Below, one piece after another: positions 1-64,000 of a DNA stretch of 64,000 nt. Position 1 is the stretch's first letter, and each line of letters starts with the position of its first letter. The position numbers were made by a program, and so were the translations under genes. This DNA comes from a virus, in IMG/VR virus record IMGVR_UViG_3300009130_000002; one strand, given 5' to 3'. The notes beneath the pieces were generated by a model, which saw only the letters and a list, made by a program, of their open reading frames with translations, did not search any database and was not told the DNA's origin.

Positions 1-729
1 ACTGATGAAAGCCGAGCTGCCTTAAAGGAAAAGACAGGTTTAGACATCAGCAAAGAGCTGCCAAAAATAGACATAGAGAGAACAATAAACTTGATGTCTT
101 ACACTATACAAAGAGGTCATAAAGAAGGCTTGTTTAAGGAGATAAATGCTCAGAAAGGCAAAGGCGGGGCTAACAATGTAGAGAGAGAAGTTAGGAGGCT
201 CATTCAAGAGGAAGCTGCGGGGCCTTCTTCAGGTGCTGCAAGGTTTGCTGAAAATGTAGACCAGGTTGCTTCTAACGTAATGAACGCAGCAGGAAAGGGA
301 GGAATTCTTCACCATAGAGGAGTTCAAGCTCTTGCAGTGATTGGCGGAATCTCTGCTCTATCTGGAATGAATGCACAACCAAAAGAAATGGTTGGTCCTG
401 GAAAGCAGTTTAATGCGAATGTTCAGATGAATATGAACAATAGTCGGAAAGCACATAAGAGAATGACTCCTCAAGATGTTAAACCTTCTAGGGCTCCAAT
501 CGGAAATCCTACAGGTCCAAATATGCTTAGTCAAAGAAGAGCTATGATTGCGAGTCACCCTCCTCCAACAAATCAGTATCTAGTTCGTGCCAGAGCAAGC
601 CATCCTGATGATATCTCTATCGTCTCTCAACAAATGAAAAGATACTCTATGGCTGGTGGTTCAGTCAATGTGAACTCAGGTTCTAGATCAATACAAAACC
701 CATATGGAAATATGAATACTTCTTATTAA
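1..729 (+). CDS. 3' part of a long virion protein, possibly tape measure protein (5' truncated by window edge)
   Basis: Frame 1 is open from base 1 (TDESRAALKEK...), so the track start at 91 is internal. Low-complexity Ala/Gly/Met/Asn-rich sequence with a hydrophobic patch VQALAVIGGISALSGM. Lies directly upstream of the hub gene, the usual tape-measure position. CDS is solid; product is inferred from synteny. Confidence 0.5.
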   Translation, partial: TDESRAALKEKTGLDISKELPKIDIERTINLMSYTIQRGHKEGLFKEINAQKGKGGANNVEREVRRLIQEEAAGPSSGAARFAENVDQVASNVMNAAGKGGILHHRGVQALAVIGGISALSGMNAQPKEMVGPGKQFNANVQMNMNNSRKAHKRMTPQDVKPSRAPIGNPTGPNMLSQRRAMIASHPPPTNQYLVRARASHPDDISIVSQQMKRYSMAGGSVNVNSGSRSIQNPYGNMNTSY

Positions 730-735
730 AAGGAA

Positions 736-3700
736 ATGATAATGGCTGTTAACGATTTTTTTCAATTCAATGATTTGGTTTTAAATATCCCCCCTACGCA
801 GATTCAGGTGGCAAAAATGAATCATGCAAATACTGTTGCTAACTTAAGAACTAGCTCTCAGGCAACTATCTGGTCAAGGAATTCAGATACTACTGTTAGG
901 GTGCAAATGTTCTTTACGGATGATCCCGTAAGAACAGCACCAAATGTAGAGACAGAGGGCTTCGATGAGATTGATTTTAAAAGAACAGGGATTACACAGC
1001 TTAGGCATATGATGTCTCAAATAAGGGTTACTCCCTTTTGTTATATTAAAAATGAATTTATTCGTGCCTCTATACTGGGTGCAGAAGTTAATGACTCAAT
1101 GATGTTTGTGGTTAAGCACTTTTCAGTTAGCACAGCAAGCGATCCAAGCTCTAACTCTTATCTTCCAGGAGCAGTTTCGGTAGAGATAGACTTAAGTTAC
1201 TTTAACTATAGAGCTTATGTCACAAACCTCCTCTATAAAAAACATCCTTTTAGTTCCGAGTTTACAGAAGATCCATCGAAATCTTTATCTTGGATGTATA
1301 TGTATTTAGCAGAACAAGAAAAGAGAAACTATCTTCAGGCTACAACATTTGTTAATGAAACAAGTGGAGCCAATGACACTGTATTTAATTTTCATGAATT
1401 TACCTTGCTTCCGATCTCTCAGGTGTCAGATACAATTAAGCAAATAAAAAGAATTAAAAATAATTCTACTAGCGGAAGTGTACTTGCTGGAGAAAGGGAA
1501 AATGTTCAGATAACTGGAGAGGAAGGTTACTATACAGGGATATCAGATCTCGAAAGAGACCTGAATATGACTCATGTTGATCAAGAGAAAAACATTAAAA
1601 TTGAAGCCATTAATTCATATTTAAATACCTCAATGGTAAATGACCAGCCAAATTTTGAGCATATGCCAATGGAGGAAATGCTAACAGCTTTCCCTCAAAT
1701 CTTTATTCCTAAAATGGGGTGGGAGGTTTATAAACTATCTGATGGCAGCGTCTATAAACTTCCTAAAAATCCAACCAAAATTTTAAACCCCAAAGCAACC
1801 TCAGAGGGATTTGATGAGGACGACCTCATCCTTTTTTCAAGGCTAGTTGACTTCTCTTGCTTTGGTGAGGGCTTGCATATCCTAGGTGTAAATATTGGTG
1901 TTGGAAATAGGACTGTTCCTCTTCCGCTACTTGGTTCAGATGCACCAACTTATCAATACCTTGGTGGAAGCGATGCAACGGTATCAATTTCTTTTAAGAC
2001 TACAAACCCTCAAGCCGTCAAAAGAATTGTGGCGCTAGAGAGCTTGTGGCGTTCTCAAACCAATAGAATGAGGAAGCTTCCTCTTAAGCTAAGAAGAGTT
2101 AAAATCAGAAATGATCTCCTAAATTTATGTGGTTTACACCACTTCCTTATAGATTCAATAAGTGTTTCAACATCAGAGGGTGAGCCAGAATGCACTTATA
2201 TTCATCTAACTTTAACAGAGAAAGAGTTTGATGGTTCAAACGAGGGCTTCACTTACGAGAAGTTTAATTTTCAACCATCTCAGAAAATATTAAACGAAGT
2301 ATACAAGGTCTTTGATGACAAAATGTTCTTAATAGAGAATAGCTTTGCCAGTAATTTCTTGGACAACAGGATTAGTATGGTGTCTTGGATTAAACAGCCA
2401 AGCTTTTGGATGGATGGAGGGGTTCGATGGGGTGAAAACTTTGTTAACAGAGAAATGATTGGAACCGGTGGTGGTGATGTAGACGGAAATATAGATGCGG
2501 GTGAAAGCTCAACAATGGGGAGCTTCTCTACTGGCAATTTCCTGGGTTATGAATCTTATAAATTTGGAATAAAACAAAATAATCTAATCAAGAATTCGAA
2601 ATCTTATGCTCGGATTTACACTGTTAAAGACCCCTCTCCGCATAAACTATTTGAAAGTGTCTATAGGGATATGCTTATAGAATACTCAATAATCTTTAGT
2701 GACTTTGTAAGAGGTCTTATAGACTACCTGCAAGTTACCTCTTCTAGTTTTAATGCCCTTAATAATGTTGCTCGTGCACGAGGAATGGATACTTCCGAAT
2801 TTCATAGGCTGGGAGCAGAACTTGAAGCAAAGTTTAGCACTTTTCAAGCAGGTAGCGGAGCAGAACAATCAAGATTAGCTGTTGAATGGGAATATAAACG
2901 TTGGCGTTTAATTAAAGAATTAACAGATCAAAAATTCCTAGGGATTGAAAGAGCAAGAAAAGACGCACACCACATCCTCATAGATAACAGATATACGCTT
3001 GGGATCGAAGACTACTCTGCTAAAACTAGTGCTTCTTACTACAGGGGTCTCCTTGAAGGAGAGATAAACGACGCTGTAACAAATCTCTGGACTGGTCTTG
3101 GTATGTTAGGTGGTGCACTGGATGGTATGATGGGATCTAAGGTAGATCTCAATGCCACAGTCGATTACAACGAAGATGAGATGTGGAAAGATTTTGCACG
3201 ACAACCGTTTGTTGTTAAGTGGCAAGCAAAAAGAAATAAGTTTTTTAAAAGAATAGCTAATGATCGGAACTATCTAAAAATATTGGGAGATATGAATCCA
3301 GAAGTTTTAGAACTAATGGAAGAGCTAAATGGTCAAAAAGTAAATGAGGGTGTAAATGCATATCCTGATTTTCCAATGAAACACGTTACTTATCTCATGG
3401 AGAAATATTTTCCTTCTTCTTTTTCTAAGCTAAGAAAGAGATTGGGAGAAATAAATGGCCTTCTTAAAAGAGGTAAATTCGTAAGCATTCCAAGATTGTT
3501 TGGTCCTGATTTTTATTTCGAATCTGAAACTGCTCCACTGGATCAAGTGATTGGATTAAAAAAATTACAGACAGCCACCTCTATGATTAAGACTTCAAAT
3601 GCTTCAAAGCCTGAGGCTTACAATGATTACTTAACAGGAGTTTATAGAAGGCAAATTGGTCCGAGAACTGATGATGAAACATATAAGTTTAGACAAGAAA

Positions 3701-6700
3701 AAGTAAAAGATAAAAGGTTTCACGAAAGGGACGCAGCAAAGATACTTGCACAAGAAGAAGCAACGAATCCCTTAAACGCATATACTCCTTCTGATTTTGG
3801 TGAGAGTTTCACAGAGGCTTTAAACTCGGATATCAATCCTCCTCCAGGAGCAGAAAGAGAAATTCAAAATCTCATGAGTATAAACAATCCGACTTCTGAA
3901 AATATTCTGGAAATGGCAGGGAACATACCCCTTACAAATGCAGAGAAAGAAGCATATGGGTATCCTGACTTTCAATGGCCGTGTGTTGAAAAGCAAACAA
4001 GAATCACCTCTAAGTTTGGAAAGCTAAGAGGTGCTGGCAATAGTCCTCACAAGGGGACTGATATTGCAAATAAAAATCCTGCAAAATCTATCGGAACTCC
4101 AGTTTATGCAGCAGCTGATGGGCATATCATTGCAATGAATCACAGAGCTTCTACTATCTATCTGCACAATACAGGAGCGGATCCTGGCTATGTAGATCTC
4201 ATCAAACCGATGGCGCAACTAATGGTAGAAGGCCTAGTGACTGGAGAAGGAGTCGGGGGATTAGGACCAAATGGAAAAGGGAAAACAGAGACCTGGACTG
4301 ACTATTTTCTCAGAAGAGACAAGGTTAACAAGCATAACATTTTTGCAGTTGAAAAATATAGAAAATCCAGAGGCTATAGTGAAGGCTTTTGGAAGAGCCT
4401 ATCTCAAAAAACACACGACAGAACGCTATCCATAACGATAAGGCATACAAATGGAAAGTGGCAAACGATATATAAGCACTTGCATGATGATGAACACTGG
4501 AGAGATCTTTATGACAAGTGGACAGCGAACAGAAAGCATCTTCCGATCAAGAAGGGAGAGTTACTCGCTTACATGGGGAATACTGGATTTTCCAGTGGGG
4601 CACATCTCCACTTTGAAGTTCGTCAAGATGGGAAGCCAGTGGATCCAGAAAAGATTATTAAACAAAATAACTTTCCTAAATCTGCTTGGCCAAAGTTTGC
4701 CTTTCAGAGCCACGACTCTGTACTGGAAAATAGCTATAAAGAATTTCAGCAATCATTCGAACAAAACAGAGGAATGAGTAAGGCTTACCCCACTTATAAA
4801 TTATATTTTGTTGAGAGTGATGAAAATGAAAGAGCCCTGTTTGGCTTTGATGATTATTTTTCTTATCAGGCTGTACAAGAGATACAGATGGTTAGACATG
4901 CAGATAATCCTGTAGATCTTTGTATCATTAGATTAACAAATATTAGTGGCAACTTAACTAATAGAAACTTCACAGACTTAAAGCAGGGAAAGGGAGATCC
5001 AAATAATCTTACCAACAGAGAAAAGGCCACAGTTACTTCTATAAATAATAATGACAAGAAAAGCGTAGAGGATCTTTCAAAAGTTGCAGAAGGCAAAGTT
5101 GATACAGCAGCTGAAAATCCAATCACCTCAATGCTACTAAAAACAGGGACTCAGATTCAGGTTAGGATGGGATATGATCCTAATCCAGATAAACTAACAA
5201 CAGTTTTTAATGGCCCTGTTATGGATATCAAATACCACGGAACAGATGACATGATTACAATAACGTGTCAAAGCCACGCGATGGAACTTGTCAATACTCT
5301 ACAAGGGGTTGGAGAGCAAGAGTGGGAAGATAAAACAGGTAAAGTCCAAACGAAACAAAATGAATTTGAAGCAGGAAAAACAAGCAGGACAGGAGAGATT
5401 ATTGAAACGTTGATGGCCTATCCAGAGTTAAAGCACTTTGGCCGATGGCAAAAGGCGACTTCTACTGGCTTCTCAATGTTAGCAGGGAATGAAGATAGTG
5501 ATGATTTCTGGGAGTGGGGTGATGAGTTAAAAAGTGATACCCTGCATTATGAGCCTTGGAAGATGGCAAGAGAGTTATATGGGGACAATATCAACATCCC
5601 GACCGGAGGAACCGCTGGGCTTATGGAGGGAACAAACTTTAAGATTTATAAAACAACGATCTGGGATGTAGTTCAAGAATTAACCCACAGACATCCAGGA
5701 ATGATTGCTTACCCCATGCCTTATGAGGGGATATGGGGACCAAGAATGACTCTTTACTTTGGCTTACCTGATGGCAACTATGTGTATAGAGATCCAACAA
5801 AAACAGAGAAAGAAGTTGCAGCAAAAATTAGATTCGTTGCAATGGATTCTCACTATACATCAGAAGGTAGAAATCGGGATATTGAGTTCATTGAACGAAT
5901 GACAGATGGCTCTGTAGAGTTTGATCAGGATGTTCTTACCGAGTTAGATTTGGATGATACACAGGGAGCAGGAACATTATGGACAAATGAGGTTGATTGG
6001 AAAGAAGATAATTTTATAAAAAACGATAAAACAATAGGAAGAGATTATGCGATCTCCAAAGCCCTTTATAATTATTCTTTAGATAGCGGCATTGTTAAGA
6101 ACTTTAGAAATTATCACCTTCTTACGAATCAACACAATATCATTGAGAATGGAATTATTTCTTCAGCTTATAGTACTTTTAATGCTGCTACAATTGAATA
6201 TACATCTGATGATCACGCCAATGAAGCTGATGACGAAAGCAAATTACAATTCAATGATGCAGAAACTTTAACACTGAAATCAGATGCCGGAATTAGAGAT
6301 GAAGAAATCAGGGAGGTTTATGCAGGCTTTCCTAACTGTATCGGATATGAGCAAGCAAAAAGATATGGCCAGTCCTTATTATGGCGCTCAATGAAAAAGG
6401 GTTATAGAGGAGGAATTGTTATCTTGGGGGATCCAAATATTAAACCATATGATATTTGTTATATTTTTGATAGCTATACAGAGATGTATGGCCCGATAGA
6501 AGTAGAGCAGGTTGTTCATCGTTTCTCTCATGACTCTGGATTTATTACAGAAATTACCCCAAGGATGTGTATTCATGTAAATGAGGAAGCTACAATGCCT
6601 GCGCTTGATGTCATGAGTCTTGTTGTAGAAGACAGTATGTTTTCCTTCTTGGGACCAACGGTCAAGATGGGCATGGAGCCTACTGGACCAATAGGGGACT

Positions 6701-7173
6701 TTGTTCAGGGAACACTTCAGGTTGGGGCAATGGCTGGAGCTGCCAAGCTTGGAGCATCAGCACTTGCTATTGGACTGGTGGGAGCAACTGCAGCGGCAGC
6801 ATTAACGGGTGTTGCTGCCATCGGGATTCTAGGTTACTTTTTTATGGATAACTTACTCCTTGATGACGGAGACAAATATGATGCTCAAGGAAATGCGTTA
6901 GGGGCTCTTGATGCTATAGGAGTTTGGGCATTCAGAAAAATGATTACAAGATCTCAAATGCAACAACTATTTCAATACAGTCCACTAACTGTCAGGGGTA
7001 GACCACTGCTAGGTGGTATGCCAATATTTAGAAAATCTTATGGACCAGGAACTTTTATCAGACATCTATTTGATAAAACTGAAGAGTGGTTTATTGATGG
7101 TTATAACGGGAAAGCGGCCTTAGAACTCAGTGAGGATATGAAAAAGAATCCAGAGTTCTATCCAGAAATATAA
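736..7173 (+). CDS. Large baseplate hub / tail-associated lysin with Peptidase M23 domain (2145 aa)
   Basis: M23 motifs WP...ITSKFG...HKGTD (H codon 4048), GTPVYAAADG, TIYKHL, GNTGFSSGAHLHFEV (HLH 4603-4611). C-terminal part has hub-like motifs (QVRMGYDPN...VFNGPV, ILGDPNIKPYD, GPIEVEQVVHRFSHDSGFITEITP). True start may be ATG 742 (AGGA at 731-734). Confidence 0.8.
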   Translation: MIMAVNDFFQFNDLVLNIPPTQIQVAKMNHANTVANLRTSSQATIWSRNSDTTVRVQMFFTDDPVRTAPNVETEGFDEIDFKRTGITQLRHMMSQIRVTPFCYIKNEFIRASILGAEVNDSMMFVVKHFSVSTASDPSSNSYLPGAVSVEIDLSYFNYRAYVTNLLYKKHPFSSEFTEDPSKSLSWMYMYLAEQEKRNYLQATTFVNETSGANDTVFNFHEFTLLPISQVSDTIKQIKRIKNNSTSGSVLAGERENVQITGEEGYYTGISDLERDLNMTHVDQEKNIKIEAINSYLNTSMVNDQPNFEHMPMEEMLTAFPQIFIPKMGWEVYKLSDGSVYKLPKNPTKILNPKATSEGFDEDDLILFSRLVDFSCFGEGLHILGVNIGVGNRTVPLPLLGSDAPTYQYLGGSDATVSISFKTTNPQAVKRIVALESLWRSQTNRMRKLPLKLRRVKIRNDLLNLCGLHHFLIDSISVSTSEGEPECTYIHLTLTEKEFDGSNEGFTYEKFNFQPSQKILNEVYKVFDDKMFLIENSFASNFLDNRISMVSWIKQPSFWMDGGVRWGENFVNREMIGTGGGDVDGNIDAGESSTMGSFSTGNFLGYESYKFGIKQNNLIKNSKSYARIYTVKDPSPHKLFESVYRDMLIEYSIIFSDFVRGLIDYLQVTSSSFNALNNVARARGMDTSEFHRLGAELEAKFSTFQAGSGAEQSRLAVEWEYKRWRLIKELTDQKFLGIERARKDAHHILIDNRYTLGIEDYSAKTSASYYRGLLEGEINDAVTNLWTGLGMLGGALDGMMGSKVDLNATVDYNEDEMWKDFARQPFVVKWQAKRNKFFKRIANDRNYLKILGDMNPEVLELMEELNGQKVNEGVNAYPDFPMKHVTYLMEKYFPSSFSKLRKRLGEINGLLKRGKFVSIPRLFGPDFYFESETAPLDQVIGLKKLQTATSMIKTSNASKPEAYNDYLTGVYRRQIGPRTDDETYKFRQEKVKDKRFHERDAAKILAQEEATNPLNAYTPSDFGESFTEALNSDINPPPGAEREIQNLMSINNPTSENILEMAGNIPLTNAEKEAYGYPDFQWPCVEKQTRITSKFGKLRGAGNSPHKGTDIANKNPAKSIGTPVYAAADGHIIAMNHRASTIYLHNTGADPGYVDLIKPMAQLMVEGLVTGEGVGGLGPNGKGKTETWTDYFLRRDKVNKHNIFAVEKYRKSRGYSEGFWKSLSQKTHDRTLSITIRHTNGKWQTIYKHLHDDEHWRDLYDKWTANRKHLPIKKGELLAYMGNTGFSSGAHLHFEVRQDGKPVDPEKIIKQNNFPKSAWPKFAFQSHDSVLENSYKEFQQSFEQNRGMSKAYPTYKLYFVESDENERALFGFDDYFSYQAVQEIQMVRHADNPVDLCIIRLTNISGNLTNRNFTDLKQGKGDPNNLTNREKATVTSINNNDKKSVEDLSKVAEGKVDTAAENPITSMLLKTGTQIQVRMGYDPNPDKLTTVFNGPVMDIKYHGTDDMITITCQSHAMELVNTLQGVGEQEWEDKTGKVQTKQNEFEAGKTSRTGEIIETLMAYPELKHFGRWQKATSTGFSMLAGNEDSDDFWEWGDELKSDTLHYEPWKMARELYGDNINIPTGGTAGLMEGTNFKIYKTTIWDVVQELTHRHPGMIAYPMPYEGIWGPRMTLYFGLPDGNYVYRDPTKTEKEVAAKIRFVAMDSHYTSEGRNRDIEFIERMTDGSVEFDQDVLTELDLDDTQGAGTLWTNEVDWKEDNFIKNDKTIGRDYAISKALYNYSLDSGIVKNFRNYHLLTNQHNIIENGIISSAYSTFNAATIEYTSDDHANEADDESKLQFNDAETLTLKSDAGIRDEEIREVYAGFPNCIGYEQAKRYGQSLLWRSMKKGYRGGIVILGDPNIKPYDICYIFDSYTEMYGPIEVEQVVHRFSHDSGFITEITPRMCIHVNEEATMPALDVMSLVVEDSMFSFLGPTVKMGMEPTGPIGDFVQGTLQVGAMAGAAKLGASALAIGLVGATAAAALTGVAAIGILGYFFMDNLLLDDGDKYDAQGNALGALDAIGVWAFRKMITRSQMQQLFQYSPLTVRGRPLLGGMPIFRKSYGPGTFIRHLFDKTEEWFIDGYNGKAALELSEDMKKNPEFYPEI

Positions 7174-7182
7174 GGAGAAAAA

Positions 7183-7602
7183 ATGAGTGCAGACAAGTAT
7201 GCAAGAAACTCTCTAACTGTTCAAGATATCAATCGCTCAGAGAGTAGAATTAAACAAATTGCAGATAAAAGCAAGCAACATCATATAGAATATGGTATGA
7301 TTGATAAGATAGATTTGAAAACCAGTCAAGTTAGCCTTAGGTATTTAAATGGAAAACAGTTCAAAACTACCAGAAGGAATGGGAAGTTAGAACAAGAGTA
7401 CTATACACTTGCTACACCAATGACTGAAATCAACATGAAGTACGGAGCCCTAAGAGAGGGGCTTAAAGTTAGAATACATTGGGTAGGAGAAAACGAACCA
7501 GAAGGCAATGTCATTGTTGATGTCTTAAGTAATAACGAAAATCTAGTTGTTCAAGACTATGCATTGCCTGATATCGAGGTTGGGTTTTCTATGCCCTTCT
7601 AG
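7183..7602 (+). CDS. Probable baseplate spike N-terminal (gp5/gpV OB-fold-like) protein
   Basis: EYGMIDKIDLKTSQVSLRYL...GALREGLKVRIHWVGE matches the OB-fold pattern of spike proteins. Immediately follows the hub gene; SD TAAGGAG at 7171. Confidence 0.55.
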   Translation: MSADKYARNSLTVQDINRSESRIKQIADKSKQHHIEYGMIDKIDLKTSQVSLRYLNGKQFKTTRRNGKLEQEYYTLATPMTEINMKYGALREGLKVRIHWVGENEPEGNVIVDVLSNNENLVVQDYALPDIEVGFSMPF

Positions 7603-7611
7603 GAGAAACCA

Positions 7612-7962
7612 ATGAGTGAATCAGATAAAAGAAACATAAGAGTTTGGAGAGTTAATTTGGATTCTACAGCTGGTTTCGTTATCAGTCCAAATCGAGTTAT
7701 GGCACTAAGTGATAAGAAAACCTTTCTTTCTATTAGACCTGGGCATATGACTCTTCGATCCAATAGAATTGATTTACTGACACAGCCAGAAAATATCACC
7801 AAGGGGGTCATGTTTAGAGAGAATATAGGTTTTGCACAGCTAATTCCTTCCACTATCGCTAGCCCTATCCCTATGATGACAATAAATATTCCAGGAGCAG
7901 AGCTTATGGATTACCTGGTTGATTCAGGAATATTTACAATTCAAAGTTTACAGGCATTATAA
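7612..7962 (+). CDS. Small beta-rich baseplate protein, possible spike/needle component
   Basis: 116 aa of short alternating beta-type segments between the OB-fold gene and the gp25-like gene; SD TAGGAG at 7600. Function from synteny only. Confidence 0.4.
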   Translation: MSESDKRNIRVWRVNLDSTAGFVISPNRVMALSDKKTFLSIRPGHMTLRSNRIDLLTQPENITKGVMFRENIGFAQLIPSTIASPIPMMTINIPGAELMDYLVDSGIFTIQSLQAL

Positions 7963-8417
7963 TGAAAAACTATGATGGAATAGATTTAACAATGACTCCA
8001 GATGGAGACCTTGATATTGGATCAAATGGTGATATTAATAATACAGAGAAGGACCAGATAGTTTCTTTGCAACAAAAGATTATTTCCTTATTGAAAAGCG
8101 AGACTGGTGATTGGATTGATCACCCTACGCTAGCAGTAAATTTAAGTAGTTTTGTAGGTGAACCAAACACCAGAGAAAATGCAAAGAGGATGGAAACCCA
8201 AATTAAAAATGCTCTTATCGGTGCAAGAATAGTAGAGAAGCAAGACTTAAAGGTAAGAGTGAATGCAGTTGGCCAAACAAGAGTAGCCATAGAAATTGTT
8301 GTGAGCGCTAGACCCACTGTATTCAATAGCATCTCAAGGGAATTAGAAATGACTTTCTTTTTTAATTCTAGTGATGGAAGGGTAAACTGGAGTCCAAGAA
8401 GCTTTGGAGGAATATAA
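7962..8417 (+). CDS. gp25-like / sheath-initiator baseplate wedge protein
   Basis: DLTMTPDGDL...SLQQKIISLLKSETGDWIDHPTLAVNLSSFVGEPN...QIKNAL fits the GPW_gp25/DUF2634 pattern. TAATG overlap with the upstream stop; precedes baseplate J. Confidence 0.75.
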   Translation: MKNYDGIDLTMTPDGDLDIGSNGDINNTEKDQIVSLQQKIISLLKSETGDWIDHPTLAVNLSSFVGEPNTRENAKRMETQIKNALIGARIVEKQDLKVRVNAVGQTRVAIEIVVSARPTVFNSISRELEMTFFFNSSDGRVNWSPRSFGGI

Positions 8418-9629
8418 ATGCCTTTATTTGGAGAATCAAAACAAGAAATTTTTTCTGATGTTGTCACAGACCTATTAAGTAATAGCAATATTACTGAGGC
8501 CAGTCCAGGCTCAACGGCAAGAGCGATCATTGAAGCAGTGACAAATAAGATGGGGGACATGTGGACTAAGTTTGATTTAAACATGGCCCATGCATTTATT
8601 GATGGTGCTGAAGGTGCATTCCTTGATCGTTTTGGAGAGATGTTCGGGCTTAGCAGGAACCTTGAAGCCCCCGCTAGATTTGGAACAGAGGATAAAATCC
8701 TTCGCTTTTTTGTAGTCGATGCGCTAGCTGACAGCATAACTATCCCATCAGGAACAATAGTTAGCACAGAGCCCAATGCATCAGGGACTACTTATATAAC
8801 AACTGCAACAGTGACAATCCCAATCGGTAGTGCATCAATGGAAGCTTATGCTCCTGCGGTATCAAGAAAAACAGGAGCCAGAGGAAACACAGCTCAAGGC
8901 ACTTTAAATTTTCACAATATAGATGACGGTCGTTTAAAAGTAACAAATGAAGCAGACATTACCACTGGTAGAAGAATGGAGAGTGATGAAAATTTTAGAT
9001 TTAGAATTGCTAATCAAGTCTTAAGTTCTGAAACAGGAAATTACACAGCAATCAGGATGGGCGCACTAGCTGTTCCTGGAGTTGCAGATGTTGTTATTAT
9101 GCCATTTTGGAGGGGAGTCGGAACATTCGATATACTGGTTAAAGCAACCACCCCAAAGGTTAGTGCTAGCTTACTTAGCAATGTTAGACGAGCACTTTAT
9201 TTCGTTGTATCTCAAGGTGTTAGCTTTAATGTTAGAAAGCCAAAAGAAACTGGTGTCTCAATGCAGGTTACTATTAAGCTGATGGATCCGATGGATGATG
9301 TTACAAAGCAGGAGTTAAGAAATCGAATTAGGCAAAGACTATTTGATTATATTAACAATTTAGATATTGGTCAGCCACTTAGCTTTGGGGAAATCACCCA
9401 ATTGATAATGTCAACAAGTGACAATATCAATTATCTAGGGTCCGATGGTAGACCTATTGATAGTGTTACAATCTATAAGGAAACAGATCTTTATACCACT
9501 CGTATCCCAGAGACTTTATTTTTTGCAGGAGATAGCCCCGTAAACTACACACCTGCTACAGATGAAAAGTTATTAATTGAATTAGAATATATCGCAACAG
9601 AAAATCCAATTGTTGTGATCATTAAATAG
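8418..9629 (+). CDS. Baseplate J-like wedge protein
   Basis: PGSTARAIIEA, AEGAFLDRFGEMFGLSR, TIPSGTIVST, GARGN, ESDENFRFRI, ALAVPGVADV, GVGTFDILV are the Baseplate_J (P2 gpJ / Mu gp47) motif series. Confidence 0.9.
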   Translation: MPLFGESKQEIFSDVVTDLLSNSNITEASPGSTARAIIEAVTNKMGDMWTKFDLNMAHAFIDGAEGAFLDRFGEMFGLSRNLEAPARFGTEDKILRFFVVDALADSITIPSGTIVSTEPNASGTTYITTATVTIPIGSASMEAYAPAVSRKTGARGNTAQGTLNFHNIDDGRLKVTNEADITTGRRMESDENFRFRIANQVLSSETGNYTAIRMGALAVPGVADVVIMPFWRGVGTFDILVKATTPKVSASLLSNVRRALYFVVSQGVSFNVRKPKETGVSMQVTIKLMDPMDDVTKQELRNRIRQRLFDYINNLDIGQPLSFGEITQLIMSTSDNINYLGSDGRPIDSVTIYKETDLYTTRIPETLFFAGDSPVNYTPATDEKLLIELEYIATENPIVVIIK

Positions 9630-9637
9630 GAGAGGTT

Positions 9638-11371
9638 ATGGGTAAACATTCAGCTTTCACTCAAGAGCTTGCAAATGCTTTTCCAGAATGGTCAAAGGTA
9701 AGAAACGATCCAGATTCAAATGGCCAACGACTATTAAATGTAATTGCTAATGAGGTAGAAAACCTAGACTTTGCTTTACAAAAAGTAAATAAGAACACGC
9801 TGTTATCTACCAGTAATCTCGCAGAGATAGATCAATTATTTAAAATTCATCTTAATCCAAATTTTGAATTCACCGAAGAAAACAGCAATATAGAAACCGT
9901 GACTTATGTTCCTCCAACAGTTCTGAATGGAACAATAGATGGAACAATGATTTCTTCTGAAGAAGATGATCTTGTTGATACAGCACCCTCAGAACCGAAG
10001 GCAGCTATCAAGGTTGTCAAAGAAGGAAATATCAAATCTTTCTGGGAAGACAGTAAGCCTGATGCAGTTAGTGCTGGAGCGAAAATTCCTTATGGAGGTG
10101 TAGACGAAATAGAAAGCATCACTATCCAAAAGAAGATAGATGAATTATATTCTCTTCCAACAATCCTTCACCCCTTAAGAGACGTTAGGGGAGCAGGTTA
10201 TTTTTACTTCACCCTGGTTGCAGGTCATCCTTATTTCAGAAAAGAAGATGGAAGATTAGCAAGATCACGCATCCTCATAAAAGGAACAAACCGAAGAGGA
10301 GTAGAAGATTCTGAAGTTATTGTTTTTCCTTGGGAAACAACAACAACTAGCAAAAAAGAATGGAGAAGTATAACTAGCATTACCCCGGTAGATATTCTAG
10401 GGAAAACAACTCCTGTTCTTAACTGTGGGGCTTCAAACATTGAAGAAGACTCTTATCTTATCATCTATGCTGATGGTGCCTCAAAAGAAGATTATGCTTC
10501 TCTAACAAATGCCCGTTGGTCAAAAGGTAGAAAAAAGATTGATGAGTTTTGGGGTACAATGCAGGTGGAGAGTAGGGGTGTGCTTGAAAGAGCAGAGTAT
10601 GCTACAGAAGATTGGAAAATGGTAATGAAGGGGAACGTGGGGAAGGTCTCCAAAGACAGGTGGAACCTAAAAGATAGATCCAATAATAACATAAAAGAAA
10701 TAAAAGACATAGAGCTTATTCCTTTTAAAAACCAATGTTGGGCACTTGTTGTAAATTTAGACGATACAGAAAAGCTGTGCTTATATGATCTTGACAAGGA
10801 AAGTAATGATAGTATTAATGAATTAAAGGACTTAACAAAGAATCCTAGTATCAATATACTGGTTGATGATGACGATGTAGTTATTGGCGAAACAATTTCT
10901 TACCATTTGATGCATGAGAAATTTTTGAAAAATATCGCAGGAGTTAAGGTTTCTTATAGCTTTAATGGAACTATAAGTTATTTATCTGGTAACGACACTA
11001 ATTATGATTTGGTTTTTCAGAAAGACAGGATATTGAAATCTGTAGAAACTCCTACATTATTAAATACTGGGGAGTATATCTTGATAGGTGAAGTTCTTTT
11101 CTCTGACAACACGACAGAGGTAATAAAGAAGATAGTAAAAATTAAAGGGAAAAAACCTTTAAAGACATTTGATCTCCAAGCAATGGGAGTCAAGAACAAT
11201 GGGGAGATTCCTTCTGGTTTGTTTTTAGATTCAGATCAAAAGCTCTGGATAAAAACAGATAAAAGTTATCAAGAGGTAAAGACACATAAGAACTTAGCAT
11301 TGTTTGATTATGATAGAAAAGTTATTTACCTACATGAAAAGTATAAAGATTTAACAGTGGAGTACTCGTAA
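9638..11371 (+). CDS. Virion structural protein (baseplate-associated), function unknown
   Basis: 577-aa ORF with SD TAGGAG, in the baseplate operon. N-terminal FPEWSKVRNDPDSNGQRLLN; beta-rich C-terminus. No family recognised with confidence. Confidence 0.55.
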   Translation: MGKHSAFTQELANAFPEWSKVRNDPDSNGQRLLNVIANEVENLDFALQKVNKNTLLSTSNLAEIDQLFKIHLNPNFEFTEENSNIETVTYVPPTVLNGTIDGTMISSEEDDLVDTAPSEPKAAIKVVKEGNIKSFWEDSKPDAVSAGAKIPYGGVDEIESITIQKKIDELYSLPTILHPLRDVRGAGYFYFTLVAGHPYFRKEDGRLARSRILIKGTNRRGVEDSEVIVFPWETTTTSKKEWRSITSITPVDILGKTTPVLNCGASNIEEDSYLIIYADGASKEDYASLTNARWSKGRKKIDEFWGTMQVESRGVLERAEYATEDWKMVMKGNVGKVSKDRWNLKDRSNNNIKEIKDIELIPFKNQCWALVVNLDDTEKLCLYDLDKESNDSINELKDLTKNPSINILVDDDDVVIGETISYHLMHEKFLKNIAGVKVSYSFNGTISYLSGNDTNYDLVFQKDRILKSVETPTLLNTGEYILIGEVLFSDNTTEVIKKIVKIKGKKPLKTFDLQAMGVKNNGEIPSGLFLDSDQKLWIKTDKSYQEVKTHKNLALFDYDRKVIYLHEKYKDLTVEYS

Positions 11372-11377
11372 AAACAA

Positions 11378-12286
11378 ATGCCAACAACTCTTAACTTTAG
11401 CAGTTCTGATTTTGAACAACACCAAGTATTTAATGAGCTAGATAAGCATGGCTTGGCTCTAGGTTTAAAAAGATTAAACGGAGAAAAGAATGCAGAGTAT
11501 AAGCAAAGACTTATGGATGTATTTGTTCATAGAGCTAACTCTAGTTACTTTGGGTTAATACATGGAATAACAAGGGAGCTGGGCTTATCTCTCAATCGAG
11601 AACTACTAATCAAACCAAAAGCAGGGCTTGATTTGAGCGCCAATAATAATATAGGGATTTTATTCAAAGACACAAGGTGCTGCGTATATCAAGATTACTA
11701 CACAGACATACCCCTTAAAGAAATAGAGAGATGGGAAATTGAAGTTGATGCAGGCTACACAGTTACTGATTTGAAAGATGCGATTGAAGCAACGCAACTG
11801 TTTGAGGTAGAGCTTCTTGGAGATGATCCAAGCAGAAGATCAATGTGCATATTTGAACAAACCTCCATAAAGGATATCCGTGGAGAAGAACTAACTGGTA
11901 AGGGAGCAAGAATCAAGCTAGAGAATCAGGGCGTTATAGAGGGTAGCGAGTATCTTGTTTCTAATAATTTACAAAATAAAATTACAGATCCAGCAGCAAC
12001 ATTAGGATCAGGAGACTACAGAATAGATTATGAGGCAGGTGTTCTGGAATGCTTAGATCTCCCAGCGAGCGGATCTTATATTAGCTATCAATGCCGAGAC
12101 GATGAATTCCTTGTGATGTCGAGCCCCATTATTGTTAACAGCTTACAGAACGAACATTTTAAAAAATTCCTATTTAGACAAATACTTCAAACAGACGATA
12201 CATATGAAAATGGATTACCTACTTCTTTTGGTGCAGATATTATTAACGAATTGCTTAGTGTCTATCCCACCACTTATAAGGCTTAA
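11378..12286 (+). CDS. Baseplate wedge protein (gpI/gp48-like N-terminus)
   Basis: LDKHGLALGLKRLNGEKNAEYKQRL is the LD-x-x-G-x-x-x-G-x-x-R...Y-x-x-R motif of wedge subunits. Also carries a DYRIDYEAGVL beta-hairpin motif. Confidence 0.6.
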   Translation: MPTTLNFSSSDFEQHQVFNELDKHGLALGLKRLNGEKNAEYKQRLMDVFVHRANSSYFGLIHGITRELGLSLNRELLIKPKAGLDLSANNNIGILFKDTRCCVYQDYYTDIPLKEIERWEIEVDAGYTVTDLKDAIEATQLFEVELLGDDPSRRSMCIFEQTSIKDIRGEELTGKGARIKLENQGVIEGSEYLVSNNLQNKITDPAATLGSGDYRIDYEAGVLECLDLPASGSYISYQCRDDEFLVMSSPIIVNSLQNEHFKKFLFRQILQTDDTYENGLPTSFGADIINELLSVYPTTYKA

Positions 12287-12288
12287 TT

Positions 12289-14448
12289 GTGAATTTGGAT
12301 CTCTTAATAAATATAGGATCGAGCCCAATTTCTACACAGACAGGGCATCGCTCTAAGTATATAGAAACTCCCCACCCAGGAACCAACAGTAAGATTATGG
12401 GTTGGCAGTGGGGAAAGTTTATGTGGCCAGTATATTCGGACTTGTCTGAATTCTCTTATGTTCCAACGATCTATGATGCTGAATTAAATTTAGATAAACT
12501 ATATTATCAATCAGGTTTTGGATATGAAGACGATATTAAATTGAATAATATCGTTAGAAGAGAAGTCGAACACCTAAAGAAATGGGCCCCAGTAATTAAC
12601 TCTGGAACCTACTATGTTCATGATAGAGAATGGTACCTTTTCAGTGACCAGTATATTACAGAAGCATTAGATGTTACTGCAGGCCACCATGTTTTAGGCA
12701 CCAGAAACAAGGCCTTAACCCCTATCTTTATTAGGAACTATAAGAGGAGCTTACAAACATCTGAGCTTCTTATAAATAAAGAACTAAGATATGCAATTAG
12801 GCTAGATGCAGACGGAACAATGCTACCTCCACAAGAGGGAGAGTTCATAGTTGATACAACTACAGAGCCAACAGAAACACGAATTCAATTATTTGCTAAC
12901 GATGAGACAATCAGTAGTGAAACTCAAGCATTTCAAATTACAGAAGATACTACGAGTTTACAACTTTCAGCATTTCCAGTATCAACAACTAATGCCGATG
13001 CCAACAATTGGAGTGTAGATCTTGACCTTGGAGTTCTCACAAGATTAAACCCTGCAACTGATGGCCTGAATGGAACCTCGGTAACAATAGTTTACACCCC
13101 AAGTTATGTCGTTATATATGAGCCAGAGTTTTCTTCTGGAGAAGTTACTGCAGAAACGGCAAATATCAACCCCCTGCATGTCGGAACAAATAGGGGTTTT
13201 ATTCAAATCACAACAGAGATCTTAGATCCCTTCAGTATAGAATTAGAAACAGATCTCCCAATAACAAATCCATCGAACTTTCCTTCTTCAGAATATAATT
13301 TGGATTTAGGAAACAACGTTGCTCGCTTAACAGCAACAGTTAGAAATCAAGCAGGTAGCTTACTCGAAGGAATTAGGGTTTTCTTCGATTGGGAGCATGC
13401 TCCTCCTGGAGGCTATGGAGATTATACAGATGATCCTTCGTCCATTACCAATTACAATGGAGAAGCTTACATGTCTTATAGTGCCCCCTCAACAATAAAT
13501 GATATTGGTTCCTACGTTTTAAAAGATGATATTACAGTAGCTAACGGAGGGTCTACCCTTGATATTCCAAATATTGCACAAACAAGTTTAGATAAAATCT
13601 ATATTTATGCAGTCAGTTCTGATGATACATTCATGGGGCTGGATTTTGTAAGCTTACAAAACTATTGGACAGCTGGAACCGGCAACTACTTCACAGATGA
13701 ATTGATCACAGAGGCAGGCATAAATACAAAAGACTATGAAGAAAGTTATCGTCAATATCAGGGGCAATATAGTTTACATGATTTTCATTATCCATATATC
13801 CGACCTTTTGAATTAGTTACAGATCATTCAGGTGAAACCAGAGGTCGAAAGACAATGGTCTTTGTTGAGCGAAATATTGACGGTTCTTATTTGAATCCAA
13901 ATACAGGTGTTAGATCAGATGCAAGCAATGCGATCTGGGAGCCATTAAAGCCTTTCTCTATTACAGAGGGCCCAACAACTACGAGTATTAAATATAGTAT
14001 TGATTTAAAAAACACCAATAACGACCCGCTTGATAATGACAGGATTTTTCAATATTTTGTAGTAGCAAACAGAACTATCAAGATAAAGGCTTGGGCAAAT
14101 AATGCAGCAGGCCAAAGGATTTTTTCTAATGAAATTTTGTTAAATATAATGTTACCTGATAGTCTAAATGGTGTATACTATGCAGAAGCATTGAACAGCT
14201 TGCCTTCTGATTTTATTGATGGTTTACTCACTAGCAAGTCAGAGGTGCCAGATCATATAGATGATCCATTTAAAGAAGAGTGGGATGACAACAATCCCAA
14301 TGCTACAACAGATGTAACTTCTGTTTCGATTACTCCAGATGCTAATCCCGCAGTGATTCCATTAGGATTTAGAATTGCAAACCCCCAAGGGATTACAGTA
14401 GCAAGCTTATTAGATAGAATTACATTCCTAACAAAAGAGAATGATTAA
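12289..14448 (+). CDS. Virion structural protein with Ig-like (Big_1-type) domain
   Basis: GTG start 2 nt after the upstream stop. ARLTATVRNQAGSLLEGIRVFF...SSITNYNGEAYMSYSAP (about 13320-13490) is the invasin/intimin Big_1 pattern. Confidence 0.6.
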   Translation: MNLDLLINIGSSPISTQTGHRSKYIETPHPGTNSKIMGWQWGKFMWPVYSDLSEFSYVPTIYDAELNLDKLYYQSGFGYEDDIKLNNIVRREVEHLKKWAPVINSGTYYVHDREWYLFSDQYITEALDVTAGHHVLGTRNKALTPIFIRNYKRSLQTSELLINKELRYAIRLDADGTMLPPQEGEFIVDTTTEPTETRIQLFANDETISSETQAFQITEDTTSLQLSAFPVSTTNADANNWSVDLDLGVLTRLNPATDGLNGTSVTIVYTPSYVVIYEPEFSSGEVTAETANINPLHVGTNRGFIQITTEILDPFSIELETDLPITNPSNFPSSEYNLDLGNNVARLTATVRNQAGSLLEGIRVFFDWEHAPPGGYGDYTDDPSSITNYNGEAYMSYSAPSTINDIGSYVLKDDITVANGGSTLDIPNIAQTSLDKIYIYAVSSDDTFMGLDFVSLQNYWTAGTGNYFTDELITEAGINTKDYEESYRQYQGQYSLHDFHYPYIRPFELVTDHSGETRGRKTMVFVERNIDGSYLNPNTGVRSDASNAIWEPLKPFSITEGPTTTSIKYSIDLKNTNNDPLDNDRIFQYFVVANRTIKIKAWANNAAGQRIFSNEILLNIMLPDSLNGVYYAEALNSLPSDFIDGLLTSKSEVPDHIDDPFKEEWDDNNPNATTDVTSVSITPDANPAVIPLGFRIANPQGITVASLLDRITFLTKEND

Positions 14449-14468
14449 AGTTTAAAGAGGTAACAGCA

Positions 14469-17400
14469 ATGGCTGATAAATTAAGAACAACATATCCAGT
14501 AGAAGTAGTATTTACTCCAGGTGAACAACCTAGTGCTGAAAAATTAACAGCAGTATCAACCCAAGCAAAGACAGGCATGCGTATCATTGAGAATGCCATT
14601 GGAGATCTTTGGGGAACAGGAGGAGATCCAAACTTTAAAGGCTTAGAAATTCCTTCTCTTGGGCGTGTTGTCGGTCAAAATAGTTATCTAAATCCAGCTT
14701 TATTCTCCTTACAAACAACACTTACGGGAGCAACAAGAGGCCCATTCTATTATATAGAGAGATTGGATGAGGAATTTGCCGGAAAAACTACAGGCTACTT
14801 AACATTTAAACCTCATTACAATTCTAACTATACAGGTGAAACAGGATTTGATGGTTATGGCTTTATTATTTCTGATGGAACTGACGTTTTACTTGATATG
14901 TCTGCGGGAGACCCAGCAAACTCTCAGATGCATCAGGAAGGCCTTATAGGTAATATAGGGGATAACGGATCAATTGATACAAATAAGTATTTTGTTGATT
15001 TAGGCACTGGAAGATTTAGATTTCCAGAGCCTTTTGTTAGTGGAACATTAAAATATATCGGCTATTGGGTTCATCCAGATGACTGGGCTCTTGGGGATAT
15101 TGATGGGCAGGATATTGTTCCTGGAGTTATTCCTGACTTGCGATCACAACCTTCAATGCTTCATATTGAAAGACAAGTAGCAAATCCAGATGTATATCAT
15201 ATCAAAATCCCACAAAGGACTCCTCTTCAAGCCGACGTTTATGATATGGAACAAAAAATTCCAGTTCCATGTCAAGCAAATGGCGTTAATCTAAATGATG
15301 AATCAGTAGGACTTGCAGAGGCTGGATTTTCAGATGCGGAGGCTCCTCGTATCTGGAATACCAGTGATACGCATGTTTCAACTGACCCATCCTTTCATAG
15401 ATATCAAATTCCTTTGTTCACCGCTATGGCTCAGGGTGAGCAAATGAAAGAGGGTTCTATCAAGTTGATAGATAGGGTTTCCAAAGGGGTTGTTCATGGT
15501 CTAGTCTTTAAAAAATTGGATGAGGGTACGATAGAGGTTACAGATAGCTTAAAGTTTTTAGAAAGTCTCTACGACAACGTGGCAGGTAATCCCGCCACAC
15601 TTTATGGAACTTTTCAGTTAATTACGGGAGGTCCTTCATTAAGCAAAAGTGTAGCAATTCTTAGAAATGCTCTTTTTAATCATACCCATGACGGAGGATT
15701 CCAGGAAAATACTATAGATCATAGTGTATTTAAAAATAGCTCTCCAGCAAAAAATCGAGATGATATGGTTTGGACAGCGAGTAATTTCAACCAACCAGAT
15801 GATCATATTCAGTATCTCCATAGAGAAAACTCAGTGGGTGGAGTATATCGAGATCCAAATCGTAACGCTTTTTTAGATGACTTAATCATTGCCCAAGACA
15901 CTCTGGATTCAGCAACAGGCCTATACATAGGCGACCTAACAACACACGGCAGTAACAATATTTACTTTGGTATTGATGCTGGAGATTCCCCACAAATAGG
16001 GGTTACGGCCCCGCAGCTTACTGGAACTTTATGGGCAATTCCTGTAAGCAATCCAGATTATAGTGTTATAGATTTCTCTAACTTGTTTGTTGTTGATGCA
16101 AACGACGATAGGATCGAAGACCCTGGTAGAACCCTAAGGATAGAATCAGGCAATAACTCCAGTATTATTATGGATGGTTTATTAACAACGATTAATTTGC
16201 CATATCGTTATCTGAACTTTGATTCCACTCCCGGAGCTGGAACCATAGAAGCAGAAGATTATTATGACTTGATCACTCCAAAGCTATTAATCACAAAGCC
16301 TTTTGGACCAACAATTGTTAAGCTAAAGGGTTCCCCTTCGGTTACTGGTTATAAACATGGTTTTGGATCTGGTGGTGGAAATGCAATTCTTCATCTAACT
16401 GGTCATGAGGATAATACTACTCATAATTGTGGGCGATTATGGTGGGATGGAAGAAATGAAAAGTTAAAGCTTCAGTGGTTCTCTAATTCGCCTGTATCTT
16501 TCGAAGGCAATTATGGTTTTGATGGTGCAGGGCCAACAGGAGATATAGATACAAGTGGATGGCCTAGCTATACAACCCAACCTACAGCTTTAGAAATTTG
16601 GAAGAAGTATACAGGGTTGCAAAGCTTGATAGCTTCTTCTAATCCAAATAATTCTCAGCTTTATGATGATTTAACCCCAGTTACAAATAGCGATATTGGC
16701 AGTGCATCTTATGGTGATGTAACTGGTCAACTCCTGGGGCTTGCAGAACTAGAAAAAAATACAGTTAGATCTGAAGGCCCAATTCAAACAAAAAGTCTTT
16801 TTATTGAATATAGGTTAGATGAAGATAGCGGATTTACAGACTACTCAACGACCACACTTAATCAAGGAAACAGTGGAGAGTTGTTGGCAGCAAAAGTTTG
16901 GTATTATCTTTCTCTTAAAATTGAAGACAATATAGCTCCAGGAAACAGATCGTGGAGTGAACCTGGACTAATTGGGACTTCTGTCAAAGAAGAAACAGGA
17001 ACAGGCTCTACTATTAGTGTTTCGTGCAAAGTTCCAGCAAATATATATGAGTATGCTATCTTTAGAAAAGTTCAAATAATGAATACGAGTGATCCTTTTC
17101 AGTATCGTGTTTTTCGAGGAAGAACTTTTCGAAGCGAAGAAGAAAGAAGAGATCATTTTACTTCAGTAGCACCAGCAGAATATAAAACAATTGAATTCGA
17201 AGACTGGACTAATTACGATGAGAACTTGCACGATGATGGTCTTTATCAGAGCAAGTGGTCTACAACAAACCAAAAAGGTCTGATTCCTTTTTTTGCTGGT
17301 GAAGTAAAGTGGAATACTCAGATGGTATTGAACTCTGAAGAAAATGCTACAAATAACCTTCTGCTTCTTGGCAACTTTCCTCCAGAAATTATCACAACCC

Positions 17401-18671
17401 AAAATGAAACAGATCATTTAGGCGCAACAAGCAGTTTTGAATTAGGAAAGAAATTCCATATCACAGAAGGTGGAGACCTATTTCTCGCAGGCAAGTTAAA
17501 AACTCTTGGGAGTATTGAAAACTTAAATGCAAGTGGAGTTTTAAAAGCAAGAGAGTTAGGGTTAAGAGAACAAAAATTTGAAGGTCTTGCAAAGATTCAT
17601 GATGGAAACAACCTTGGGGCAGCTATAGCGAATAGCGGAAAGTGGCATTCTTATAAGGCAAGCATAAAGAGCATTAAGCAAGAAGCCATAGTCACTCCAA
17701 TTCAATTCAGTGTTGGGAATGGAGTTGATAAGCTTCTCTTAAGAGATGAGGTTGGTAATGCAATTGACGGCACTAGTATCCCATTAACTCTTCCTAACAG
17801 CACAAATGGTGATGGTAGCCTTCAAGATAGATTTTACTTAGGATTCCATCCTTTTTCTGGTGTAGCCGGAATGAATAATACATCACCTCTCAACCTCAGG
17901 TGCCCCTCCTTGAGAGAGGTTACAGCGTCTTTGAACCTAGATGCTAACCTAGAACCTGGCAGTGATTGGAAAGCACCAATCGCAGCAAGACGTGAATCTG
18001 GTATTTCTGATTATTATGGAGATATATTAACAGTAATTGCAGATTTTGGACAAGCAACAACTGAAACAGGAGCCCCCCTTGTCAGTTTAGGAGCTTGCGA
18101 GGGACTGTCACATAAGAAAATCTTAAATGTAACGCCTTCTCAGCACTTTTATACTGGTCCTTATTCTCATTTTGATCATCACATGAGTGCAAACTATAAG
18201 TATAAGGTATCTAGTTATTTTGATTTTATCGGGTGGGAGGTTTCACCAATTAGGTATTTTGAATTACATCAAGATGACGGTGTTACTGATCAAACCACTT
18301 TAAATATGAATCAGGCTCATCCATGGAAATTTTCAAGCAATCAGTTTTTAAAATTGCATTTTCGATGCACTCATCAGGATAGACATCGAACTTCAACTAC
18401 CAGCGAAGGCTCTACAACAAATTATGATTATGATATTTTTTCACTAGGAGGGCAAAATGGGGGAACTGCGGGCCCGAATGGAAGCAAGCGCCTCGGCCTT
18501 GACTGGAAGATCCCAGATCCGAATAATCCAGGACAATTTATAGATTCAGATAGTATCCCAAGCTATATTCTTGGTCAGTTAAAATTTAAGGTTACTTACA
18601 TTGAGGCAGGAGAATATAATGAGACAGTGGGTGGCGGATCTTGGTTACCTAATATTGGAGATATATTCTAA
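14469..18671 (+). CDS. Large virion structural / proximal fibre protein (1400 aa)
   Basis: SD GAGGT. N-terminal FTPGEQPSAEKL anchor-like segment. Central LFNHTHDGG and DDHIQYLHRE motifs typical of trimeric fibre shafts. Confidence 0.55.
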   Translation: MADKLRTTYPVEVVFTPGEQPSAEKLTAVSTQAKTGMRIIENAIGDLWGTGGDPNFKGLEIPSLGRVVGQNSYLNPALFSLQTTLTGATRGPFYYIERLDEEFAGKTTGYLTFKPHYNSNYTGETGFDGYGFIISDGTDVLLDMSAGDPANSQMHQEGLIGNIGDNGSIDTNKYFVDLGTGRFRFPEPFVSGTLKYIGYWVHPDDWALGDIDGQDIVPGVIPDLRSQPSMLHIERQVANPDVYHIKIPQRTPLQADVYDMEQKIPVPCQANGVNLNDESVGLAEAGFSDAEAPRIWNTSDTHVSTDPSFHRYQIPLFTAMAQGEQMKEGSIKLIDRVSKGVVHGLVFKKLDEGTIEVTDSLKFLESLYDNVAGNPATLYGTFQLITGGPSLSKSVAILRNALFNHTHDGGFQENTIDHSVFKNSSPAKNRDDMVWTASNFNQPDDHIQYLHRENSVGGVYRDPNRNAFLDDLIIAQDTLDSATGLYIGDLTTHGSNNIYFGIDAGDSPQIGVTAPQLTGTLWAIPVSNPDYSVIDFSNLFVVDANDDRIEDPGRTLRIESGNNSSIIMDGLLTTINLPYRYLNFDSTPGAGTIEAEDYYDLITPKLLITKPFGPTIVKLKGSPSVTGYKHGFGSGGGNAILHLTGHEDNTTHNCGRLWWDGRNEKLKLQWFSNSPVSFEGNYGFDGAGPTGDIDTSGWPSYTTQPTALEIWKKYTGLQSLIASSNPNNSQLYDDLTPVTNSDIGSASYGDVTGQLLGLAELEKNTVRSEGPIQTKSLFIEYRLDEDSGFTDYSTTTLNQGNSGELLAAKVWYYLSLKIEDNIAPGNRSWSEPGLIGTSVKEETGTGSTISVSCKVPANIYEYAIFRKVQIMNTSDPFQYRVFRGRTFRSEEERRDHFTSVAPAEYKTIEFEDWTNYDENLHDDGLYQSKWSTTNQKGLIPFFAGEVKWNTQMVLNSEENATNNLLLLGNFPPEIITTQNETDHLGATSSFELGKKFHITEGGDLFLAGKLKTLGSIENLNASGVLKARELGLREQKFEGLAKIHDGNNLGAAIANSGKWHSYKASIKSIKQEAIVTPIQFSVGNGVDKLLLRDEVGNAIDGTSIPLTLPNSTNGDGSLQDRFYLGFHPFSGVAGMNNTSPLNLRCPSLREVTASLNLDANLEPGSDWKAPIAARRESGISDYYGDILTVIADFGQATTETGAPLVSLGACEGLSHKKILNVTPSQHFYTGPYSHFDHHMSANYKYKVSSYFDFIGWEVSPIRYFELHQDDGVTDQTTLNMNQAHPWKFSSNQFLKLHFRCTHQDRHRTSTTSEGSTTNYDYDIFSLGGQNGGTAGPNGSKRLGLDWKIPDPNNPGQFIDSDSIPSYILGQLKFKVTYIEAGEYNETVGGGSWLPNIGDIF

Positions 18672-18683
18672 GGATAAATCAAC

Positions 18684-20801
18684 ATGGATATAGATTTATT
18701 TATCAACATAATCAAAAGACCTGAACTTGTTTGTTACAAGGGGAGGGTTAGTCCGCAATCAGCAAGCATTGCTTATGCTGGAAGTCAACAGCTATCTTCT
18801 GATGCTAACATGTCTATTGAGGATAAGTCTGGATTTATTTACGCCAATAAAATCACACAAAACCATATAATTAACTTTGAAAATGAGAATACGTTTAACT
18901 CTCCTGTTGATAATTTTCTAATCACAGATCGTTATAATATTGCCCTGGATTCTTCAGGCTCATTAAAAAAGACTCCCTTGTTTCACAAACACAAGCTTAA
19001 GCAATTTGCAGATCCCGCAGACGAAATTAAAAATATAAAAATATTCGATGATCTCATGAATGAAGTAACTGTTAGTGAGTTTACCTTAGATCAAGAAGAG
19101 GGTTATTTTTATTCCAACCTTGAAAGCTTTTACAATGTAACACCAGACAACACTGAAGACCCCGATGCAACAGAATACACATTCTTTTATATACAATACA
19201 CAATAAAGGATGCAACATCACAAAAGACATATGTTGAGTTGATGGATAATGAGGAGATTTTTCGAGAAGCAATATGGGAAGATTTTGGAACAGACAACCT
19301 TTTGCTTCCAGGAACACAAGCATATCTGATCAGTCCAGTCCCTGGTGATGGAGGATTCCAAATTGACCTACCTGTCTCAACAACCTTTTCTTATATAATT
19401 AAAGACAAGAATAGGTTGCAGTGCCTCTGGCCACCATCAAGAGATATTAGCAAGCCTTGGTATATTAGGGTAACAAATGGAAGGTTACAATATGCAGGTC
19501 TACCAAGATATCAAGTTTCTCCTGAACAATTTTTAGCTCAAGATTTCGATCCAACATTCGGAATAAAAAGAATCATCAAAGAGCCAGCAACTATTATTAA
19601 TAAAAAAGTAGTGAAGGTTGGCTATGAAAATATTCATCAAGCAGATGAACTCTATGTAGATCTAACAATAACAAATGAAGCTGGGGAATCTAAAGGACAG
19701 TTCAGTACAAATCCACAGCTACCTGCAGGATATACAGCCTGGAGTCTAAGCAATAGGCTTGGAATTAAAAGCATAGATCATGCAACAGGCTTTATTGAAA
19801 TAGAAGGAATTGATCTTGTAGCCACAGATACTGTTCTTTGTGATTATTATTATCTAGAAGATAAATATGAGTTTACAAAAATAGATTTTAATCCAATTTC
19901 AAATGGTGATATTTTAAAATACAGAACAGTTATCTATATAGATCCAAGCCCTGTTCCGCCTGATGTTGATACTTTAAAATACATTCAATTCAATCTAGAT
20001 GGGACAGGTGTTGATGGAGGGTTAAGCTATAACGATTGGATGTATTTAAATACTATCCAGGGTGTAAATTTTAATTCCAGTGGACAGCCAAATAGAACTT
20101 ATTTTGTTTTAGCAGATATTGTTGTTGGAGAAGCAAAAGCTATAAAAGATACCGTTACCTTAGATGTCCGTGTCTTTGGTGGAGGAGTTAAAGAGAGCAA
20201 AGCAGAAGAAGTTGAGGCAGCCTATCCAGATTACGATCATTTCTGGGATAAGGCATCTTGGGATGGAAAGCCCTACCCTGGGAATCTTTGTTATTATCTT
20301 CAGATTCCATTAAAGGGACTTATCAAGGGAGCAGGAGGAGAATATTCATTCGATCAAATACAGCCAATCTTAACAAGGCACACCTCCTGTGGTGCATATG
20401 GAGTTACTCGTGGATATGGAGTCGATGCGAAAATTAAAAATATAGAGTTTGCTATTGATCCAAATGATTCAACAAAAACACAAGCTACTGTTGTTTGGAA
20501 TGGGATAGGCAATTACACCTATAATATCAATTACAGACAGCTTGGTGCACAGTGGGGACCAACACAAGGAACAGATGCTGGGGTAAGTGATTCGCATAAA
20601 GTCGTGCAAAGAGAGATGACTTTTTCGTTAACTCCAAACCTTACTTATGAGTTTGCGGTTATCGGTGTGGATGATATAGCAGGCACCGATACAGAACTAA
20701 TCACACAGCATATAAACAAAACGAATTCTGGAATGAAAACACTTGTAGATGAATTAGATTCTTTACAGAGCTTACAGGTTTTTGTTCCCTCCCTAGGATA
20801 G
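18684..20801 (+). CDS. Virion structural protein with C-terminal fibronectin-III-like domain
   Basis: QATVVWNGIGNYTYNINYRQ...LTPNLTYEFAVIGVD (about 20480-20680) fits FN3. N-terminus MDIDLFINI echoes MNLDLLINI of the gene at 12289. Confidence 0.55.
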   Translation: MDIDLFINIIKRPELVCYKGRVSPQSASIAYAGSQQLSSDANMSIEDKSGFIYANKITQNHIINFENENTFNSPVDNFLITDRYNIALDSSGSLKKTPLFHKHKLKQFADPADEIKNIKIFDDLMNEVTVSEFTLDQEEGYFYSNLESFYNVTPDNTEDPDATEYTFFYIQYTIKDATSQKTYVELMDNEEIFREAIWEDFGTDNLLLPGTQAYLISPVPGDGGFQIDLPVSTTFSYIIKDKNRLQCLWPPSRDISKPWYIRVTNGRLQYAGLPRYQVSPEQFLAQDFDPTFGIKRIIKEPATIINKKVVKVGYENIHQADELYVDLTITNEAGESKGQFSTNPQLPAGYTAWSLSNRLGIKSIDHATGFIEIEGIDLVATDTVLCDYYYLEDKYEFTKIDFNPISNGDILKYRTVIYIDPSPVPPDVDTLKYIQFNLDGTGVDGGLSYNDWMYLNTIQGVNFNSSGQPNRTYFVLADIVVGEAKAIKDTVTLDVRVFGGGVKESKAEEVEAAYPDYDHFWDKASWDGKPYPGNLCYYLQIPLKGLIKGAGGEYSFDQIQPILTRHTSCGAYGVTRGYGVDAKIKNIEFAIDPNDSTKTQATVVWNGIGNYTYNINYRQLGAQWGPTQGTDAGVSDSHKVVQREMTFSLTPNLTYEFAVIGVDDIAGTDTELITQHINKTNSGMKTLVDELDSLQSLQVFVPSLG

Positions 20802-20804
20802 ATT

Positions 20805-22709
20805 ATGCAGAATTTTCTAGAAAAATTTAATGGGACTATCAAGAATAGACAAACCCAGCAAATATTAAAGATATTAAATAAAAGAAAACTAGAAGGCGGT
20901 ATTCGAAATTTTAATGAATTCCGAACTCAGTTTGAAACCTTAATGTCTGATTTGGCACAAGAGACATTGGTCCCAAGCACTGTGCTTTACCCAGCAATTC
21001 CATTTAATGAGATCAGTATTGAAACTCACAATGAAATGCTCCTTAGGATACAAAATGATCTTAGTGCTTCCTTTGAGGAGTTGTTAAAGATCGCAGAAGT
21101 TCAAGAGAATCACGAAGCAATTGTTAGGGATCTCTTATTAAGAAATTTACGCTCAGGAATGAATGAGCTAAGAACAAAAATCAACCTATACAGATTTTTG
21201 AATGGGAATGGCCTTGGTTTTGAAGAAGCCCTTTACTCAACTTTCAACGGGGCTACAGGGGAAAGAACAAATCGAGCAGCAAGTGTTCCAAATAAATTAT
21301 TTGTTGATCCAAGAAATAAGTCCTTTTTAAGATCTATTTTTGATGCAGAAATTGATGTGGTTGGTGAAAGCCTAAGACTCTCTAGTAAAAATAGAAAACG
21401 AATTGGTGTTGGAGAGGTTAAGCAATTATTTGGAGGAACCAATAAGAAAAGTTTATTTGAATTGTATGGATATACAGAAAATAACTTGTCTAATATGATA
21501 GATAACTCAAAAGGAACTTACTGGAATCATACCATTAGAAGAGCAGGAGATGCAGAAACTGTAACTGTTACTTTACAATTTTTCTTAAACGGAACAAGAG
21601 AAATAAATTATCTAGAAATTGAACCATCGATAGCAGGCTTCAAACTGAAAACATTACTATTGAGAAAGCCAAATGGAGAAGTAGTACAAAATATAGCAAA
21701 TGATTTACTTATAGATAAAGACAAAAGAATTGTTTTTGATACAGTTTCAGTTGATAATTTTATAATAGAATTTGAAATTCCAAATAACGTATATAAGGAA
21801 TACGAAAACAGCACAATTGAAAACTTTAATCCCTTAAACGATTATGTTACGCCAGATGTTGCAGACCAAATTCTTCAAGTTCAGTCAGAACAATTAGAAT
21901 CATTTTCTTGTTTTGAATATCAGATTGGAATAGATAATGTGAAGGTTGGATTTACTGAACACTCAGAACAAAGCATATATGTTTCAAAGCCATTATTCCT
22001 AACAGAAGAAACTGGAATCTTAGGGCTTATCACAAAAGAGCAACGCCCTTACCTCCTTGACGGAAGACTCCTCTACACAAAAGAGGAAGAAGAGAAAAAA
22101 TACATAGGAAGTATAGAATATTGGGTTATAAAAGAGAACCTAGACAGTGATGACGAACAAAATGCAACAGTATTGAATACTTCTGTATTTCCTATTTGCC
22201 CAATGGGTAGAACCCAGATTCGTCATGAGAGATTGATCTTAAGTGAATTTTCAGGAGCCAGCGAATTCACAACAAAAGATACCGGCTTTTTGATACATGT
22301 CCCTTCTGCAGTTGCGGATGTTGAGTTGTTCAGAAATGGAACATCGATGGGATCAGGTGGTTGGCTAGGAACTACAGATCCGAATACAGACATTCTTAAA
22401 ATAAAAATTAATGAAGTTAATCCAGGAGATATCTTTACTGCAAGCTACCCTGTTAAAGTGGGAGACTCCTATGCTTCCTCCCAGGAGTCTTCGGATGTAT
22501 TTCTGACAGAAGATAAAACAGTAAAGCTAGGACCAGAGAGTATTGTTTTAATTGATGAAAGCCAGGATGATAGAATAGAAAGTTACAGACTCTACTTGGT
22601 TATCTTGATGAGACAAAATGGGAATGTGCAGGCAGCCACTCCGATGATAGAAGAGTATACCCTTGCAATGGGCAAAAGAAATATAGGAAAGTTTGAGAGT
22701 TTAACATGA
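20805..22709 (+). CDS. Virion structural protein, paralogue 1 of a helical-N-terminus family
   Basis: Helical N-terminus with P...S...HNEMLLRIQNDLSASFEE followed by beta-sandwich regions. Similar layout in the genes at 22706 and 25663. Confidence 0.5.
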   Translation: MQNFLEKFNGTIKNRQTQQILKILNKRKLEGGIRNFNEFRTQFETLMSDLAQETLVPSTVLYPAIPFNEISIETHNEMLLRIQNDLSASFEELLKIAEVQENHEAIVRDLLLRNLRSGMNELRTKINLYRFLNGNGLGFEEALYSTFNGATGERTNRAASVPNKLFVDPRNKSFLRSIFDAEIDVVGESLRLSSKNRKRIGVGEVKQLFGGTNKKSLFELYGYTENNLSNMIDNSKGTYWNHTIRRAGDAETVTVTLQFFLNGTREINYLEIEPSIAGFKLKTLLLRKPNGEVVQNIANDLLIDKDKRIVFDTVSVDNFIIEFEIPNNVYKEYENSTIENFNPLNDYVTPDVADQILQVQSEQLESFSCFEYQIGIDNVKVGFTEHSEQSIYVSKPLFLTEETGILGLITKEQRPYLLDGRLLYTKEEEEKKYIGSIEYWVIKENLDSDDEQNATVLNTSVFPICPMGRTQIRHERLILSEFSGASEFTTKDTGFLIHVPSAVADVELFRNGTSMGSGGWLGTTDPNTDILKIKINEVNPGDIFTASYPVKVGDSYASSQESSDVFLTEDKTVKLGPESIVLIDESQDDRIESYRLYLVILMRQNGNVQAATPMIEEYTLAMGKRNIGKFESLT

Positions 22710-25663
22710 GTAACCTGTTTATAGATTTAGAAAATAGAGCGACATTGTTACAAAACAAATTAGATCGTTTAAGTAGAACTCTAAAAAATTCAACAAGCTT
22801 CATGACAAAAGAAGCGTATATGGCTGAATGCGCAAGAGTATTACAGAATTTTTATTCTCAACTAGAGAAGCCATTTTTCAAATATCAAGAAGCGATTAGA
22901 GATAATACTTTATTGCCAATTACAAATTCTGTTCAAGAGGGAAAAGTTGATTACGATTATAACGTAGCCATGGAACAAGTAATAGATAATCTAATGGTTA
23001 TCTTTTTAGAAATGGAAAACTTGGAATCAATTTCTATTGCTAACTTTAACTTTGCAATGACAGAATCAAATCGTTTAACAAATAGGTTAAAGTCTGTTTC
23101 ATCAAAGCTAGGAGACTTTATTTTATATGGTAAAAATACACTTAGTGACGTATTTCTAATTAAGGACAGCTTCAATAATTTGACAAAAGTTGATGTTGAG
23201 AGTCAATTCCTAAATGAAGCAGAGTGCTCTGTTAATCAGGCAGAAGGAATTATCACCCTCCCGGTTCTAATCAATGAAAGCAAGAGTATAACTGTAGAAA
23301 AAACACCTGCCTTAAATGACGATTCAAATGGAGTCTCTGGAAACAACCTTGAAATTGGAAAGGTATTTAATGGAGACATCAAAGTAATTAACGATGGAAA
23401 CCCAGATACATGGTACGAATATGAAAGAGTTGTAGATAAGTCTTCAGAGAATGACCCTCCTTTGGTCTTGGATATGGTCCTAGATCTTGGAAGTGGAAAA
23501 ATCTGCAATCAAGTTATTATAAATCCAAATAATTTTGGAACAAAAACAGTTTTAAAAATAGATGAAATAAGCACATCACTCAATGGAGTAGATTTTATTT
23601 CTATCAAAGATGATATTCCTATTTCTGGTTTTGAAGCTCTTGATGAGGTTAACACCTTTACCTTAGCTCCCTTTACTTCAAAATATGCTGGGCAAGGGAT
23701 CTACACCTTTACACCCAGGAAGTGTAAGTATGTGCATGTTAGATTAAGACAAGACGAACCCTATGTTATACAAACATTAACAGGTGAGAAGCTTAGGTAT
23801 GCTATTGGTATCAGAGACATAGAAATCAAAGCTCTTAAGTTTAAAAACAAAGGAGAGCTTGTCTCTCTGCCTTTAAAATCTCCAGATGAAATCAGAAAGG
23901 TGATGTTAGAGGTAACACAGAACCCGATCACTGATTCAGATTTAACAAATATCAGCTATATGATTTCTCATGACAATGGAATAACTTGGAATCAAATCCA
24001 ACCAAAACATTTAACTGGAGTGTCAGGATTAGTTTCTGTTCCAGAAATTTTAAATTACAACAACTCTGATTTTGATACGATTAAAACAGATACCCCTGTG
24101 ACTTCTTTAAGACTCAAGGTTCAGCTAGAAAGAGAGGATGCAAATTTCATAGAAGGCTCACCCTCCATGTTTCAAAAGACTGCAAGAAAAAGTGAGATTC
24201 AGGGAGTTCCCACTTCTGCCCCCTTTACGATTTCCTTAGATAAGGCCCCTGTTGAAGGGACCGTTGTTCTTGTTGATCCAATGTTTGGAAGCAAGGGACT
24301 AAAAGAATCTTCTTATTATATAAGATACAACCAGTCTCAGTCAGAAGACACATTCATTGGGTTGCCTTTTAAAGATATAAATGTCCCCATGAAAAAGGGA
24401 ACAAATAATATTGTTGAACAACAGAGTGCTGAAGAGTGGTTATTTGTTTATGTCGGAGGTGAGCGATGGCATCAAAGAACAAAGGACTGGGAAGATTATG
24501 ATTCTTCGGATACTATTCTGAATGTATTCGATTTTAATCCAGTCACAGGTGAGTTATCGTTTAGTCCCGATAGCTCTTATGCCTGTGAACAACCACCAGA
24601 AAACGCACCTATCAGCATGCATTTTGGAAGTGAAAGAATATTTCCTTCCTCCACTGTAAACGCACATAAAGCTGAATTGGATTTTCCTACAAGCAATTCA
24701 AAAGCAGATATGATTATCGAAAGACACGAAGGGACGGGCCTTAATACAGAGCAAATTTTGGCAGGAAGTACAAGGCAAATCTTAAAACATCAAAACCTAG
24801 TTAAACTCATAACCGATGGAGTGTTTTTGTTCTCTGCAATACAGGGAGATAATGCAAATCAGTGGACTGAAAAAACATTCATAAACGGGAAAGAGGAATT
24901 CACTCAAGACGCTAAGCAGTTTTCTTTTGATATGAAAAACGGAATACTTCATGGCAGTCAACCTTTTACAAAAGGCTTGACAGTACGATATGACTATTTA
25001 AAAACTGCCACCTTAACAGAAGATCAATGGGATTGGGCTACGGATGACTTGCTAAGAAAAACAATTGTCATAAAAGAAAATGGATGGAAAGATCTAGAAG
25101 ACACCGAAACATTTGAAGGTGATGATTTTGATGGTGGTACTCGAATTAATTTAAAAAATATGGGGATTGTTCGAAATAGTATACATATCGCTGTAGGTGG
25201 TTGGTTCCCAGAAGGTGGGCAGAATTTCAATAATTACTTTTTTAAAGAAGTCACTTTTATTGATGGCAAAACAGAGTTTTTAAATTCAAGTGACAATGGG
25301 CATTATTCTGTGAACTACAAAGAAGGTTGTATACATTTGAATATAGAATTAAATTTTAATGGGAATCTAGAAATATCTTATAGGTATTCAAACTATACAG
25401 CCAGCTATAGAATAGCAAGAGAAGTCGATAGCAAGCACTATGAAGTCGATACGGCCAATCAACAGATCTCAATTAAGGATGGGGAATTTTTCAGATATCT
25501 TGAAACCCCAAAGACAACACAGGCAGGTAGAGCCCCGTTTTATTTGATTAATTACGACTATGTTTCTGAGACAAGAGATGATATACAATCCCTAAGAGAT
25601 TACTTTACACCAGTTGTAAAAGACTATGTTCTTAAGGTGTTAAAGAAGGGAGCATTATTTTAA
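22706..25663 (+). CDS. Virion structural protein, paralogue 2 (985 aa)
   Basis: ATGA overlap. PFF...YNVAMEQVIDNLMVIFLE...IKDSFNNLTKVD N-terminus. Repeated F/Y-x-V/F-D/N-x-x-x-G-x-I/L hairpins in the C-terminal half. Confidence 0.55.
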   Translation: MSNLFIDLENRATLLQNKLDRLSRTLKNSTSFMTKEAYMAECARVLQNFYSQLEKPFFKYQEAIRDNTLLPITNSVQEGKVDYDYNVAMEQVIDNLMVIFLEMENLESISIANFNFAMTESNRLTNRLKSVSSKLGDFILYGKNTLSDVFLIKDSFNNLTKVDVESQFLNEAECSVNQAEGIITLPVLINESKSITVEKTPALNDDSNGVSGNNLEIGKVFNGDIKVINDGNPDTWYEYERVVDKSSENDPPLVLDMVLDLGSGKICNQVIINPNNFGTKTVLKIDEISTSLNGVDFISIKDDIPISGFEALDEVNTFTLAPFTSKYAGQGIYTFTPRKCKYVHVRLRQDEPYVIQTLTGEKLRYAIGIRDIEIKALKFKNKGELVSLPLKSPDEIRKVMLEVTQNPITDSDLTNISYMISHDNGITWNQIQPKHLTGVSGLVSVPEILNYNNSDFDTIKTDTPVTSLRLKVQLEREDANFIEGSPSMFQKTARKSEIQGVPTSAPFTISLDKAPVEGTVVLVDPMFGSKGLKESSYYIRYNQSQSEDTFIGLPFKDINVPMKKGTNNIVEQQSAEEWLFVYVGGERWHQRTKDWEDYDSSDTILNVFDFNPVTGELSFSPDSSYACEQPPENAPISMHFGSERIFPSSTVNAHKAELDFPTSNSKADMIIERHEGTGLNTEQILAGSTRQILKHQNLVKLITDGVFLFSAIQGDNANQWTEKTFINGKEEFTQDAKQFSFDMKNGILHGSQPFTKGLTVRYDYLKTATLTEDQWDWATDDLLRKTIVIKENGWKDLEDTETFEGDDFDGGTRINLKNMGIVRNSIHIAVGGWFPEGGQNFNNYFFKEVTFIDGKTEFLNSSDNGHYSVNYKEGCIHLNIELNFNGNLEISYRYSNYTASYRIAREVDSKHYEVDTANQQISIKDGEFFRYLETPKTTQAGRAPFYLINYDYVSETRDDIQSLRDYFTPVVKDYVLKVLKKGALF

Positions 25664-27657
25664 TGTCTATAGAATCGACCTATAAGGGCTATCTGCTCGA
25701 AAAATATTTAAAGGAAAGACTCCGCAATGGAGAATTTGTTTCAGCATTTGAAGTTATAGATGAAGCAGAAAAACTAAACTCTTCAATTGATTTCTCTGAG
25801 CCTATTTTTGATTCGGCTACCTATGAGGTTGTTGATGAGGAAGAGGCTTCAGCTAAAAAGTTTAATGAAACATTTGAGATAGTCCAGCAAGATTTAAATG
25901 TTATATATCAAGAAGTCACCTTACTGACAGAGAACGCACTCAGTGTATACGAGCGATGGAAAATTGAGGCTGAAAACCTTGAAAAAGAACTGATTGATAT
26001 GGAGGAGGAAATTGAAAACCTCCTTTTACTATCTCAAGATACGGAAGGTTATCACTCAATTCTTGTAGATAACTTCACAAACTTGCTATCTTCAGATATG
26101 AATAGCACGACTGCAAAGGTAAATATAGAGGCTGGAGTTGTAAGTCTCAAGCCAAACTCTGACGCAACAACTCAGATATTTTTAAATAACATCCCTGAAG
26201 AAAATATTACTTTCAGAGTTAGATCAAGTGTAACATCTAGAAGTGATCTCGCAGGAGCTAAGCTCTCTGATATCTTTAAAGAAACAACCTTTATTTGGCA
26301 TACAGTATTAAAAGCCGAAAGGGTAAAGCCCATTGTCTGTGAGCTTATTGTCAAGCTTGGAGAAGAACCTATCGATATCAATAGAATCCAAATCTTAACT
26401 CATGACTCAGGGAGATCGGGGACTATGAATGTTACCCCTCTCTTTTCTACAGATGATTTAACTTACAATCAATTACCCTGCACAGATTATAGCAGGGATA
26501 TTGCCACACAAGGCAGCTTTTACTTTACAAAAATTAAAGCTAAATACTTGAAATTCATACTGGCTAAGAATGCTCCAGATGCATCTTCTGCAGATGTCTA
26601 TAGATATCAATTCGGATTTAAACAGATAGGTTTGTTTAGTGAAAGCTATGATTCGGGAACTCTGGGTAATCAAAAATTTGAATCTAACTGGCTTAGTGTT
26701 ATAGATGAGAACGGTACAACAGAGTTTGAAAAAGCAACGTTAGAAGTTTGCGAGAGCTTACCTCCGGGAACAAAAATCAATTACTACCTAACAGCAAGTA
26801 ACCTGGCTGATACACCAACAGAATGGTATCCAATTACTCCACTTAACCACGACTCAGATACCACAGAAATTCTTCACCCTAGAATATTTGAAATTGGAGC
26901 AGTTGCAAATCATTCAATAAGTGGTATGAAAGTATATAGTAATAGCGGCACCTATCTTTATAATGATACTGCCGGAACACTCCAGCAGGAAGACGTTGGG
27001 AATGAAGAAATTTATTCCTTTTTAGATTCCAATACTTATGGTATTTTAGATTACTTCCTGTATAATGAAGATAATAATGATAAAAAACCTGTAAAGATTA
27101 ACGAGTCTAGTTTGGTTTTATACAGGGGTGTTAACGACTGGAAGCTTGAAGAGCCCTATCATCACTGTGTGGTAGAAGTCAAAAACGCCAATGGCTCTAC
27201 AGTTCAAATTGGAGATCAATTAGTTTCTATTGATGATAGCCCAGAGGAATCTGGAGAAGTGACCATACCTTATGGTGTTCATAGAGTTCGTGTACATAAA
27301 CAGTACTTTGGAACATTACCAGAATTTGCTAACAGAATCATAGAAACAAGTGTTGATTTTTATGCAGCCAGAAGAATGGAAAAGGTTAGTGTTTTTGATA
27401 TGTTAAACAATGTTACCTCCACAAACTTTGACAAGTTCGCATTAGATGTAACTCTACCACTAACAACAGAGGATGTGGATCAAACTGTTAAAACTGCTTT
27501 CTTGGTAGTAAAGAGTGATGATACCGAAGAGTTGTTCGAAGCAAGATTCAATTTGATTAATGAGTTAAGAAAGTATATCAGACTAAAAGCAGAATTAGAG
27601 ACATCAGATGGAACGGCAAGTCCTTCTTTTGATGGCTATCAAATTAAGCTTGCGTAA
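25663..27657 (+). CDS. Virion structural protein, paralogue 3
   Basis: TAATG overlap. PIF...SAKKFNETFEIVQQDLNVIYQE...LVDNFTNLLSSD N-terminus. Ends in YIRLKAELETSDGTASPSFDGYQIKL, a closing strand motif also seen at the end of the 20805 protein (RLYLVILMRQNGNVQAATPMIEEYTL). Confidence 0.55.
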   Translation: MSIESTYKGYLLEKYLKERLRNGEFVSAFEVIDEAEKLNSSIDFSEPIFDSATYEVVDEEEASAKKFNETFEIVQQDLNVIYQEVTLLTENALSVYERWKIEAENLEKELIDMEEEIENLLLLSQDTEGYHSILVDNFTNLLSSDMNSTTAKVNIEAGVVSLKPNSDATTQIFLNNIPEENITFRVRSSVTSRSDLAGAKLSDIFKETTFIWHTVLKAERVKPIVCELIVKLGEEPIDINRIQILTHDSGRSGTMNVTPLFSTDDLTYNQLPCTDYSRDIATQGSFYFTKIKAKYLKFILAKNAPDASSADVYRYQFGFKQIGLFSESYDSGTLGNQKFESNWLSVIDENGTTEFEKATLEVCESLPPGTKINYYLTASNLADTPTEWYPITPLNHDSDTTEILHPRIFEIGAVANHSISGMKVYSNSGTYLYNDTAGTLQQEDVGNEEIYSFLDSNTYGILDYFLYNEDNNDKKPVKINESSLVLYRGVNDWKLEEPYHHCVVEVKNANGSTVQIGDQLVSIDDSPEESGEVTIPYGVHRVRVHKQYFGTLPEFANRIIETSVDFYAARRMEKVSVFDMLNNVTSTNFDKFALDVTLPLTTEDVDQTVKTAFLVVKSDDTEELFEARFNLINELRKYIRLKAELETSDGTASPSFDGYQIKLA

Positions 27658-27667
27658 GGAGATATGA

Positions 27668-29356
27668 ATGGAAGCGCCTAATAGCGTAATACTAGTATCA
27701 CAATACAAAACAGTGAGCCCCCGCTCTCCTGCAAATTCAAATTTCATTAATGATCTAGTTGGACAAACTGGAGCAGATTTAAATAATTTAAAAAGTCAAT
27801 TCAATAAGTTATTAACTGGTGTAGAAAAAGGGGTTGATGAAACCATCGCCTGGGGGAATGAAGGGCATGGCCTAGATGCACATTCTCTTTTCTATGACTC
27901 AACTGCAACTACCGGAACTTACTTTGATGCTGCAGCAGGACTACCCAAATCAATTCATGATATTGTGGGTGAAATAGAAACAACAATTACAGAACTACCT
28001 ACCGAAATAAATATCACTGCAGAACAAGTATCTTTTGATACCGTTGGTCTTCCCTCAGCTTATACAGATATGGATCCTGCAAATGTTCAAGAAGTTCTTG
28101 TTAATGTTATCAATTCTATTCCAGAGCTAATAGACGGAGAGTTTACTGCCATAAACTCTAGCATTATTACATGGAATGGTGATATTATTCCAGATCTTGA
28201 TAATACTTATAATATCGGTGCCCCAGAAAAAATTTGGGCAACTGGGCATTTTAATAAGATATTTATTGGTGGAACAGAGGTTTCAGGAGATAGTTTCAAT
28301 ACTGATGCAGCATCAGTTACTTACGATGGCATAGATGCAATCACAAACGAACCTTACAAACATTATCAAGATTCATCAACTCCAACTGTTTCAGTTGTTG
28401 CAAATGTAAAACAAGCTTTAGATCTCTTAGGAGATTTAGATTCAGATCCAGAATTTAATAGAGCAGGGGAAACATTAAAAGGCCCAATGGGCAATATTGT
28501 TACTACTGTTGTAGGCACCCAAGGCATGACGGTTAGCGAATGGCTAACTGCATTGTTCTTCCCATTCGAGCCTGCAGTTCTTGATGTCTGGAATGTTCAT
28601 ACTCCAAAAGAGAAGGGCACAACACTTTTAGATCATACTTGTAACTGGGTTGTTGCTCCGAACGATGGACAGATACTTCAAATAGAAGTAGGTCTAAATA
28701 ACGGATCTTTGTCGGATACTGGAGCTACAGATGCTTCAGGGAGTCATACATTTCCGGGGTCATTTTCTACAAATACAACATTTCAGATTCAAATTACTTG
28801 TGATACGGAAACAGGAATTTTAAGCGACAGTAAAGAGCTACAGTTCTTTGCAAGATTTTTCTATGGCCATTTCCCACAGAGCACAAATAATGGTCAAGCA
28901 TCGGAAGCAGATATTTTAGCAATGGAATACGATGTAGCAGGTGCTTCTGCCTCTGCCAACCTTAGCCCAGGATATGATCCTTCAAAAATTAGTGGTGGGT
29001 TTGAATATAAGTATGGTCCAGAAGAAGCAGAAGGAAACAGTGGTATTGGCCCACAGCATATCTATATAGCAATTCCTACTTCATATCGAATCCATATGGA
29101 AAATTGGGAAGATGGAACATTTTCTGATAACTGGAAATTTGTTAGAGATTTAAGCAATTTCACAACTGTAGATGCAACAGATCCAGCACAAGGATTTATT
29201 CCAATCAATGACTCAAATAAAGGAAACTTTAGCATTAACTTGCCACTCAAAGCAGACCAAGGTCAAACTGAGGAGTATTTGCTCTACTGGTACGATGCGG
29301 CAATAAACTATCAAGTGAATTTCGTTAATCATATATTTGAATTTAAGAGCTTTTAA
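27668..29356 (+). CDS. Fibre/spike protein, triplet 1 member 1
   Basis: SD TAAGGAG. GDIIPDLDNTYNIG fibre motif. Shares VKQALDLLGDL, TVSEWLTALFFPFEPA, ARFFYGH, QHIYIAIP and PLKADQGQTEEY with the next gene. Confidence 0.6.
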   Translation: MEAPNSVILVSQYKTVSPRSPANSNFINDLVGQTGADLNNLKSQFNKLLTGVEKGVDETIAWGNEGHGLDAHSLFYDSTATTGTYFDAAAGLPKSIHDIVGEIETTITELPTEINITAEQVSFDTVGLPSAYTDMDPANVQEVLVNVINSIPELIDGEFTAINSSIITWNGDIIPDLDNTYNIGAPEKIWATGHFNKIFIGGTEVSGDSFNTDAASVTYDGIDAITNEPYKHYQDSSTPTVSVVANVKQALDLLGDLDSDPEFNRAGETLKGPMGNIVTTVVGTQGMTVSEWLTALFFPFEPAVLDVWNVHTPKEKGTTLLDHTCNWVVAPNDGQILQIEVGLNNGSLSDTGATDASGSHTFPGSFSTNTTFQIQITCDTETGILSDSKELQFFARFFYGHFPQSTNNGQASEADILAMEYDVAGASASANLSPGYDPSKISGGFEYKYGPEEAEGNSGIGPQHIYIAIPTSYRIHMENWEDGTFSDNWKFVRDLSNFTTVDATDPAQGFIPINDSNKGNFSINLPLKADQGQTEEYLLYWYDAAINYQVNFVNHIFEFKSF

Positions 29357-29374
29357 TAGCCAAGGAGAGAAAAA

Positions 29375-30901
29375 ATGGCAATCCCATTAGCAGATAATTA
29401 TAACTTACTAATCGCTGGCCCACTAGACGCCAAGCAAGTTATTAGCAGCAAGGCTGCATTACAGAATATTTCAAGTCCCTACAATGGGCTCATAGTGTTT
29501 ATAGCAGACACGAATACAATCGTATGTTGTTTTGACGCGGCAAATGTTGTTGCCAATAGCCTAGCCGGTGGTGAAATTAACGATGCGGTTTGGAAAACAA
29601 TTCCAATTGCTGGTGGAGATGGAGCTTTCTTGGCACAAGACATTACTTACGATCCAAATGAAGCAAACTTTGCTCATTACGATAACGGAGTTCTTACGGT
29701 TAAAGATGCCTTAGATGTTTTGGGTGATTTAAATTTAGTTTCAGCTACAGGGGATGTTACTCACAGCCCAATACAAAACAGTGTTGCAGCAAACTATGCA
29801 AGCACGACTACGTCAAAAGATGCTCTGGATTATTTGGCTGTAATGCAGGAGTCTCAAGCTGGCTCTATTTCTACGAATGCAACAGATATAGCTACGAACG
29901 CAACTGCAATTTCAAATGTGGATACAGATCAGGTATTCGCTAAGTCTGGTATAGCAATTAAAAATATCCCAACAAGTGGAGAGGTATTTGGAACCCCTAC
30001 AACTGGAACTGTTGGTGAATGGCTTCAAGCTGCTTTCTTCCCGTTTGTTCCTGCAAGCGGTACAAGCACAATGTTACGTGAAGACGGAGCAGACCTAAGC
30101 AACACAACAATAGAGCTAGGAGAAACAGTTAGTGGGACAATTGGTCTGACTGGAACTTGGCAAATGGATAGTGGTGATTCTGTCAGTGATGGTAAAATCT
30201 ACTATGAAGAAGCTGTTATTGGAAACACCAATAATGGAACATTTAGTGGTAGCTACACTCAGGACGCAAATGGAAATGCAAATACAGGAGATTTTACAGT
30301 TCCTGGAGCAGGAGATCCAAAGACAATTACCCTAAGTGATAGAAATTTTGCTGTATCAGAATTTGACGATACAGTTCGCTTTAAAATGTCAGCAGTGTTT
30401 GCAAATAATGGAAGTCCAGCAACAATTGAGACTCCAGTCAGAACTGTAACCTTTAAGGCAAGATCTTTTTGGGGACACACAGCCACTCAAAGTGGTGCAG
30501 GTCTTGCTGCTGAACTTAGAAGCATGCAAGCTACTGGAGGGACTGTTGGTTTGCTTAGTGGAACCGGAACATTTGATACTGTAACAGGACAACATATATA
30601 TATTGGTATTCCCCTTAGAGAGAACAGATATTTACAGCAAATTGTTCAAGCAGGTGGTAACCAAATTGAAGGTTGGGAAATTGTTACAGATCTAGTCAAT
30701 GGCACAGTAAAGGACACTACAAATAATAATGAGGTTCCAAATGGAACAAATGGATATGATGCAAGAAATACAAGTGATACTGTAGACATTCCACTACATG
30801 CAGATGCAAGTAGAACAGAAAAATATATTGTATATCGTAGAGAGGCAACATGGAATGATCCAGTAATTCCATTTGCAGGTTTTACGTTAGTATTTAATTG
30901 A
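29375..30901 (+). CDS. Fibre/spike protein, triplet 1 member 2
   Basis: SD AAGGAG. Body paralogous to 27668 (VKDALDVLGDL, TVGEWLQAAFFPFVPA, ARSFWGH, QHIYIGIP, PLHADASRTEKY). N-terminal about 78 aa paralogous to 30917. Confidence 0.6.
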   Translation: MAIPLADNYNLLIAGPLDAKQVISSKAALQNISSPYNGLIVFIADTNTIVCCFDAANVVANSLAGGEINDAVWKTIPIAGGDGAFLAQDITYDPNEANFAHYDNGVLTVKDALDVLGDLNLVSATGDVTHSPIQNSVAANYASTTTSKDALDYLAVMQESQAGSISTNATDIATNATAISNVDTDQVFAKSGIAIKNIPTSGEVFGTPTTGTVGEWLQAAFFPFVPASGTSTMLREDGADLSNTTIELGETVSGTIGLTGTWQMDSGDSVSDGKIYYEEAVIGNTNNGTFSGSYTQDANGNANTGDFTVPGAGDPKTITLSDRNFAVSEFDDTVRFKMSAVFANNGSPATIETPVRTVTFKARSFWGHTATQSGAGLAAELRSMQATGGTVGLLSGTGTFDTVTGQHIYIGIPLRENRYLQQIVQAGGNQIEGWEIVTDLVNGTVKDTTNNNEVPNGTNGYDARNTSDTVDIPLHADASRTEKYIVYRREATWNDPVIPFAGFTLVFN

Positions 30902-30916
30902 AAGTAGGAAGTTAAA

Positions 30917-33730
30917 ATGGCAATAGCGATAGCTGATAATTATGTGTGCCTTATAAATTGGCCTCTTGATTCTAGAAATAAAGTGCTCAGTATTGATGAA
31001 ATGAAAACAATGACCTCGCCATTTGATGGGGTAATTACATTTCTCAATACAAATGATGCTAATAGGGGTCTTTATTATCTTGAAGATGCGAACCAGATTG
31101 ATGGTGACGGTATGGACGATGCGACATATCTTGACAGTGTCTGGAAACCGGTAGGATCGGGTGGAGGTGGAGGTGGTAGCGCAAATATCAATAGCGCTCC
31201 CGATGGTTCTTTTGGTTGGTATTCATCTACTGGAACTACAATTAGTGGGCTAGACAAAGAAGCTATGCAGGTCATGGGTGGTTCAGGAAATAACTACATA
31301 AAGATAGGCTATGCTGAAGATGAACTCGCTTTGGATGTTGAAGGTCGCATACAGTTAACGGTCGCAGAAGAAGGCAATCTTGAAGTATTCGGCGTCTACG
31401 ATGGTGACGATAGAAAAGTAATGAAGGTCAAAGGAAACTGCATTGAATTGCATGACTTTCCAGTAGGAGGAGCAGGAAGCATCAAGTGGTATGATGGAAG
31501 TGCAACTCCAGAAACAATCACCTTAACAGCTAGACCAAACTTTGCAAGCTATACATTGACTCTCCCTCCTTTAGGTCCAGCTCAGGGAGAGTACCTAATG
31601 GCTGGGGCAGGAGGAAACCTCGCTTGGGGAACTCCTACGGGATCAGGGAGTGTAACTAATTCTGCTGATGCAAAGCCAATTGCTTACTATGCAAACGCAG
31701 GGGATGTTGTTAGTCCTACAGATGCAGATGCGCTAACAGTAGATGCTGGCGGAAAAGAACTTGTTGTTCGTAAAGATGGGAAGGTCATGTTCATGGATGA
31801 GGCTCATCTTACTGCAACCATGATGACTGGTGATGGAACAGGTAAAATGGGGGTTCTGTTTAAGAACACAGGAACTAACCCAAGCTACTTAGATATTGAA
31901 AAGCTTTCTGGTCCAGATGTCTGCATGAGAATAGAACCAAATGAAACCTTTGTTGGGGACTCAACTAATCCTGCACTACAAATCGGAACAGGTGGTCTAC
32001 AGTTTTATACAGAGGATGCAGCAGACGGCGTACACACCAAGGCAGTTATCAGAAATAACCTAACAGGAACTGGAGATTATTTGGTTCTTGAAGGCACTAA
32101 GAGTGGCGGAGGAGCTATCAAGCCAGAGCTGGTAAAAATTGGCCAAGGAGCGTTGGAAATTTTTGGTAATCTAAGGGTTGAAGACACAGTAACAGGTACT
32201 GGACCTTCTGGATATCTAGAGTTGGGTTCAGATATAGATATGAATCTAAACAGTATTCATAATGTTTCAATTGCACAAATCGCAATAATCAATGGCTTGA
32301 ATACAGTTAATTCCCTTGATGGAGATATCCACTTTATAGATACAGATGTAGTTATCCAAGGTGGCAGTAATCAAAATGGAGATCTCACTGTTGCAGGAAA
32401 CCTGGATGTAGGTGGCACGGCAGAACTAGACGGTTTAGATGTGGATGGTAATGCAGAGTTCGGATTTTATGATGGTAATTATAATCCTGTAGGAACTGAT
32501 ACAACCTTTCTTGTGTATGGTGGCCCACATACTGAACCTAACTTAAGTTCAAGAATTCATGGACCACGAGTGAGAGGTTCAAATTATTCTCGTTTAACGA
32601 TTGAATGCAGGGATCCTATTAACGAAAAATTATGGCACGAAAGCAATCCTCATCCAGATATGACAGATTATACTGGGGGTGAATGGATAAGTACCAGTGG
32701 CAGCACTGCTCTTCCTTGGGGAGATGGTGGTACTGGAGAAATGAGTCCAGTAAGTGGTCCTGTCTTGTCTTTCGATAGTTGGCAATATGGTCCTGGCGGT
32801 GATGCCGGTATGCCTTATCCAGTAGAACGTTACTTTATAAGAGATACTGTTGCGAACTTCCCCTGGTATACATTCCACGCTGGAACAGCAGATCAGTATG
32901 ATGTTCCAGGTCAAGCTACCTTACGGTGGTCAACCAATAATACAGGACTGCGTATATGGCCAGACTGGATACAGGTGGGAGATGAGATTCGTGTAGCTCC
33001 TGGTGGTGAAGGGTTCTTAGATACCAATGGCACAACTTATGAATGGGCAACTGTTCTTGACGTTGATAATGTCAATAAGCTAATTAAACTGGATAGGGAT
33101 ACTGTATATGCTAGTCCAGCAACACAAGAGTTAAAAGTCAGTCCAAAAAGAAAAGATATCACTAGCTGGGAGATCTATAAACAAAGTAGCCCCGTAAATA
33201 TGCATAGTGGAGCTGGTAAAGCTTACACTGCTGATATCTGCAATCTTGATGAGTTTGAAACCCTCAATTTCAGACCCATTATGAGAGTGTATACTAACGA
33301 ACAAATTGATGAGCCAGATGGTAACTTACCACCTGCAGGAATTTACACTAGCGTACCGGTTCCTACGGATGTCGCTTTTCGTATTCGATCTGATGGGAAA
33401 GTAGAAGCTAAAACAACTTATTTAACAGGTTCCTCCAGGAATATAAAACAAAATATTGAAAACCTATCAGAAGAAAAATCTAGTTTAATATTAGAGGGAT
33501 TACAACCAGTAACATTTGAATATAAAACAAGTCCTGGTGAATCTCGTATAGGTTTTATTGCAGAAGATGTTCCAGAATATGTTGCTGAAAAAAATAGAAA
33601 ATCAATTTCAACATTAGACATTGTTGCAGCAATAACTGGAGCCCTTAAATCACAAAGTGAAAAGGTAAAAACCCTTGAAAAAGAAATTGAAGATATGAAA
33701 CAACTATTACAAAACTCAGGAGTAATTTAG
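30917..33730 (+). CDS. Tail fibre/spike with C-terminal Peptidase S74 intramolecular chaperone
   Basis: GSSRNIKQNIENL (Ser 33431/33434, Lys 33446), LQPVTFEYK, IGFIAEDVP and a terminal coiled coil make up the canonical S74 autocleaving chaperone. Confidence 0.85.
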   Translation: MAIAIADNYVCLINWPLDSRNKVLSIDEMKTMTSPFDGVITFLNTNDANRGLYYLEDANQIDGDGMDDATYLDSVWKPVGSGGGGGGSANINSAPDGSFGWYSSTGTTISGLDKEAMQVMGGSGNNYIKIGYAEDELALDVEGRIQLTVAEEGNLEVFGVYDGDDRKVMKVKGNCIELHDFPVGGAGSIKWYDGSATPETITLTARPNFASYTLTLPPLGPAQGEYLMAGAGGNLAWGTPTGSGSVTNSADAKPIAYYANAGDVVSPTDADALTVDAGGKELVVRKDGKVMFMDEAHLTATMMTGDGTGKMGVLFKNTGTNPSYLDIEKLSGPDVCMRIEPNETFVGDSTNPALQIGTGGLQFYTEDAADGVHTKAVIRNNLTGTGDYLVLEGTKSGGGAIKPELVKIGQGALEIFGNLRVEDTVTGTGPSGYLELGSDIDMNLNSIHNVSIAQIAIINGLNTVNSLDGDIHFIDTDVVIQGGSNQNGDLTVAGNLDVGGTAELDGLDVDGNAEFGFYDGNYNPVGTDTTFLVYGGPHTEPNLSSRIHGPRVRGSNYSRLTIECRDPINEKLWHESNPHPDMTDYTGGEWISTSGSTALPWGDGGTGEMSPVSGPVLSFDSWQYGPGGDAGMPYPVERYFIRDTVANFPWYTFHAGTADQYDVPGQATLRWSTNNTGLRIWPDWIQVGDEIRVAPGGEGFLDTNGTTYEWATVLDVDNVNKLIKLDRDTVYASPATQELKVSPKRKDITSWEIYKQSSPVNMHSGAGKAYTADICNLDEFETLNFRPIMRVYTNEQIDEPDGNLPPAGIYTSVPVPTDVAFRIRSDGKVEAKTTYLTGSSRNIKQNIENLSEEKSSLILEGLQPVTFEYKTSPGESRIGFIAEDVPEYVAEKNRKSISTLDIVAAITGALKSQSEKVKTLEKEIEDMKQLLQNSGVI

Positions 33731-33734
33731 TGAA

Positions 33735-34139
33735 ATGGCAAACATAGTTAAAAAGGTAGATCGAGGAGTCGCAACGGCTCAACGCACACAAAACTTCACT
33801 CAAGCAGATATAACTGGAGATGGAGATATACTCAAGATTCAAGAATCCTTAGGGAAAATGGCAACACATATTGTAATTGAAGTTCCAGGTGGTGGAGGCA
33901 GCATGACTGTTAGGTTTAATGTTATCAGAACAATCTACCCGAACAGAACAAAAGAAGAATATGATTGCCTATATCCAGAAATGTATAAGAATCTTGCCTT
34001 GGGGCAAGAAGTAGAAGATACTACTGGAGCATTGGTTACAATTGGTGCTGGTGAAACATTCGAGCTTGACAATGATCTACCTGTCAAAGATATTAAGATC
34101 GTATCTGCATCTACCAATTTCGATATTTTCGTATGTTAA
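33735..34139 (+). CDS. Hypothetical protein (134 aa, beta-rich)
   Basis: ATG 4 nt after the fibre-gene stop and codon style matches neighbours. No family recognised. Confidence 0.6.
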   Translation: MANIVKKVDRGVATAQRTQNFTQADITGDGDILKIQESLGKMATHIVIEVPGGGGSMTVRFNVIRTIYPNRTKEEYDCLYPEMYKNLALGQEVEDTTGALVTIGAGETFELDNDLPVKDIKIVSASTNFDIFVC

Positions 34140-34149
34140 GGAGTGTCTT

Positions 34150-34488
34150 ATGGCTAGAAAAAATAAACAAGCCAGTATTTCATTAGAAATAGATGGTGAA
34201 CAACTAGAAAAAATTGCAGAAAAAATGGCAATTACTATAGGTAAAGAACTAGCCAAGGCCCTATCTGGAGGAGTTTCAGTAAGTACAAAAAGTACTGGAT
34301 TTAAGTCTTCTGGTCAGATACAAGATATTGGTGGGGTAAGTATTGATGAATCAATCATCCCAATGAAAGTAGAAGCAACCCTAAGCTCAACAAGCAAAGA
34401 GCTGGGCAAAGAAGAGAAATCAGAAGACAAAGGTTTATCTGATTCTAAGAAAAAATTAGCAAACCTATTTAAGAAAAAAGGAGAGTAA
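34150..34488 (+). CDS. Small Lys/Ser-rich protein with basic C-terminal helix, directly upstream of the actin-like gene
   Basis: SD AAGGAG at 34138-34143 supports ATG 34150 rather than the track start 34042. Ends KKKLANLFKKKGE; stop is 3 nt before the actin-like ATG. Confidence 0.65.
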   Translation: MARKNKQASISLEIDGEQLEKIAEKMAITIGKELAKALSGGVSVSTKSTGFKSSGQIQDIGGVSIDESIIPMKVEATLSSTSKELGKEEKSEDKGLSDSKKKLANLFKKKGE

Positions 34489-34491
34489 GAA

Positions 34492-35490
34492 ATGCCCAAA
34501 GGCCTTGATGTGGGAACTTCTTTTCTAATCACTGCAGAGGAAACTCTAGAAGGAGTATCCTACAAAGAGATGCGTGATGCATTTTACAGAATGAAACCAG
34601 CAACAAAAATTGCTGCCAAGATGATGGAAAGAGGATTACAGAACCTTACCTACCTAAAAGACGTTGACGGGTCCTATGTTGTCGTAGGAGCTGATGCAAT
34701 TGCCAAAGCAATAGAAAGACACCAATCCGCACAGCGGCCCCTATACAGGGGTGTTATTAGCCCCAGAGAGCCTGATGCTCGAAGGGTGCTTAAGTTTATT
34801 TTAGCCGAGCTTGTCGGTAAACCACAAACCCAAGGAGATACCCTTGTTTACTCAATTCCTGCTGAACCTGTTGATCAATCTGACGAAGACTTTAATACCG
34901 GATACCACGAAGATGTACTTAGAAAGGATCTTGGTGAACTTGGTTGGGATGCTAGAGCACTCAATGAAGCGGAGGCTATCTGCTATTCTGAGTTAGAAAA
35001 TGAAGACTATACTGGAATCTGTATGTCCTTTGGAGCGGGTATGGTTAATGTATGTGTTATGTCTTCTGGAGAACCAGTAATCAAGTTCTCTACTACAAAA
35101 TCAGGAGACTGGGTAGACAGAATGGCAGCCCAATCCACTGGACAGCCAGATAGTATTGTTCAAGTTGAAAAAGAAGAAGGTGATTTCACTGTAGGAGAAG
35201 AGTCAGAGAATCCAATCTTGTCTGCAGTAAGTTCTTATTATGTAAGACTTATTGATTACACTACACAACACCTGGCATTACGGCTTTCAAATAGCAATGA
35301 CCTTCCTAAATTCCAGGGACCTATCCCTGTGGTGGTAAGTGGAGGAACTAGTAGAGCAGGCGGATTCGTAGAAGCATTCCGCAAGAGGATGTCTCAAGCT
35401 GATTTTCCTTTAGAAATCAGTGAAGTACGTCATGCAACAGACCCCTTAAGAGCTGTTGCTAGGGGCTGCCTACTCGCAAGTATCTTGTAG
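34492..35490 (+). CDS. Actin-fold ATPase (MreB/MamK/ParM superfamily)
   Basis: All five actin-fold motifs in order: phosphate-1 GLDVGTS, connect-1 LNEAEA, phosphate-2 region MSFGAGMVNV, adenosine VVSGGTS, connect-2 DPLRAVARG. 332 aa with no extra domains. Confidence 0.88.
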   Translation: MPKGLDVGTSFLITAEETLEGVSYKEMRDAFYRMKPATKIAAKMMERGLQNLTYLKDVDGSYVVVGADAIAKAIERHQSAQRPLYRGVISPREPDARRVLKFILAELVGKPQTQGDTLVYSIPAEPVDQSDEDFNTGYHEDVLRKDLGELGWDARALNEAEAICYSELENEDYTGICMSFGAGMVNVCVMSSGEPVIKFSTTKSGDWVDRMAAQSTGQPDSIVQVEKEEGDFTVGEESENPILSAVSSYYVRLIDYTTQHLALRLSNSNDLPKFQGPIPVVVSGGTSRAGGFVEAFRKRMSQADFPLEISEVRHATDPLRAVARGCLLASIL

Positions 35491-35492
35491 TA

Positions 35493-35501
35493 TGCTATAC
35501 T
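35493..35501 (+). promoter_or_regulatory. Extended -10 promoter-like element (TGcTATACT)
   Basis: TG-n-TATACT ends 6 nt before ATG 35508. No SD upstream of that ATG and no good -35. Confidence 0.4.
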
Positions 35502-35507
35502 ATTCGA

Positions 35508-35735
35508 ATGGGGAATTCGAATAACACTTCAATAGATAGATTGGACGGGCTCAAGCTCGTTTATGACCTTCAAAAAAATGAGGAAGAAGTCTCATCCGTT
35601 AAGCTGATGAAGATAAAGTCCTATATACTTGATTGGTTAGAAAAGCAGGAATATATTTCTTGGAATGAGAATAAAACAAAAGCTTCTATAACTGATAAGG
35701 GGATAGGGTATCTTGCTGAACGAAAATGGATTTAA
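35508..35735 (+). CDS. Small protein, possible winged-helix fragment
   Basis: ILDWLEKQEYISW...ASITDKGIGYL resembles the recognition helix/wing L-x-x-x-G/E-Y-I...I-T-x-K-G of wHTH proteins. Confidence 0.45.
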   Translation: MGNSNNTSIDRLDGLKLVYDLQKNEEEVSSVKLMKIKSYILDWLEKQEYISWNENKTKASITDKGIGYLAERKWI

Positions 35736-36088
35736 TATGGCTTAGCTAAACCTTCGTTGATCATTAAGCTATTTACACAGATCCAATCTGGGCTTGTAGT
35801 ATAGATCTCTCCAAGGTAGCGTCCGTATTTTCCTTTCTTATCTTTGACTGTCTCAAGAGCAATCTCTTTTCCAAGGACTAGTTCCTCTAGCCTATTTTTT
35901 GCCTTCATACCTGCCTTGTATTCCTCTGAGTCTTTTTTAACTCCATAGGTTTCAGGAGTATTTATCCTGGCGAGACGTATTCTTTCTTTCACAAAGACAT
36001 TCATCCCTAGATCAATCTCTAGGTCTACTGTGTCTCCATCTACTACTCTAACTACAGTAGCTTTATATAGGTAATAGTTCCTCTGCAT
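35732..36088 (-). CDS. Thermonuclease (SNase-like) family nuclease
   Basis: VVRVVDGDTVD, RIRLARINTPET, KYGRYLGEIY, VNSLMINEGLAKPY are SNase motifs. Start placed at ATG 36088 (MQRNYY), 13 nt after the upstream stop, rather than the overlapping track start 36145. Confidence 0.9.
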   Translation of the reverse strand: MQRNYYLYKATVVRVVDGDTVDLEIDLGMNVFVKERIRLARINTPETYGVKKDSEEYKAGMKAKNRLEELVLGKEIALETVKDKKGKYGRYLGEIYTTSPDWICVNSLMINEGLAKPY

Positions 36089-36101
36089 TTGCTTTCTCTT
36101 T

Positions 36102-37961
36102 CTACCTGCAAATATCAGTGAACATATCTTTGAGCATATCGACATAGGAACTCACATCATTTACAAGAATATTTTTTATTTTATTTGGATCAGACTCCAC
36201 TACAGGCAACCACATTTGTGTAAAGATAGGCTTTGTAATGACAAAGAATTCATATATATCACCGGCAGTGCAGTCACCAACTGTACAATGATTTGAATAT
36301 AGTGCAACATCTGATGGGCTTACGTTGGTCATTGTTTGTCCAACCTCATCTGTCATTAATATAATGTATGGATGAGCATCTTCTCTCCAATTGATCCCTA
36401 TTGGATCTTCAGGCATACAAGCCATATATGAAATATCATATGTGTACTCATAAGATCCTCCATTTGCTTGCAATCCACCAAGAATACCAGTTAGTTGATT
36501 TACATCTACTAGCATATTCCCAGGGACTCCAGTTCTTATCTCATAGGTATTACTGCCAGCGTATCCTACACTTGTTGTAATTAAACCAAACTTATGTTCA
36601 GTGCCTTGAAAATCAGAGACATACAGCCCCAATGCATGCGATAAAGCATCAATATAACTCTGCATAGAGCCAGAGATATCAACAACAAATATTATATCAA
36701 CCTTGTCATGTGGATCTAGTTCCTCATCAACTAAGCCGTCACAGTCATTATCGAGACCATCACAGAATTCCTGTTCAGGATGGACCTCACCAATACATTC
36801 AGAGTAGATACCCATTTCACATTCAGTTTGCCCAGCCCTGCATTCTCCAATACCAACTAGCTCTGGATTATCTGAACAGGGAAGAACGATTCCATCTATC
36901 TCTCCATCGCAATCATCATCCCATGCATTGCAAACTTCTGGTAAGGTTCTAACAAAAAAACAATCTCCATACTCTCCATATATATCGCAGTATTGTATCC
37001 CTTCCCCACAGGGATAGGGAGCACCCAGTTGTTCTCCTGTATTGATATCGAACATAGGACTTTCCACACAGATTTGCGTATCTCCAAAAGCGCATGGACA
37101 GCCTTCGTCTACTTCCCCATTGCAGTTATTGTCTACACCATCGCATAGTTCTTGACTTGGCTCTGGAGCTGTACAGTTATACCAATCTCCACTGTAGCAA
37201 ATCTCTATTCCCTGACCACATGCTGTCTCACATAATTGATATATGTTGTTATCCTTGATTCCATCACAATCATTATCAATATTGTCACATGTTTCTGCCT
37301 GAGGATATTCTGCTCCCACACAAGTCAGCTCACCATTAACACAATGGTTTTGTCCATAAGAACAAGCACCCCAATTGGTTTCTGGTCCACAAATGGTTGG
37401 AATAATATCTTCATCAATTAATTCGTTACAGTTATCGTCTATGCTATTGCATAGTTCGTCAGCTCCTGGATTGATATGTGGGTTGTTATCATCACAGTCT
37501 CCATCACAAACTGGATATTGATCATTATCAATATCAGCTTCATCTTGAGAAACATGACCGTCACAATCATTGTCTAGATTATCACATAGCTCTGGGGCTC
37601 CTGGATAAATGGTATTATTTCCATCATCACAATCCCCATTACAGGTAGTGAAGGTATCTTCGTCTAGATCATAACCATCATCAATTATCTCGTTACAGTC
37701 ATTGTCTATCCCGTCACAAATGTCTTCTGACGGACGTACAAATCCCTCACAAATAATTGAATTTTCTCCTGTACATTGTACTGTTCCGGTTTGACATGCC
37801 CCAATGTTGAGTGTAGTGTACTCGGGACTTTCAGGCTCAAGTAATTGAACTTGATCGTCAACAATTATGCAGGCCTTTGTAGATGGACAGTAATTTAGAA
37901 TGTCTTGATTGCTGCAGCTGATAAGAGAAATAGCAACAGCCAGGGAGAGCAATACCCTCAT
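36102..37961 (-). CDS. Lipoprotein with seven Cys/Asp-rich MopE-related repeats and C-terminal vWA domain
   Basis: Strong SD AGGAGG. Signal MRVLLSLAVAISLISC with lipobox. Seven E-x-C-[DN]-x-x-D-[DN]-[DN]-C repeats. MIDAS motif IIFVVDISGS at 36666-36680. Confidence 0.85.
   Translation of the reverse strand: MRVLLSLAVAISLISCSNQDILNYCPSTKACIIVDDQVQLLEPESPEYTTLNIGACQTGTVQCTGENSIICEGFVRPSEDICDGIDNDCNEIIDDGYDLDEDTFTTCNGDCDDGNNTIYPGAPELCDNLDNDCDGHVSQDEADIDNDQYPVCDGDCDDNNPHINPGADELCNSIDDNCNELIDEDIIPTICGPETNWGACSYGQNHCVNGELTCVGAEYPQAETCDNIDNDCDGIKDNNIYQLCETACGQGIEICYSGDWYNCTAPEPSQELCDGVDNNCNGEVDEGCPCAFGDTQICVESPMFDINTGEQLGAPYPCGEGIQYCDIYGEYGDCFFVRTLPEVCNAWDDDCDGEIDGIVLPCSDNPELVGIGECRAGQTECEMGIYSECIGEVHPEQEFCDGLDNDCDGLVDEELDPHDKVDIIFVVDISGSMQSYIDALSHALGLYVSDFQGTEHKFGLITTSVGYAGSNTYEIRTGVPGNMLVDVNQLTGILGGLQANGGSYEYTYDISYMACMPEDPIGINWREDAHPYIILMTDEVGQTMTNVSPSDVALYSNHCTVGDCTAGDIYEFFVITKPIFTQMWLPVVESDPNKIKNILVNDVSSYVDMLKDMFTDICR
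36720..37733 (-). repeat. Seven dispersed putative metal-binding (Cu-binding_MopE-like) peptide repeats
   Basis: EDICDGIDNDC, ELCDNLDNDC, ELCNSIDDNC, ETCDNIDNDC, ELCDGVDNNC, EVCNAWDDDC, EFCDGLDNDC. Confidence 0.85.
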
Positions 37962-37991
37962 ACCCTTTTCCTCCTGGTTGTGAAGAACTAA

Positions 37992-38702
37992 CTATTTGGC
38001 GATAGTCTTTTTAATAAATTCTCTTATCTCATCTACAGGGACTGCTAATGCAGTTTCATGAATGCCGAGGGGTTGTACAACAACCATCCCTACGACCTCA
38101 CCGTTTCTCAATACGGGAGAACCACTGTTTCCTGCTTCGATATTAACGGCTATAAAAATCATATCACTAAATTGCTGAAAACGATAGGCAAGAGAGGAAA
38201 TAATTCTCCCTTCTCTTCTTACTGGAAAGAATCCACGAGGTGCTCCAATGATTGTGACCTCATCTTCAGTAGATAATTCAGCTACTGACTCTGCAAGAGA
38301 CAATGGTTCCATTCCATGATCAATAGATTCTATAATACAAATATCGTTAGGTCTGTCATACCCAACAATTCTTGCAAGGATAGGGGTTCTGGGCATACCT
38401 CTTTTATCTGAACGAACAAGAAGAACCTTTTCACCAACTAATCCCTGAGCAAATAAAATAGAACTAGATTCGCAAAAATGACCAGCAGTTAATAAATGCC
38501 TTTCATCAATTGCAAAGCCTGTGGCAGTTCCACCACCATGACCTTTTTTCCCAGGAGTAGACTGAAGCAAAGCAACAGAGTTGTAAAACTTAGTCTTTAA
38601 TAAGCTATTGATTTTATTTGGAAACCTGCTACAAGAAATACAAGACACAGTTAGAGTTAGACCTAGTGAAACTAGTGCCAACAAGTTCTTCATTTTTATC
38701 AT
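37992..38702 (-). CDS. Trypsin-like serine protease, probable lipoprotein
   Basis: LLTAGHFC (His), NDICII (Asp), GNSGSP (Ser) catalytic triad. N-terminal KMKNLLALVSLGLTLTVSC lipoprotein-type signal; SD GGAGG at 38713-38717 on the minus strand. Confidence 0.88.
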   Translation of the reverse strand: MIKMKNLLALVSLGLTLTVSCISCSRFPNKINSLLKTKFYNSVALLQSTPGKKGHGGGTATGFAIDERHLLTAGHFCESSSILFAQGLVGEKVLLVRSDKRGMPRTPILARIVGYDRPNDICIIESIDHGMEPLSLAESVAELSTEDEVTIIGAPRGFFPVRREGRIISSLAYRFQQFSDMIFIAVNIEAGNSGSPVLRNGEVVGMVVVQPLGIHETALAVPVDEIREFIKKTIAK

Positions 38703-38730
38703 TGGTTGTTACCCTCCATACCCTATAGTT

Positions 38731-38758
38731 ATGATAACAGCTTAAATAGGTTTTTCAA
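38731..38758 (-). promoter_or_regulatory. Sigma70-like promoter for the minus-strand cassette
   Basis: Minus strand reads TTGAAA-16 nt-TATCAT with TG-n before the -10, upstream of the protease SD. Confidence 0.5.
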
Positions 38759-38768
38759 ATGAAGTGAA

Positions 38769-38796
38769 TTGAAGTATAAACTCCTCATGGTATACT
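38769..38796 (+). promoter_or_regulatory. Sigma70-like promoter for the rightward membrane/fibre genes
   Basis: TTGAAG (38769-38774)-16 nt-TATACT (38791-38796) with TG-n extension, followed by SD GGGGGAG and ATG 38822. Confidence 0.55.
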
Positions 38797-38821
38797 GCTA
38801 ATAGTTGGGGGAGTTGTACAC

Positions 38822-39103
38822 ATGAAAGAACCGGGGTATAAGTGGATGATAGGGCCGATGATTACGGTCACTATGTTAGTATGTGGATTAGCTACTAGTT
38901 GGGGAGTCACTAAGACTTCTTTAGATCAATTAAATACACAATTAGTAAAAGTAGAATTGAAAATAAATGAACATGAGGATAAGATTAGAGATATACAGAT
39001 ACAGCAAGCTGGGACAAACCAAGTCCTAAAGAGTATCCAAAATAGCTTAGAAGAAATAAAGGAAGATTTAAGAGTCTTACGTTCTCACACAAAGAGAAAG
39101 TGA
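38822..39103 (+). CDS. Small membrane-anchored coiled-coil protein (holin/XhlA-like architecture)
   Basis: One N-terminal hydrophobic helix (MITVTMLVCGLATSWGV), then a heptad coiled coil and a basic tail. Confidence 0.5.
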   Translation: MKEPGYKWMIGPMITVTMLVCGLATSWGVTKTSLDQLNTQLVKVELKINEHEDKIRDIQIQQAGTNQVLKSIQNSLEEIKEDLRVLRSHTKRK

Positions 39104-39104
39104 G

Positions 39105-39356
39105 ATGGAAGAACAGAAAATAAGAAACGGAAGAAAGTTCAAACTAACTATCCTTCTTAGTGTTTTATGTTTGCTTGGATTCTTTGTTACTGTAACTCAC
39201 ACAGAGTTATCAAAAAATTATGAAGAACTGTGTGATACTTTAGTAACAATATTGCTTGTATACTGTGGAGGCAACGTTGGTAATAAGTGGCTAAGCGCGG
39301 CACCACCGCCTGAGACACCAAAGCCAAAAGGAGCTTCAAGAAAAAAAACAACTTAG
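39105..39356 (+). CDS. Two-TM small membrane protein, holin-like
   Basis: GRKFKLTILLSVLCLLGFFVTV and LVTILLVYCGGNVGNKW, then a Pro/Lys-rich tail. The RKF...GNVG.K layout is common in phage holin-like proteins. Confidence 0.5.
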   Translation: MEEQKIRNGRKFKLTILLSVLCLLGFFVTVTHTELSKNYEELCDTLVTILLVYCGGNVGNKWLSAAPPPETPKPKGASRKKTT

Positions 39357-39365
39357 AGGTTGTTA

Positions 39366-41546
39366 ATGTCTCTTACAAATACTGAAGAGTTGAGACTGAA
39401 GGCTATAGAAAGCAAGCTCAATACTTTTCAGAAAGCAATTAGAAATCTTGCTTCTAAAGAAGAATTAAAACAGTTACTGCTGGTGAAAGACACAGTGGAA
39501 GTAGTGTTGCGTCAAATTGTTGACGAAACTGTTAACTTGGAAGTACTAACAGATACTAACTTACAACTACCTGTACAGAATAATCAAATTCTGAGATTTG
39601 ATTCAACTGAACAAAGATGGAAGAATGTAAGCCTAAGTGATAGTGGCGGTGATGGTGGTGGTGGAAGTAGCGATGTCACTGTGTTGGGAGACCTGGCCAA
39701 TGTGACTTTACCTCAGAGCAGCAACATGGATAACCAAAGTATCCTTTGGTATAACAGTGCGCTTGACGAGTGGAGACATGCAAACGTAATTAATTCTACT
39801 GATCTTAACGATGGAACCTCAAATAATATAACTCTAGTTCCTCAAGATCAGGGCACCGTAAAGGTAGCAGCAGACTATAAAGATCGAACAGAGTTTGATG
39901 AAAACGCATTGACACCAAAAGGATATGTCGATGCTGAGTTAGCAAAGTTTTCCCCAATATCCCCCCCTGACTTTCCTAACTCTCAAACTCTATTTCTTGT
40001 TACAAGTGCAGGTGGAACTACACCAAGAACTGCGATAGGAAATAATCCAAAACTAAGTAGCGGAGCAGTTACAGATAACAGTGCTGGACAAAATCCACCA
40101 GCTACTGCAGGGCAAGCAGTTCTAAGAATTCCAAGTGGAACACTTATACATACAAATACTATTGCAGAATGTGGTCCAGGGAATAAAGGGAATCTAAATC
40201 TTTTACTAAATGGAGTATCTGCTGGGTTAATTAACTTTACGGATTCTGATGATAGTCAGATATTAGCCTCTTTAAGAATCAGCAATAATATTGATTTCCC
40301 AGATATATTTCCAGGGTTTCATATGAAATTTGATGCCAGAGGAGATAATATCAATGCTACCCAACCAGGATGGTCTAGCTTGGTTATGCAGCACAGTGAA
40401 ATAGCAGAAACTCTTGAAGTTTATTTTCTTCTGGATGATATGACAGCAAATCCTGGTTTAGTAAATCCCAATGCAGTAACAATAACAGAGTCAGCAGAAG
40501 GCACCTTAAGTTATATTACAGGCATTCCACACTATAGTTCAGATAGTAAATTGCTAATTTCTAATTTGGAAATGACAGGAGTTACAGGGGAATGTTATTT
40601 TGATGGTTCTCCGGTGGTTGCACATACAAATGAAACATCTTCTGGGGTTAACTCAAATAATAAAACCTACGAATCTATTGGAGCTGCAGGAGCAACTATA
40701 GATGGTAGCTTTATTCCAGAAGTAGATATAGGGGTTCTTGCTTTAAATCCCGTAGAATATACAGTAAATACTTCTGATGCTCCCGGTGAAATTCACCTTG
40801 CTGTTACATTTAAGAATTGTAATGGGTCGGAAACATTTGAGTTTCCTAGTCAGAAAATATTAATCAATCCCTCAAATGCTCCTGGTGGTAGTGTGAATGA
40901 AATAGCTGGCTTGCAGGTGTCAGGGCTTGGGTCACAGCCTAATAATAATAATGCTTTTAGGGGAGTTACTGGTTCTGGAGATACGCCAGACATTGATCCA
41001 GATTCTATATTCGATCATACTGCATCTTTGGTTGGCGATTTGGAAACAGCAATTACTGTAGGTGGTGTTTTAAAACATAGCGTAGAAGATTTTTCAAATA
41101 GATTGCCTGCTGGACCTGACTTATCCCAAACACCAGGAAGATCGGGAAGACAATATGCAACTTATAAATTTCAAAGAACAGGTCAAAAGAAATTCGACTT
41201 AAGAGTTGTTGGAAAAGTTTCTGGTTTGTGGATCAAACAACCACAAGCAACAGAAGCATACACAACAGCAGAACAAAACGGATGGTTTGATACAACAAAA
41301 CCATATGCAGGATCTGGTATTCCTGGAAACGGTCCTGGAGGAAATGGAGACAATAATTATGGTTGTGCTGTTTGGAATGTCAACACAGAACCACTTGTGA
41401 CTGGACAACAAACAGATCAAACAATTACTTGTACATTTGGCACTTTAAGCACGACAGGATCTTATAATAATTTTATTCTTTTAAGGATTGCTCTTGAGTC
41501 TGGAGACTCAATAACAAATCTCCAAATAAATCAAGCAACTAATTAA
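39366..41546 (+). CDS. Fibre/baseplate-appendage protein, triplet 2 member 1
   Basis: AGAGGT SD favours ATG 39366. N-terminal coiled coil shared with 52141, two L-x-D-(V/T)...Q-x-L-x-(F/W)...W shaft repeats, and a body paralogous to 41557. Confidence 0.6.
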   Translation: MSLTNTEELRLKAIESKLNTFQKAIRNLASKEELKQLLLVKDTVEVVLRQIVDETVNLEVLTDTNLQLPVQNNQILRFDSTEQRWKNVSLSDSGGDGGGGSSDVTVLGDLANVTLPQSSNMDNQSILWYNSALDEWRHANVINSTDLNDGTSNNITLVPQDQGTVKVAADYKDRTEFDENALTPKGYVDAELAKFSPISPPDFPNSQTLFLVTSAGGTTPRTAIGNNPKLSSGAVTDNSAGQNPPATAGQAVLRIPSGTLIHTNTIAECGPGNKGNLNLLLNGVSAGLINFTDSDDSQILASLRISNNIDFPDIFPGFHMKFDARGDNINATQPGWSSLVMQHSEIAETLEVYFLLDDMTANPGLVNPNAVTITESAEGTLSYITGIPHYSSDSKLLISNLEMTGVTGECYFDGSPVVAHTNETSSGVNSNNKTYESIGAAGATIDGSFIPEVDIGVLALNPVEYTVNTSDAPGEIHLAVTFKNCNGSETFEFPSQKILINPSNAPGGSVNEIAGLQVSGLGSQPNNNNAFRGVTGSGDTPDIDPDSIFDHTASLVGDLETAITVGGVLKHSVEDFSNRLPAGPDLSQTPGRSGRQYATYKFQRTGQKKFDLRVVGKVSGLWIKQPQATEAYTTAEQNGWFDTTKPYAGSGIPGNGPGGNGDNNYGCAVWNVNTEPLVTGQQTDQTITCTFGTLSTTGSYNNFILLRIALESGDSITNLQINQATN

Positions 41547-41556
41547 GGCAAATATA

Positions 41557-43866
41557 ATGGCAGTTAATGATTCAGAAAAAATTGATTTATTGATAAAGAA
41601 GCTGATCTATTCTGTATCAAAAACACAGAATGCTTCTGACTTAGCCCCTTATGAAGAGGGGGTCGCTAGCCCTCTGTGGTGTGCAGGAAATGAAATCTGG
41701 ATTAATGCAAAAGAAATTCCGGCAATTCCTCCTACTGAAAACAATGAAAATATCAAATTAGAAACAGTAAATCTAACAAGAGATGAAAGTGCAACAGGAA
41801 TTAGATCTTGGTTGGCTATAGATGGAACTGGAACTAGGTTTCAAAATTGGATTCCCAGTTCCTTTGGTCCACAGTATAGCGTAAAGCTCTACAAGGGTGA
41901 TCCTTCTTCAGGAGGAACTTTGTTATTTCAAAGCTTGGTTGATTATCTTTTTGATTATAGAAGTGGAGTCTTAAGTTTCATAGGTCAGAATGCTCCGTCT
42001 TTCACAGGTATAACTGAATCAAGCACAGATCTTTTTCTTGTTGGATATAGATATATTGGGCCAACAGATATCTCTGATTATCTAAGTGGGGGAGGAGGCG
42101 GTGGCTCAGGCGGTGGTGGCCTTGGCAACGAGATAGAGCTAGGTTCTCCTACCGACACTGACTTAACAGATGGTCGCTTAGCAAAACCACCAGCAATTAC
42201 TCTTACAGAACAAACAACAGTAACAGACGCGATAGATTCTCTAAACGAAACAATTGGATTGTTATTGCCAACAGCTCCACCTGTATTTCCGGGGGATCAA
42301 TCTTTAACATTTTCTAGTGTTGGAAACACGCCCTTTCTATGTGCAGGTGTTACTGATTATTCAGATGAGCCAACTGGTTCTGCGAACAAAGTTCTACCAG
42401 GAGATGCTGTAGTAAGAGTCATTACAGGAACAAATGTTCTTTCAAATACGATAACCTCTTGTGGACCAGGAGATGCCGGAACCCTAACTGCCACATTAAA
42501 TAAGACAACTGCTGATGAGGCAGCCATAGGAACCCCTGTTGTACTTGATAGTCAAGATAACTCAACAGACCCTAACGACAACTCGATTGAGTTAATAATC
42601 ACAAACAACACATGGTATCCAATAGAGACTCCTGGTTTTTGGCAGTCATTTGATAGCTCTCTATCTATAAACTATAACAATATTTTACCAGGAATACACA
42701 AGGCAACAATAGAGCATACTTCAGGAACGGAGTTGCACGGGTTCTTTGTTTTCGATGATTTTATCAGCAATCCCAACATCGATGCCTCCGAAATGACAAT
42801 TTCTGATGTGAACAGAAACACTGTCTACTCTTCTGGTGTTGGTCACTTTGGACAAGGGGCTAAGGTTATTCTTTCTGGTATTAAACTATCTAATATAGTC
42901 GGAAAAACTTACTATGGCGGTGACTTTATTACAGTTAGTATCTCTAACTCGCTTGATATGGGGAGTGACGTAACTCCCCTTGCAGGTGGTCCGATTTCCT
43001 ACAATCACACAGACTTTGGAAAGCCCCCAGAACTAAGCGAAACAGACTGGCAATCACCAGAAGAATTATCAAATGGAGTCGATATTTTATTAAACAATAC
43101 AGACTCTATAAAGGTTTTTCGTTTACAAATGTCAGTTACCAATGTGAATGCAACAGAAAGCATACAGCTATCTCCTACATTTCTATATGCAAACGGGAAT
43201 CCTGTTGATGCTATTGTTGAGGATGCGATCCCTGTTGTAGGCTTCTCAGGAGCAACAAATGCAGAAAGAATTAAATTTCCTGCAAGCGTTGGTTCAGCAA
43301 CAGACCAACCTATAAATGCATACACTCCCACTGATTCTGATTTTTTCTGGAATGGTGGAACATCATTTGCAAATTTATTATACGCTACTGTTGTTGGTGG
43401 GCAGATATCCCATGATACTACAAACTATCAAAGCTACTATCCTGCTGGACCAAATTATAGCGGCTCAGATCGTCAAACAAACGTGCAGTATATTACATTT
43501 AGATTTACAGGTGCAGGTATTAGCAATTTTGATATAGATATAAAAGGACAGATAAGAAAATGTTTTGTAAAACTAGAAGGAATTACAGATCAGTACAGTA
43601 GTACAAAATGGTGGTCGATGAATACGGCTGCTGAATCTGGAATACCTGGAGATATTCCAGGCCTTCCAGATGTTAGTGGTAGTCTTGGTTGCGCTTCTTC
43701 AAATACTGTGATGCCTTCTGGATCCACAATTGATGGTAGATTTAATTGTACATTCGGATTGGCTAACAGCACCAATGCTGCAAATAACGGAATACTTATT
43801 CGTTTTGTTTTGGATTCGGGAGACTACATTAAAAAACTTAGATTCGTAAATCCTTCTTCTACTTAG
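41557..43866 (+). CDS. Fibre/baseplate-appendage protein, triplet 2 member 2
   Basis: N-terminal about 170 aa paralogous to 43875 (DLLIKKL, IWINAKEIP, RSWLA, NWIP, FDYRSGVLSFIG, GYRYIG). Remaining about 550 aa paralogous to 39366 (CGPG, PGFW, QYITF, GIPG, GCA, CTFG, ILIRF-LDSGD). Confidence 0.65.
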   Translation: MAVNDSEKIDLLIKKLIYSVSKTQNASDLAPYEEGVASPLWCAGNEIWINAKEIPAIPPTENNENIKLETVNLTRDESATGIRSWLAIDGTGTRFQNWIPSSFGPQYSVKLYKGDPSSGGTLLFQSLVDYLFDYRSGVLSFIGQNAPSFTGITESSTDLFLVGYRYIGPTDISDYLSGGGGGGSGGGGLGNEIELGSPTDTDLTDGRLAKPPAITLTEQTTVTDAIDSLNETIGLLLPTAPPVFPGDQSLTFSSVGNTPFLCAGVTDYSDEPTGSANKVLPGDAVVRVITGTNVLSNTITSCGPGDAGTLTATLNKTTADEAAIGTPVVLDSQDNSTDPNDNSIELIITNNTWYPIETPGFWQSFDSSLSINYNNILPGIHKATIEHTSGTELHGFFVFDDFISNPNIDASEMTISDVNRNTVYSSGVGHFGQGAKVILSGIKLSNIVGKTYYGGDFITVSISNSLDMGSDVTPLAGGPISYNHTDFGKPPELSETDWQSPEELSNGVDILLNNTDSIKVFRLQMSVTNVNATESIQLSPTFLYANGNPVDAIVEDAIPVVGFSGATNAERIKFPASVGSATDQPINAYTPTDSDFFWNGGTSFANLLYATVVGGQISHDTTNYQSYYPAGPNYSGSDRQTNVQYITFRFTGAGISNFDIDIKGQIRKCFVKLEGITDQYSSTKWWSMNTAAESGIPGDIPGLPDVSGSLGCASSNTVMPSGSTIDGRFNCTFGLANSTNAANNGILIRFVLDSGDYIKKLRFVNPSST

Positions 43867-43874
43867 GAATAAAC

Positions 43875-46800
43875 ATGGCAATTAATCAAAATGAAATCGT
43901 AGATTTACTTTACAAAAAACTCGCATATGGCGTTGCAAAAACGAATACAGAATTAGAAAGATCTCCAACTGAAGAGAATATTCCTTCACCTGTAAGTAGT
44001 TTCGGAAACTATATTTGGATATCTGCAAGTAGCATTCCTGCGACTCCTCCAGCTTCTTCTAATGTGATCGTAGAAAGATATCAAAGAGTAGACGATCCAA
44101 CAACGCACATTGAACTTACAAGAAATACGGAAGTTTCAAATAATAGATCCTGGATGGCTAAAGATGGAAACAATGACGCATTAAGAAATTGGATTCCTCC
44201 TGTATTTGGCAGCGGTTATTCAATCAAAGTCTGGGCAGGCAATCCGCTTACTGGAGGAACTAGACTCTATCCAAAAGGAAGTGGAAATAATGATGAATTT
44301 TATTTTGATTATGATTCTGGAACATTAAATTTTATTGGAAATACTGTTCCGGTGGACGCCTTTACTAAAATCTATATAGAAGGTTACAGGTACACTGGAT
44401 CCACTGACATCGGAAGTTTTGTTGCAGATAGTCTTGGAGACTTACTTGATGTTAATTTAAGTGGAACAATAGATATAGGGCAAACAATTGTATGGGATGG
44501 AAATGAGTGGATTAACTCAATGCCTCCTGGAGGATCTGATAGCAATTTTTTGATTGTTGGTCCGCAAGCAGGAGAAGCCCTACTTTATGATCACACAGAT
44601 TCTAAATTCAAAAATCAATACTTGAATATTGAAAACCTTGGGAATGTTGGAGATCTTTCTTTACATGCAGGTGAATTTCTAAAGGTAAATGATACTGCTG
44701 ATGGTGTTGATTTTGCTTTATTCTCTTCTCTCTTTACTGCTGGAAATAAAATTGATTTAAGTGGTTCTCAAATCGGACATGAACCAGCCATGAGTCCTGT
44801 TGATTTTGCTCCAGGAGCAACAATCACAGCACAAGATTGGGTTGGAACAGAGACCCTGCATGGACAAAGATATGCAGCTTCTTTGCAATTAAAGCTATTA
44901 AAAGATATCGAGATGGATGCAGAAGGTCATGTTCTTGCTCGTGTTTGGACAGATATTACTGGAGAGCTTTATAATTATGTAGATAAAGATGAATGGCAAG
45001 AAAGATGGGACCGACACGTAAATGTAACCACCATGAGTCACAGTATATGGGACGTTGAAGAAATTACAGGTATAGATCCACAACTAAGAAATGGACTAAC
45101 AAATCAACAACTACTAATTAGAAACAGGATAACTGGAGATTCTGGAGCTACAGAGGATGTTCTTCAAGCCATTGATCATAATGGTCTTCTGGTTATAGCA
45201 GATCATATTCCAGATCCTTTGGACCCTCCTGCACATCCTACACAAAAAATTACAGAAGTTCATGCAACGCATTTGTTAGATATTGACTTAGAAGTATCAA
45301 ATCCTCCTGTTGCTGGAGATGTTCTTGCTCTGCAAGATGTGGATGGACAAGGTCAACTCAGGTGGGGCTATGCTGCACTTGGGGAGGATCAAGGCGAGAG
45401 CAACAGTGGTATTTCTTTAACTGGAAATTTTGCAAATAGTTTCGATATTTTTGTAGACAAACCGGATGGTTCAACAGACCTTAGATTTAGAGGTATCAAA
45501 TTTGTTGATGGAGGTGGAGCAGCAATTACCACCGACAATCATACATGGGATGACGGAACAGATCCCAATGCTCCTTTTCCGTTAACAGTTGGGCTGATCA
45601 AAGAAGATACTGATTTGCCAAACGTAGATACTACGTTAGAGATTGGGTTTGATCCTAGTAAAATTCGAATTTATAACCTATCAGATCAAATGAGTCCGGG
45701 TGATATCGGATACCCAACAGAGGTATTGCAGAGCTGGCGAGATGATGATCCTCAAGGATCAAGACCAGGGTCAGGAGGAGGAGTGCCAAGCACCTTTGCA
45801 ATGCAGTATGCAGATGGATGGTATTCTTGGGATGATACAACGGGAACGAATATAACTGACAAACCCAATACGTTGTCTCCTGATATGTGGGGTGCAATCC
45901 AAGGTGGAGGTGGCCAGGATAACACAACTCACAGAAGCCGAAGACTAAGGACATCTGCTAGCCCGTCTTGGCAGCAATTCTCTACTCCACCACAGAGCTT
46001 ACAGCAGCAAATAGATGACAAGTTGCAACTGAAATACTTTATTGACCATATGACCCTTGGTGGAAAAGTTGATCTATATCAAGACCCAAGTTTCGGTGGT
46101 TACTTCAGTAATACAGGTCATTACGGAACCCCAACAGATGTAACAACATCAGAGGGTTTAACAAATCCAATTTTTGCAGGTAATGGCTGGGCACATGAAG
46201 CTAAAGGTATCATATTTGATGCAAGTGACTTAAAGCACTTTGAAGAAACTGGCACATGGGGAGCATCATTTCGAGCGGATACTTCAGAGGCAGCACACCT
46301 AGCTGGAGGATATGGAAATGTAGATAATGACTGGTATAACGATGGGATAGCAGAATGGTCAATGGCACCATTCCCTGATCATTTTCATACAACAAGATCA
46401 GTAATAAAACGACACATATTAACACACGATGATAACCCGCATGGAGTAACTCATGTACATGTAAAATCAGATGAGGCTCACTGGAATGCAAATGCTTTGT
46501 CAGATGCACCACTAAATATTTCGAATCCTGAACTAGGACAAATTTTAAAATTTAATCCAAATGCTAATAATGGTGCAGGCGAATGGTATAATGCTGGTGG
46601 AGAAGCCTATGCTGGAGAATCCAACATTGGTGAAAACCATATCCCATTAGATGGGAATGGAGATCCAATCACAACTGGAGTTGGATACTTCTACAAAGAA
46701 AAAAATCACTCTGCTTTTGCATTGGTATTTAAGGGGATAAATTCTTCAAGTAACTTATTAACTGTTACTGATTCTGCAGAAGTAGTTACCTTAGGTTTTG

Positions 46801-49800
46801 ATGAAACTGCTATTAGGTTTTTAGATCTAGATTTAACAGATGCAAACGGAGCTACAGTTTGGCCTCCAAGTTTGAATACCAATACAGATGTCAATACCGA
46901 TACAAAAGCTACTGGCCAAGTTTTGGGATGGGACGGAGCAGTATGGTCAGCGGTTGATGCAATATCTAATATAGATTTAGCAAATATTCAAGATAACCAG
47001 TATCTAACTTCTAGTATTACCGGAGGAGTTATAAGCTGGGTAGGCTCTGATTATACAAAAGCCAACTACCTAGCAGGAAGTGATGGGGCTGGAGGAGCAG
47101 AATCAAAAGAAGTTACTGTTGATTATTCCACAATTCAAGATAACGAAGTTCTGGCTTATAACGCAGCAAGCAGCAGTTGGAAAGCCATTGGCCTTGGTAG
47201 CGTTGGACAAGCAAACGAACTGGACAGCTATGCTGGAACAGCCCCCGATCCACAAAATGGAATCGCAGGAGATCCGGCAGTACCCCTGGCAGCAGAAGGT
47301 ACACACAATAAAGATGGAGTTACATTATATGTAAAAGGGGTTAAAGACACAGATACAATAGTCGTTGATACTGCTCGTAGTGGTAGTCAATATATTGCCT
47401 TTAAAGTTAATCCAGTAGAAGTTAAGTTGGAAGATCTTGGAGGTTCATTAGCACCTGCTCAAATTGATACAGGTGGACAACCAGCAATTACAGCAGGTGA
47501 TCTTGGAGCTTTATCTGGAGCCGCAGGTGGAACTGGAACGCTTGGTAGCAAAATCGGAAATCTAGAAACAGAGACCGCAAGAATCGATCAAGAAAAAGCT
47601 GGGCAAGACGAACTTGATACTCTTTCTAATGCAGAAGATCCTGTCACTGGAGAAAAAACAGCTCAAGCTGCCTACGATAAGGCAGCACCAGAGTATACAA
47701 CTGGGAGTGCAGAGAATGGAAATTTAGAAACAGTTGAAGTTGATGAAGACTTAAAAATGCAACCATATGAAGTAGGGAATACAATTCCCATATGGAATGC
47801 GAACAAGCTCTTAAATGCCCCAATAGATCCATCACTAGCAGGAACAACAGATATAGTTAATGCAGATGGGGATGTTATTGGTAAAGAATATACATCAAAC
47901 TTAACTCTGCTTCAGGAAGGCAAATATCTTAAGTGGGATGGAACAAAGTGGGGACTTGGTGGCGGTGGAGAAATTGTTGAAGGTGAACATGGCCAATTTG
48001 GTTTCTTCTGGGCAAGCAATCCACTTCAGAGTACAGCAACAAATATAATTAAACCAACGGGTGGTGCATTTAATTTCTACGAAGGGAATGCATCAATTGG
48101 AGAAGAATCCAAAATTGGTATTCATACAAGTGCCCCCCCAGAAGCGCTCAGTATTGCTGGATTTTCTCCTTGCCTTGCTGTCCAACAAATTAGTAGCACA
48201 AATTACGAACCAGAAGAGCTTATCGGATGGGGCAAGCTTTATGCACGTACAGCTATTGGTGGAATCTCTGCAGAATCTAAAATTGTCTTACATTTTGATG
48301 GTCCGCATAATGCAAATTCATTTATTAATGATGGCATTGGAGAAGTATATTTTCTACCAATGCATGACGCAGATGGAAATGGAACTCTTGAATACAACAA
48401 TGTAAAAACAGTTTCAGATAAATATGTTTATGGGGATAGTTCAGGATTTTTTCCTGGAGGCTTTGGAGACTATATAGCTGGAAACAATAGCACAGATATC
48501 ACCATTGCAATGAAGCCATTTGACTTGGATTTTTGGATGATGCCTTTAGGGGATTACCCTTTAGATGCAGATGGAAATCCCGATACAAGTCAACCAAGAA
48601 ATGATCCTTCAGGCAAAAGATATCTTGTTGGTCAATATGCAATGTCAGAAAGTCGTTGGCATCTGAGTGTAGACTTTGATTCCGCTACTCATGATTTTGA
48701 ATTTTTCTATAGAGATTATGATTCTTATAACGCAACCTTTACAGACTATACGATAACTCTACAAAACCCACTATCACATCAGTTACAAGATGGGACATGG
48801 TATCATGTTGTTTTTCAAAGATATCAAGTAGATCATAATGGCGTTCAAAAAGATATGTGGGAACTCCATATTGCAGATGGAGCAGGAGGAACAGGACAAG
48901 GAGCCCCTGCAGTATCAGCAACAGGAGAGGGAATCCCTCATCAGATGGTATGGGAAAGAACAGAGCCGCCACTCTTAATCCAGTCTGTAGATGGTGAATT
49001 AATCATTGGACATGCAAACAGAAAAGGTGATGAAGGAGGAACAGGATTAAATCTTGGATTCAGAGGTTATATGGATGAATTCAGATTTCAAATTGGATCT
49101 TTTATAAACTGGACAAGTCTTTCGGTATTTAGAACATTTCTCTTGCCCTATGATACTGGTCAATCTTCTTTAATCTTTAAAGACTCTGGAGGCTCTTACG
49201 ACCTATTGAATGCAGCAGGTGTTGTTAGAAAATTATTGGATCAAGATGGAGACACAAGGGTTGAGGTTGATTTCAATGATGTCAATGACAATACAATACG
49301 TTTCAGAGCTAACGGAAATGAAGTTGCGACAATCACCAAAGATGGCTTAAATTTTGTTGGCGGGGGGACAATTGCAAGACTAGATGATCACTTAAATACA
49401 AACAATGTCAATGCAGTGGTTAGTCAAAGAGCAATCAAACAAGCTATAGATAATATATCTACTAGCAGTATTGTTGATAGTGGTGGACAAACTTATGTTC
49501 ACACAGAGCAAACCTTAAATGATTACACCATCAGAATGGTTGCTCAAGGGAACGAACAACTCGCTATTGATGCAAATGGGATTGATATAAAATCTCAGCT
49601 TAAACTTAGTGGAGTGTCTCCAGCTGAAGGAGACGCAATAATAGTTGATGCTAATGGCGACTTAACTTGGGGAACTGTTGCTGTTGATGGAATTGCTGCT
49701 GGAGGAGAAGGCAGCTTAACAACATACACAACAAGTGGAACGGAATTGGGACCAGCAACAGGACTTAGTTGGAACCTCAATCTTGTTAATCCAGAACAAA

Positions 49801-52007
49801 CAAATTTACAAATAAAAGGGAAGCAAAGACTTCATTACGTAAATATAGATCAAGATGATCTTATGGATGATACAGCAGATGTTTATATACAACATTATGC
49901 AGATGGAAACGATGCAGATACTACCTGTTTATTGCAGTTTGATTCTCCAGATTCAAACGGAAGAGTAGATTCAATAGCTGTAGGTGGAGATGCGAATGGA
50001 GGAATGAGCCCTTCTAGTGCTGGTGATTCTGGAGCAGATACAAACTTTAAAATGTTTGGTGCTAGTTCCTGGAGAAGTGGGCCACATGACTCAAATGGAG
50101 ACCCAGAAGTTGGAACCACTGATTGGGGAAATTCAAATCATTCCCCAGGAGGAACAAGCTACAGTCCGGGTAATGACTTAAGAATACACTGGGATGCATG
50201 GACTACTGACTTTTGGATTATGCCGACAACTAGTTATGCTCATGGAAGCAATGGTGTTTGGTCAGGAAATGCTCCGCAAGCAGGAGATTATTTTGGGCCA
50301 CACTCACAGGTATTCAAGGCTGGAACAGTCGGTGATAGTGGAAGATCTTGGGGATTTTATGTTGATCAACGCAATGGTAATAATCCAAATTTATCAGAAA
50401 TAAACATGTATGTGGTAGTTGAAGATTGGGCTACAGTAACAAATTCTTATAGATATGCTGGAAAACTGTCAGTAAAAGAGTGGACGCATATAGCGATCAT
50501 GAAGAAAAATAGCAACCTGTATGTTTTTAAAAATGGGTTTCCTATTTATTTTTCAGACAGCGTTAATTGGTGGACTACCAGTAATTATCATTTTGCAAAA
50601 TTTGCAGCAGCTGATGTGGTTCAAGATTTTTGTGGTTATCTTGATGAATTCAGACACTCTAAAGTAGCAAGATATGATGAGACTGCTGGATTCGTTCCAA
50701 GAGATAGTCGTTATGGAGCAAGAGATACACAATTAATAGTAGAAGATAAAAGTGGATATAAAACAGATGTTATGCAATCAGATCCACATTCAATTTACAC
50801 TACAGATATAATCCATGGGAACTACCTCATTAAAGGACAGGGGGAGTCCTCAAAAAGGATGGTAGAGTCTGCAATTTATGAGACAGGCGATTCCTTGTAT
50901 ATTCCTTCAGGCAGTCTTGTTACTGGAAACTGGAATGCATATACCAATGGCTGGACTCCTCAACGTTCATTTATTTCTACAACGACAGGGGTAAGCAGCC
51001 ATACTCATTCCTTAGTATATGGGGACCAGTCTTACGATGCTGGAGGATATGATAGGCAAGATAGTCTTGCCCCAAATAAACATAACTCCTGGAAACTCCA
51101 TAATAAAAACACAAGTATAAGGTCTAAGTTTGGAACCATGGGAGTGGTTACAGCATTTAGCGGAGTATACGGAAGCTATTCCCCTCCTGGGTTTTCAATT
51201 TACGATGGATGTATAGAATTCTGGATCAGATCGAATAATACAGATACTGGTACTGGTGAGTTTATGAGGTTTAGCGGAGACTCGTCACCTTATCTAAGCT
51301 GTTCTCTCAGTTTTTCCAATGGAGAAGGTAGTTTTTCTTTTTCTGGAAACAATAGTGGTCATGGACATAGCCATGAAGCATATCCAGCAGATCAAAGTAA
51401 TTTAAAATATGCAGCTGATGGAGAATGGCATCATTTTGCATGGGTAAGAAACGGAACCTTTAGTGGATTCTTTATAGATGGGGCTCTTAAGGCCTCAACA
51501 ACAATGAGTAATAACTATGATATTAAAGATGGCTACTATTGGAACAGGTGGAATGAAGACACTGCAGGGAGACAAAAGATTGGCTGGACTGATCCTTTGG
51601 TTTCGCAGACATACCTTTGTGACCTAGAGATAACAATTGGTCATTCAAAATATGGGACTACAAATTTCACACCTCCGTTAGAAAGAAATCAGGAAACTTT
51701 GATTTATACAAGTAGTTTAGGTTCAATAACAAACGTTTCAACAGTAAGCAGAGCTTTTGAATCTGGAGATATTCCAACTGTTTCAAGTATCAATAATGGG
51801 GCCAATATGCCTACAGGAAGTTTGGTGGCTTGGGCTGGAAGTTCAGCACCTACTGGTTGGCTTTCTACAGATGGATCTGACATCAGCAGAACAACTTATG
51901 CTGGTTTATTTTCAGTAATTGGAACAACCTATGGAGCAGGGGATGGTTCCACAACATTTGGGCTTCCAAACTTCAATAGCCCCGCTCCTTGGATAATTAA
52001 AACATAG
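43875..52007 (+). CDS. Giant tail fibre / adhesin (2710 aa) with three LamG-like domains and C-terminal tail-collar domain
   Basis: LamG-type units at about 48270-49140, 49920-50710 and 51190-51680 (D/EFW..P/S, W-x-H-[VIF]-[AV], GY[ML]DE[FL]R). Collar motif MPTGSLVAWAGSSAPTGWLSTDGSDISRTTYAGLFSVIGTTYGAGDGSTTFGLP at 51807-52004. Confidence 0.85.
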   Translation: MAINQNEIVDLLYKKLAYGVAKTNTELERSPTEENIPSPVSSFGNYIWISASSIPATPPASSNVIVERYQRVDDPTTHIELTRNTEVSNNRSWMAKDGNNDALRNWIPPVFGSGYSIKVWAGNPLTGGTRLYPKGSGNNDEFYFDYDSGTLNFIGNTVPVDAFTKIYIEGYRYTGSTDIGSFVADSLGDLLDVNLSGTIDIGQTIVWDGNEWINSMPPGGSDSNFLIVGPQAGEALLYDHTDSKFKNQYLNIENLGNVGDLSLHAGEFLKVNDTADGVDFALFSSLFTAGNKIDLSGSQIGHEPAMSPVDFAPGATITAQDWVGTETLHGQRYAASLQLKLLKDIEMDAEGHVLARVWTDITGELYNYVDKDEWQERWDRHVNVTTMSHSIWDVEEITGIDPQLRNGLTNQQLLIRNRITGDSGATEDVLQAIDHNGLLVIADHIPDPLDPPAHPTQKITEVHATHLLDIDLEVSNPPVAGDVLALQDVDGQGQLRWGYAALGEDQGESNSGISLTGNFANSFDIFVDKPDGSTDLRFRGIKFVDGGGAAITTDNHTWDDGTDPNAPFPLTVGLIKEDTDLPNVDTTLEIGFDPSKIRIYNLSDQMSPGDIGYPTEVLQSWRDDDPQGSRPGSGGGVPSTFAMQYADGWYSWDDTTGTNITDKPNTLSPDMWGAIQGGGGQDNTTHRSRRLRTSASPSWQQFSTPPQSLQQQIDDKLQLKYFIDHMTLGGKVDLYQDPSFGGYFSNTGHYGTPTDVTTSEGLTNPIFAGNGWAHEAKGIIFDASDLKHFEETGTWGASFRADTSEAAHLAGGYGNVDNDWYNDGIAEWSMAPFPDHFHTTRSVIKRHILTHDDNPHGVTHVHVKSDEAHWNANALSDAPLNISNPELGQILKFNPNANNGAGEWYNAGGEAYAGESNIGENHIPLDGNGDPITTGVGYFYKEKNHSAFALVFKGINSSSNLLTVTDSAEVVTLGFDETAIRFLDLDLTDANGATVWPPSLNTNTDVNTDTKATGQVLGWDGAVWSAVDAISNIDLANIQDNQYLTSSITGGVISWVGSDYTKANYLAGSDGAGGAESKEVTVDYSTIQDNEVLAYNAASSSWKAIGLGSVGQANELDSYAGTAPDPQNGIAGDPAVPLAAEGTHNKDGVTLYVKGVKDTDTIVVDTARSGSQYIAFKVNPVEVKLEDLGGSLAPAQIDTGGQPAITAGDLGALSGAAGGTGTLGSKIGNLETETARIDQEKAGQDELDTLSNAEDPVTGEKTAQAAYDKAAPEYTTGSAENGNLETVEVDEDLKMQPYEVGNTIPIWNANKLLNAPIDPSLAGTTDIVNADGDVIGKEYTSNLTLLQEGKYLKWDGTKWGLGGGGEIVEGEHGQFGFFWASNPLQSTATNIIKPTGGAFNFYEGNASIGEESKIGIHTSAPPEALSIAGFSPCLAVQQISSTNYEPEELIGWGKLYARTAIGGISAESKIVLHFDGPHNANSFINDGIGEVYFLPMHDADGNGTLEYNNVKTVSDKYVYGDSSGFFPGGFGDYIAGNNSTDITIAMKPFDLDFWMMPLGDYPLDADGNPDTSQPRNDPSGKRYLVGQYAMSESRWHLSVDFDSATHDFEFFYRDYDSYNATFTDYTITLQNPLSHQLQDGTWYHVVFQRYQVDHNGVQKDMWELHIADGAGGTGQGAPAVSATGEGIPHQMVWERTEPPLLIQSVDGELIIGHANRKGDEGGTGLNLGFRGYMDEFRFQIGSFINWTSLSVFRTFLLPYDTGQSSLIFKDSGGSYDLLNAAGVVRKLLDQDGDTRVEVDFNDVNDNTIRFRANGNEVATITKDGLNFVGGGTIARLDDHLNTNNVNAVVSQRAIKQAIDNISTSSIVDSGGQTYVHTEQTLNDYTIRMVAQGNEQLAIDANGIDIKSQLKLSGVSPAEGDAIIVDANGDLTWGTVAVDGIAAGGEGSLTTYTTSGTELGPATGLSWNLNLVNPEQTNLQIKGKQRLHYVNIDQDDLMDDTADVYIQHYADGNDADTTCLLQFDSPDSNGRVDSIAVGGDANGGMSPSSAGDSGADTNFKMFGASSWRSGPHDSNGDPEVGTTDWGNSNHSPGGTSYSPGNDLRIHWDAWTTDFWIMPTTSYAHGSNGVWSGNAPQAGDYFGPHSQVFKAGTVGDSGRSWGFYVDQRNGNNPNLSEINMYVVVEDWATVTNSYRYAGKLSVKEWTHIAIMKKNSNLYVFKNGFPIYFSDSVNWWTTSNYHFAKFAAADVVQDFCGYLDEFRHSKVARYDETAGFVPRDSRYGARDTQLIVEDKSGYKTDVMQSDPHSIYTTDIIHGNYLIKGQGESSKRMVESAIYETGDSLYIPSGSLVTGNWNAYTNGWTPQRSFISTTTGVSSHTHSLVYGDQSYDAGGYDRQDSLAPNKHNSWKLHNKNTSIRSKFGTMGVVTAFSGVYGSYSPPGFSIYDGCIEFWIRSNNTDTGTGEFMRFSGDSSPYLSCSLSFSNGEGSFSFSGNNSGHGHSHEAYPADQSNLKYAADGEWHHFAWVRNGTFSGFFIDGALKASTTMSNNYDIKDGYYWNRWNEDTAGRQKIGWTDPLVSQTYLCDLEITIGHSKYGTTNFTPPLERNQETLIYTSSLGSITNVSTVSRAFESGDIPTVSSINNGANMPTGSLVAWAGSSAPTGWLSTDGSDISRTTYAGLFSVIGTTYGAGDGSTTFGLPNFNSPAPWIIKT

Positions 52008-52081
52008 CAGCAACTTTAAATTTACATTTTCTGTTATAAAATAAAATTAAGTATCTAAATGGGGGATAAATTCAACACAAG

Positions 52082-52125
52082 ACTCTTGATTTTGTAGGTT
52101 TCTATGACAAAAAGCACTCAAGAGT
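52082..52125 (+). promoter_or_regulatory. Imperfect inverted repeat in the leader of gene 52141
   Basis: ACTCTTGA (52082-52089) pairs with TCAAGAGT (52118-52125); inner TTTTGT pairs with ACAAAA (52107-52112). Ends just before the SD-like AAGGA. Confidence 0.45.
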
Positions 52126-52140
52126 TCTAAGGAAATTTCT

Positions 52141-53145
52141 ATGGCACTTACAGATGAAGAGCTTGCAAGAATTACAAGTATAGAGACAGCAGTAAATACG
52201 ATTCAGTCCTATGTGACTAATTTGGCAAGCAAAACAATCGTTAAACAGTTAAATTTACTCAGAGAAAAAAGCATTGAAGAATTAAATACACGTATAGACA
52301 ATTTAAATGGAGAATCTTCTGATGGTTTAACCATTGAAGACCTTAGCTTGTTTGCAACAAAAGAGCAGATGAAGCAACTTCTGCTTTTGAATCAAGAAAG
52401 CTTAACAAGAATTGAAAATCAAGCGAATGCAAGTTCTTATTTGAGAACTATGGAAGATGTTACAATCGAGGGAGACCCAGAAGAAGGACAAGTACTCTTA
52501 TTCGATAATGTTGACGGATGGACAAACCAGGATTTAGCCAACGCAGGATTCGCATTAGCAAATCATGGACACAGCCTAGAAAGCTTAAGCAATGTTAGTT
52601 CTGCAGGGGCACAGGCAGGATATATATTACAATATAATGCCACCAATAATACCTGGGTAGCTAGCGAAGCAAATATGGCAATGATTTTGGATGGTCCAGC
52701 AGGATCATTCGGTATCTATAACGATGACACTTCGACAATCATCCCCCTTACAGCATTAAATTGGGATGAATTAACTTCTGCACTTACAGTTGATGGAGAT
52801 TTATCTCTCAGTGGAAGCACAGAAATCAAGGGAAAAGTTATTGACAATATAGGGGTGGCTCCAACCACTCTAGATATTTTTAATATTTCTCAATATAGGA
52901 CGATCAAGTATCTAGTTGAAATTAAAGATAAAGACAACAGTAGTTATTTATCGCAAGAAATTCTCCTAGTTCATGACGATCAAAATGTTTACATAAGCGA
53001 ATATGGTGTTATATTTACATCAGAGGACAATTTTACCACGTTTACAGCGGAACTGGATACTAATGCGGGCACGATTGCGTTGCGTTGCCAGTGTACCGGT
53101 CCGAATAATGTGGCTAAAATAACTAGAATAGTTATGACTGCTTAA
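52141..53145 (+). CDS. Short fibre/adaptor protein, triplet 3 member 1
   Basis: N-terminus paralogous to 39366. Two shaft repeats. C-terminal about 90-aa beta-domain (YRTIKYLVEI...QEILLVHD...YISEYGVIFT) shared with 53169 and 56737. Confidence 0.65.
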   Translation: MALTDEELARITSIETAVNTIQSYVTNLASKTIVKQLNLLREKSIEELNTRIDNLNGESSDGLTIEDLSLFATKEQMKQLLLLNQESLTRIENQANASSYLRTMEDVTIEGDPEEGQVLLFDNVDGWTNQDLANAGFALANHGHSLESLSNVSSAGAQAGYILQYNATNNTWVASEANMAMILDGPAGSFGIYNDDTSTIIPLTALNWDELTSALTVDGDLSLSGSTEIKGKVIDNIGVAPTTLDIFNISQYRTIKYLVEIKDKDNSSYLSQEILLVHDDQNVYISEYGVIFTSEDNFTTFTAELDTNAGTIALRCQCTGPNNVAKITRIVMTA

Positions 53146-53168
53146 TTTTTTGGAGGTATATATACAAA

Positions 53169-56100
53169 ATGGCAAACAAACAATTTATTGTAAAACACGG
53201 TATGGATGTCAAAAGAACCGATGGGACTTCGTCACTTAGTATCGCAGCTGATACTGGTGCGTTGACTATGGGTCAGGCATTAAATACAACAAGCACAATA
53301 GAATCGGGAGCAAAACTTACAGTTGCTGCTGGTGGTGCAGACATCAACGGAATGTTAGATGCAAAAGGTGGCTTAAATGTCACTGGTGGTGACGTAGTCG
53401 TTACCGGAAACTTAACTGTAAATGGAACAACCACTACAGTTAATTCAAACACGGTTACTATTGACGATCCGGTTTTCACCCTTGGTGGAGACGCGGCTCC
53501 GAACTCAGTATCCACAAAAGATCGTGGAATTGAATTCCGCTGGCATGATGGTTCAAACCCTAAAATGGGTTTCATGGGTCGTAGTAATGCAAGTGGAAAA
53601 TTTCTCTTCATTTCGGATGCTTCTATTAGCAATGATACCTACAGTGGTACTGCAGCAACTCTTGTTGGTGCATTAGAAGGTAATGCTGATACAGCAACCA
53701 ACTTTAACAGTGATCGTACTTTAACGATTACTGCTGATGATATCAATGGAACTAGCAGCACAAGTGCTACTGGCAATCACAGTGTTTCACTAACAATTGG
53801 TGCAAACAAGGTAACTTTCGCTAAGTTCCAAACTCTTTCCGACTTAAAAGTAGTTGGTAATGTTTCAGGTGCTACTGCTAATGCAGCAGAAATTAGCATT
53901 GATACAGACATGGCTGGCGGCGTTTCTGGAAGTCACGATTCTTTAGCTTCTGCTAAAACAATCAAAGAGTATGTTGATGCGCAACTTTCATCTGCTAACT
54001 CTATTGCAGAGATGACTGATACTGACATTTCAGGTATCGATCAGGCTCATGTTTTAGTTTATGACAAAGATGATGATGAGTGGCAGAACCAAGTTTTAAC
54101 TGGCGACGTTACTATGACCAAAGACGGTGTAACCGCAATCGGTGCACAAAAAGTTACTGATGCAATGATTCAGAACGGTGGTCTTGCTAACGCAAGTCTT
54201 ACTAATTCAACTGTTGCTTTTGGTGGCGTTTCTCTTGCACTTGGTGCAGCGGATACAACCCCAGCATTCAACTTAGAAGATGCAACTGGTTATCCTACTA
54301 GCTCTCTCGTTGGTACTATTACTAACGCACAGTTAGCAGGCTCAATTGCAAATGATAAATTAGCTGGCTCTATCGCTAACGATAAGCTTGCTAATTCAAC
54401 CGTTGCTTTCGGTGGTGTTTCATTGGCCCTCGGTGGGACTGATGCAACACCTGCATTCAATCTTTCAGATGCGACAGCATATCCAACAAGCTCACTTGTC
54501 GGTACAATTACCAATAATCAGCTTGCTGGTTCAATCGCTTCAACTAAGATTGCAGAACTTAACAACTTTTCTACTGATGACTTAGCAGAAATAGCTGGAA
54601 CAGAGGCTGAGAAACTTGCTTCTGGCAAAGCCTATTTCAGTGTAGCTCGTGGAAGAGCAGCTATCCCTGCTCCTACAGTAACTAACCCAGATTCAATGGG
54701 TAACTTTGAATATAATAGCACATCAGGTGTAATGACTTACACTGCCCCAACCAATGCAGAAACTGTAGCGCAATTTGACGCTTCAGCAGATGATGGTTTC
54801 AACCTTAGCAATGCTGGTGTAATCACTCTTGATCAAAGTATCAAGACTGGTGCTACTCCTACTTTTGCTGGCTTAACTATTACTGGTAATTTAGTTACTA
54901 ACGGAACTACCACTACTGTTAATGCCACTCAAATGGATATCCAAGATCCAGTTATGCGTCTTGCATCTAACAACGGTGCAGATAGTCGTGACATTGGTCT
55001 TGTTGGTAAGTACAATGATGGAGCTGACAAGCATACCGCTCTTTTCCGTGACGCAAGTGATGGAAAGTGGAAGCTTATCACCGAATCTACCCAAGCAGAT
55101 ATTTCTACAGCGAATGAAATCGTTGCTGCAAATGGAACTAAGGGTACACTTGTTGCTAACCTCGAAGGTAATGTCGTTGGTGACGTTACTGGTGATGTTA
55201 CCGGTAATGCAGATACTGCAACCGCTCTTGCAGCTACTAGAACTTTTGCTATCACTGGCGGCGGCATTACTGCTGCAGCTCAGGACTTCAATGGTTCACA
55301 AAACGTAAGCCTCAGTGCTTCAATTGACGCAAATGCAGTTACTCTTGCTAAGATGGCTCAGCTTGCTGACATGAAAGTTATCGGTAACGTTTCTGGCGGT
55401 ACCGCTGATCCAGCTGCTGTAAGCATTCTTGATGAAGATGATCTATCTTCTGATTCTGCTACTGCTCTTGCTACACAGCAAAGCATTAAAGCATATGTTG
55501 ACAGTGAAATCACTGCTGCTGGTTCTATGGCAGCTCTTTCTGACACAACTGTTGCAGCTGCAGCTGATGCACACATCATGGTTTATGACAATGCCACTAG
55601 CAAGTGGGAAAATCAGGTCATGGCTGGCGATGTAACCATGAGCAAAGATGGTGCAACTACTATTGGTGCTACTAAAGTAACCAATGCAATGTTAGCTGGT
55701 TCAATTGAGAATGGAAAACTCCAGAACTCAACTGTAGCTTTTGGTGGAGTAAGTCTTTCCCTCGGTGGAACTGATACAACTCCAGCATTTGATCTTCAGG
55801 ATGCAACCAATCTTCCAACTACTTCTCTTACTGGTACTATTACCAATGCGCAGTTAGCTGGAAGCATTTCAAATGACAAACTAGCAGGAAGCATCGCAAA
55901 CGATAAGTTAGCGAACAGCACTGTTGCCTTTGGTGGCGTATCTCTTTCCTTAGGTGGTAGCGATACTTCTCCAGCATTTGATCTTTCTGATGCAACTGAT
56001 TACCCAACAAGTTCTCTTGTAGGAACAATCACAAATGCACAATTAGCGGGTTCAATTGCTAATGACAAGCTAGCTAATAGCACTGTTTCTGGTAAGGCTC

Positions 56101-56627
56101 TTGGTACTAACCTTGACGCACTTACTTCAGCAAGTAATGCATTAACTATGTCTGGCGACTACAACGGTAGTGCAGCTAGAACAGTAACTCTGTCTCTTCA
56201 TGACAATGATGCTCTTGAAGTTGGCGCAAGCGGTCTTGATCTTAAGGACACTATCGCAGGTGCTCGTACTTTCAGTGAACAAGTTACTGCTAGTGCAGGT
56301 GTTGACATGGGTCAAGCTGCAATGGCAACTGCTACATATACAGCTTCAGATGCAAATGCAGGAACTGCAGATTCATTTGCAAAAGGAACTTTCCGTTCAG
56401 CCAAGTATGTTGTTCAGGTAACCAGTGGAACTGATTACCAGTGCAGTGAATTACTTGTAATTCATGACGGTGTAACTGCAAGCGTTGCAGAATACGGTCT
56501 TATGCATACAAGTGCAAGCGCACTTATGACTTTCGATGTAGACATCGATGGTGCTGATGTAAGACTAAGAGCAACTGGTTCTGCTAACGATGTCGTTAAG
56601 CTAACTAGAAGCTGCATTAAGCTTTAA
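53169..56627 (+). CDS. Repetitive fibre protein (1152 aa), triplet 3 member 2
   Basis: SD GGAGGT. Internal about 500-aa tandem duplication, with 63-aa repeats inside it. C-terminal shared domain FRSAKYVVQV...SELLVIHDG...AEYG. Codons are visibly GCT/ACT/GGT/CTT-rich. Followed by a terminator. Confidence 0.75.
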   Translation: MANKQFIVKHGMDVKRTDGTSSLSIAADTGALTMGQALNTTSTIESGAKLTVAAGGADINGMLDAKGGLNVTGGDVVVTGNLTVNGTTTTVNSNTVTIDDPVFTLGGDAAPNSVSTKDRGIEFRWHDGSNPKMGFMGRSNASGKFLFISDASISNDTYSGTAATLVGALEGNADTATNFNSDRTLTITADDINGTSSTSATGNHSVSLTIGANKVTFAKFQTLSDLKVVGNVSGATANAAEISIDTDMAGGVSGSHDSLASAKTIKEYVDAQLSSANSIAEMTDTDISGIDQAHVLVYDKDDDEWQNQVLTGDVTMTKDGVTAIGAQKVTDAMIQNGGLANASLTNSTVAFGGVSLALGAADTTPAFNLEDATGYPTSSLVGTITNAQLAGSIANDKLAGSIANDKLANSTVAFGGVSLALGGTDATPAFNLSDATAYPTSSLVGTITNNQLAGSIASTKIAELNNFSTDDLAEIAGTEAEKLASGKAYFSVARGRAAIPAPTVTNPDSMGNFEYNSTSGVMTYTAPTNAETVAQFDASADDGFNLSNAGVITLDQSIKTGATPTFAGLTITGNLVTNGTTTTVNATQMDIQDPVMRLASNNGADSRDIGLVGKYNDGADKHTALFRDASDGKWKLITESTQADISTANEIVAANGTKGTLVANLEGNVVGDVTGDVTGNADTATALAATRTFAITGGGITAAAQDFNGSQNVSLSASIDANAVTLAKMAQLADMKVIGNVSGGTADPAAVSILDEDDLSSDSATALATQQSIKAYVDSEITAAGSMAALSDTTVAAAADAHIMVYDNATSKWENQVMAGDVTMSKDGATTIGATKVTNAMLAGSIENGKLQNSTVAFGGVSLSLGGTDTTPAFDLQDATNLPTTSLTGTITNAQLAGSISNDKLAGSIANDKLANSTVAFGGVSLSLGGSDTSPAFDLSDATDYPTSSLVGTITNAQLAGSIANDKLANSTVSGKALGTNLDALTSASNALTMSGDYNGSAARTVTLSLHDNDALEVGASGLDLKDTIAGARTFSEQVTASAGVDMGQAAMATATYTASDANAGTADSFAKGTFRSAKYVVQVTSGTDYQCSELLVIHDGVTASVAEYGLMHTSASALMTFDVDIDGADVRLRATGSANDVVKLTRSCIKL
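53403..56090 (+). repeat. About 1.5-kb tandem internal duplication containing four 63-aa (189-nt) repeat units
   Basis: TGNLTVNGTTTTVN at 53403 recurs as TGNLVTNGTTTTVN at 54882. NSTVAFGGVSL units start at 54204, 54393, 55725 and 55914, with a partial copy at 56076. Confidence 0.85.
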
Positions 56628-56642
56628 TAATACTATAGGTTT

Positions 56643-56685
56643 AGCCTCCCTCCGGTTTAATCCGGGGGGAGCCTTTTCCTTTTTT
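56643..56685 (+). terminator. Rho-independent terminator
   Basis: Stem CTCCCTCCGG (56646-56655) / CCGGGGGGAG (56662-56671) with one G-U pair, loop TTTAAT, followed by CCTTTTCCTTTTTT. Lies about 15 nt after the 53169 stop. Confidence 0.85.
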
Positions 56686-56736
56686 AATTTTTGGAATTTG
56701 GTTAATATAAAAAAATCAGTGGAGGATATTTAAAAC

Positions 56737-59700
56737 ATGGCAACTGTACCATTTAAACTAAGACAAGGATTGCGAGCACATGGCGATAATTTAGTCGTCA
56801 CCGATGTGGGTGTCGCAATCAACAAAGACAATCCAACCGTAGCACTCGACGTGGATGGATCAATTAAGAGTAATGAATTACAATTACAATCGAACTTTTT
56901 AATAGCATCGGCTTCAACACAAGTGGGAACAAGCCTTGAAACTGTGGATAGCTTCCCTAAAGATGATTTCCATGCTGTTAAGTATGTTATCGGGGTTGAC
57001 ACAAATGATGGGACTGAAAGACAAATCGCTGAAGTTCTTCTTGTTGTAGATTCTGATAACGATGATGCATACATCTCAACTTATGGTGTACTTTATAGTG
57101 GCGCGAGTGCAATTGCCACTTTCACCAGTGATGTAAATGCAGGAAACGCAAGATTACTAGCGACGTGCACAAGTGCAAACTGCACAGTCAAAGTACAGAA
57201 AATAGCCACATACACTGGGACAGGCAGCGCAGCCTCTCCAAGTGAAATAACCTTTAATCTTACTGATTTAAATGGGGTTACAGTTAGTAACGCTCAAGCT
57301 AACCAGGTTCTTCAATACGTTGGCGGGGAATGGACAAACCAGACCTTAAACGTTTCAAGTACTTTTGCAGGCTTAACTGATGGTCCTGGTGCTTTGAATG
57401 CAAATCAATGGATTAAGGTAAATACGGCAGGAAATGCTCTAGAATATACAGCAGCTCCAGCGGCAGCAGGTCACAATCACGATGCTGATTACGTATCTGC
57501 TACAGCTTCAGTTCTTGCTCATACTTCAAATATTGATTTCAATGTTAACTCAACAAAGTTGGGTGCATTTAAGAGTCATCAATATACAGGGGCAGATATT
57601 GTAAGTGGTGGCGTAACAGTTATCCAACAAAATCAAACATTTACAGGCTTAATGCCTGGTGCACACCACACTCATAGTCTGGGTGCAGTTGATAACTCTT
57701 GGGATTATGTATTCGCTAGAGAAATGTACATTACTTCTGGAAACTCTCTCTATATTGATGGAAAGAAGTTTCTCCAGAGTGATGCAGAAACAATCAACAT
57801 CTCTGCAGATACAGATCAGAACATTACAATCCAAACTTCTGGAGATGGAAATGTTGAACTAGATCCTGTTGGAGCTGGTTCTATTAACATGAAGGGCAAC
57901 ATTGTTATGACTGCCGCGAAGACTATTTCTTCGGCTTCTGGAAATATAACCTTCAACTCTCCTATTGATATGGATAGTCGTAAGATTGTTAACGTAACAA
58001 CTCCAACTGCTGCAGGTGATGCAGCTAACAAGGGATACGTAGATGGCGAAATCACTGCCTTAATTGGTGGTGCTCCTGGTGCTCTTGACACTCTTAATGA
58101 GTTAGCAGCAGCGCTTGATGATGATGCAAGCTATGCAACAACTATTACTAACGCATTAGCAGGGAAATCAGATACAAATCACACACACACTTTAGCTAGC
58201 TTAAGTGACACTTCTATTGGAACCCCAAATAATGGACAAGTTCTAACTTATGACACTACTTCAGGTAGTTGGGAACCAGCAGAACCACAAACTGGAACCA
58301 TGGGTGGAGCAATGACTGCTCACATCATTCCAGATACAAATGCAGCCTACGATTTAGGTAATGCAGAATACAAAATTAGACACTTATTCTTATCTGACAA
58401 CTCTCTCTGGGTAGGTGATCAACATAAGATCTCTATTTCTAGTGGGAATATGAAGTTCAGAAAGAGAAAAATGACTACTCCTGAAGCAGTAATTTCTGCA
58501 GGTGGTAACGAAGCAGCAGCTCTCGCACATGGTGGAGTAGCTTCTGTAAATGATATGACAATTGCTAAGTGGTTTGCTTATTATAAAACACTTGATGGTC
58601 AGTCTGGAGCAAGAATCAACGATATCTTTAGAGATAACGCAGCTGACTGGGACAAGGATGATGAAGCAGGTAGCGTAGCAAGTTCTAACTTAACTGATCT
58701 TAAAGACGTAGCTTCTGCAGGAGCAGAAGACGGACAAGTTCTTAAGTGGAGCGGATCTTCTAGTGCATGGGTTGCAGGCAACTCTGGTGGAACAGCTAAA
58801 GTAGATTCAGATACTGAACTATATGTTTCACCATTAAGCACAGATAGTGTTATTGCAGATAAATCTGGCAATGGAATGACTGTAGGGTCATCCGGTAGCC
58901 CAGCAATTAGCTCTGCACAGACACACTTTCCGAATACGAATCCGGTATATTTTGACGGAACGGATGATAACTTAACCTTCACAACAGAGGCATCACTACA
59001 TAGTTCAAACTTTACATTTGAATGTTGGATTTATACAGACTTAAGTCAAGGTGGCCGCCTTTATAGTGTAGGTAATGATCACAGTCCTGGTTATCGTACT
59101 TGGATTTCATTTGATACAGCTGGGGTAGTATACGCAGCTGGTTACACGCACCCAAATGGTGGTGGTATCAAAACTTCAGCTGGAGCATTAACCGCTAATA
59201 CTTGGACTCATGTCGCAGTAGTAAGAAACAGCGGTAGCGACTACATTTACATAAATGGTACTGGACATAACACAGCATATGATTTTGGTTATGGTGCTGG
59301 TGGTTCAATCATGACTCAGCCTAGTGATACAGGCTATAGATTGATTGGTTGTGGACAATCTGGACACACTGGAGCGAAAAACAGCTTCTTCAAAGGCTAT
59401 ATGGATGAATTACAAATCTCCAAGATAGTAAGATATACTGCAAACTTTACAGCCCCTACTTATAGAGGTGATGCAACAAGCACATTTGTTCCTTCTACTC
59501 TTAATGATCTTTCAGGTGTAAGCACTACTGGTGTTACTTCTGGACAAGTTCTTAAGTACAATGGATCTAGTTGGGCCGCAGCAGATGATGCTGCAGGCAG
59601 TGCAGCTGTATTCAGTACAAATGGAACAAATGCATATTATAATGCAGGAACAGTATCCTTTGGAAGCACTACTGCTGACCACAGTTCAAACTTTTATTCA

Positions 59701-62382
59701 AAGAACACAGCGGCTGCAGATAGCGATCACCTCACTATTTTTGAAGGTAGCAGAAGATCAAATATCCAACTAAGAGGTAACAGAACTGATGATAACGATT
59801 TAGGTTATATCGCTTGGTTCAATGGAGCTAATGGTGTTGCAAGTATGACCGCTCAAAGAGACGGTGCAGATGATGCTGGTGAGTTACACTTCTATACAAA
59901 GCCTACTGGAGGAAGCAATACCCAAAGAATGACTATTGCCTCAGACGGCAATGTAGGTATTGGAACAGATACCCCATCTCAAGCACTTGAGGTGGTAGGA
60001 ACAGTAACAGCAACAGCATTTGTTGGAGACGGCTCAGCCTTAACGGGAATCAATGCTTCCTTCAATGGAGGAACTATTACTAACGGATTAACAATTGACG
60101 ATAATTCATCTGATGGTTCAAAAGGCCTTACTGTTACAGGTGGTGGTCAAGGCAATGCAATTGCAACATTTACTAGAGATGTTGGAGCAACTGGAACAAT
60201 TGCTATTCACTCAAGTGGTGAAGATCCTGCAATTTACTTCCAAAGTTCTAACAATACTTTTGTTCTTGGAACTAATGGAAGCTCATTTGAGATTGCAGAT
60301 AATGGATCTTTAGGAACCAATACAAGATTTACCATAGACAGCTCAGGCAACATTGATGTTGGCGGATCTATAACTGCAGGTAGCTTTGTTGGTGACGGCT
60401 CAAATCTAACTAATCTTCCAGCATCCTCATGGGATGGCGGGACAATTGCTACTCCATTAACAGTTGCAAACAATAGCGAGTCTGCCCCTTATGCAAAAAT
60501 AATTCTCAAAGATACTAATACGGCAATGAACAACAATGCCTATAACGCATGGACCTCATATACTGATTCAAGTAATAATGAGGCTGGCTGGACAGGCTTT
60601 GGAGCAAGTGCAAATAAGGAATACTATATTCACAATAACCAAGGTGGAGTTCGTGTTGACGTAAAAGCAGGAAATGAATTTGCTGTTTACAGCGTAGCAA
60701 ATGCGAGTAGCTCAGTATTCACAGTAAGTGATGCTGGTGCAGTTGTTGGAGCTAGTTTTACTGGAGATGGTTCAGGACTTACTAATTTACCTTCTTCTGA
60801 ATGGGACGGAAGTCTTACTGGAAATGCAGATATTGGCGGAACTCTTGAAGTTCTTACAGGATCTGGAGCAGGTGCTCGTAAGATTAAGGTTTATGACTCT
60901 GATGGTGGTGGTTACATCACTATTGATGCTCTTAGAAATGACAACGATGCCTCAAGAGATCTGTCTTTACAGATGGCTGGAAGCAATGTTGGTATTGGAA
61001 CTTTATCTCCTTCAGAAAAATTAGAAGTTAACGGGACTGTTAAGGCAACTGCATTCTCAGGTGATGGTTCAGCTCTAACAGGAGTTAGTGCTTCATGGAA
61101 TGGTGGACAAGTAAGTAATCCGGTCATGATCAACACTTCTAGCAACCTAAATGCTCAACTTTATGTAGAGCAAACTGCAAATACGACAAATGGTGGTATT
61201 GCAATTGGACGCAATGGTGGAGTGCAGGCATTCTACATGTCTAATGTTTCAAGCCAATTAAAAATTGGAGCAGACAATGACGGTAATGGAACTATTGATG
61301 TTGATGCATTGACTATTAACTATGATGGAGAAATTACTGCAAGCAATCATCTCTTTGTGGAAGGTGATGGAAAATTCCTAAGAGTTAAGAGCAGTGACTT
61401 TGACAATGTTGCAATAGGTTCTGCAGGTGGCGGAACTCCTGATTCTGGTTGGGTTGGAGTTAAGAAAGCTGGCTCTACAATTATCAGCTTAAATGCAGAT
61501 AGTGGACTTGTTACAGCAACCACATTCGCAGGAAGTGGGGCTTCTTTAACAAATCTCCCAGCTGCTCAGTTGACAGGAACTTTACCTGCAATAGATGGTT
61601 CAAATTTAACCAATCTTCCTGCTGGTAGTAATCTTACCACTAAAGGTGACTTAGAAGTATACACTACTTCAGCAACTAGATTGGCTGTTGGAACTAATGG
61701 CCAAGTACTTACCGCAGATTCTTCTGAAGCTTCAGGAATGAAGTGGGCAGACGCAGCTGCTGGTGGTGGAGCAACTTTTACTGCTGCTACTACTGCACCA
61801 GCTGGTCCAAGCAATGGAGATACCTGGTATGACACTGATGACAATATACTTTATCAAAGAATTACTGACGGTGGTGGCACCGGAGTATGGTTAGATATCT
61901 CAAGCACCAGCGGTGGTGCAAACACATGGAGTAGAAGTGGTGACAACATCAACTATGCAGATGGCAACGTTGGTATTGGAACAGCTTCACCTTCACAAAA
62001 ATTAGAGGTAGCTGGTTCTGTCACAATAAGTGAGGATTTACACCAAAACGGTGTTTCTAGGATAACAAAAGGTGGCACAACGAATTGTAATGAAACGGTA
62101 TCATTCACCATAAGTAATACCAATGGAGGCACATTCAAAATCCGTGCTGGTTTTTTCCATTACGGAAATAGTAACTTTGGCTGTGCATATGAAGCAATTC
62201 ATTGCAACGGCGGTGGGGGAATGACTAATCTGACTCCTACAATTGACCATTCTACAGCCAATGGAGGGGCCTGGTCAGTAACAAGGGTTGATGCTAATGA
62301 TATAACAATATCTAAGAGTGCTGGTTCTTATAACGGTACTGGGAAGTATTACATTGTTGTAGAGGGAGCAGATTTAACATAA
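56737..62382 (+). CDS. Long tail fibre / adhesin (1881 aa) with LamG-like domain, triplet 3 member 3
   Basis: SD GGAGGA. Shared beta-domain near the N-terminus (56938-57215). Shaft repeats L-x-DL-x-[DG]V...[GN]QVL-x-[WY], IIPDTNAAYDLG motif, LamG at about 58900-59460, and repeated NVGIGT..PS..LEV.G.V.AT.F.GDGS.LT units. Confidence 0.8.
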   Translation: MATVPFKLRQGLRAHGDNLVVTDVGVAINKDNPTVALDVDGSIKSNELQLQSNFLIASASTQVGTSLETVDSFPKDDFHAVKYVIGVDTNDGTERQIAEVLLVVDSDNDDAYISTYGVLYSGASAIATFTSDVNAGNARLLATCTSANCTVKVQKIATYTGTGSAASPSEITFNLTDLNGVTVSNAQANQVLQYVGGEWTNQTLNVSSTFAGLTDGPGALNANQWIKVNTAGNALEYTAAPAAAGHNHDADYVSATASVLAHTSNIDFNVNSTKLGAFKSHQYTGADIVSGGVTVIQQNQTFTGLMPGAHHTHSLGAVDNSWDYVFAREMYITSGNSLYIDGKKFLQSDAETINISADTDQNITIQTSGDGNVELDPVGAGSINMKGNIVMTAAKTISSASGNITFNSPIDMDSRKIVNVTTPTAAGDAANKGYVDGEITALIGGAPGALDTLNELAAALDDDASYATTITNALAGKSDTNHTHTLASLSDTSIGTPNNGQVLTYDTTSGSWEPAEPQTGTMGGAMTAHIIPDTNAAYDLGNAEYKIRHLFLSDNSLWVGDQHKISISSGNMKFRKRKMTTPEAVISAGGNEAAALAHGGVASVNDMTIAKWFAYYKTLDGQSGARINDIFRDNAADWDKDDEAGSVASSNLTDLKDVASAGAEDGQVLKWSGSSSAWVAGNSGGTAKVDSDTELYVSPLSTDSVIADKSGNGMTVGSSGSPAISSAQTHFPNTNPVYFDGTDDNLTFTTEASLHSSNFTFECWIYTDLSQGGRLYSVGNDHSPGYRTWISFDTAGVVYAAGYTHPNGGGIKTSAGALTANTWTHVAVVRNSGSDYIYINGTGHNTAYDFGYGAGGSIMTQPSDTGYRLIGCGQSGHTGAKNSFFKGYMDELQISKIVRYTANFTAPTYRGDATSTFVPSTLNDLSGVSTTGVTSGQVLKYNGSSWAAADDAAGSAAVFSTNGTNAYYNAGTVSFGSTTADHSSNFYSKNTAAADSDHLTIFEGSRRSNIQLRGNRTDDNDLGYIAWFNGANGVASMTAQRDGADDAGELHFYTKPTGGSNTQRMTIASDGNVGIGTDTPSQALEVVGTVTATAFVGDGSALTGINASFNGGTITNGLTIDDNSSDGSKGLTVTGGGQGNAIATFTRDVGATGTIAIHSSGEDPAIYFQSSNNTFVLGTNGSSFEIADNGSLGTNTRFTIDSSGNIDVGGSITAGSFVGDGSNLTNLPASSWDGGTIATPLTVANNSESAPYAKIILKDTNTAMNNNAYNAWTSYTDSSNNEAGWTGFGASANKEYYIHNNQGGVRVDVKAGNEFAVYSVANASSSVFTVSDAGAVVGASFTGDGSGLTNLPSSEWDGSLTGNADIGGTLEVLTGSGAGARKIKVYDSDGGGYITIDALRNDNDASRDLSLQMAGSNVGIGTLSPSEKLEVNGTVKATAFSGDGSALTGVSASWNGGQVSNPVMINTSSNLNAQLYVEQTANTTNGGIAIGRNGGVQAFYMSNVSSQLKIGADNDGNGTIDVDALTINYDGEITASNHLFVEGDGKFLRVKSSDFDNVAIGSAGGGTPDSGWVGVKKAGSTIISLNADSGLVTATTFAGSGASLTNLPAAQLTGTLPAIDGSNLTNLPAGSNLTTKGDLEVYTTSATRLAVGTNGQVLTADSSEASGMKWADAAAGGGATFTAATTAPAGPSNGDTWYDTDDNILYQRITDGGGTGVWLDISSTSGGANTWSRSGDNINYADGNVGIGTASPSQKLEVAGSVTISEDLHQNGVSRITKGGTTNCNETVSFTISNTNGGTFKIRAGFFHYGNSNFGCAYEAIHCNGGGGMTNLTPTIDHSTANGGAWSVTRVDANDITISKSAGSYNGTGKYYIVVEGADLT

Positions 62383-62454
62383 TTGCTAAATTAGAAAAAG
62401 CTTTAAAAAATAAATAGGAATAACTTGAGACATTAACCGGAGGTACTTGATAAA

Positions 62455-64000
62455 ATGGCAAATTTTCCAACCAATCCTAGTATTGGAGACTTATTTGAAA
62501 CAAAACATGACACTTTTAAGTGGAACGGGAGCGGATGGGAAGCTCTCGGGAGAATTCTTACCCATAGACAAAAATCAGGAACTCCGTATTCCTCGCTCTC
62601 CATTAAGGAGAGCGGGGGTGTCTTGGACACTGACGATACAAGTACTGTTCTTCTTATAGGAGAGCAGATAACAGAAGGACAAGTTAGGGCAGCTCATTTA
62701 AGTGATGCAAACACAGTCTTTTTATCTGGAGAAACAGCAGCAACTGGAATCTCTGAATTTTCAAATGATGGAAATACTCTTTTTCTTTCAGGAGAAGGTG
62801 CTACTGCAGGACTAGAAGCACACACAGCAGATGTGGCAACAACAGCACTTGTAACCGGAGAAAGAGACGCATCTAATTATAAAATGAGATGTAGTCTTAG
62901 CAATGATATGGTAATGAGGGAAGGCTATCGCTTTGAGCATGAAGATTGGATCAGCACTCCATCGAGCAGTGATTTTGCATTTGGAACTGGAGATTTTACA
63001 GTTGAGTTTTGGGCTTACAATGAAGACGTAAGTAATAGCACCCAAAAAGGATTAATGCAGATTTCAGATACCGCAGGAGGCATTAAAACTTCCTATGATA
63101 CAGGGTTTATTTTAAATCTTGGAGGTGGCATAGGGGACGGTGTGCTTAGGTTGCATGATGGAACTCAAACAGTTGCAACAGGTATTGGCATTATGAAAGA
63201 AAATACCTGGCAACATGTTGCAGTAAGTAGAACTAGTGGAACAGCAAAAATATTTATTGACGGGAAAGAAGAAGCTTCAGGCTCTTTCACAGCAGACGTG
63301 GTTGGAACAAATCTTGGTATAGGCATGTATTATGGGTATAACCAAGGAGGTTATGACTACGGGATAATTGGCTATATGAAAGATATTAGAATATCTAAAG
63401 GCATAGGAAGATACACTGCAGATTTCACAACAGAGATTACGACAAAAGATAGCAACCATAAGTTAATTCTTGAGGGCAAGGATGATATTTCTGATTCAGG
63501 GCACACGGTAACCTTTCATAACAGTGCCCATCAAGTATCTAAAACAGGAAACAAATCTTGGCACAAATTCGGATCACCTTTAGGCTACATAAGATCATAT
63601 GATAGTATCTCTCTTGATGGAGACTTTACAATCGAATGGTGGTACCTATCGAAAGAAACTGGAACACAGCACATGTTTACTATCGGAGATAGTCAGCAAA
63701 GCTCTGGACTAGAATTCTATCAGGGTGGTGACGGCCAAAAACTATACACAAACAGTGGATATATATGGACCAATGGTGGATATGTATCTACGAATACCTG
63801 GTATCATTTTGCTGTAGTAAGAAGCAGTGGAGTAGTAAAAGTCTACAGAGACGGAACTCAAATTGGTTCTGACTGGAGTACTAATACTACATTTTCAGGT
63901 CGAATCGGAGTAGGTGTGGAATGGTACGGAAACCAAGCCTATACAAATGCGAAAGAAGCCTATTATGATGACTTCACTATACATAGAAGCGCAAAATACA
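62455..64000 (+). CDS. Fibre-associated protein with tandem LamG-like domains (3' truncated; absent from the ORF track)
   Basis: SD GGAGGT at 62439-62444, ATG 62455, frame open to the window end by manual translation. MANFPTNPSIGDLF...FKWNGSGW, then DFAFGTGDFTVEFW...WQHVAVSR...GYMKDIRISKGIGRYT and a second unit DFTIEWW...WYHFAVVRSSG. Confidence 0.85.
   Translation, partial: MANFPTNPSIGDLFETKHDTFKWNGSGWEALGRILTHRQKSGTPYSSLSIKESGGVLDTDDTSTVLLIGEQITEGQVRAAHLSDANTVFLSGETAATGISEFSNDGNTLFLSGEGATAGLEAHTADVATTALVTGERDASNYKMRCSLSNDMVMREGYRFEHEDWISTPSSSDFAFGTGDFTVEFWAYNEDVSNSTQKGLMQISDTAGGIKTSYDTGFILNLGGGIGDGVLRLHDGTQTVATGIGIMKENTWQHVAVSRTSGTAKIFIDGKEEASGSFTADVVGTNLGIGMYYGYNQGGYDYGIIGYMKDIRISKGIGRYTADFTTEITTKDSNHKLILEGKDDISDSGHTVTFHNSAHQVSKTGNKSWHKFGSPLGYIRSYDSISLDGDFTIEWWYLSKETGTQHMFTIGDSQQSSGLEFYQGGDGQKLYTNSGYIWTNGGYVSTNTWYHFAVVRSSGVVKVYRDGTQIGSDWSTNTTFSGRIGVGVEWYGNQAYTNAKEAYYDDFTIHRSAKY

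What the first reader, a model, noticed from the sequence alone, without database searches (positions are those of the whole stretch)
27668..62382. Three fibre-gene triplets share one domain grammar: anchor+body, head+body, head+long fibre
Seen in sequence: Triplet 1 - 27668 and 29375 share a C-terminal body (EWL.A.FFPF.PA, AR.F.GH, QHIYI.IP, PL.AD...TE.Y), and 29375 and 30917 share an N-terminal head (MAI..ADNY..LI..PLD...SP[YF].G.I.F...D.VWK). Triplet 2 - 39366 and 41557 share an about 550-aa body, and 41557 and 43875 share an about 170-aa head. Triplet 3 - 52141 and 53169 share a C-terminal beta-domain, and 53169 and 56737 share that domain plus a short head (MANKQFIVKHGM / MATVPFKLRQGL, a weak match). 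The third gene of each triplet is the long distal fibre (S74, collar or LamG tip). Inference: the middle gene is a two-ended adaptor that binds gene 1 through the shared body and gene 3 through the shared head. This would give a relay for building jointed or branched fibres, repeated three times with unrelated modules. I do not recognise this repeated layout as a described system.
Basis: partly seen in the sequence, partly recalled or inferred. Interest (0 to 1): 0.82.

Follow-up and report, generated by a model that had tools for sequence, protein, structure and literature searches.

The report
Phage fibres chained by socket-and-plug joints
This uncultured phage appears to build three different fibres from chains of proteins in which the tail end of one protein is a socket for the head of the next, and the middle gene is an optional extension piece; one of the three joints is a widespread, unnamed protein pair that also lies beside the candidate head-filament gene of the classic Caulobacter phage phiCbK.

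Summary
The layout is real: triplets 1 and 2 are clean A-X / B-X / B-fibre. Triplet 3 fits only loosely (third gene carries X near its N-terminus; its head match is weak). The like-binds-like adaptor reading is not supported. For triplet 2, B is always N-terminal and X always C-terminal (154 homologues). In B-only searches an X-ending gene lies directly upstream in 79/79 and 76/76 scorable loci, nearly always as a bare A-X/B-Y pair with no middle gene, as in phiCbK gp73/gp74. Paired-sequence coevolution links B to the last ~160 residues of X (7 couplings in the top 50; 0 in five swapped controls). So X is probably a socket, B a plug, and B-X an extender that arose repeatedly (at least 9 changes on a quick tree; X-BX-BX-B chains exist). 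Triplet 3 uses a T4 gp9-like socket plus a short peptide, a known principle. Triplet 1 is inferred by analogy only. Binding is inferred, not measured. The scan noted the same socket-plug principle earlier on other DNA with other domains. Verdict: new variant of a known kind; the X2/B2 joint family looks undescribed.

The parts
27668..29356 (+). T1a, 562 aa: anchor plus C-terminal X1 body (aa ~285-562); last gene of the baseplate/virion block before T1b
29375..30901 (+). T1b, 508 aa: B1 head (aa 1-~80), helical stretch, X1 body (aa ~205-508); putative extender
   Evidence: kept in three close relatives
30917..33730 (+). T1c, 937 aa: B1 head plus fibre ending in an S74 chaperone (aa 839-891)
39366..41546 (+). 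T2a, 726 aa: coiled N-terminal anchor (shared with T3a) plus X2 (aa ~192-723; PHROG 8578, unknown function)
41058..41531 (+). C-terminal domain of X2 in T2a (aa 565-722): putative socket; carries the coevolution signal with B2
41557..43866 (+). T2b, 769 aa: B2 plug (aa 1-175; PHROG 9417) plus X2 (short helix, two Ig-like domains aa ~240-545, C-terminal beta domain); putative extender
43875..52007 (+). T2c, 2710 aa: B2 plug (aa 1-180) plus long fibre with LamG and C-terminal collar domain
52141..53145 (+). T3a, 334 aa: coiled anchor plus C-terminal X3 (T4 gp9 C-terminal-like socket, aa ~236-330)
53169..56627 (+). T3b, 1152 aa: short N-terminal docking-type peptide, long repetitive shaft, C-terminal X3 (aa ~1060-1148)
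56646..56671 (+). 10-bp G+C-rich hairpin with T run between T3b and T3c; terminator-like
   Evidence: consensus match only
56737..62382 (+). T3c, 1881 aa: weak head peptide, X3 copy at aa ~50-157 (possible branch socket), long fibre with LamG
62455..64000 (+). Further fibre-like gene with LamG-type matches, open at the window end; may continue the third series

Best explanation
Each triplet is a head-to-tail fibre chain. The C-terminal X domain of gene n is a socket that binds the N-terminal B module of gene n+1. The basic unit is a pair: A-X (anchored to the virion through A) plus B-Y (the swappable distal part). The middle gene B-X is an extender. It can arise when a segment spanning the X|B gene junction is duplicated, which turns A-X|B-Y into A-X|B-X|B-Y in one step, and it lengthens or joints the fibre. 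This phage uses three different socket/plug chemistries. Shown: domain polarity, gene order, dispensability and repeated origin of the middle gene (T2); X2-B2 coevolution; X3 homology to the T4 gp9 socket domain and its coupling in gene order to a head peptide; virion presence of a homologous T2 triplet in Atu_ph07. Inferred: physical binding, oligomer state, place on the virion, the duplication mechanism, and everything about T1, which rests on analogy (my odds: T2 0.8, T3 0.7, T1 0.5).
For: Polarity: among 154 homologues B2 begins at or near the N-terminus and X2 ends within 12 aa of the C-terminus in all; 23 carry both, some with over 1,800 aa between them. Order: with B-only queries an X2-ending gene is directly upstream in 79/79 and 76/76 scorable IMG/VR loci (sets overlap partly), usually with overlapping stop/start; only 1 of these loci has a middle gene. 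phiCbK gp73/gp74 and SCTP-2 gp230/gp231 are pairs; CcrSC, Kabachok, Atu_ph07 and Phosso are triplets. Longer chains exist: X-BX-BX-B in L262. B-X proteins are scattered on the X2 tree, at least 9 changes forced by starred branches (quick tree). In two-copy loci the identity of X copies tracks that of B copies (rho 0.80, 18 loci). Gaussian DCA on 212 representative adjacent X2|B2 pairs: 7 inter-protein couplings in the overall top 50 and 13 in the top 100 for X2 aa 565-722, against 0 and 1-3 in five controls with partners swapped between near relatives, and 0-1 and 4-9 for three other X2 windows of equal size. Atu_ph07 gp326/gp325/gp324 are all in the virion proteome, 9/13/6 peptides (PMC6102473 supplement; matched by size and position). 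T3: the X3 profile hits only gp9 aa 182-278 among 11 T4 tail proteins (E 3.6e-7); long fibres attach coaxially to that gp9 domain through the gp34 N-terminus (PMC3004832). X3 is C-terminal in 95/97 ORFs; the next gene starts with the F.VKxGL-type peptide after 18/57 X3-ending genes against 4/319 others (p 6e-13; motif was read from these same loci and loci are not independent); X3/peptide chains recur in L104, L148, L166.
Against: Coevolution rests on ~125-175 effective sequences and my own DCA script, with no solved structure to check contacts. Gene adjacency shows linkage, not contact. A few B-X genes have no B gene next to them (L174, L273, L291, L415). The DCA preferred adjacent over crossed matching in only 12-14 of 19 multi-copy cases, so the order within a triplet is not established. 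T3c carries X3 near its N-terminus (1 of 97) and its head is weak. T1 has no distant relatives here, so pair-versus-triplet could not be tested. The tree is the quick version and gene conversion could mimic repeated origin.
Confidence: 0.7

Rival explanations
1. One reading: the middle protein binds gene 1 through X-X and gene 3 through B-B contacts (hetero-oligomers of like domains).
For: Precedent: CBA120 TSP2 and TSP4 are thought to associate through homologous XD2 domains (PMC8825819, PMC11414711). The triplet order is kept in several distant phages.
Against: Almost all loci have a single X and a single B gene and still keep them adjacent. Coevolution is between X and B. B-X proteins with ~1,900-aa spacers put B and X at opposite ends of a shaft. 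Paralogous X copies here are only 26-32% identical.
Confidence: 0.1
2. The B-X protein is a self-polymerising subunit, (B-X)n, started by A-X and capped by B-Y, giving a long flexible filament such as a head whisker, in the manner of Goslar DUF7941 or a pilus.
For: B-X has both plug and socket. Goslar gp22 forms head-to-tail filaments (10.64898/2026.04.21.720040). Cultured carriers include phages with head filaments or whiskers: phiCbK group (PMC3556154), Atu_ph07 (PMC6102473); Foldseek also finds PTm1 proteins, a phage with head fibres (PMC7824862).
Against: phiCbK has a ~200-nm head filament but no B-X gene. Atu_ph07 gp325 has peptide counts close to its neighbours (13 vs 9 and 6), not those of a bulk polymer. 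Genomes with two distinct B-X genes suggest counted links. Adjacent matching is mildly preferred.
Confidence: 0.12
3. The middle gene is a by-product of tandem duplication or an alternative fibre base: A-X binds either B-X or B-Y, giving mixed or alternative fibres rather than a three-link chain.
For: One junction-spanning duplication explains the layout without selection for a relay; X and B copy ages covary. L418/L419 have two B-Y genes after one B-X. Matching specificity is weak.
Against: The middle genes are intact, keep a full X2 that folds well (pLDDT 83 overall), and are kept at 68-85% identity in a sister phage despite only ~27% identity to their paralogues, so they are old and maintained; gp325 is in Atu_ph07 virions.
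Confidence: 0.08

Closest known systems
T4 gp9 socket and gp34 long tail fibre (PMC3004832)
   Same: X3 is homologous to the gp9 C-terminal domain (PHROG 967 E 1e-7 to 8e-13); C-terminal socket receives the N-terminus of the next fibre protein.
   Different: Here the socket ends long fibre proteins and is reused in series; T4 gp9 is a short baseplate connector not next to gene 34. The gp34 head resembles the peptide by eye but does not score on its profile (E 0.35).
Branched RBP systems: Klebsiella KP32/K11/KP34 branching domain plus conserved peptide (PMC13352976); CBA120 TSP1-4 XD domains (PMC8825819, PMC11414711)
   Same: Anchor on the first protein only; a docking domain on one protein binds the N-terminal element of the next; paralogous modules shared within a gene cluster.
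   Different: There the docking domain lies N-terminal or central and makes branches; here it is C-terminal and makes a line (T3c may be a branch). X1/B1 and X2/B2 show no sequence link to gp10-like domains; B2 is a 175-aa domain, not a peptide.
Goslar DUF7941 head-to-tail fibres (bioRxiv 10.64898/2026.04.21.720040)
   Same: Paralogous virion proteins joined head-to-tail; distal members carry host-recognition domains.
   Different: No DUF7941 match (Pfam scan); DUF7941 holds both halves of the joint in each protein and polymerises in thousands of copies; here plug and socket are usually on two separate genes.
phiCbK gp73/gp74 (beside gp76, the head-filament candidate; PMC3556154), CcrSC gp130-132, Atu_ph07 gp326-324
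   Same: True homologues of X2 and B2 (32-37% identity), same order.
   Different: No function is assigned to them in the papers I read (gp73 and gp74 are not mentioned in PMC3556154); their B-Y is short (230-310 aa), here it is a 2710-aa fibre; phiCbK lacks the middle gene.

Membership tests
T4 gp9/gp10-type socket systems (triplet 3) | Domain homologous to the gp9/gp10 C-terminal domain | tested here: met
   X3 profile hits T4 gp9 aa 182-278, E 3.6e-7; PHROG 967 on all three copies; Pfam PF23618 only below its cut-off
T4 gp9/gp10-type socket systems (triplet 3) | Partner protein begins with a conserved docking segment | tested here: inconclusive
   Met for 53169 (E 3e-5) and enriched after X3 genes (18/57 vs 4/319); not significant for 56737 or T4 gp34
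T4 gp9/gp10-type socket systems (triplet 3) | Trimeric socket binds the partner trimer coaxially | not tested
   No model of this complex was made
Branched RBP systems (KP32, CBA120) | gp10-like XD branching domain in the anchored protein (triplets 1 and 2) | tested here: inconclusive
   No Pfam/PHROG match; fold searches of the T2b model mostly probed its Ig-like part; B2 and the X2 C-terminal domain were not folded alone
Branched RBP systems (KP32, CBA120) | Anchored protein keeps its own receptor-binding tip beyond the docking domain (true branch) | tested here: not met
   X1, X2 and X3 end their proteins; only T3c has sequence beyond X3
Chimallivirus DUF7941 fibres | DUF7941 domain | tested here: not met
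   No such family in the Pfam scan of all nine proteins at E 0.01
Chimallivirus DUF7941 fibres | Self-assembly into long filaments | not testable with these tools
   Needs purified protein
phiCbK gp73/gp74-like pair (PHROG 8578 + PHROG 9417) | C-terminal 8578 domain followed directly by a gene with N-terminal 9417 domain | tested here: met
   E 6e-88 and 1e-71 (8578), 7e-33 and 6e-39 (9417); order as
Phage head filaments or whiskers | Located on the capsid | not testable with these tools
   Only circumstantial: gene position after the major capsid gene in phiCbK-like phages; other loci have varied anchors and neighbours

The most novel reading that the evidence does not exclude
X2/B2 is an undescribed, very widespread socket-plug joint family of phage appendages that anchors or builds head filaments and whiskers (phiCbK, Atu_ph07, PTm1), and junction-spanning duplication is a general, repeatedly used way to add links to phage fibres, seen here three times in one genome with unrelated chemistries.
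Probability: 0.25. Interest if true: 0.8.

Novelty: new variant of a known kind. Interest (0 to 1): 0.58.

Why it matters
It gives a testable function to two large unannotated phage families (over 500 IMG/VR matches per capped scan) and names residues to mutate. phiCbK gp73/gp74 sit between the capsid genes and gp76, so the old question of how the phiCbK head filament is attached can be tested in a model phage. A rule that reads fibre assembly order from gene order (socket at the end of gene n, plug at the start of gene n+1) would help annotate large uncultured phages, and orthogonal socket-plug pairs are useful parts for protein assembly work.

Tried and rejected
Complex prediction of T2a X2 with T2b B2, 1:1, with 56-row alignments: no answer (score 0.00 twice); the likely trimer-on-trimer complex exceeds the size limit; not used as evidence either way. 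AlphaFold of T1b with 6 sequences failed (pLDDT 34.6). Fold searches of the T2b model gave only generic Ig-like matches in PDB (best Z 8.4) and weak Atlas rows; B2 and the X2 C-terminal domain were barely tested, so no claim of a new fold. No PDB sequence relatives for B2, X2 or X3 profiles. No distant relatives of T1 modules in IMG/VR, cultured phages or the protein database; Atlas gave only unnamed viral clusters. X1~X2 and B1~B2 homology rejected at available depth. T4 gp34 head as homologue of the T3 peptide: not significant. DCA test of matching within triplets: inconclusive. The metagenome scan (79/80) and scan A14 were ranked with a B+X query and so are biased towards loci with both; I rely on the B-only scans. 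No whole genome was held. Literature searches found no description of the X2/B2 pair, within a library that lacks most subscription journals.

Full report
Setting. The window is part of a large myovirus-type genome: a 2145-aa gene with an M23-type peptidase match at 736, a baseplate wedge gene at 8418 and a run of virion genes up to 27657. A contig carrying the T1b protein reaches 192 kb. Close relatives from metagenome assemblies, one from TARA, keep the same order. Triplet 1 ends the baseplate block; triplets 2 and 3 follow a short opposite-strand insert.

Observation. All-against-all alignment confirms triplets 1 and 2 as A-X / B-X / B-fibre. Triplet 3 is looser. Its shared beta domain X3 is C-terminal in 52141 and 53169 but near the N-terminus of 56737; the shared head is not significant pairwise; and a further fibre-like gene follows at 62455. 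The first genes of triplets 2 and 3 share an N-terminal coiled anchor (z 10.6), which suggests they attach to the same kind of site.

Triplet 2 has many relatives. X2 and B2 match PHROG 8578 and 9417, both of unknown function, and 53 cultured phage records. phiCbK has only A-X (gp73) and B-Y (gp74), between the capsid genes and gp76; SCTP-2 also has a pair; CcrSC, Kabachok, Atu_ph07 and Phosso have triplets. Among 154 homologous proteins B2 is always N-terminal and X2 always C-terminal, and 23 carry both, some with over 1,800 residues between them. With B2 alone as query, the gene directly upstream ends in X2 in 79 of 79 and 76 of 76 scorable loci, mostly with overlapping stop and start codons, and only one of these loci has a middle gene. 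The pair is thus the unit and the middle gene is optional. A targeted scan found about ten more triplet loci, one X-BX-BX-B chain (L262) and tandem pairs.

Origin of the middle gene. On a quick maximum-likelihood tree of 79 X2 domains the B-X proteins are scattered, with at least 9 changes forced by well-supported branches. In loci with two copies, X-copy identity tracks B-copy identity (rho 0.80). Both fit repeated duplication of a segment spanning the X|B junction, which yields A-X / B-X / B-Y in one step (inference; gene conversion or rate differences are not excluded).

Who binds whom. I paired X2 and B2 from adjacent genes (278 pairs, 212 representatives) and ran Gaussian DCA. For X2 aa 565-722, 7 inter-protein couplings fall in the overall top 50 and 13 in the top 100; the best is T2a W622 with T2b L73 (Z 9-11). 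Five controls with B swapped between near relatives gave 0 and 1-3. Three other X2 windows of equal size, under the same genetic linkage, gave 0-1 and 4-9. This points to direct contact between the X2 C-terminal domain and B2. The AlphaFold model of T2b (pLDDT 82.7) shows B2 with a poorly ordered N-terminal arm, a short helix, two Ig-like domains and a C-terminal beta domain; two of the coupled B2 positions (A30, Y32) lie in that arm. All three Atu_ph07 homologues are virion proteins (PMC6102473 supplement).

Triplet 3. The X3 profile built from 80 related loci hits only the C-terminal domain of gp9 among T4 tail proteins, the domain to which T4 long fibres attach through the gp34 N-terminus (PMC3004832). 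X3 is C-terminal in 95 of 97 ORFs. The next gene starts with a short F.VKxGL-type peptide after 18 of 57 X3-ending genes against 4 of 319 others, and a variant peptide follows many of the rest (motif taken from these loci, which are not independent). Three-link chains recur in L104, L148 and L166. So triplet 3 follows the same socket-then-plug rule with a known kind of socket. The extra X3 near the start of 56737 could be a branch point (inference). A terminator-like hairpin lies between 53169 and 56737.

Triplet 1. Only three close relatives were found, all triplets. X1 and B1 have the same polarity, so I extend the model by analogy, at about even odds.

Comparison with what is known. Works like: T4 gp9-gp34, the KP32 branching domain and docking peptide (PMC13352976) and Goslar DUF7941 chains. 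Membership: triplet 3 belongs with gp9-type sockets; triplets 1 and 2 are not filed under any described family. Earlier notes of this scan report socket-plug chains with other domains on other DNA; I did not test them and they are not support.

Place on the virion is open. Cultured X2/B2 carriers include phages with head filaments or whiskers (phiCbK; Atu_ph07), and Foldseek finds similar PTm1 proteins (E 6e-15 and 3e-5; their gene order not checked; head fibres per PMC7824862). But the A anchors and neighbours vary widely across loci, so X2/B2 may be a general joint used at several sites.

Verdict. Real feature; mechanism most likely a socket-plug chain with an optional extender (0.7). New variant of a known kind; interest 0.58, carried mainly by the X2/B2 family and its link to phiCbK.

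Noticed in passing
window 34492-35490 (+): Phage-encoded actin homologue: full-length Volactin match (PF25216, E 1e-64), conserved in all relatives, placed right after triplet 1 in the virion operon with three small genes. Volactin is described from haloarchaea (own knowledge).
   Followed up: partly
window 36102-37961 (-): 619-aa Cys-rich protein with signal/lipoprotein-like N-terminus, five Cu-binding_MopE repeats (E 5e-38) and a vWA-like C-terminal part by eye; such repeats are typical of myxobacteria (own knowledge), a possible host clue. Flanked by an SNase-like nuclease (35732) and a trypsin-like protease (37992), conserved in relatives.
   Followed up: no
window 39366-39500 and 52141-52280: First genes of triplets 2 and 3 share a coiled N-terminal anchor, duplicated internally in 52141; its binding site is unknown.
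   Followed up: partly
window 53169-56627, aa ~340-450 and ~850-975: Internal near-exact repeats (also matching cyanophage S-SKS1 at 69%), suggesting recent expansion of the shaft.
   Followed up: no
window 62455-64000; 56737 aa ~1680-1725: Next gene starts with another common cyanophage-type head (NFP.SP type); 56737 has a related small Trp-containing module near its end. Possible fourth plug/socket type; heads of this type also precede or follow X3 genes in L136, L123.
   Followed up: no
L415:141-19454: X gene, three B-X genes (681, 2543, 840 aa) and a B gene spread over 19 kb with opposite-strand genes between them; longest series seen.
   Followed up: no
L159, L161, L166, L136 (gap after the second X3 gene): Gap of ~100-120 nt before the last peptide-headed gene, like the 110-nt hairpin gap in the window; may set lower expression of the distal fibre.
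   Followed up: no
window 38822-39356: Two small membrane-anchored genes (weak spanin-like PHROG match; holin-like by eye) directly before triplet 2.
   Followed up: no
window 18684-27657: Virion genes related to large Bacillus and Moorella phage structural proteins, while triplet 3 parts resemble marine cyanophage fibres: a mosaic genome.
   Followed up: partly
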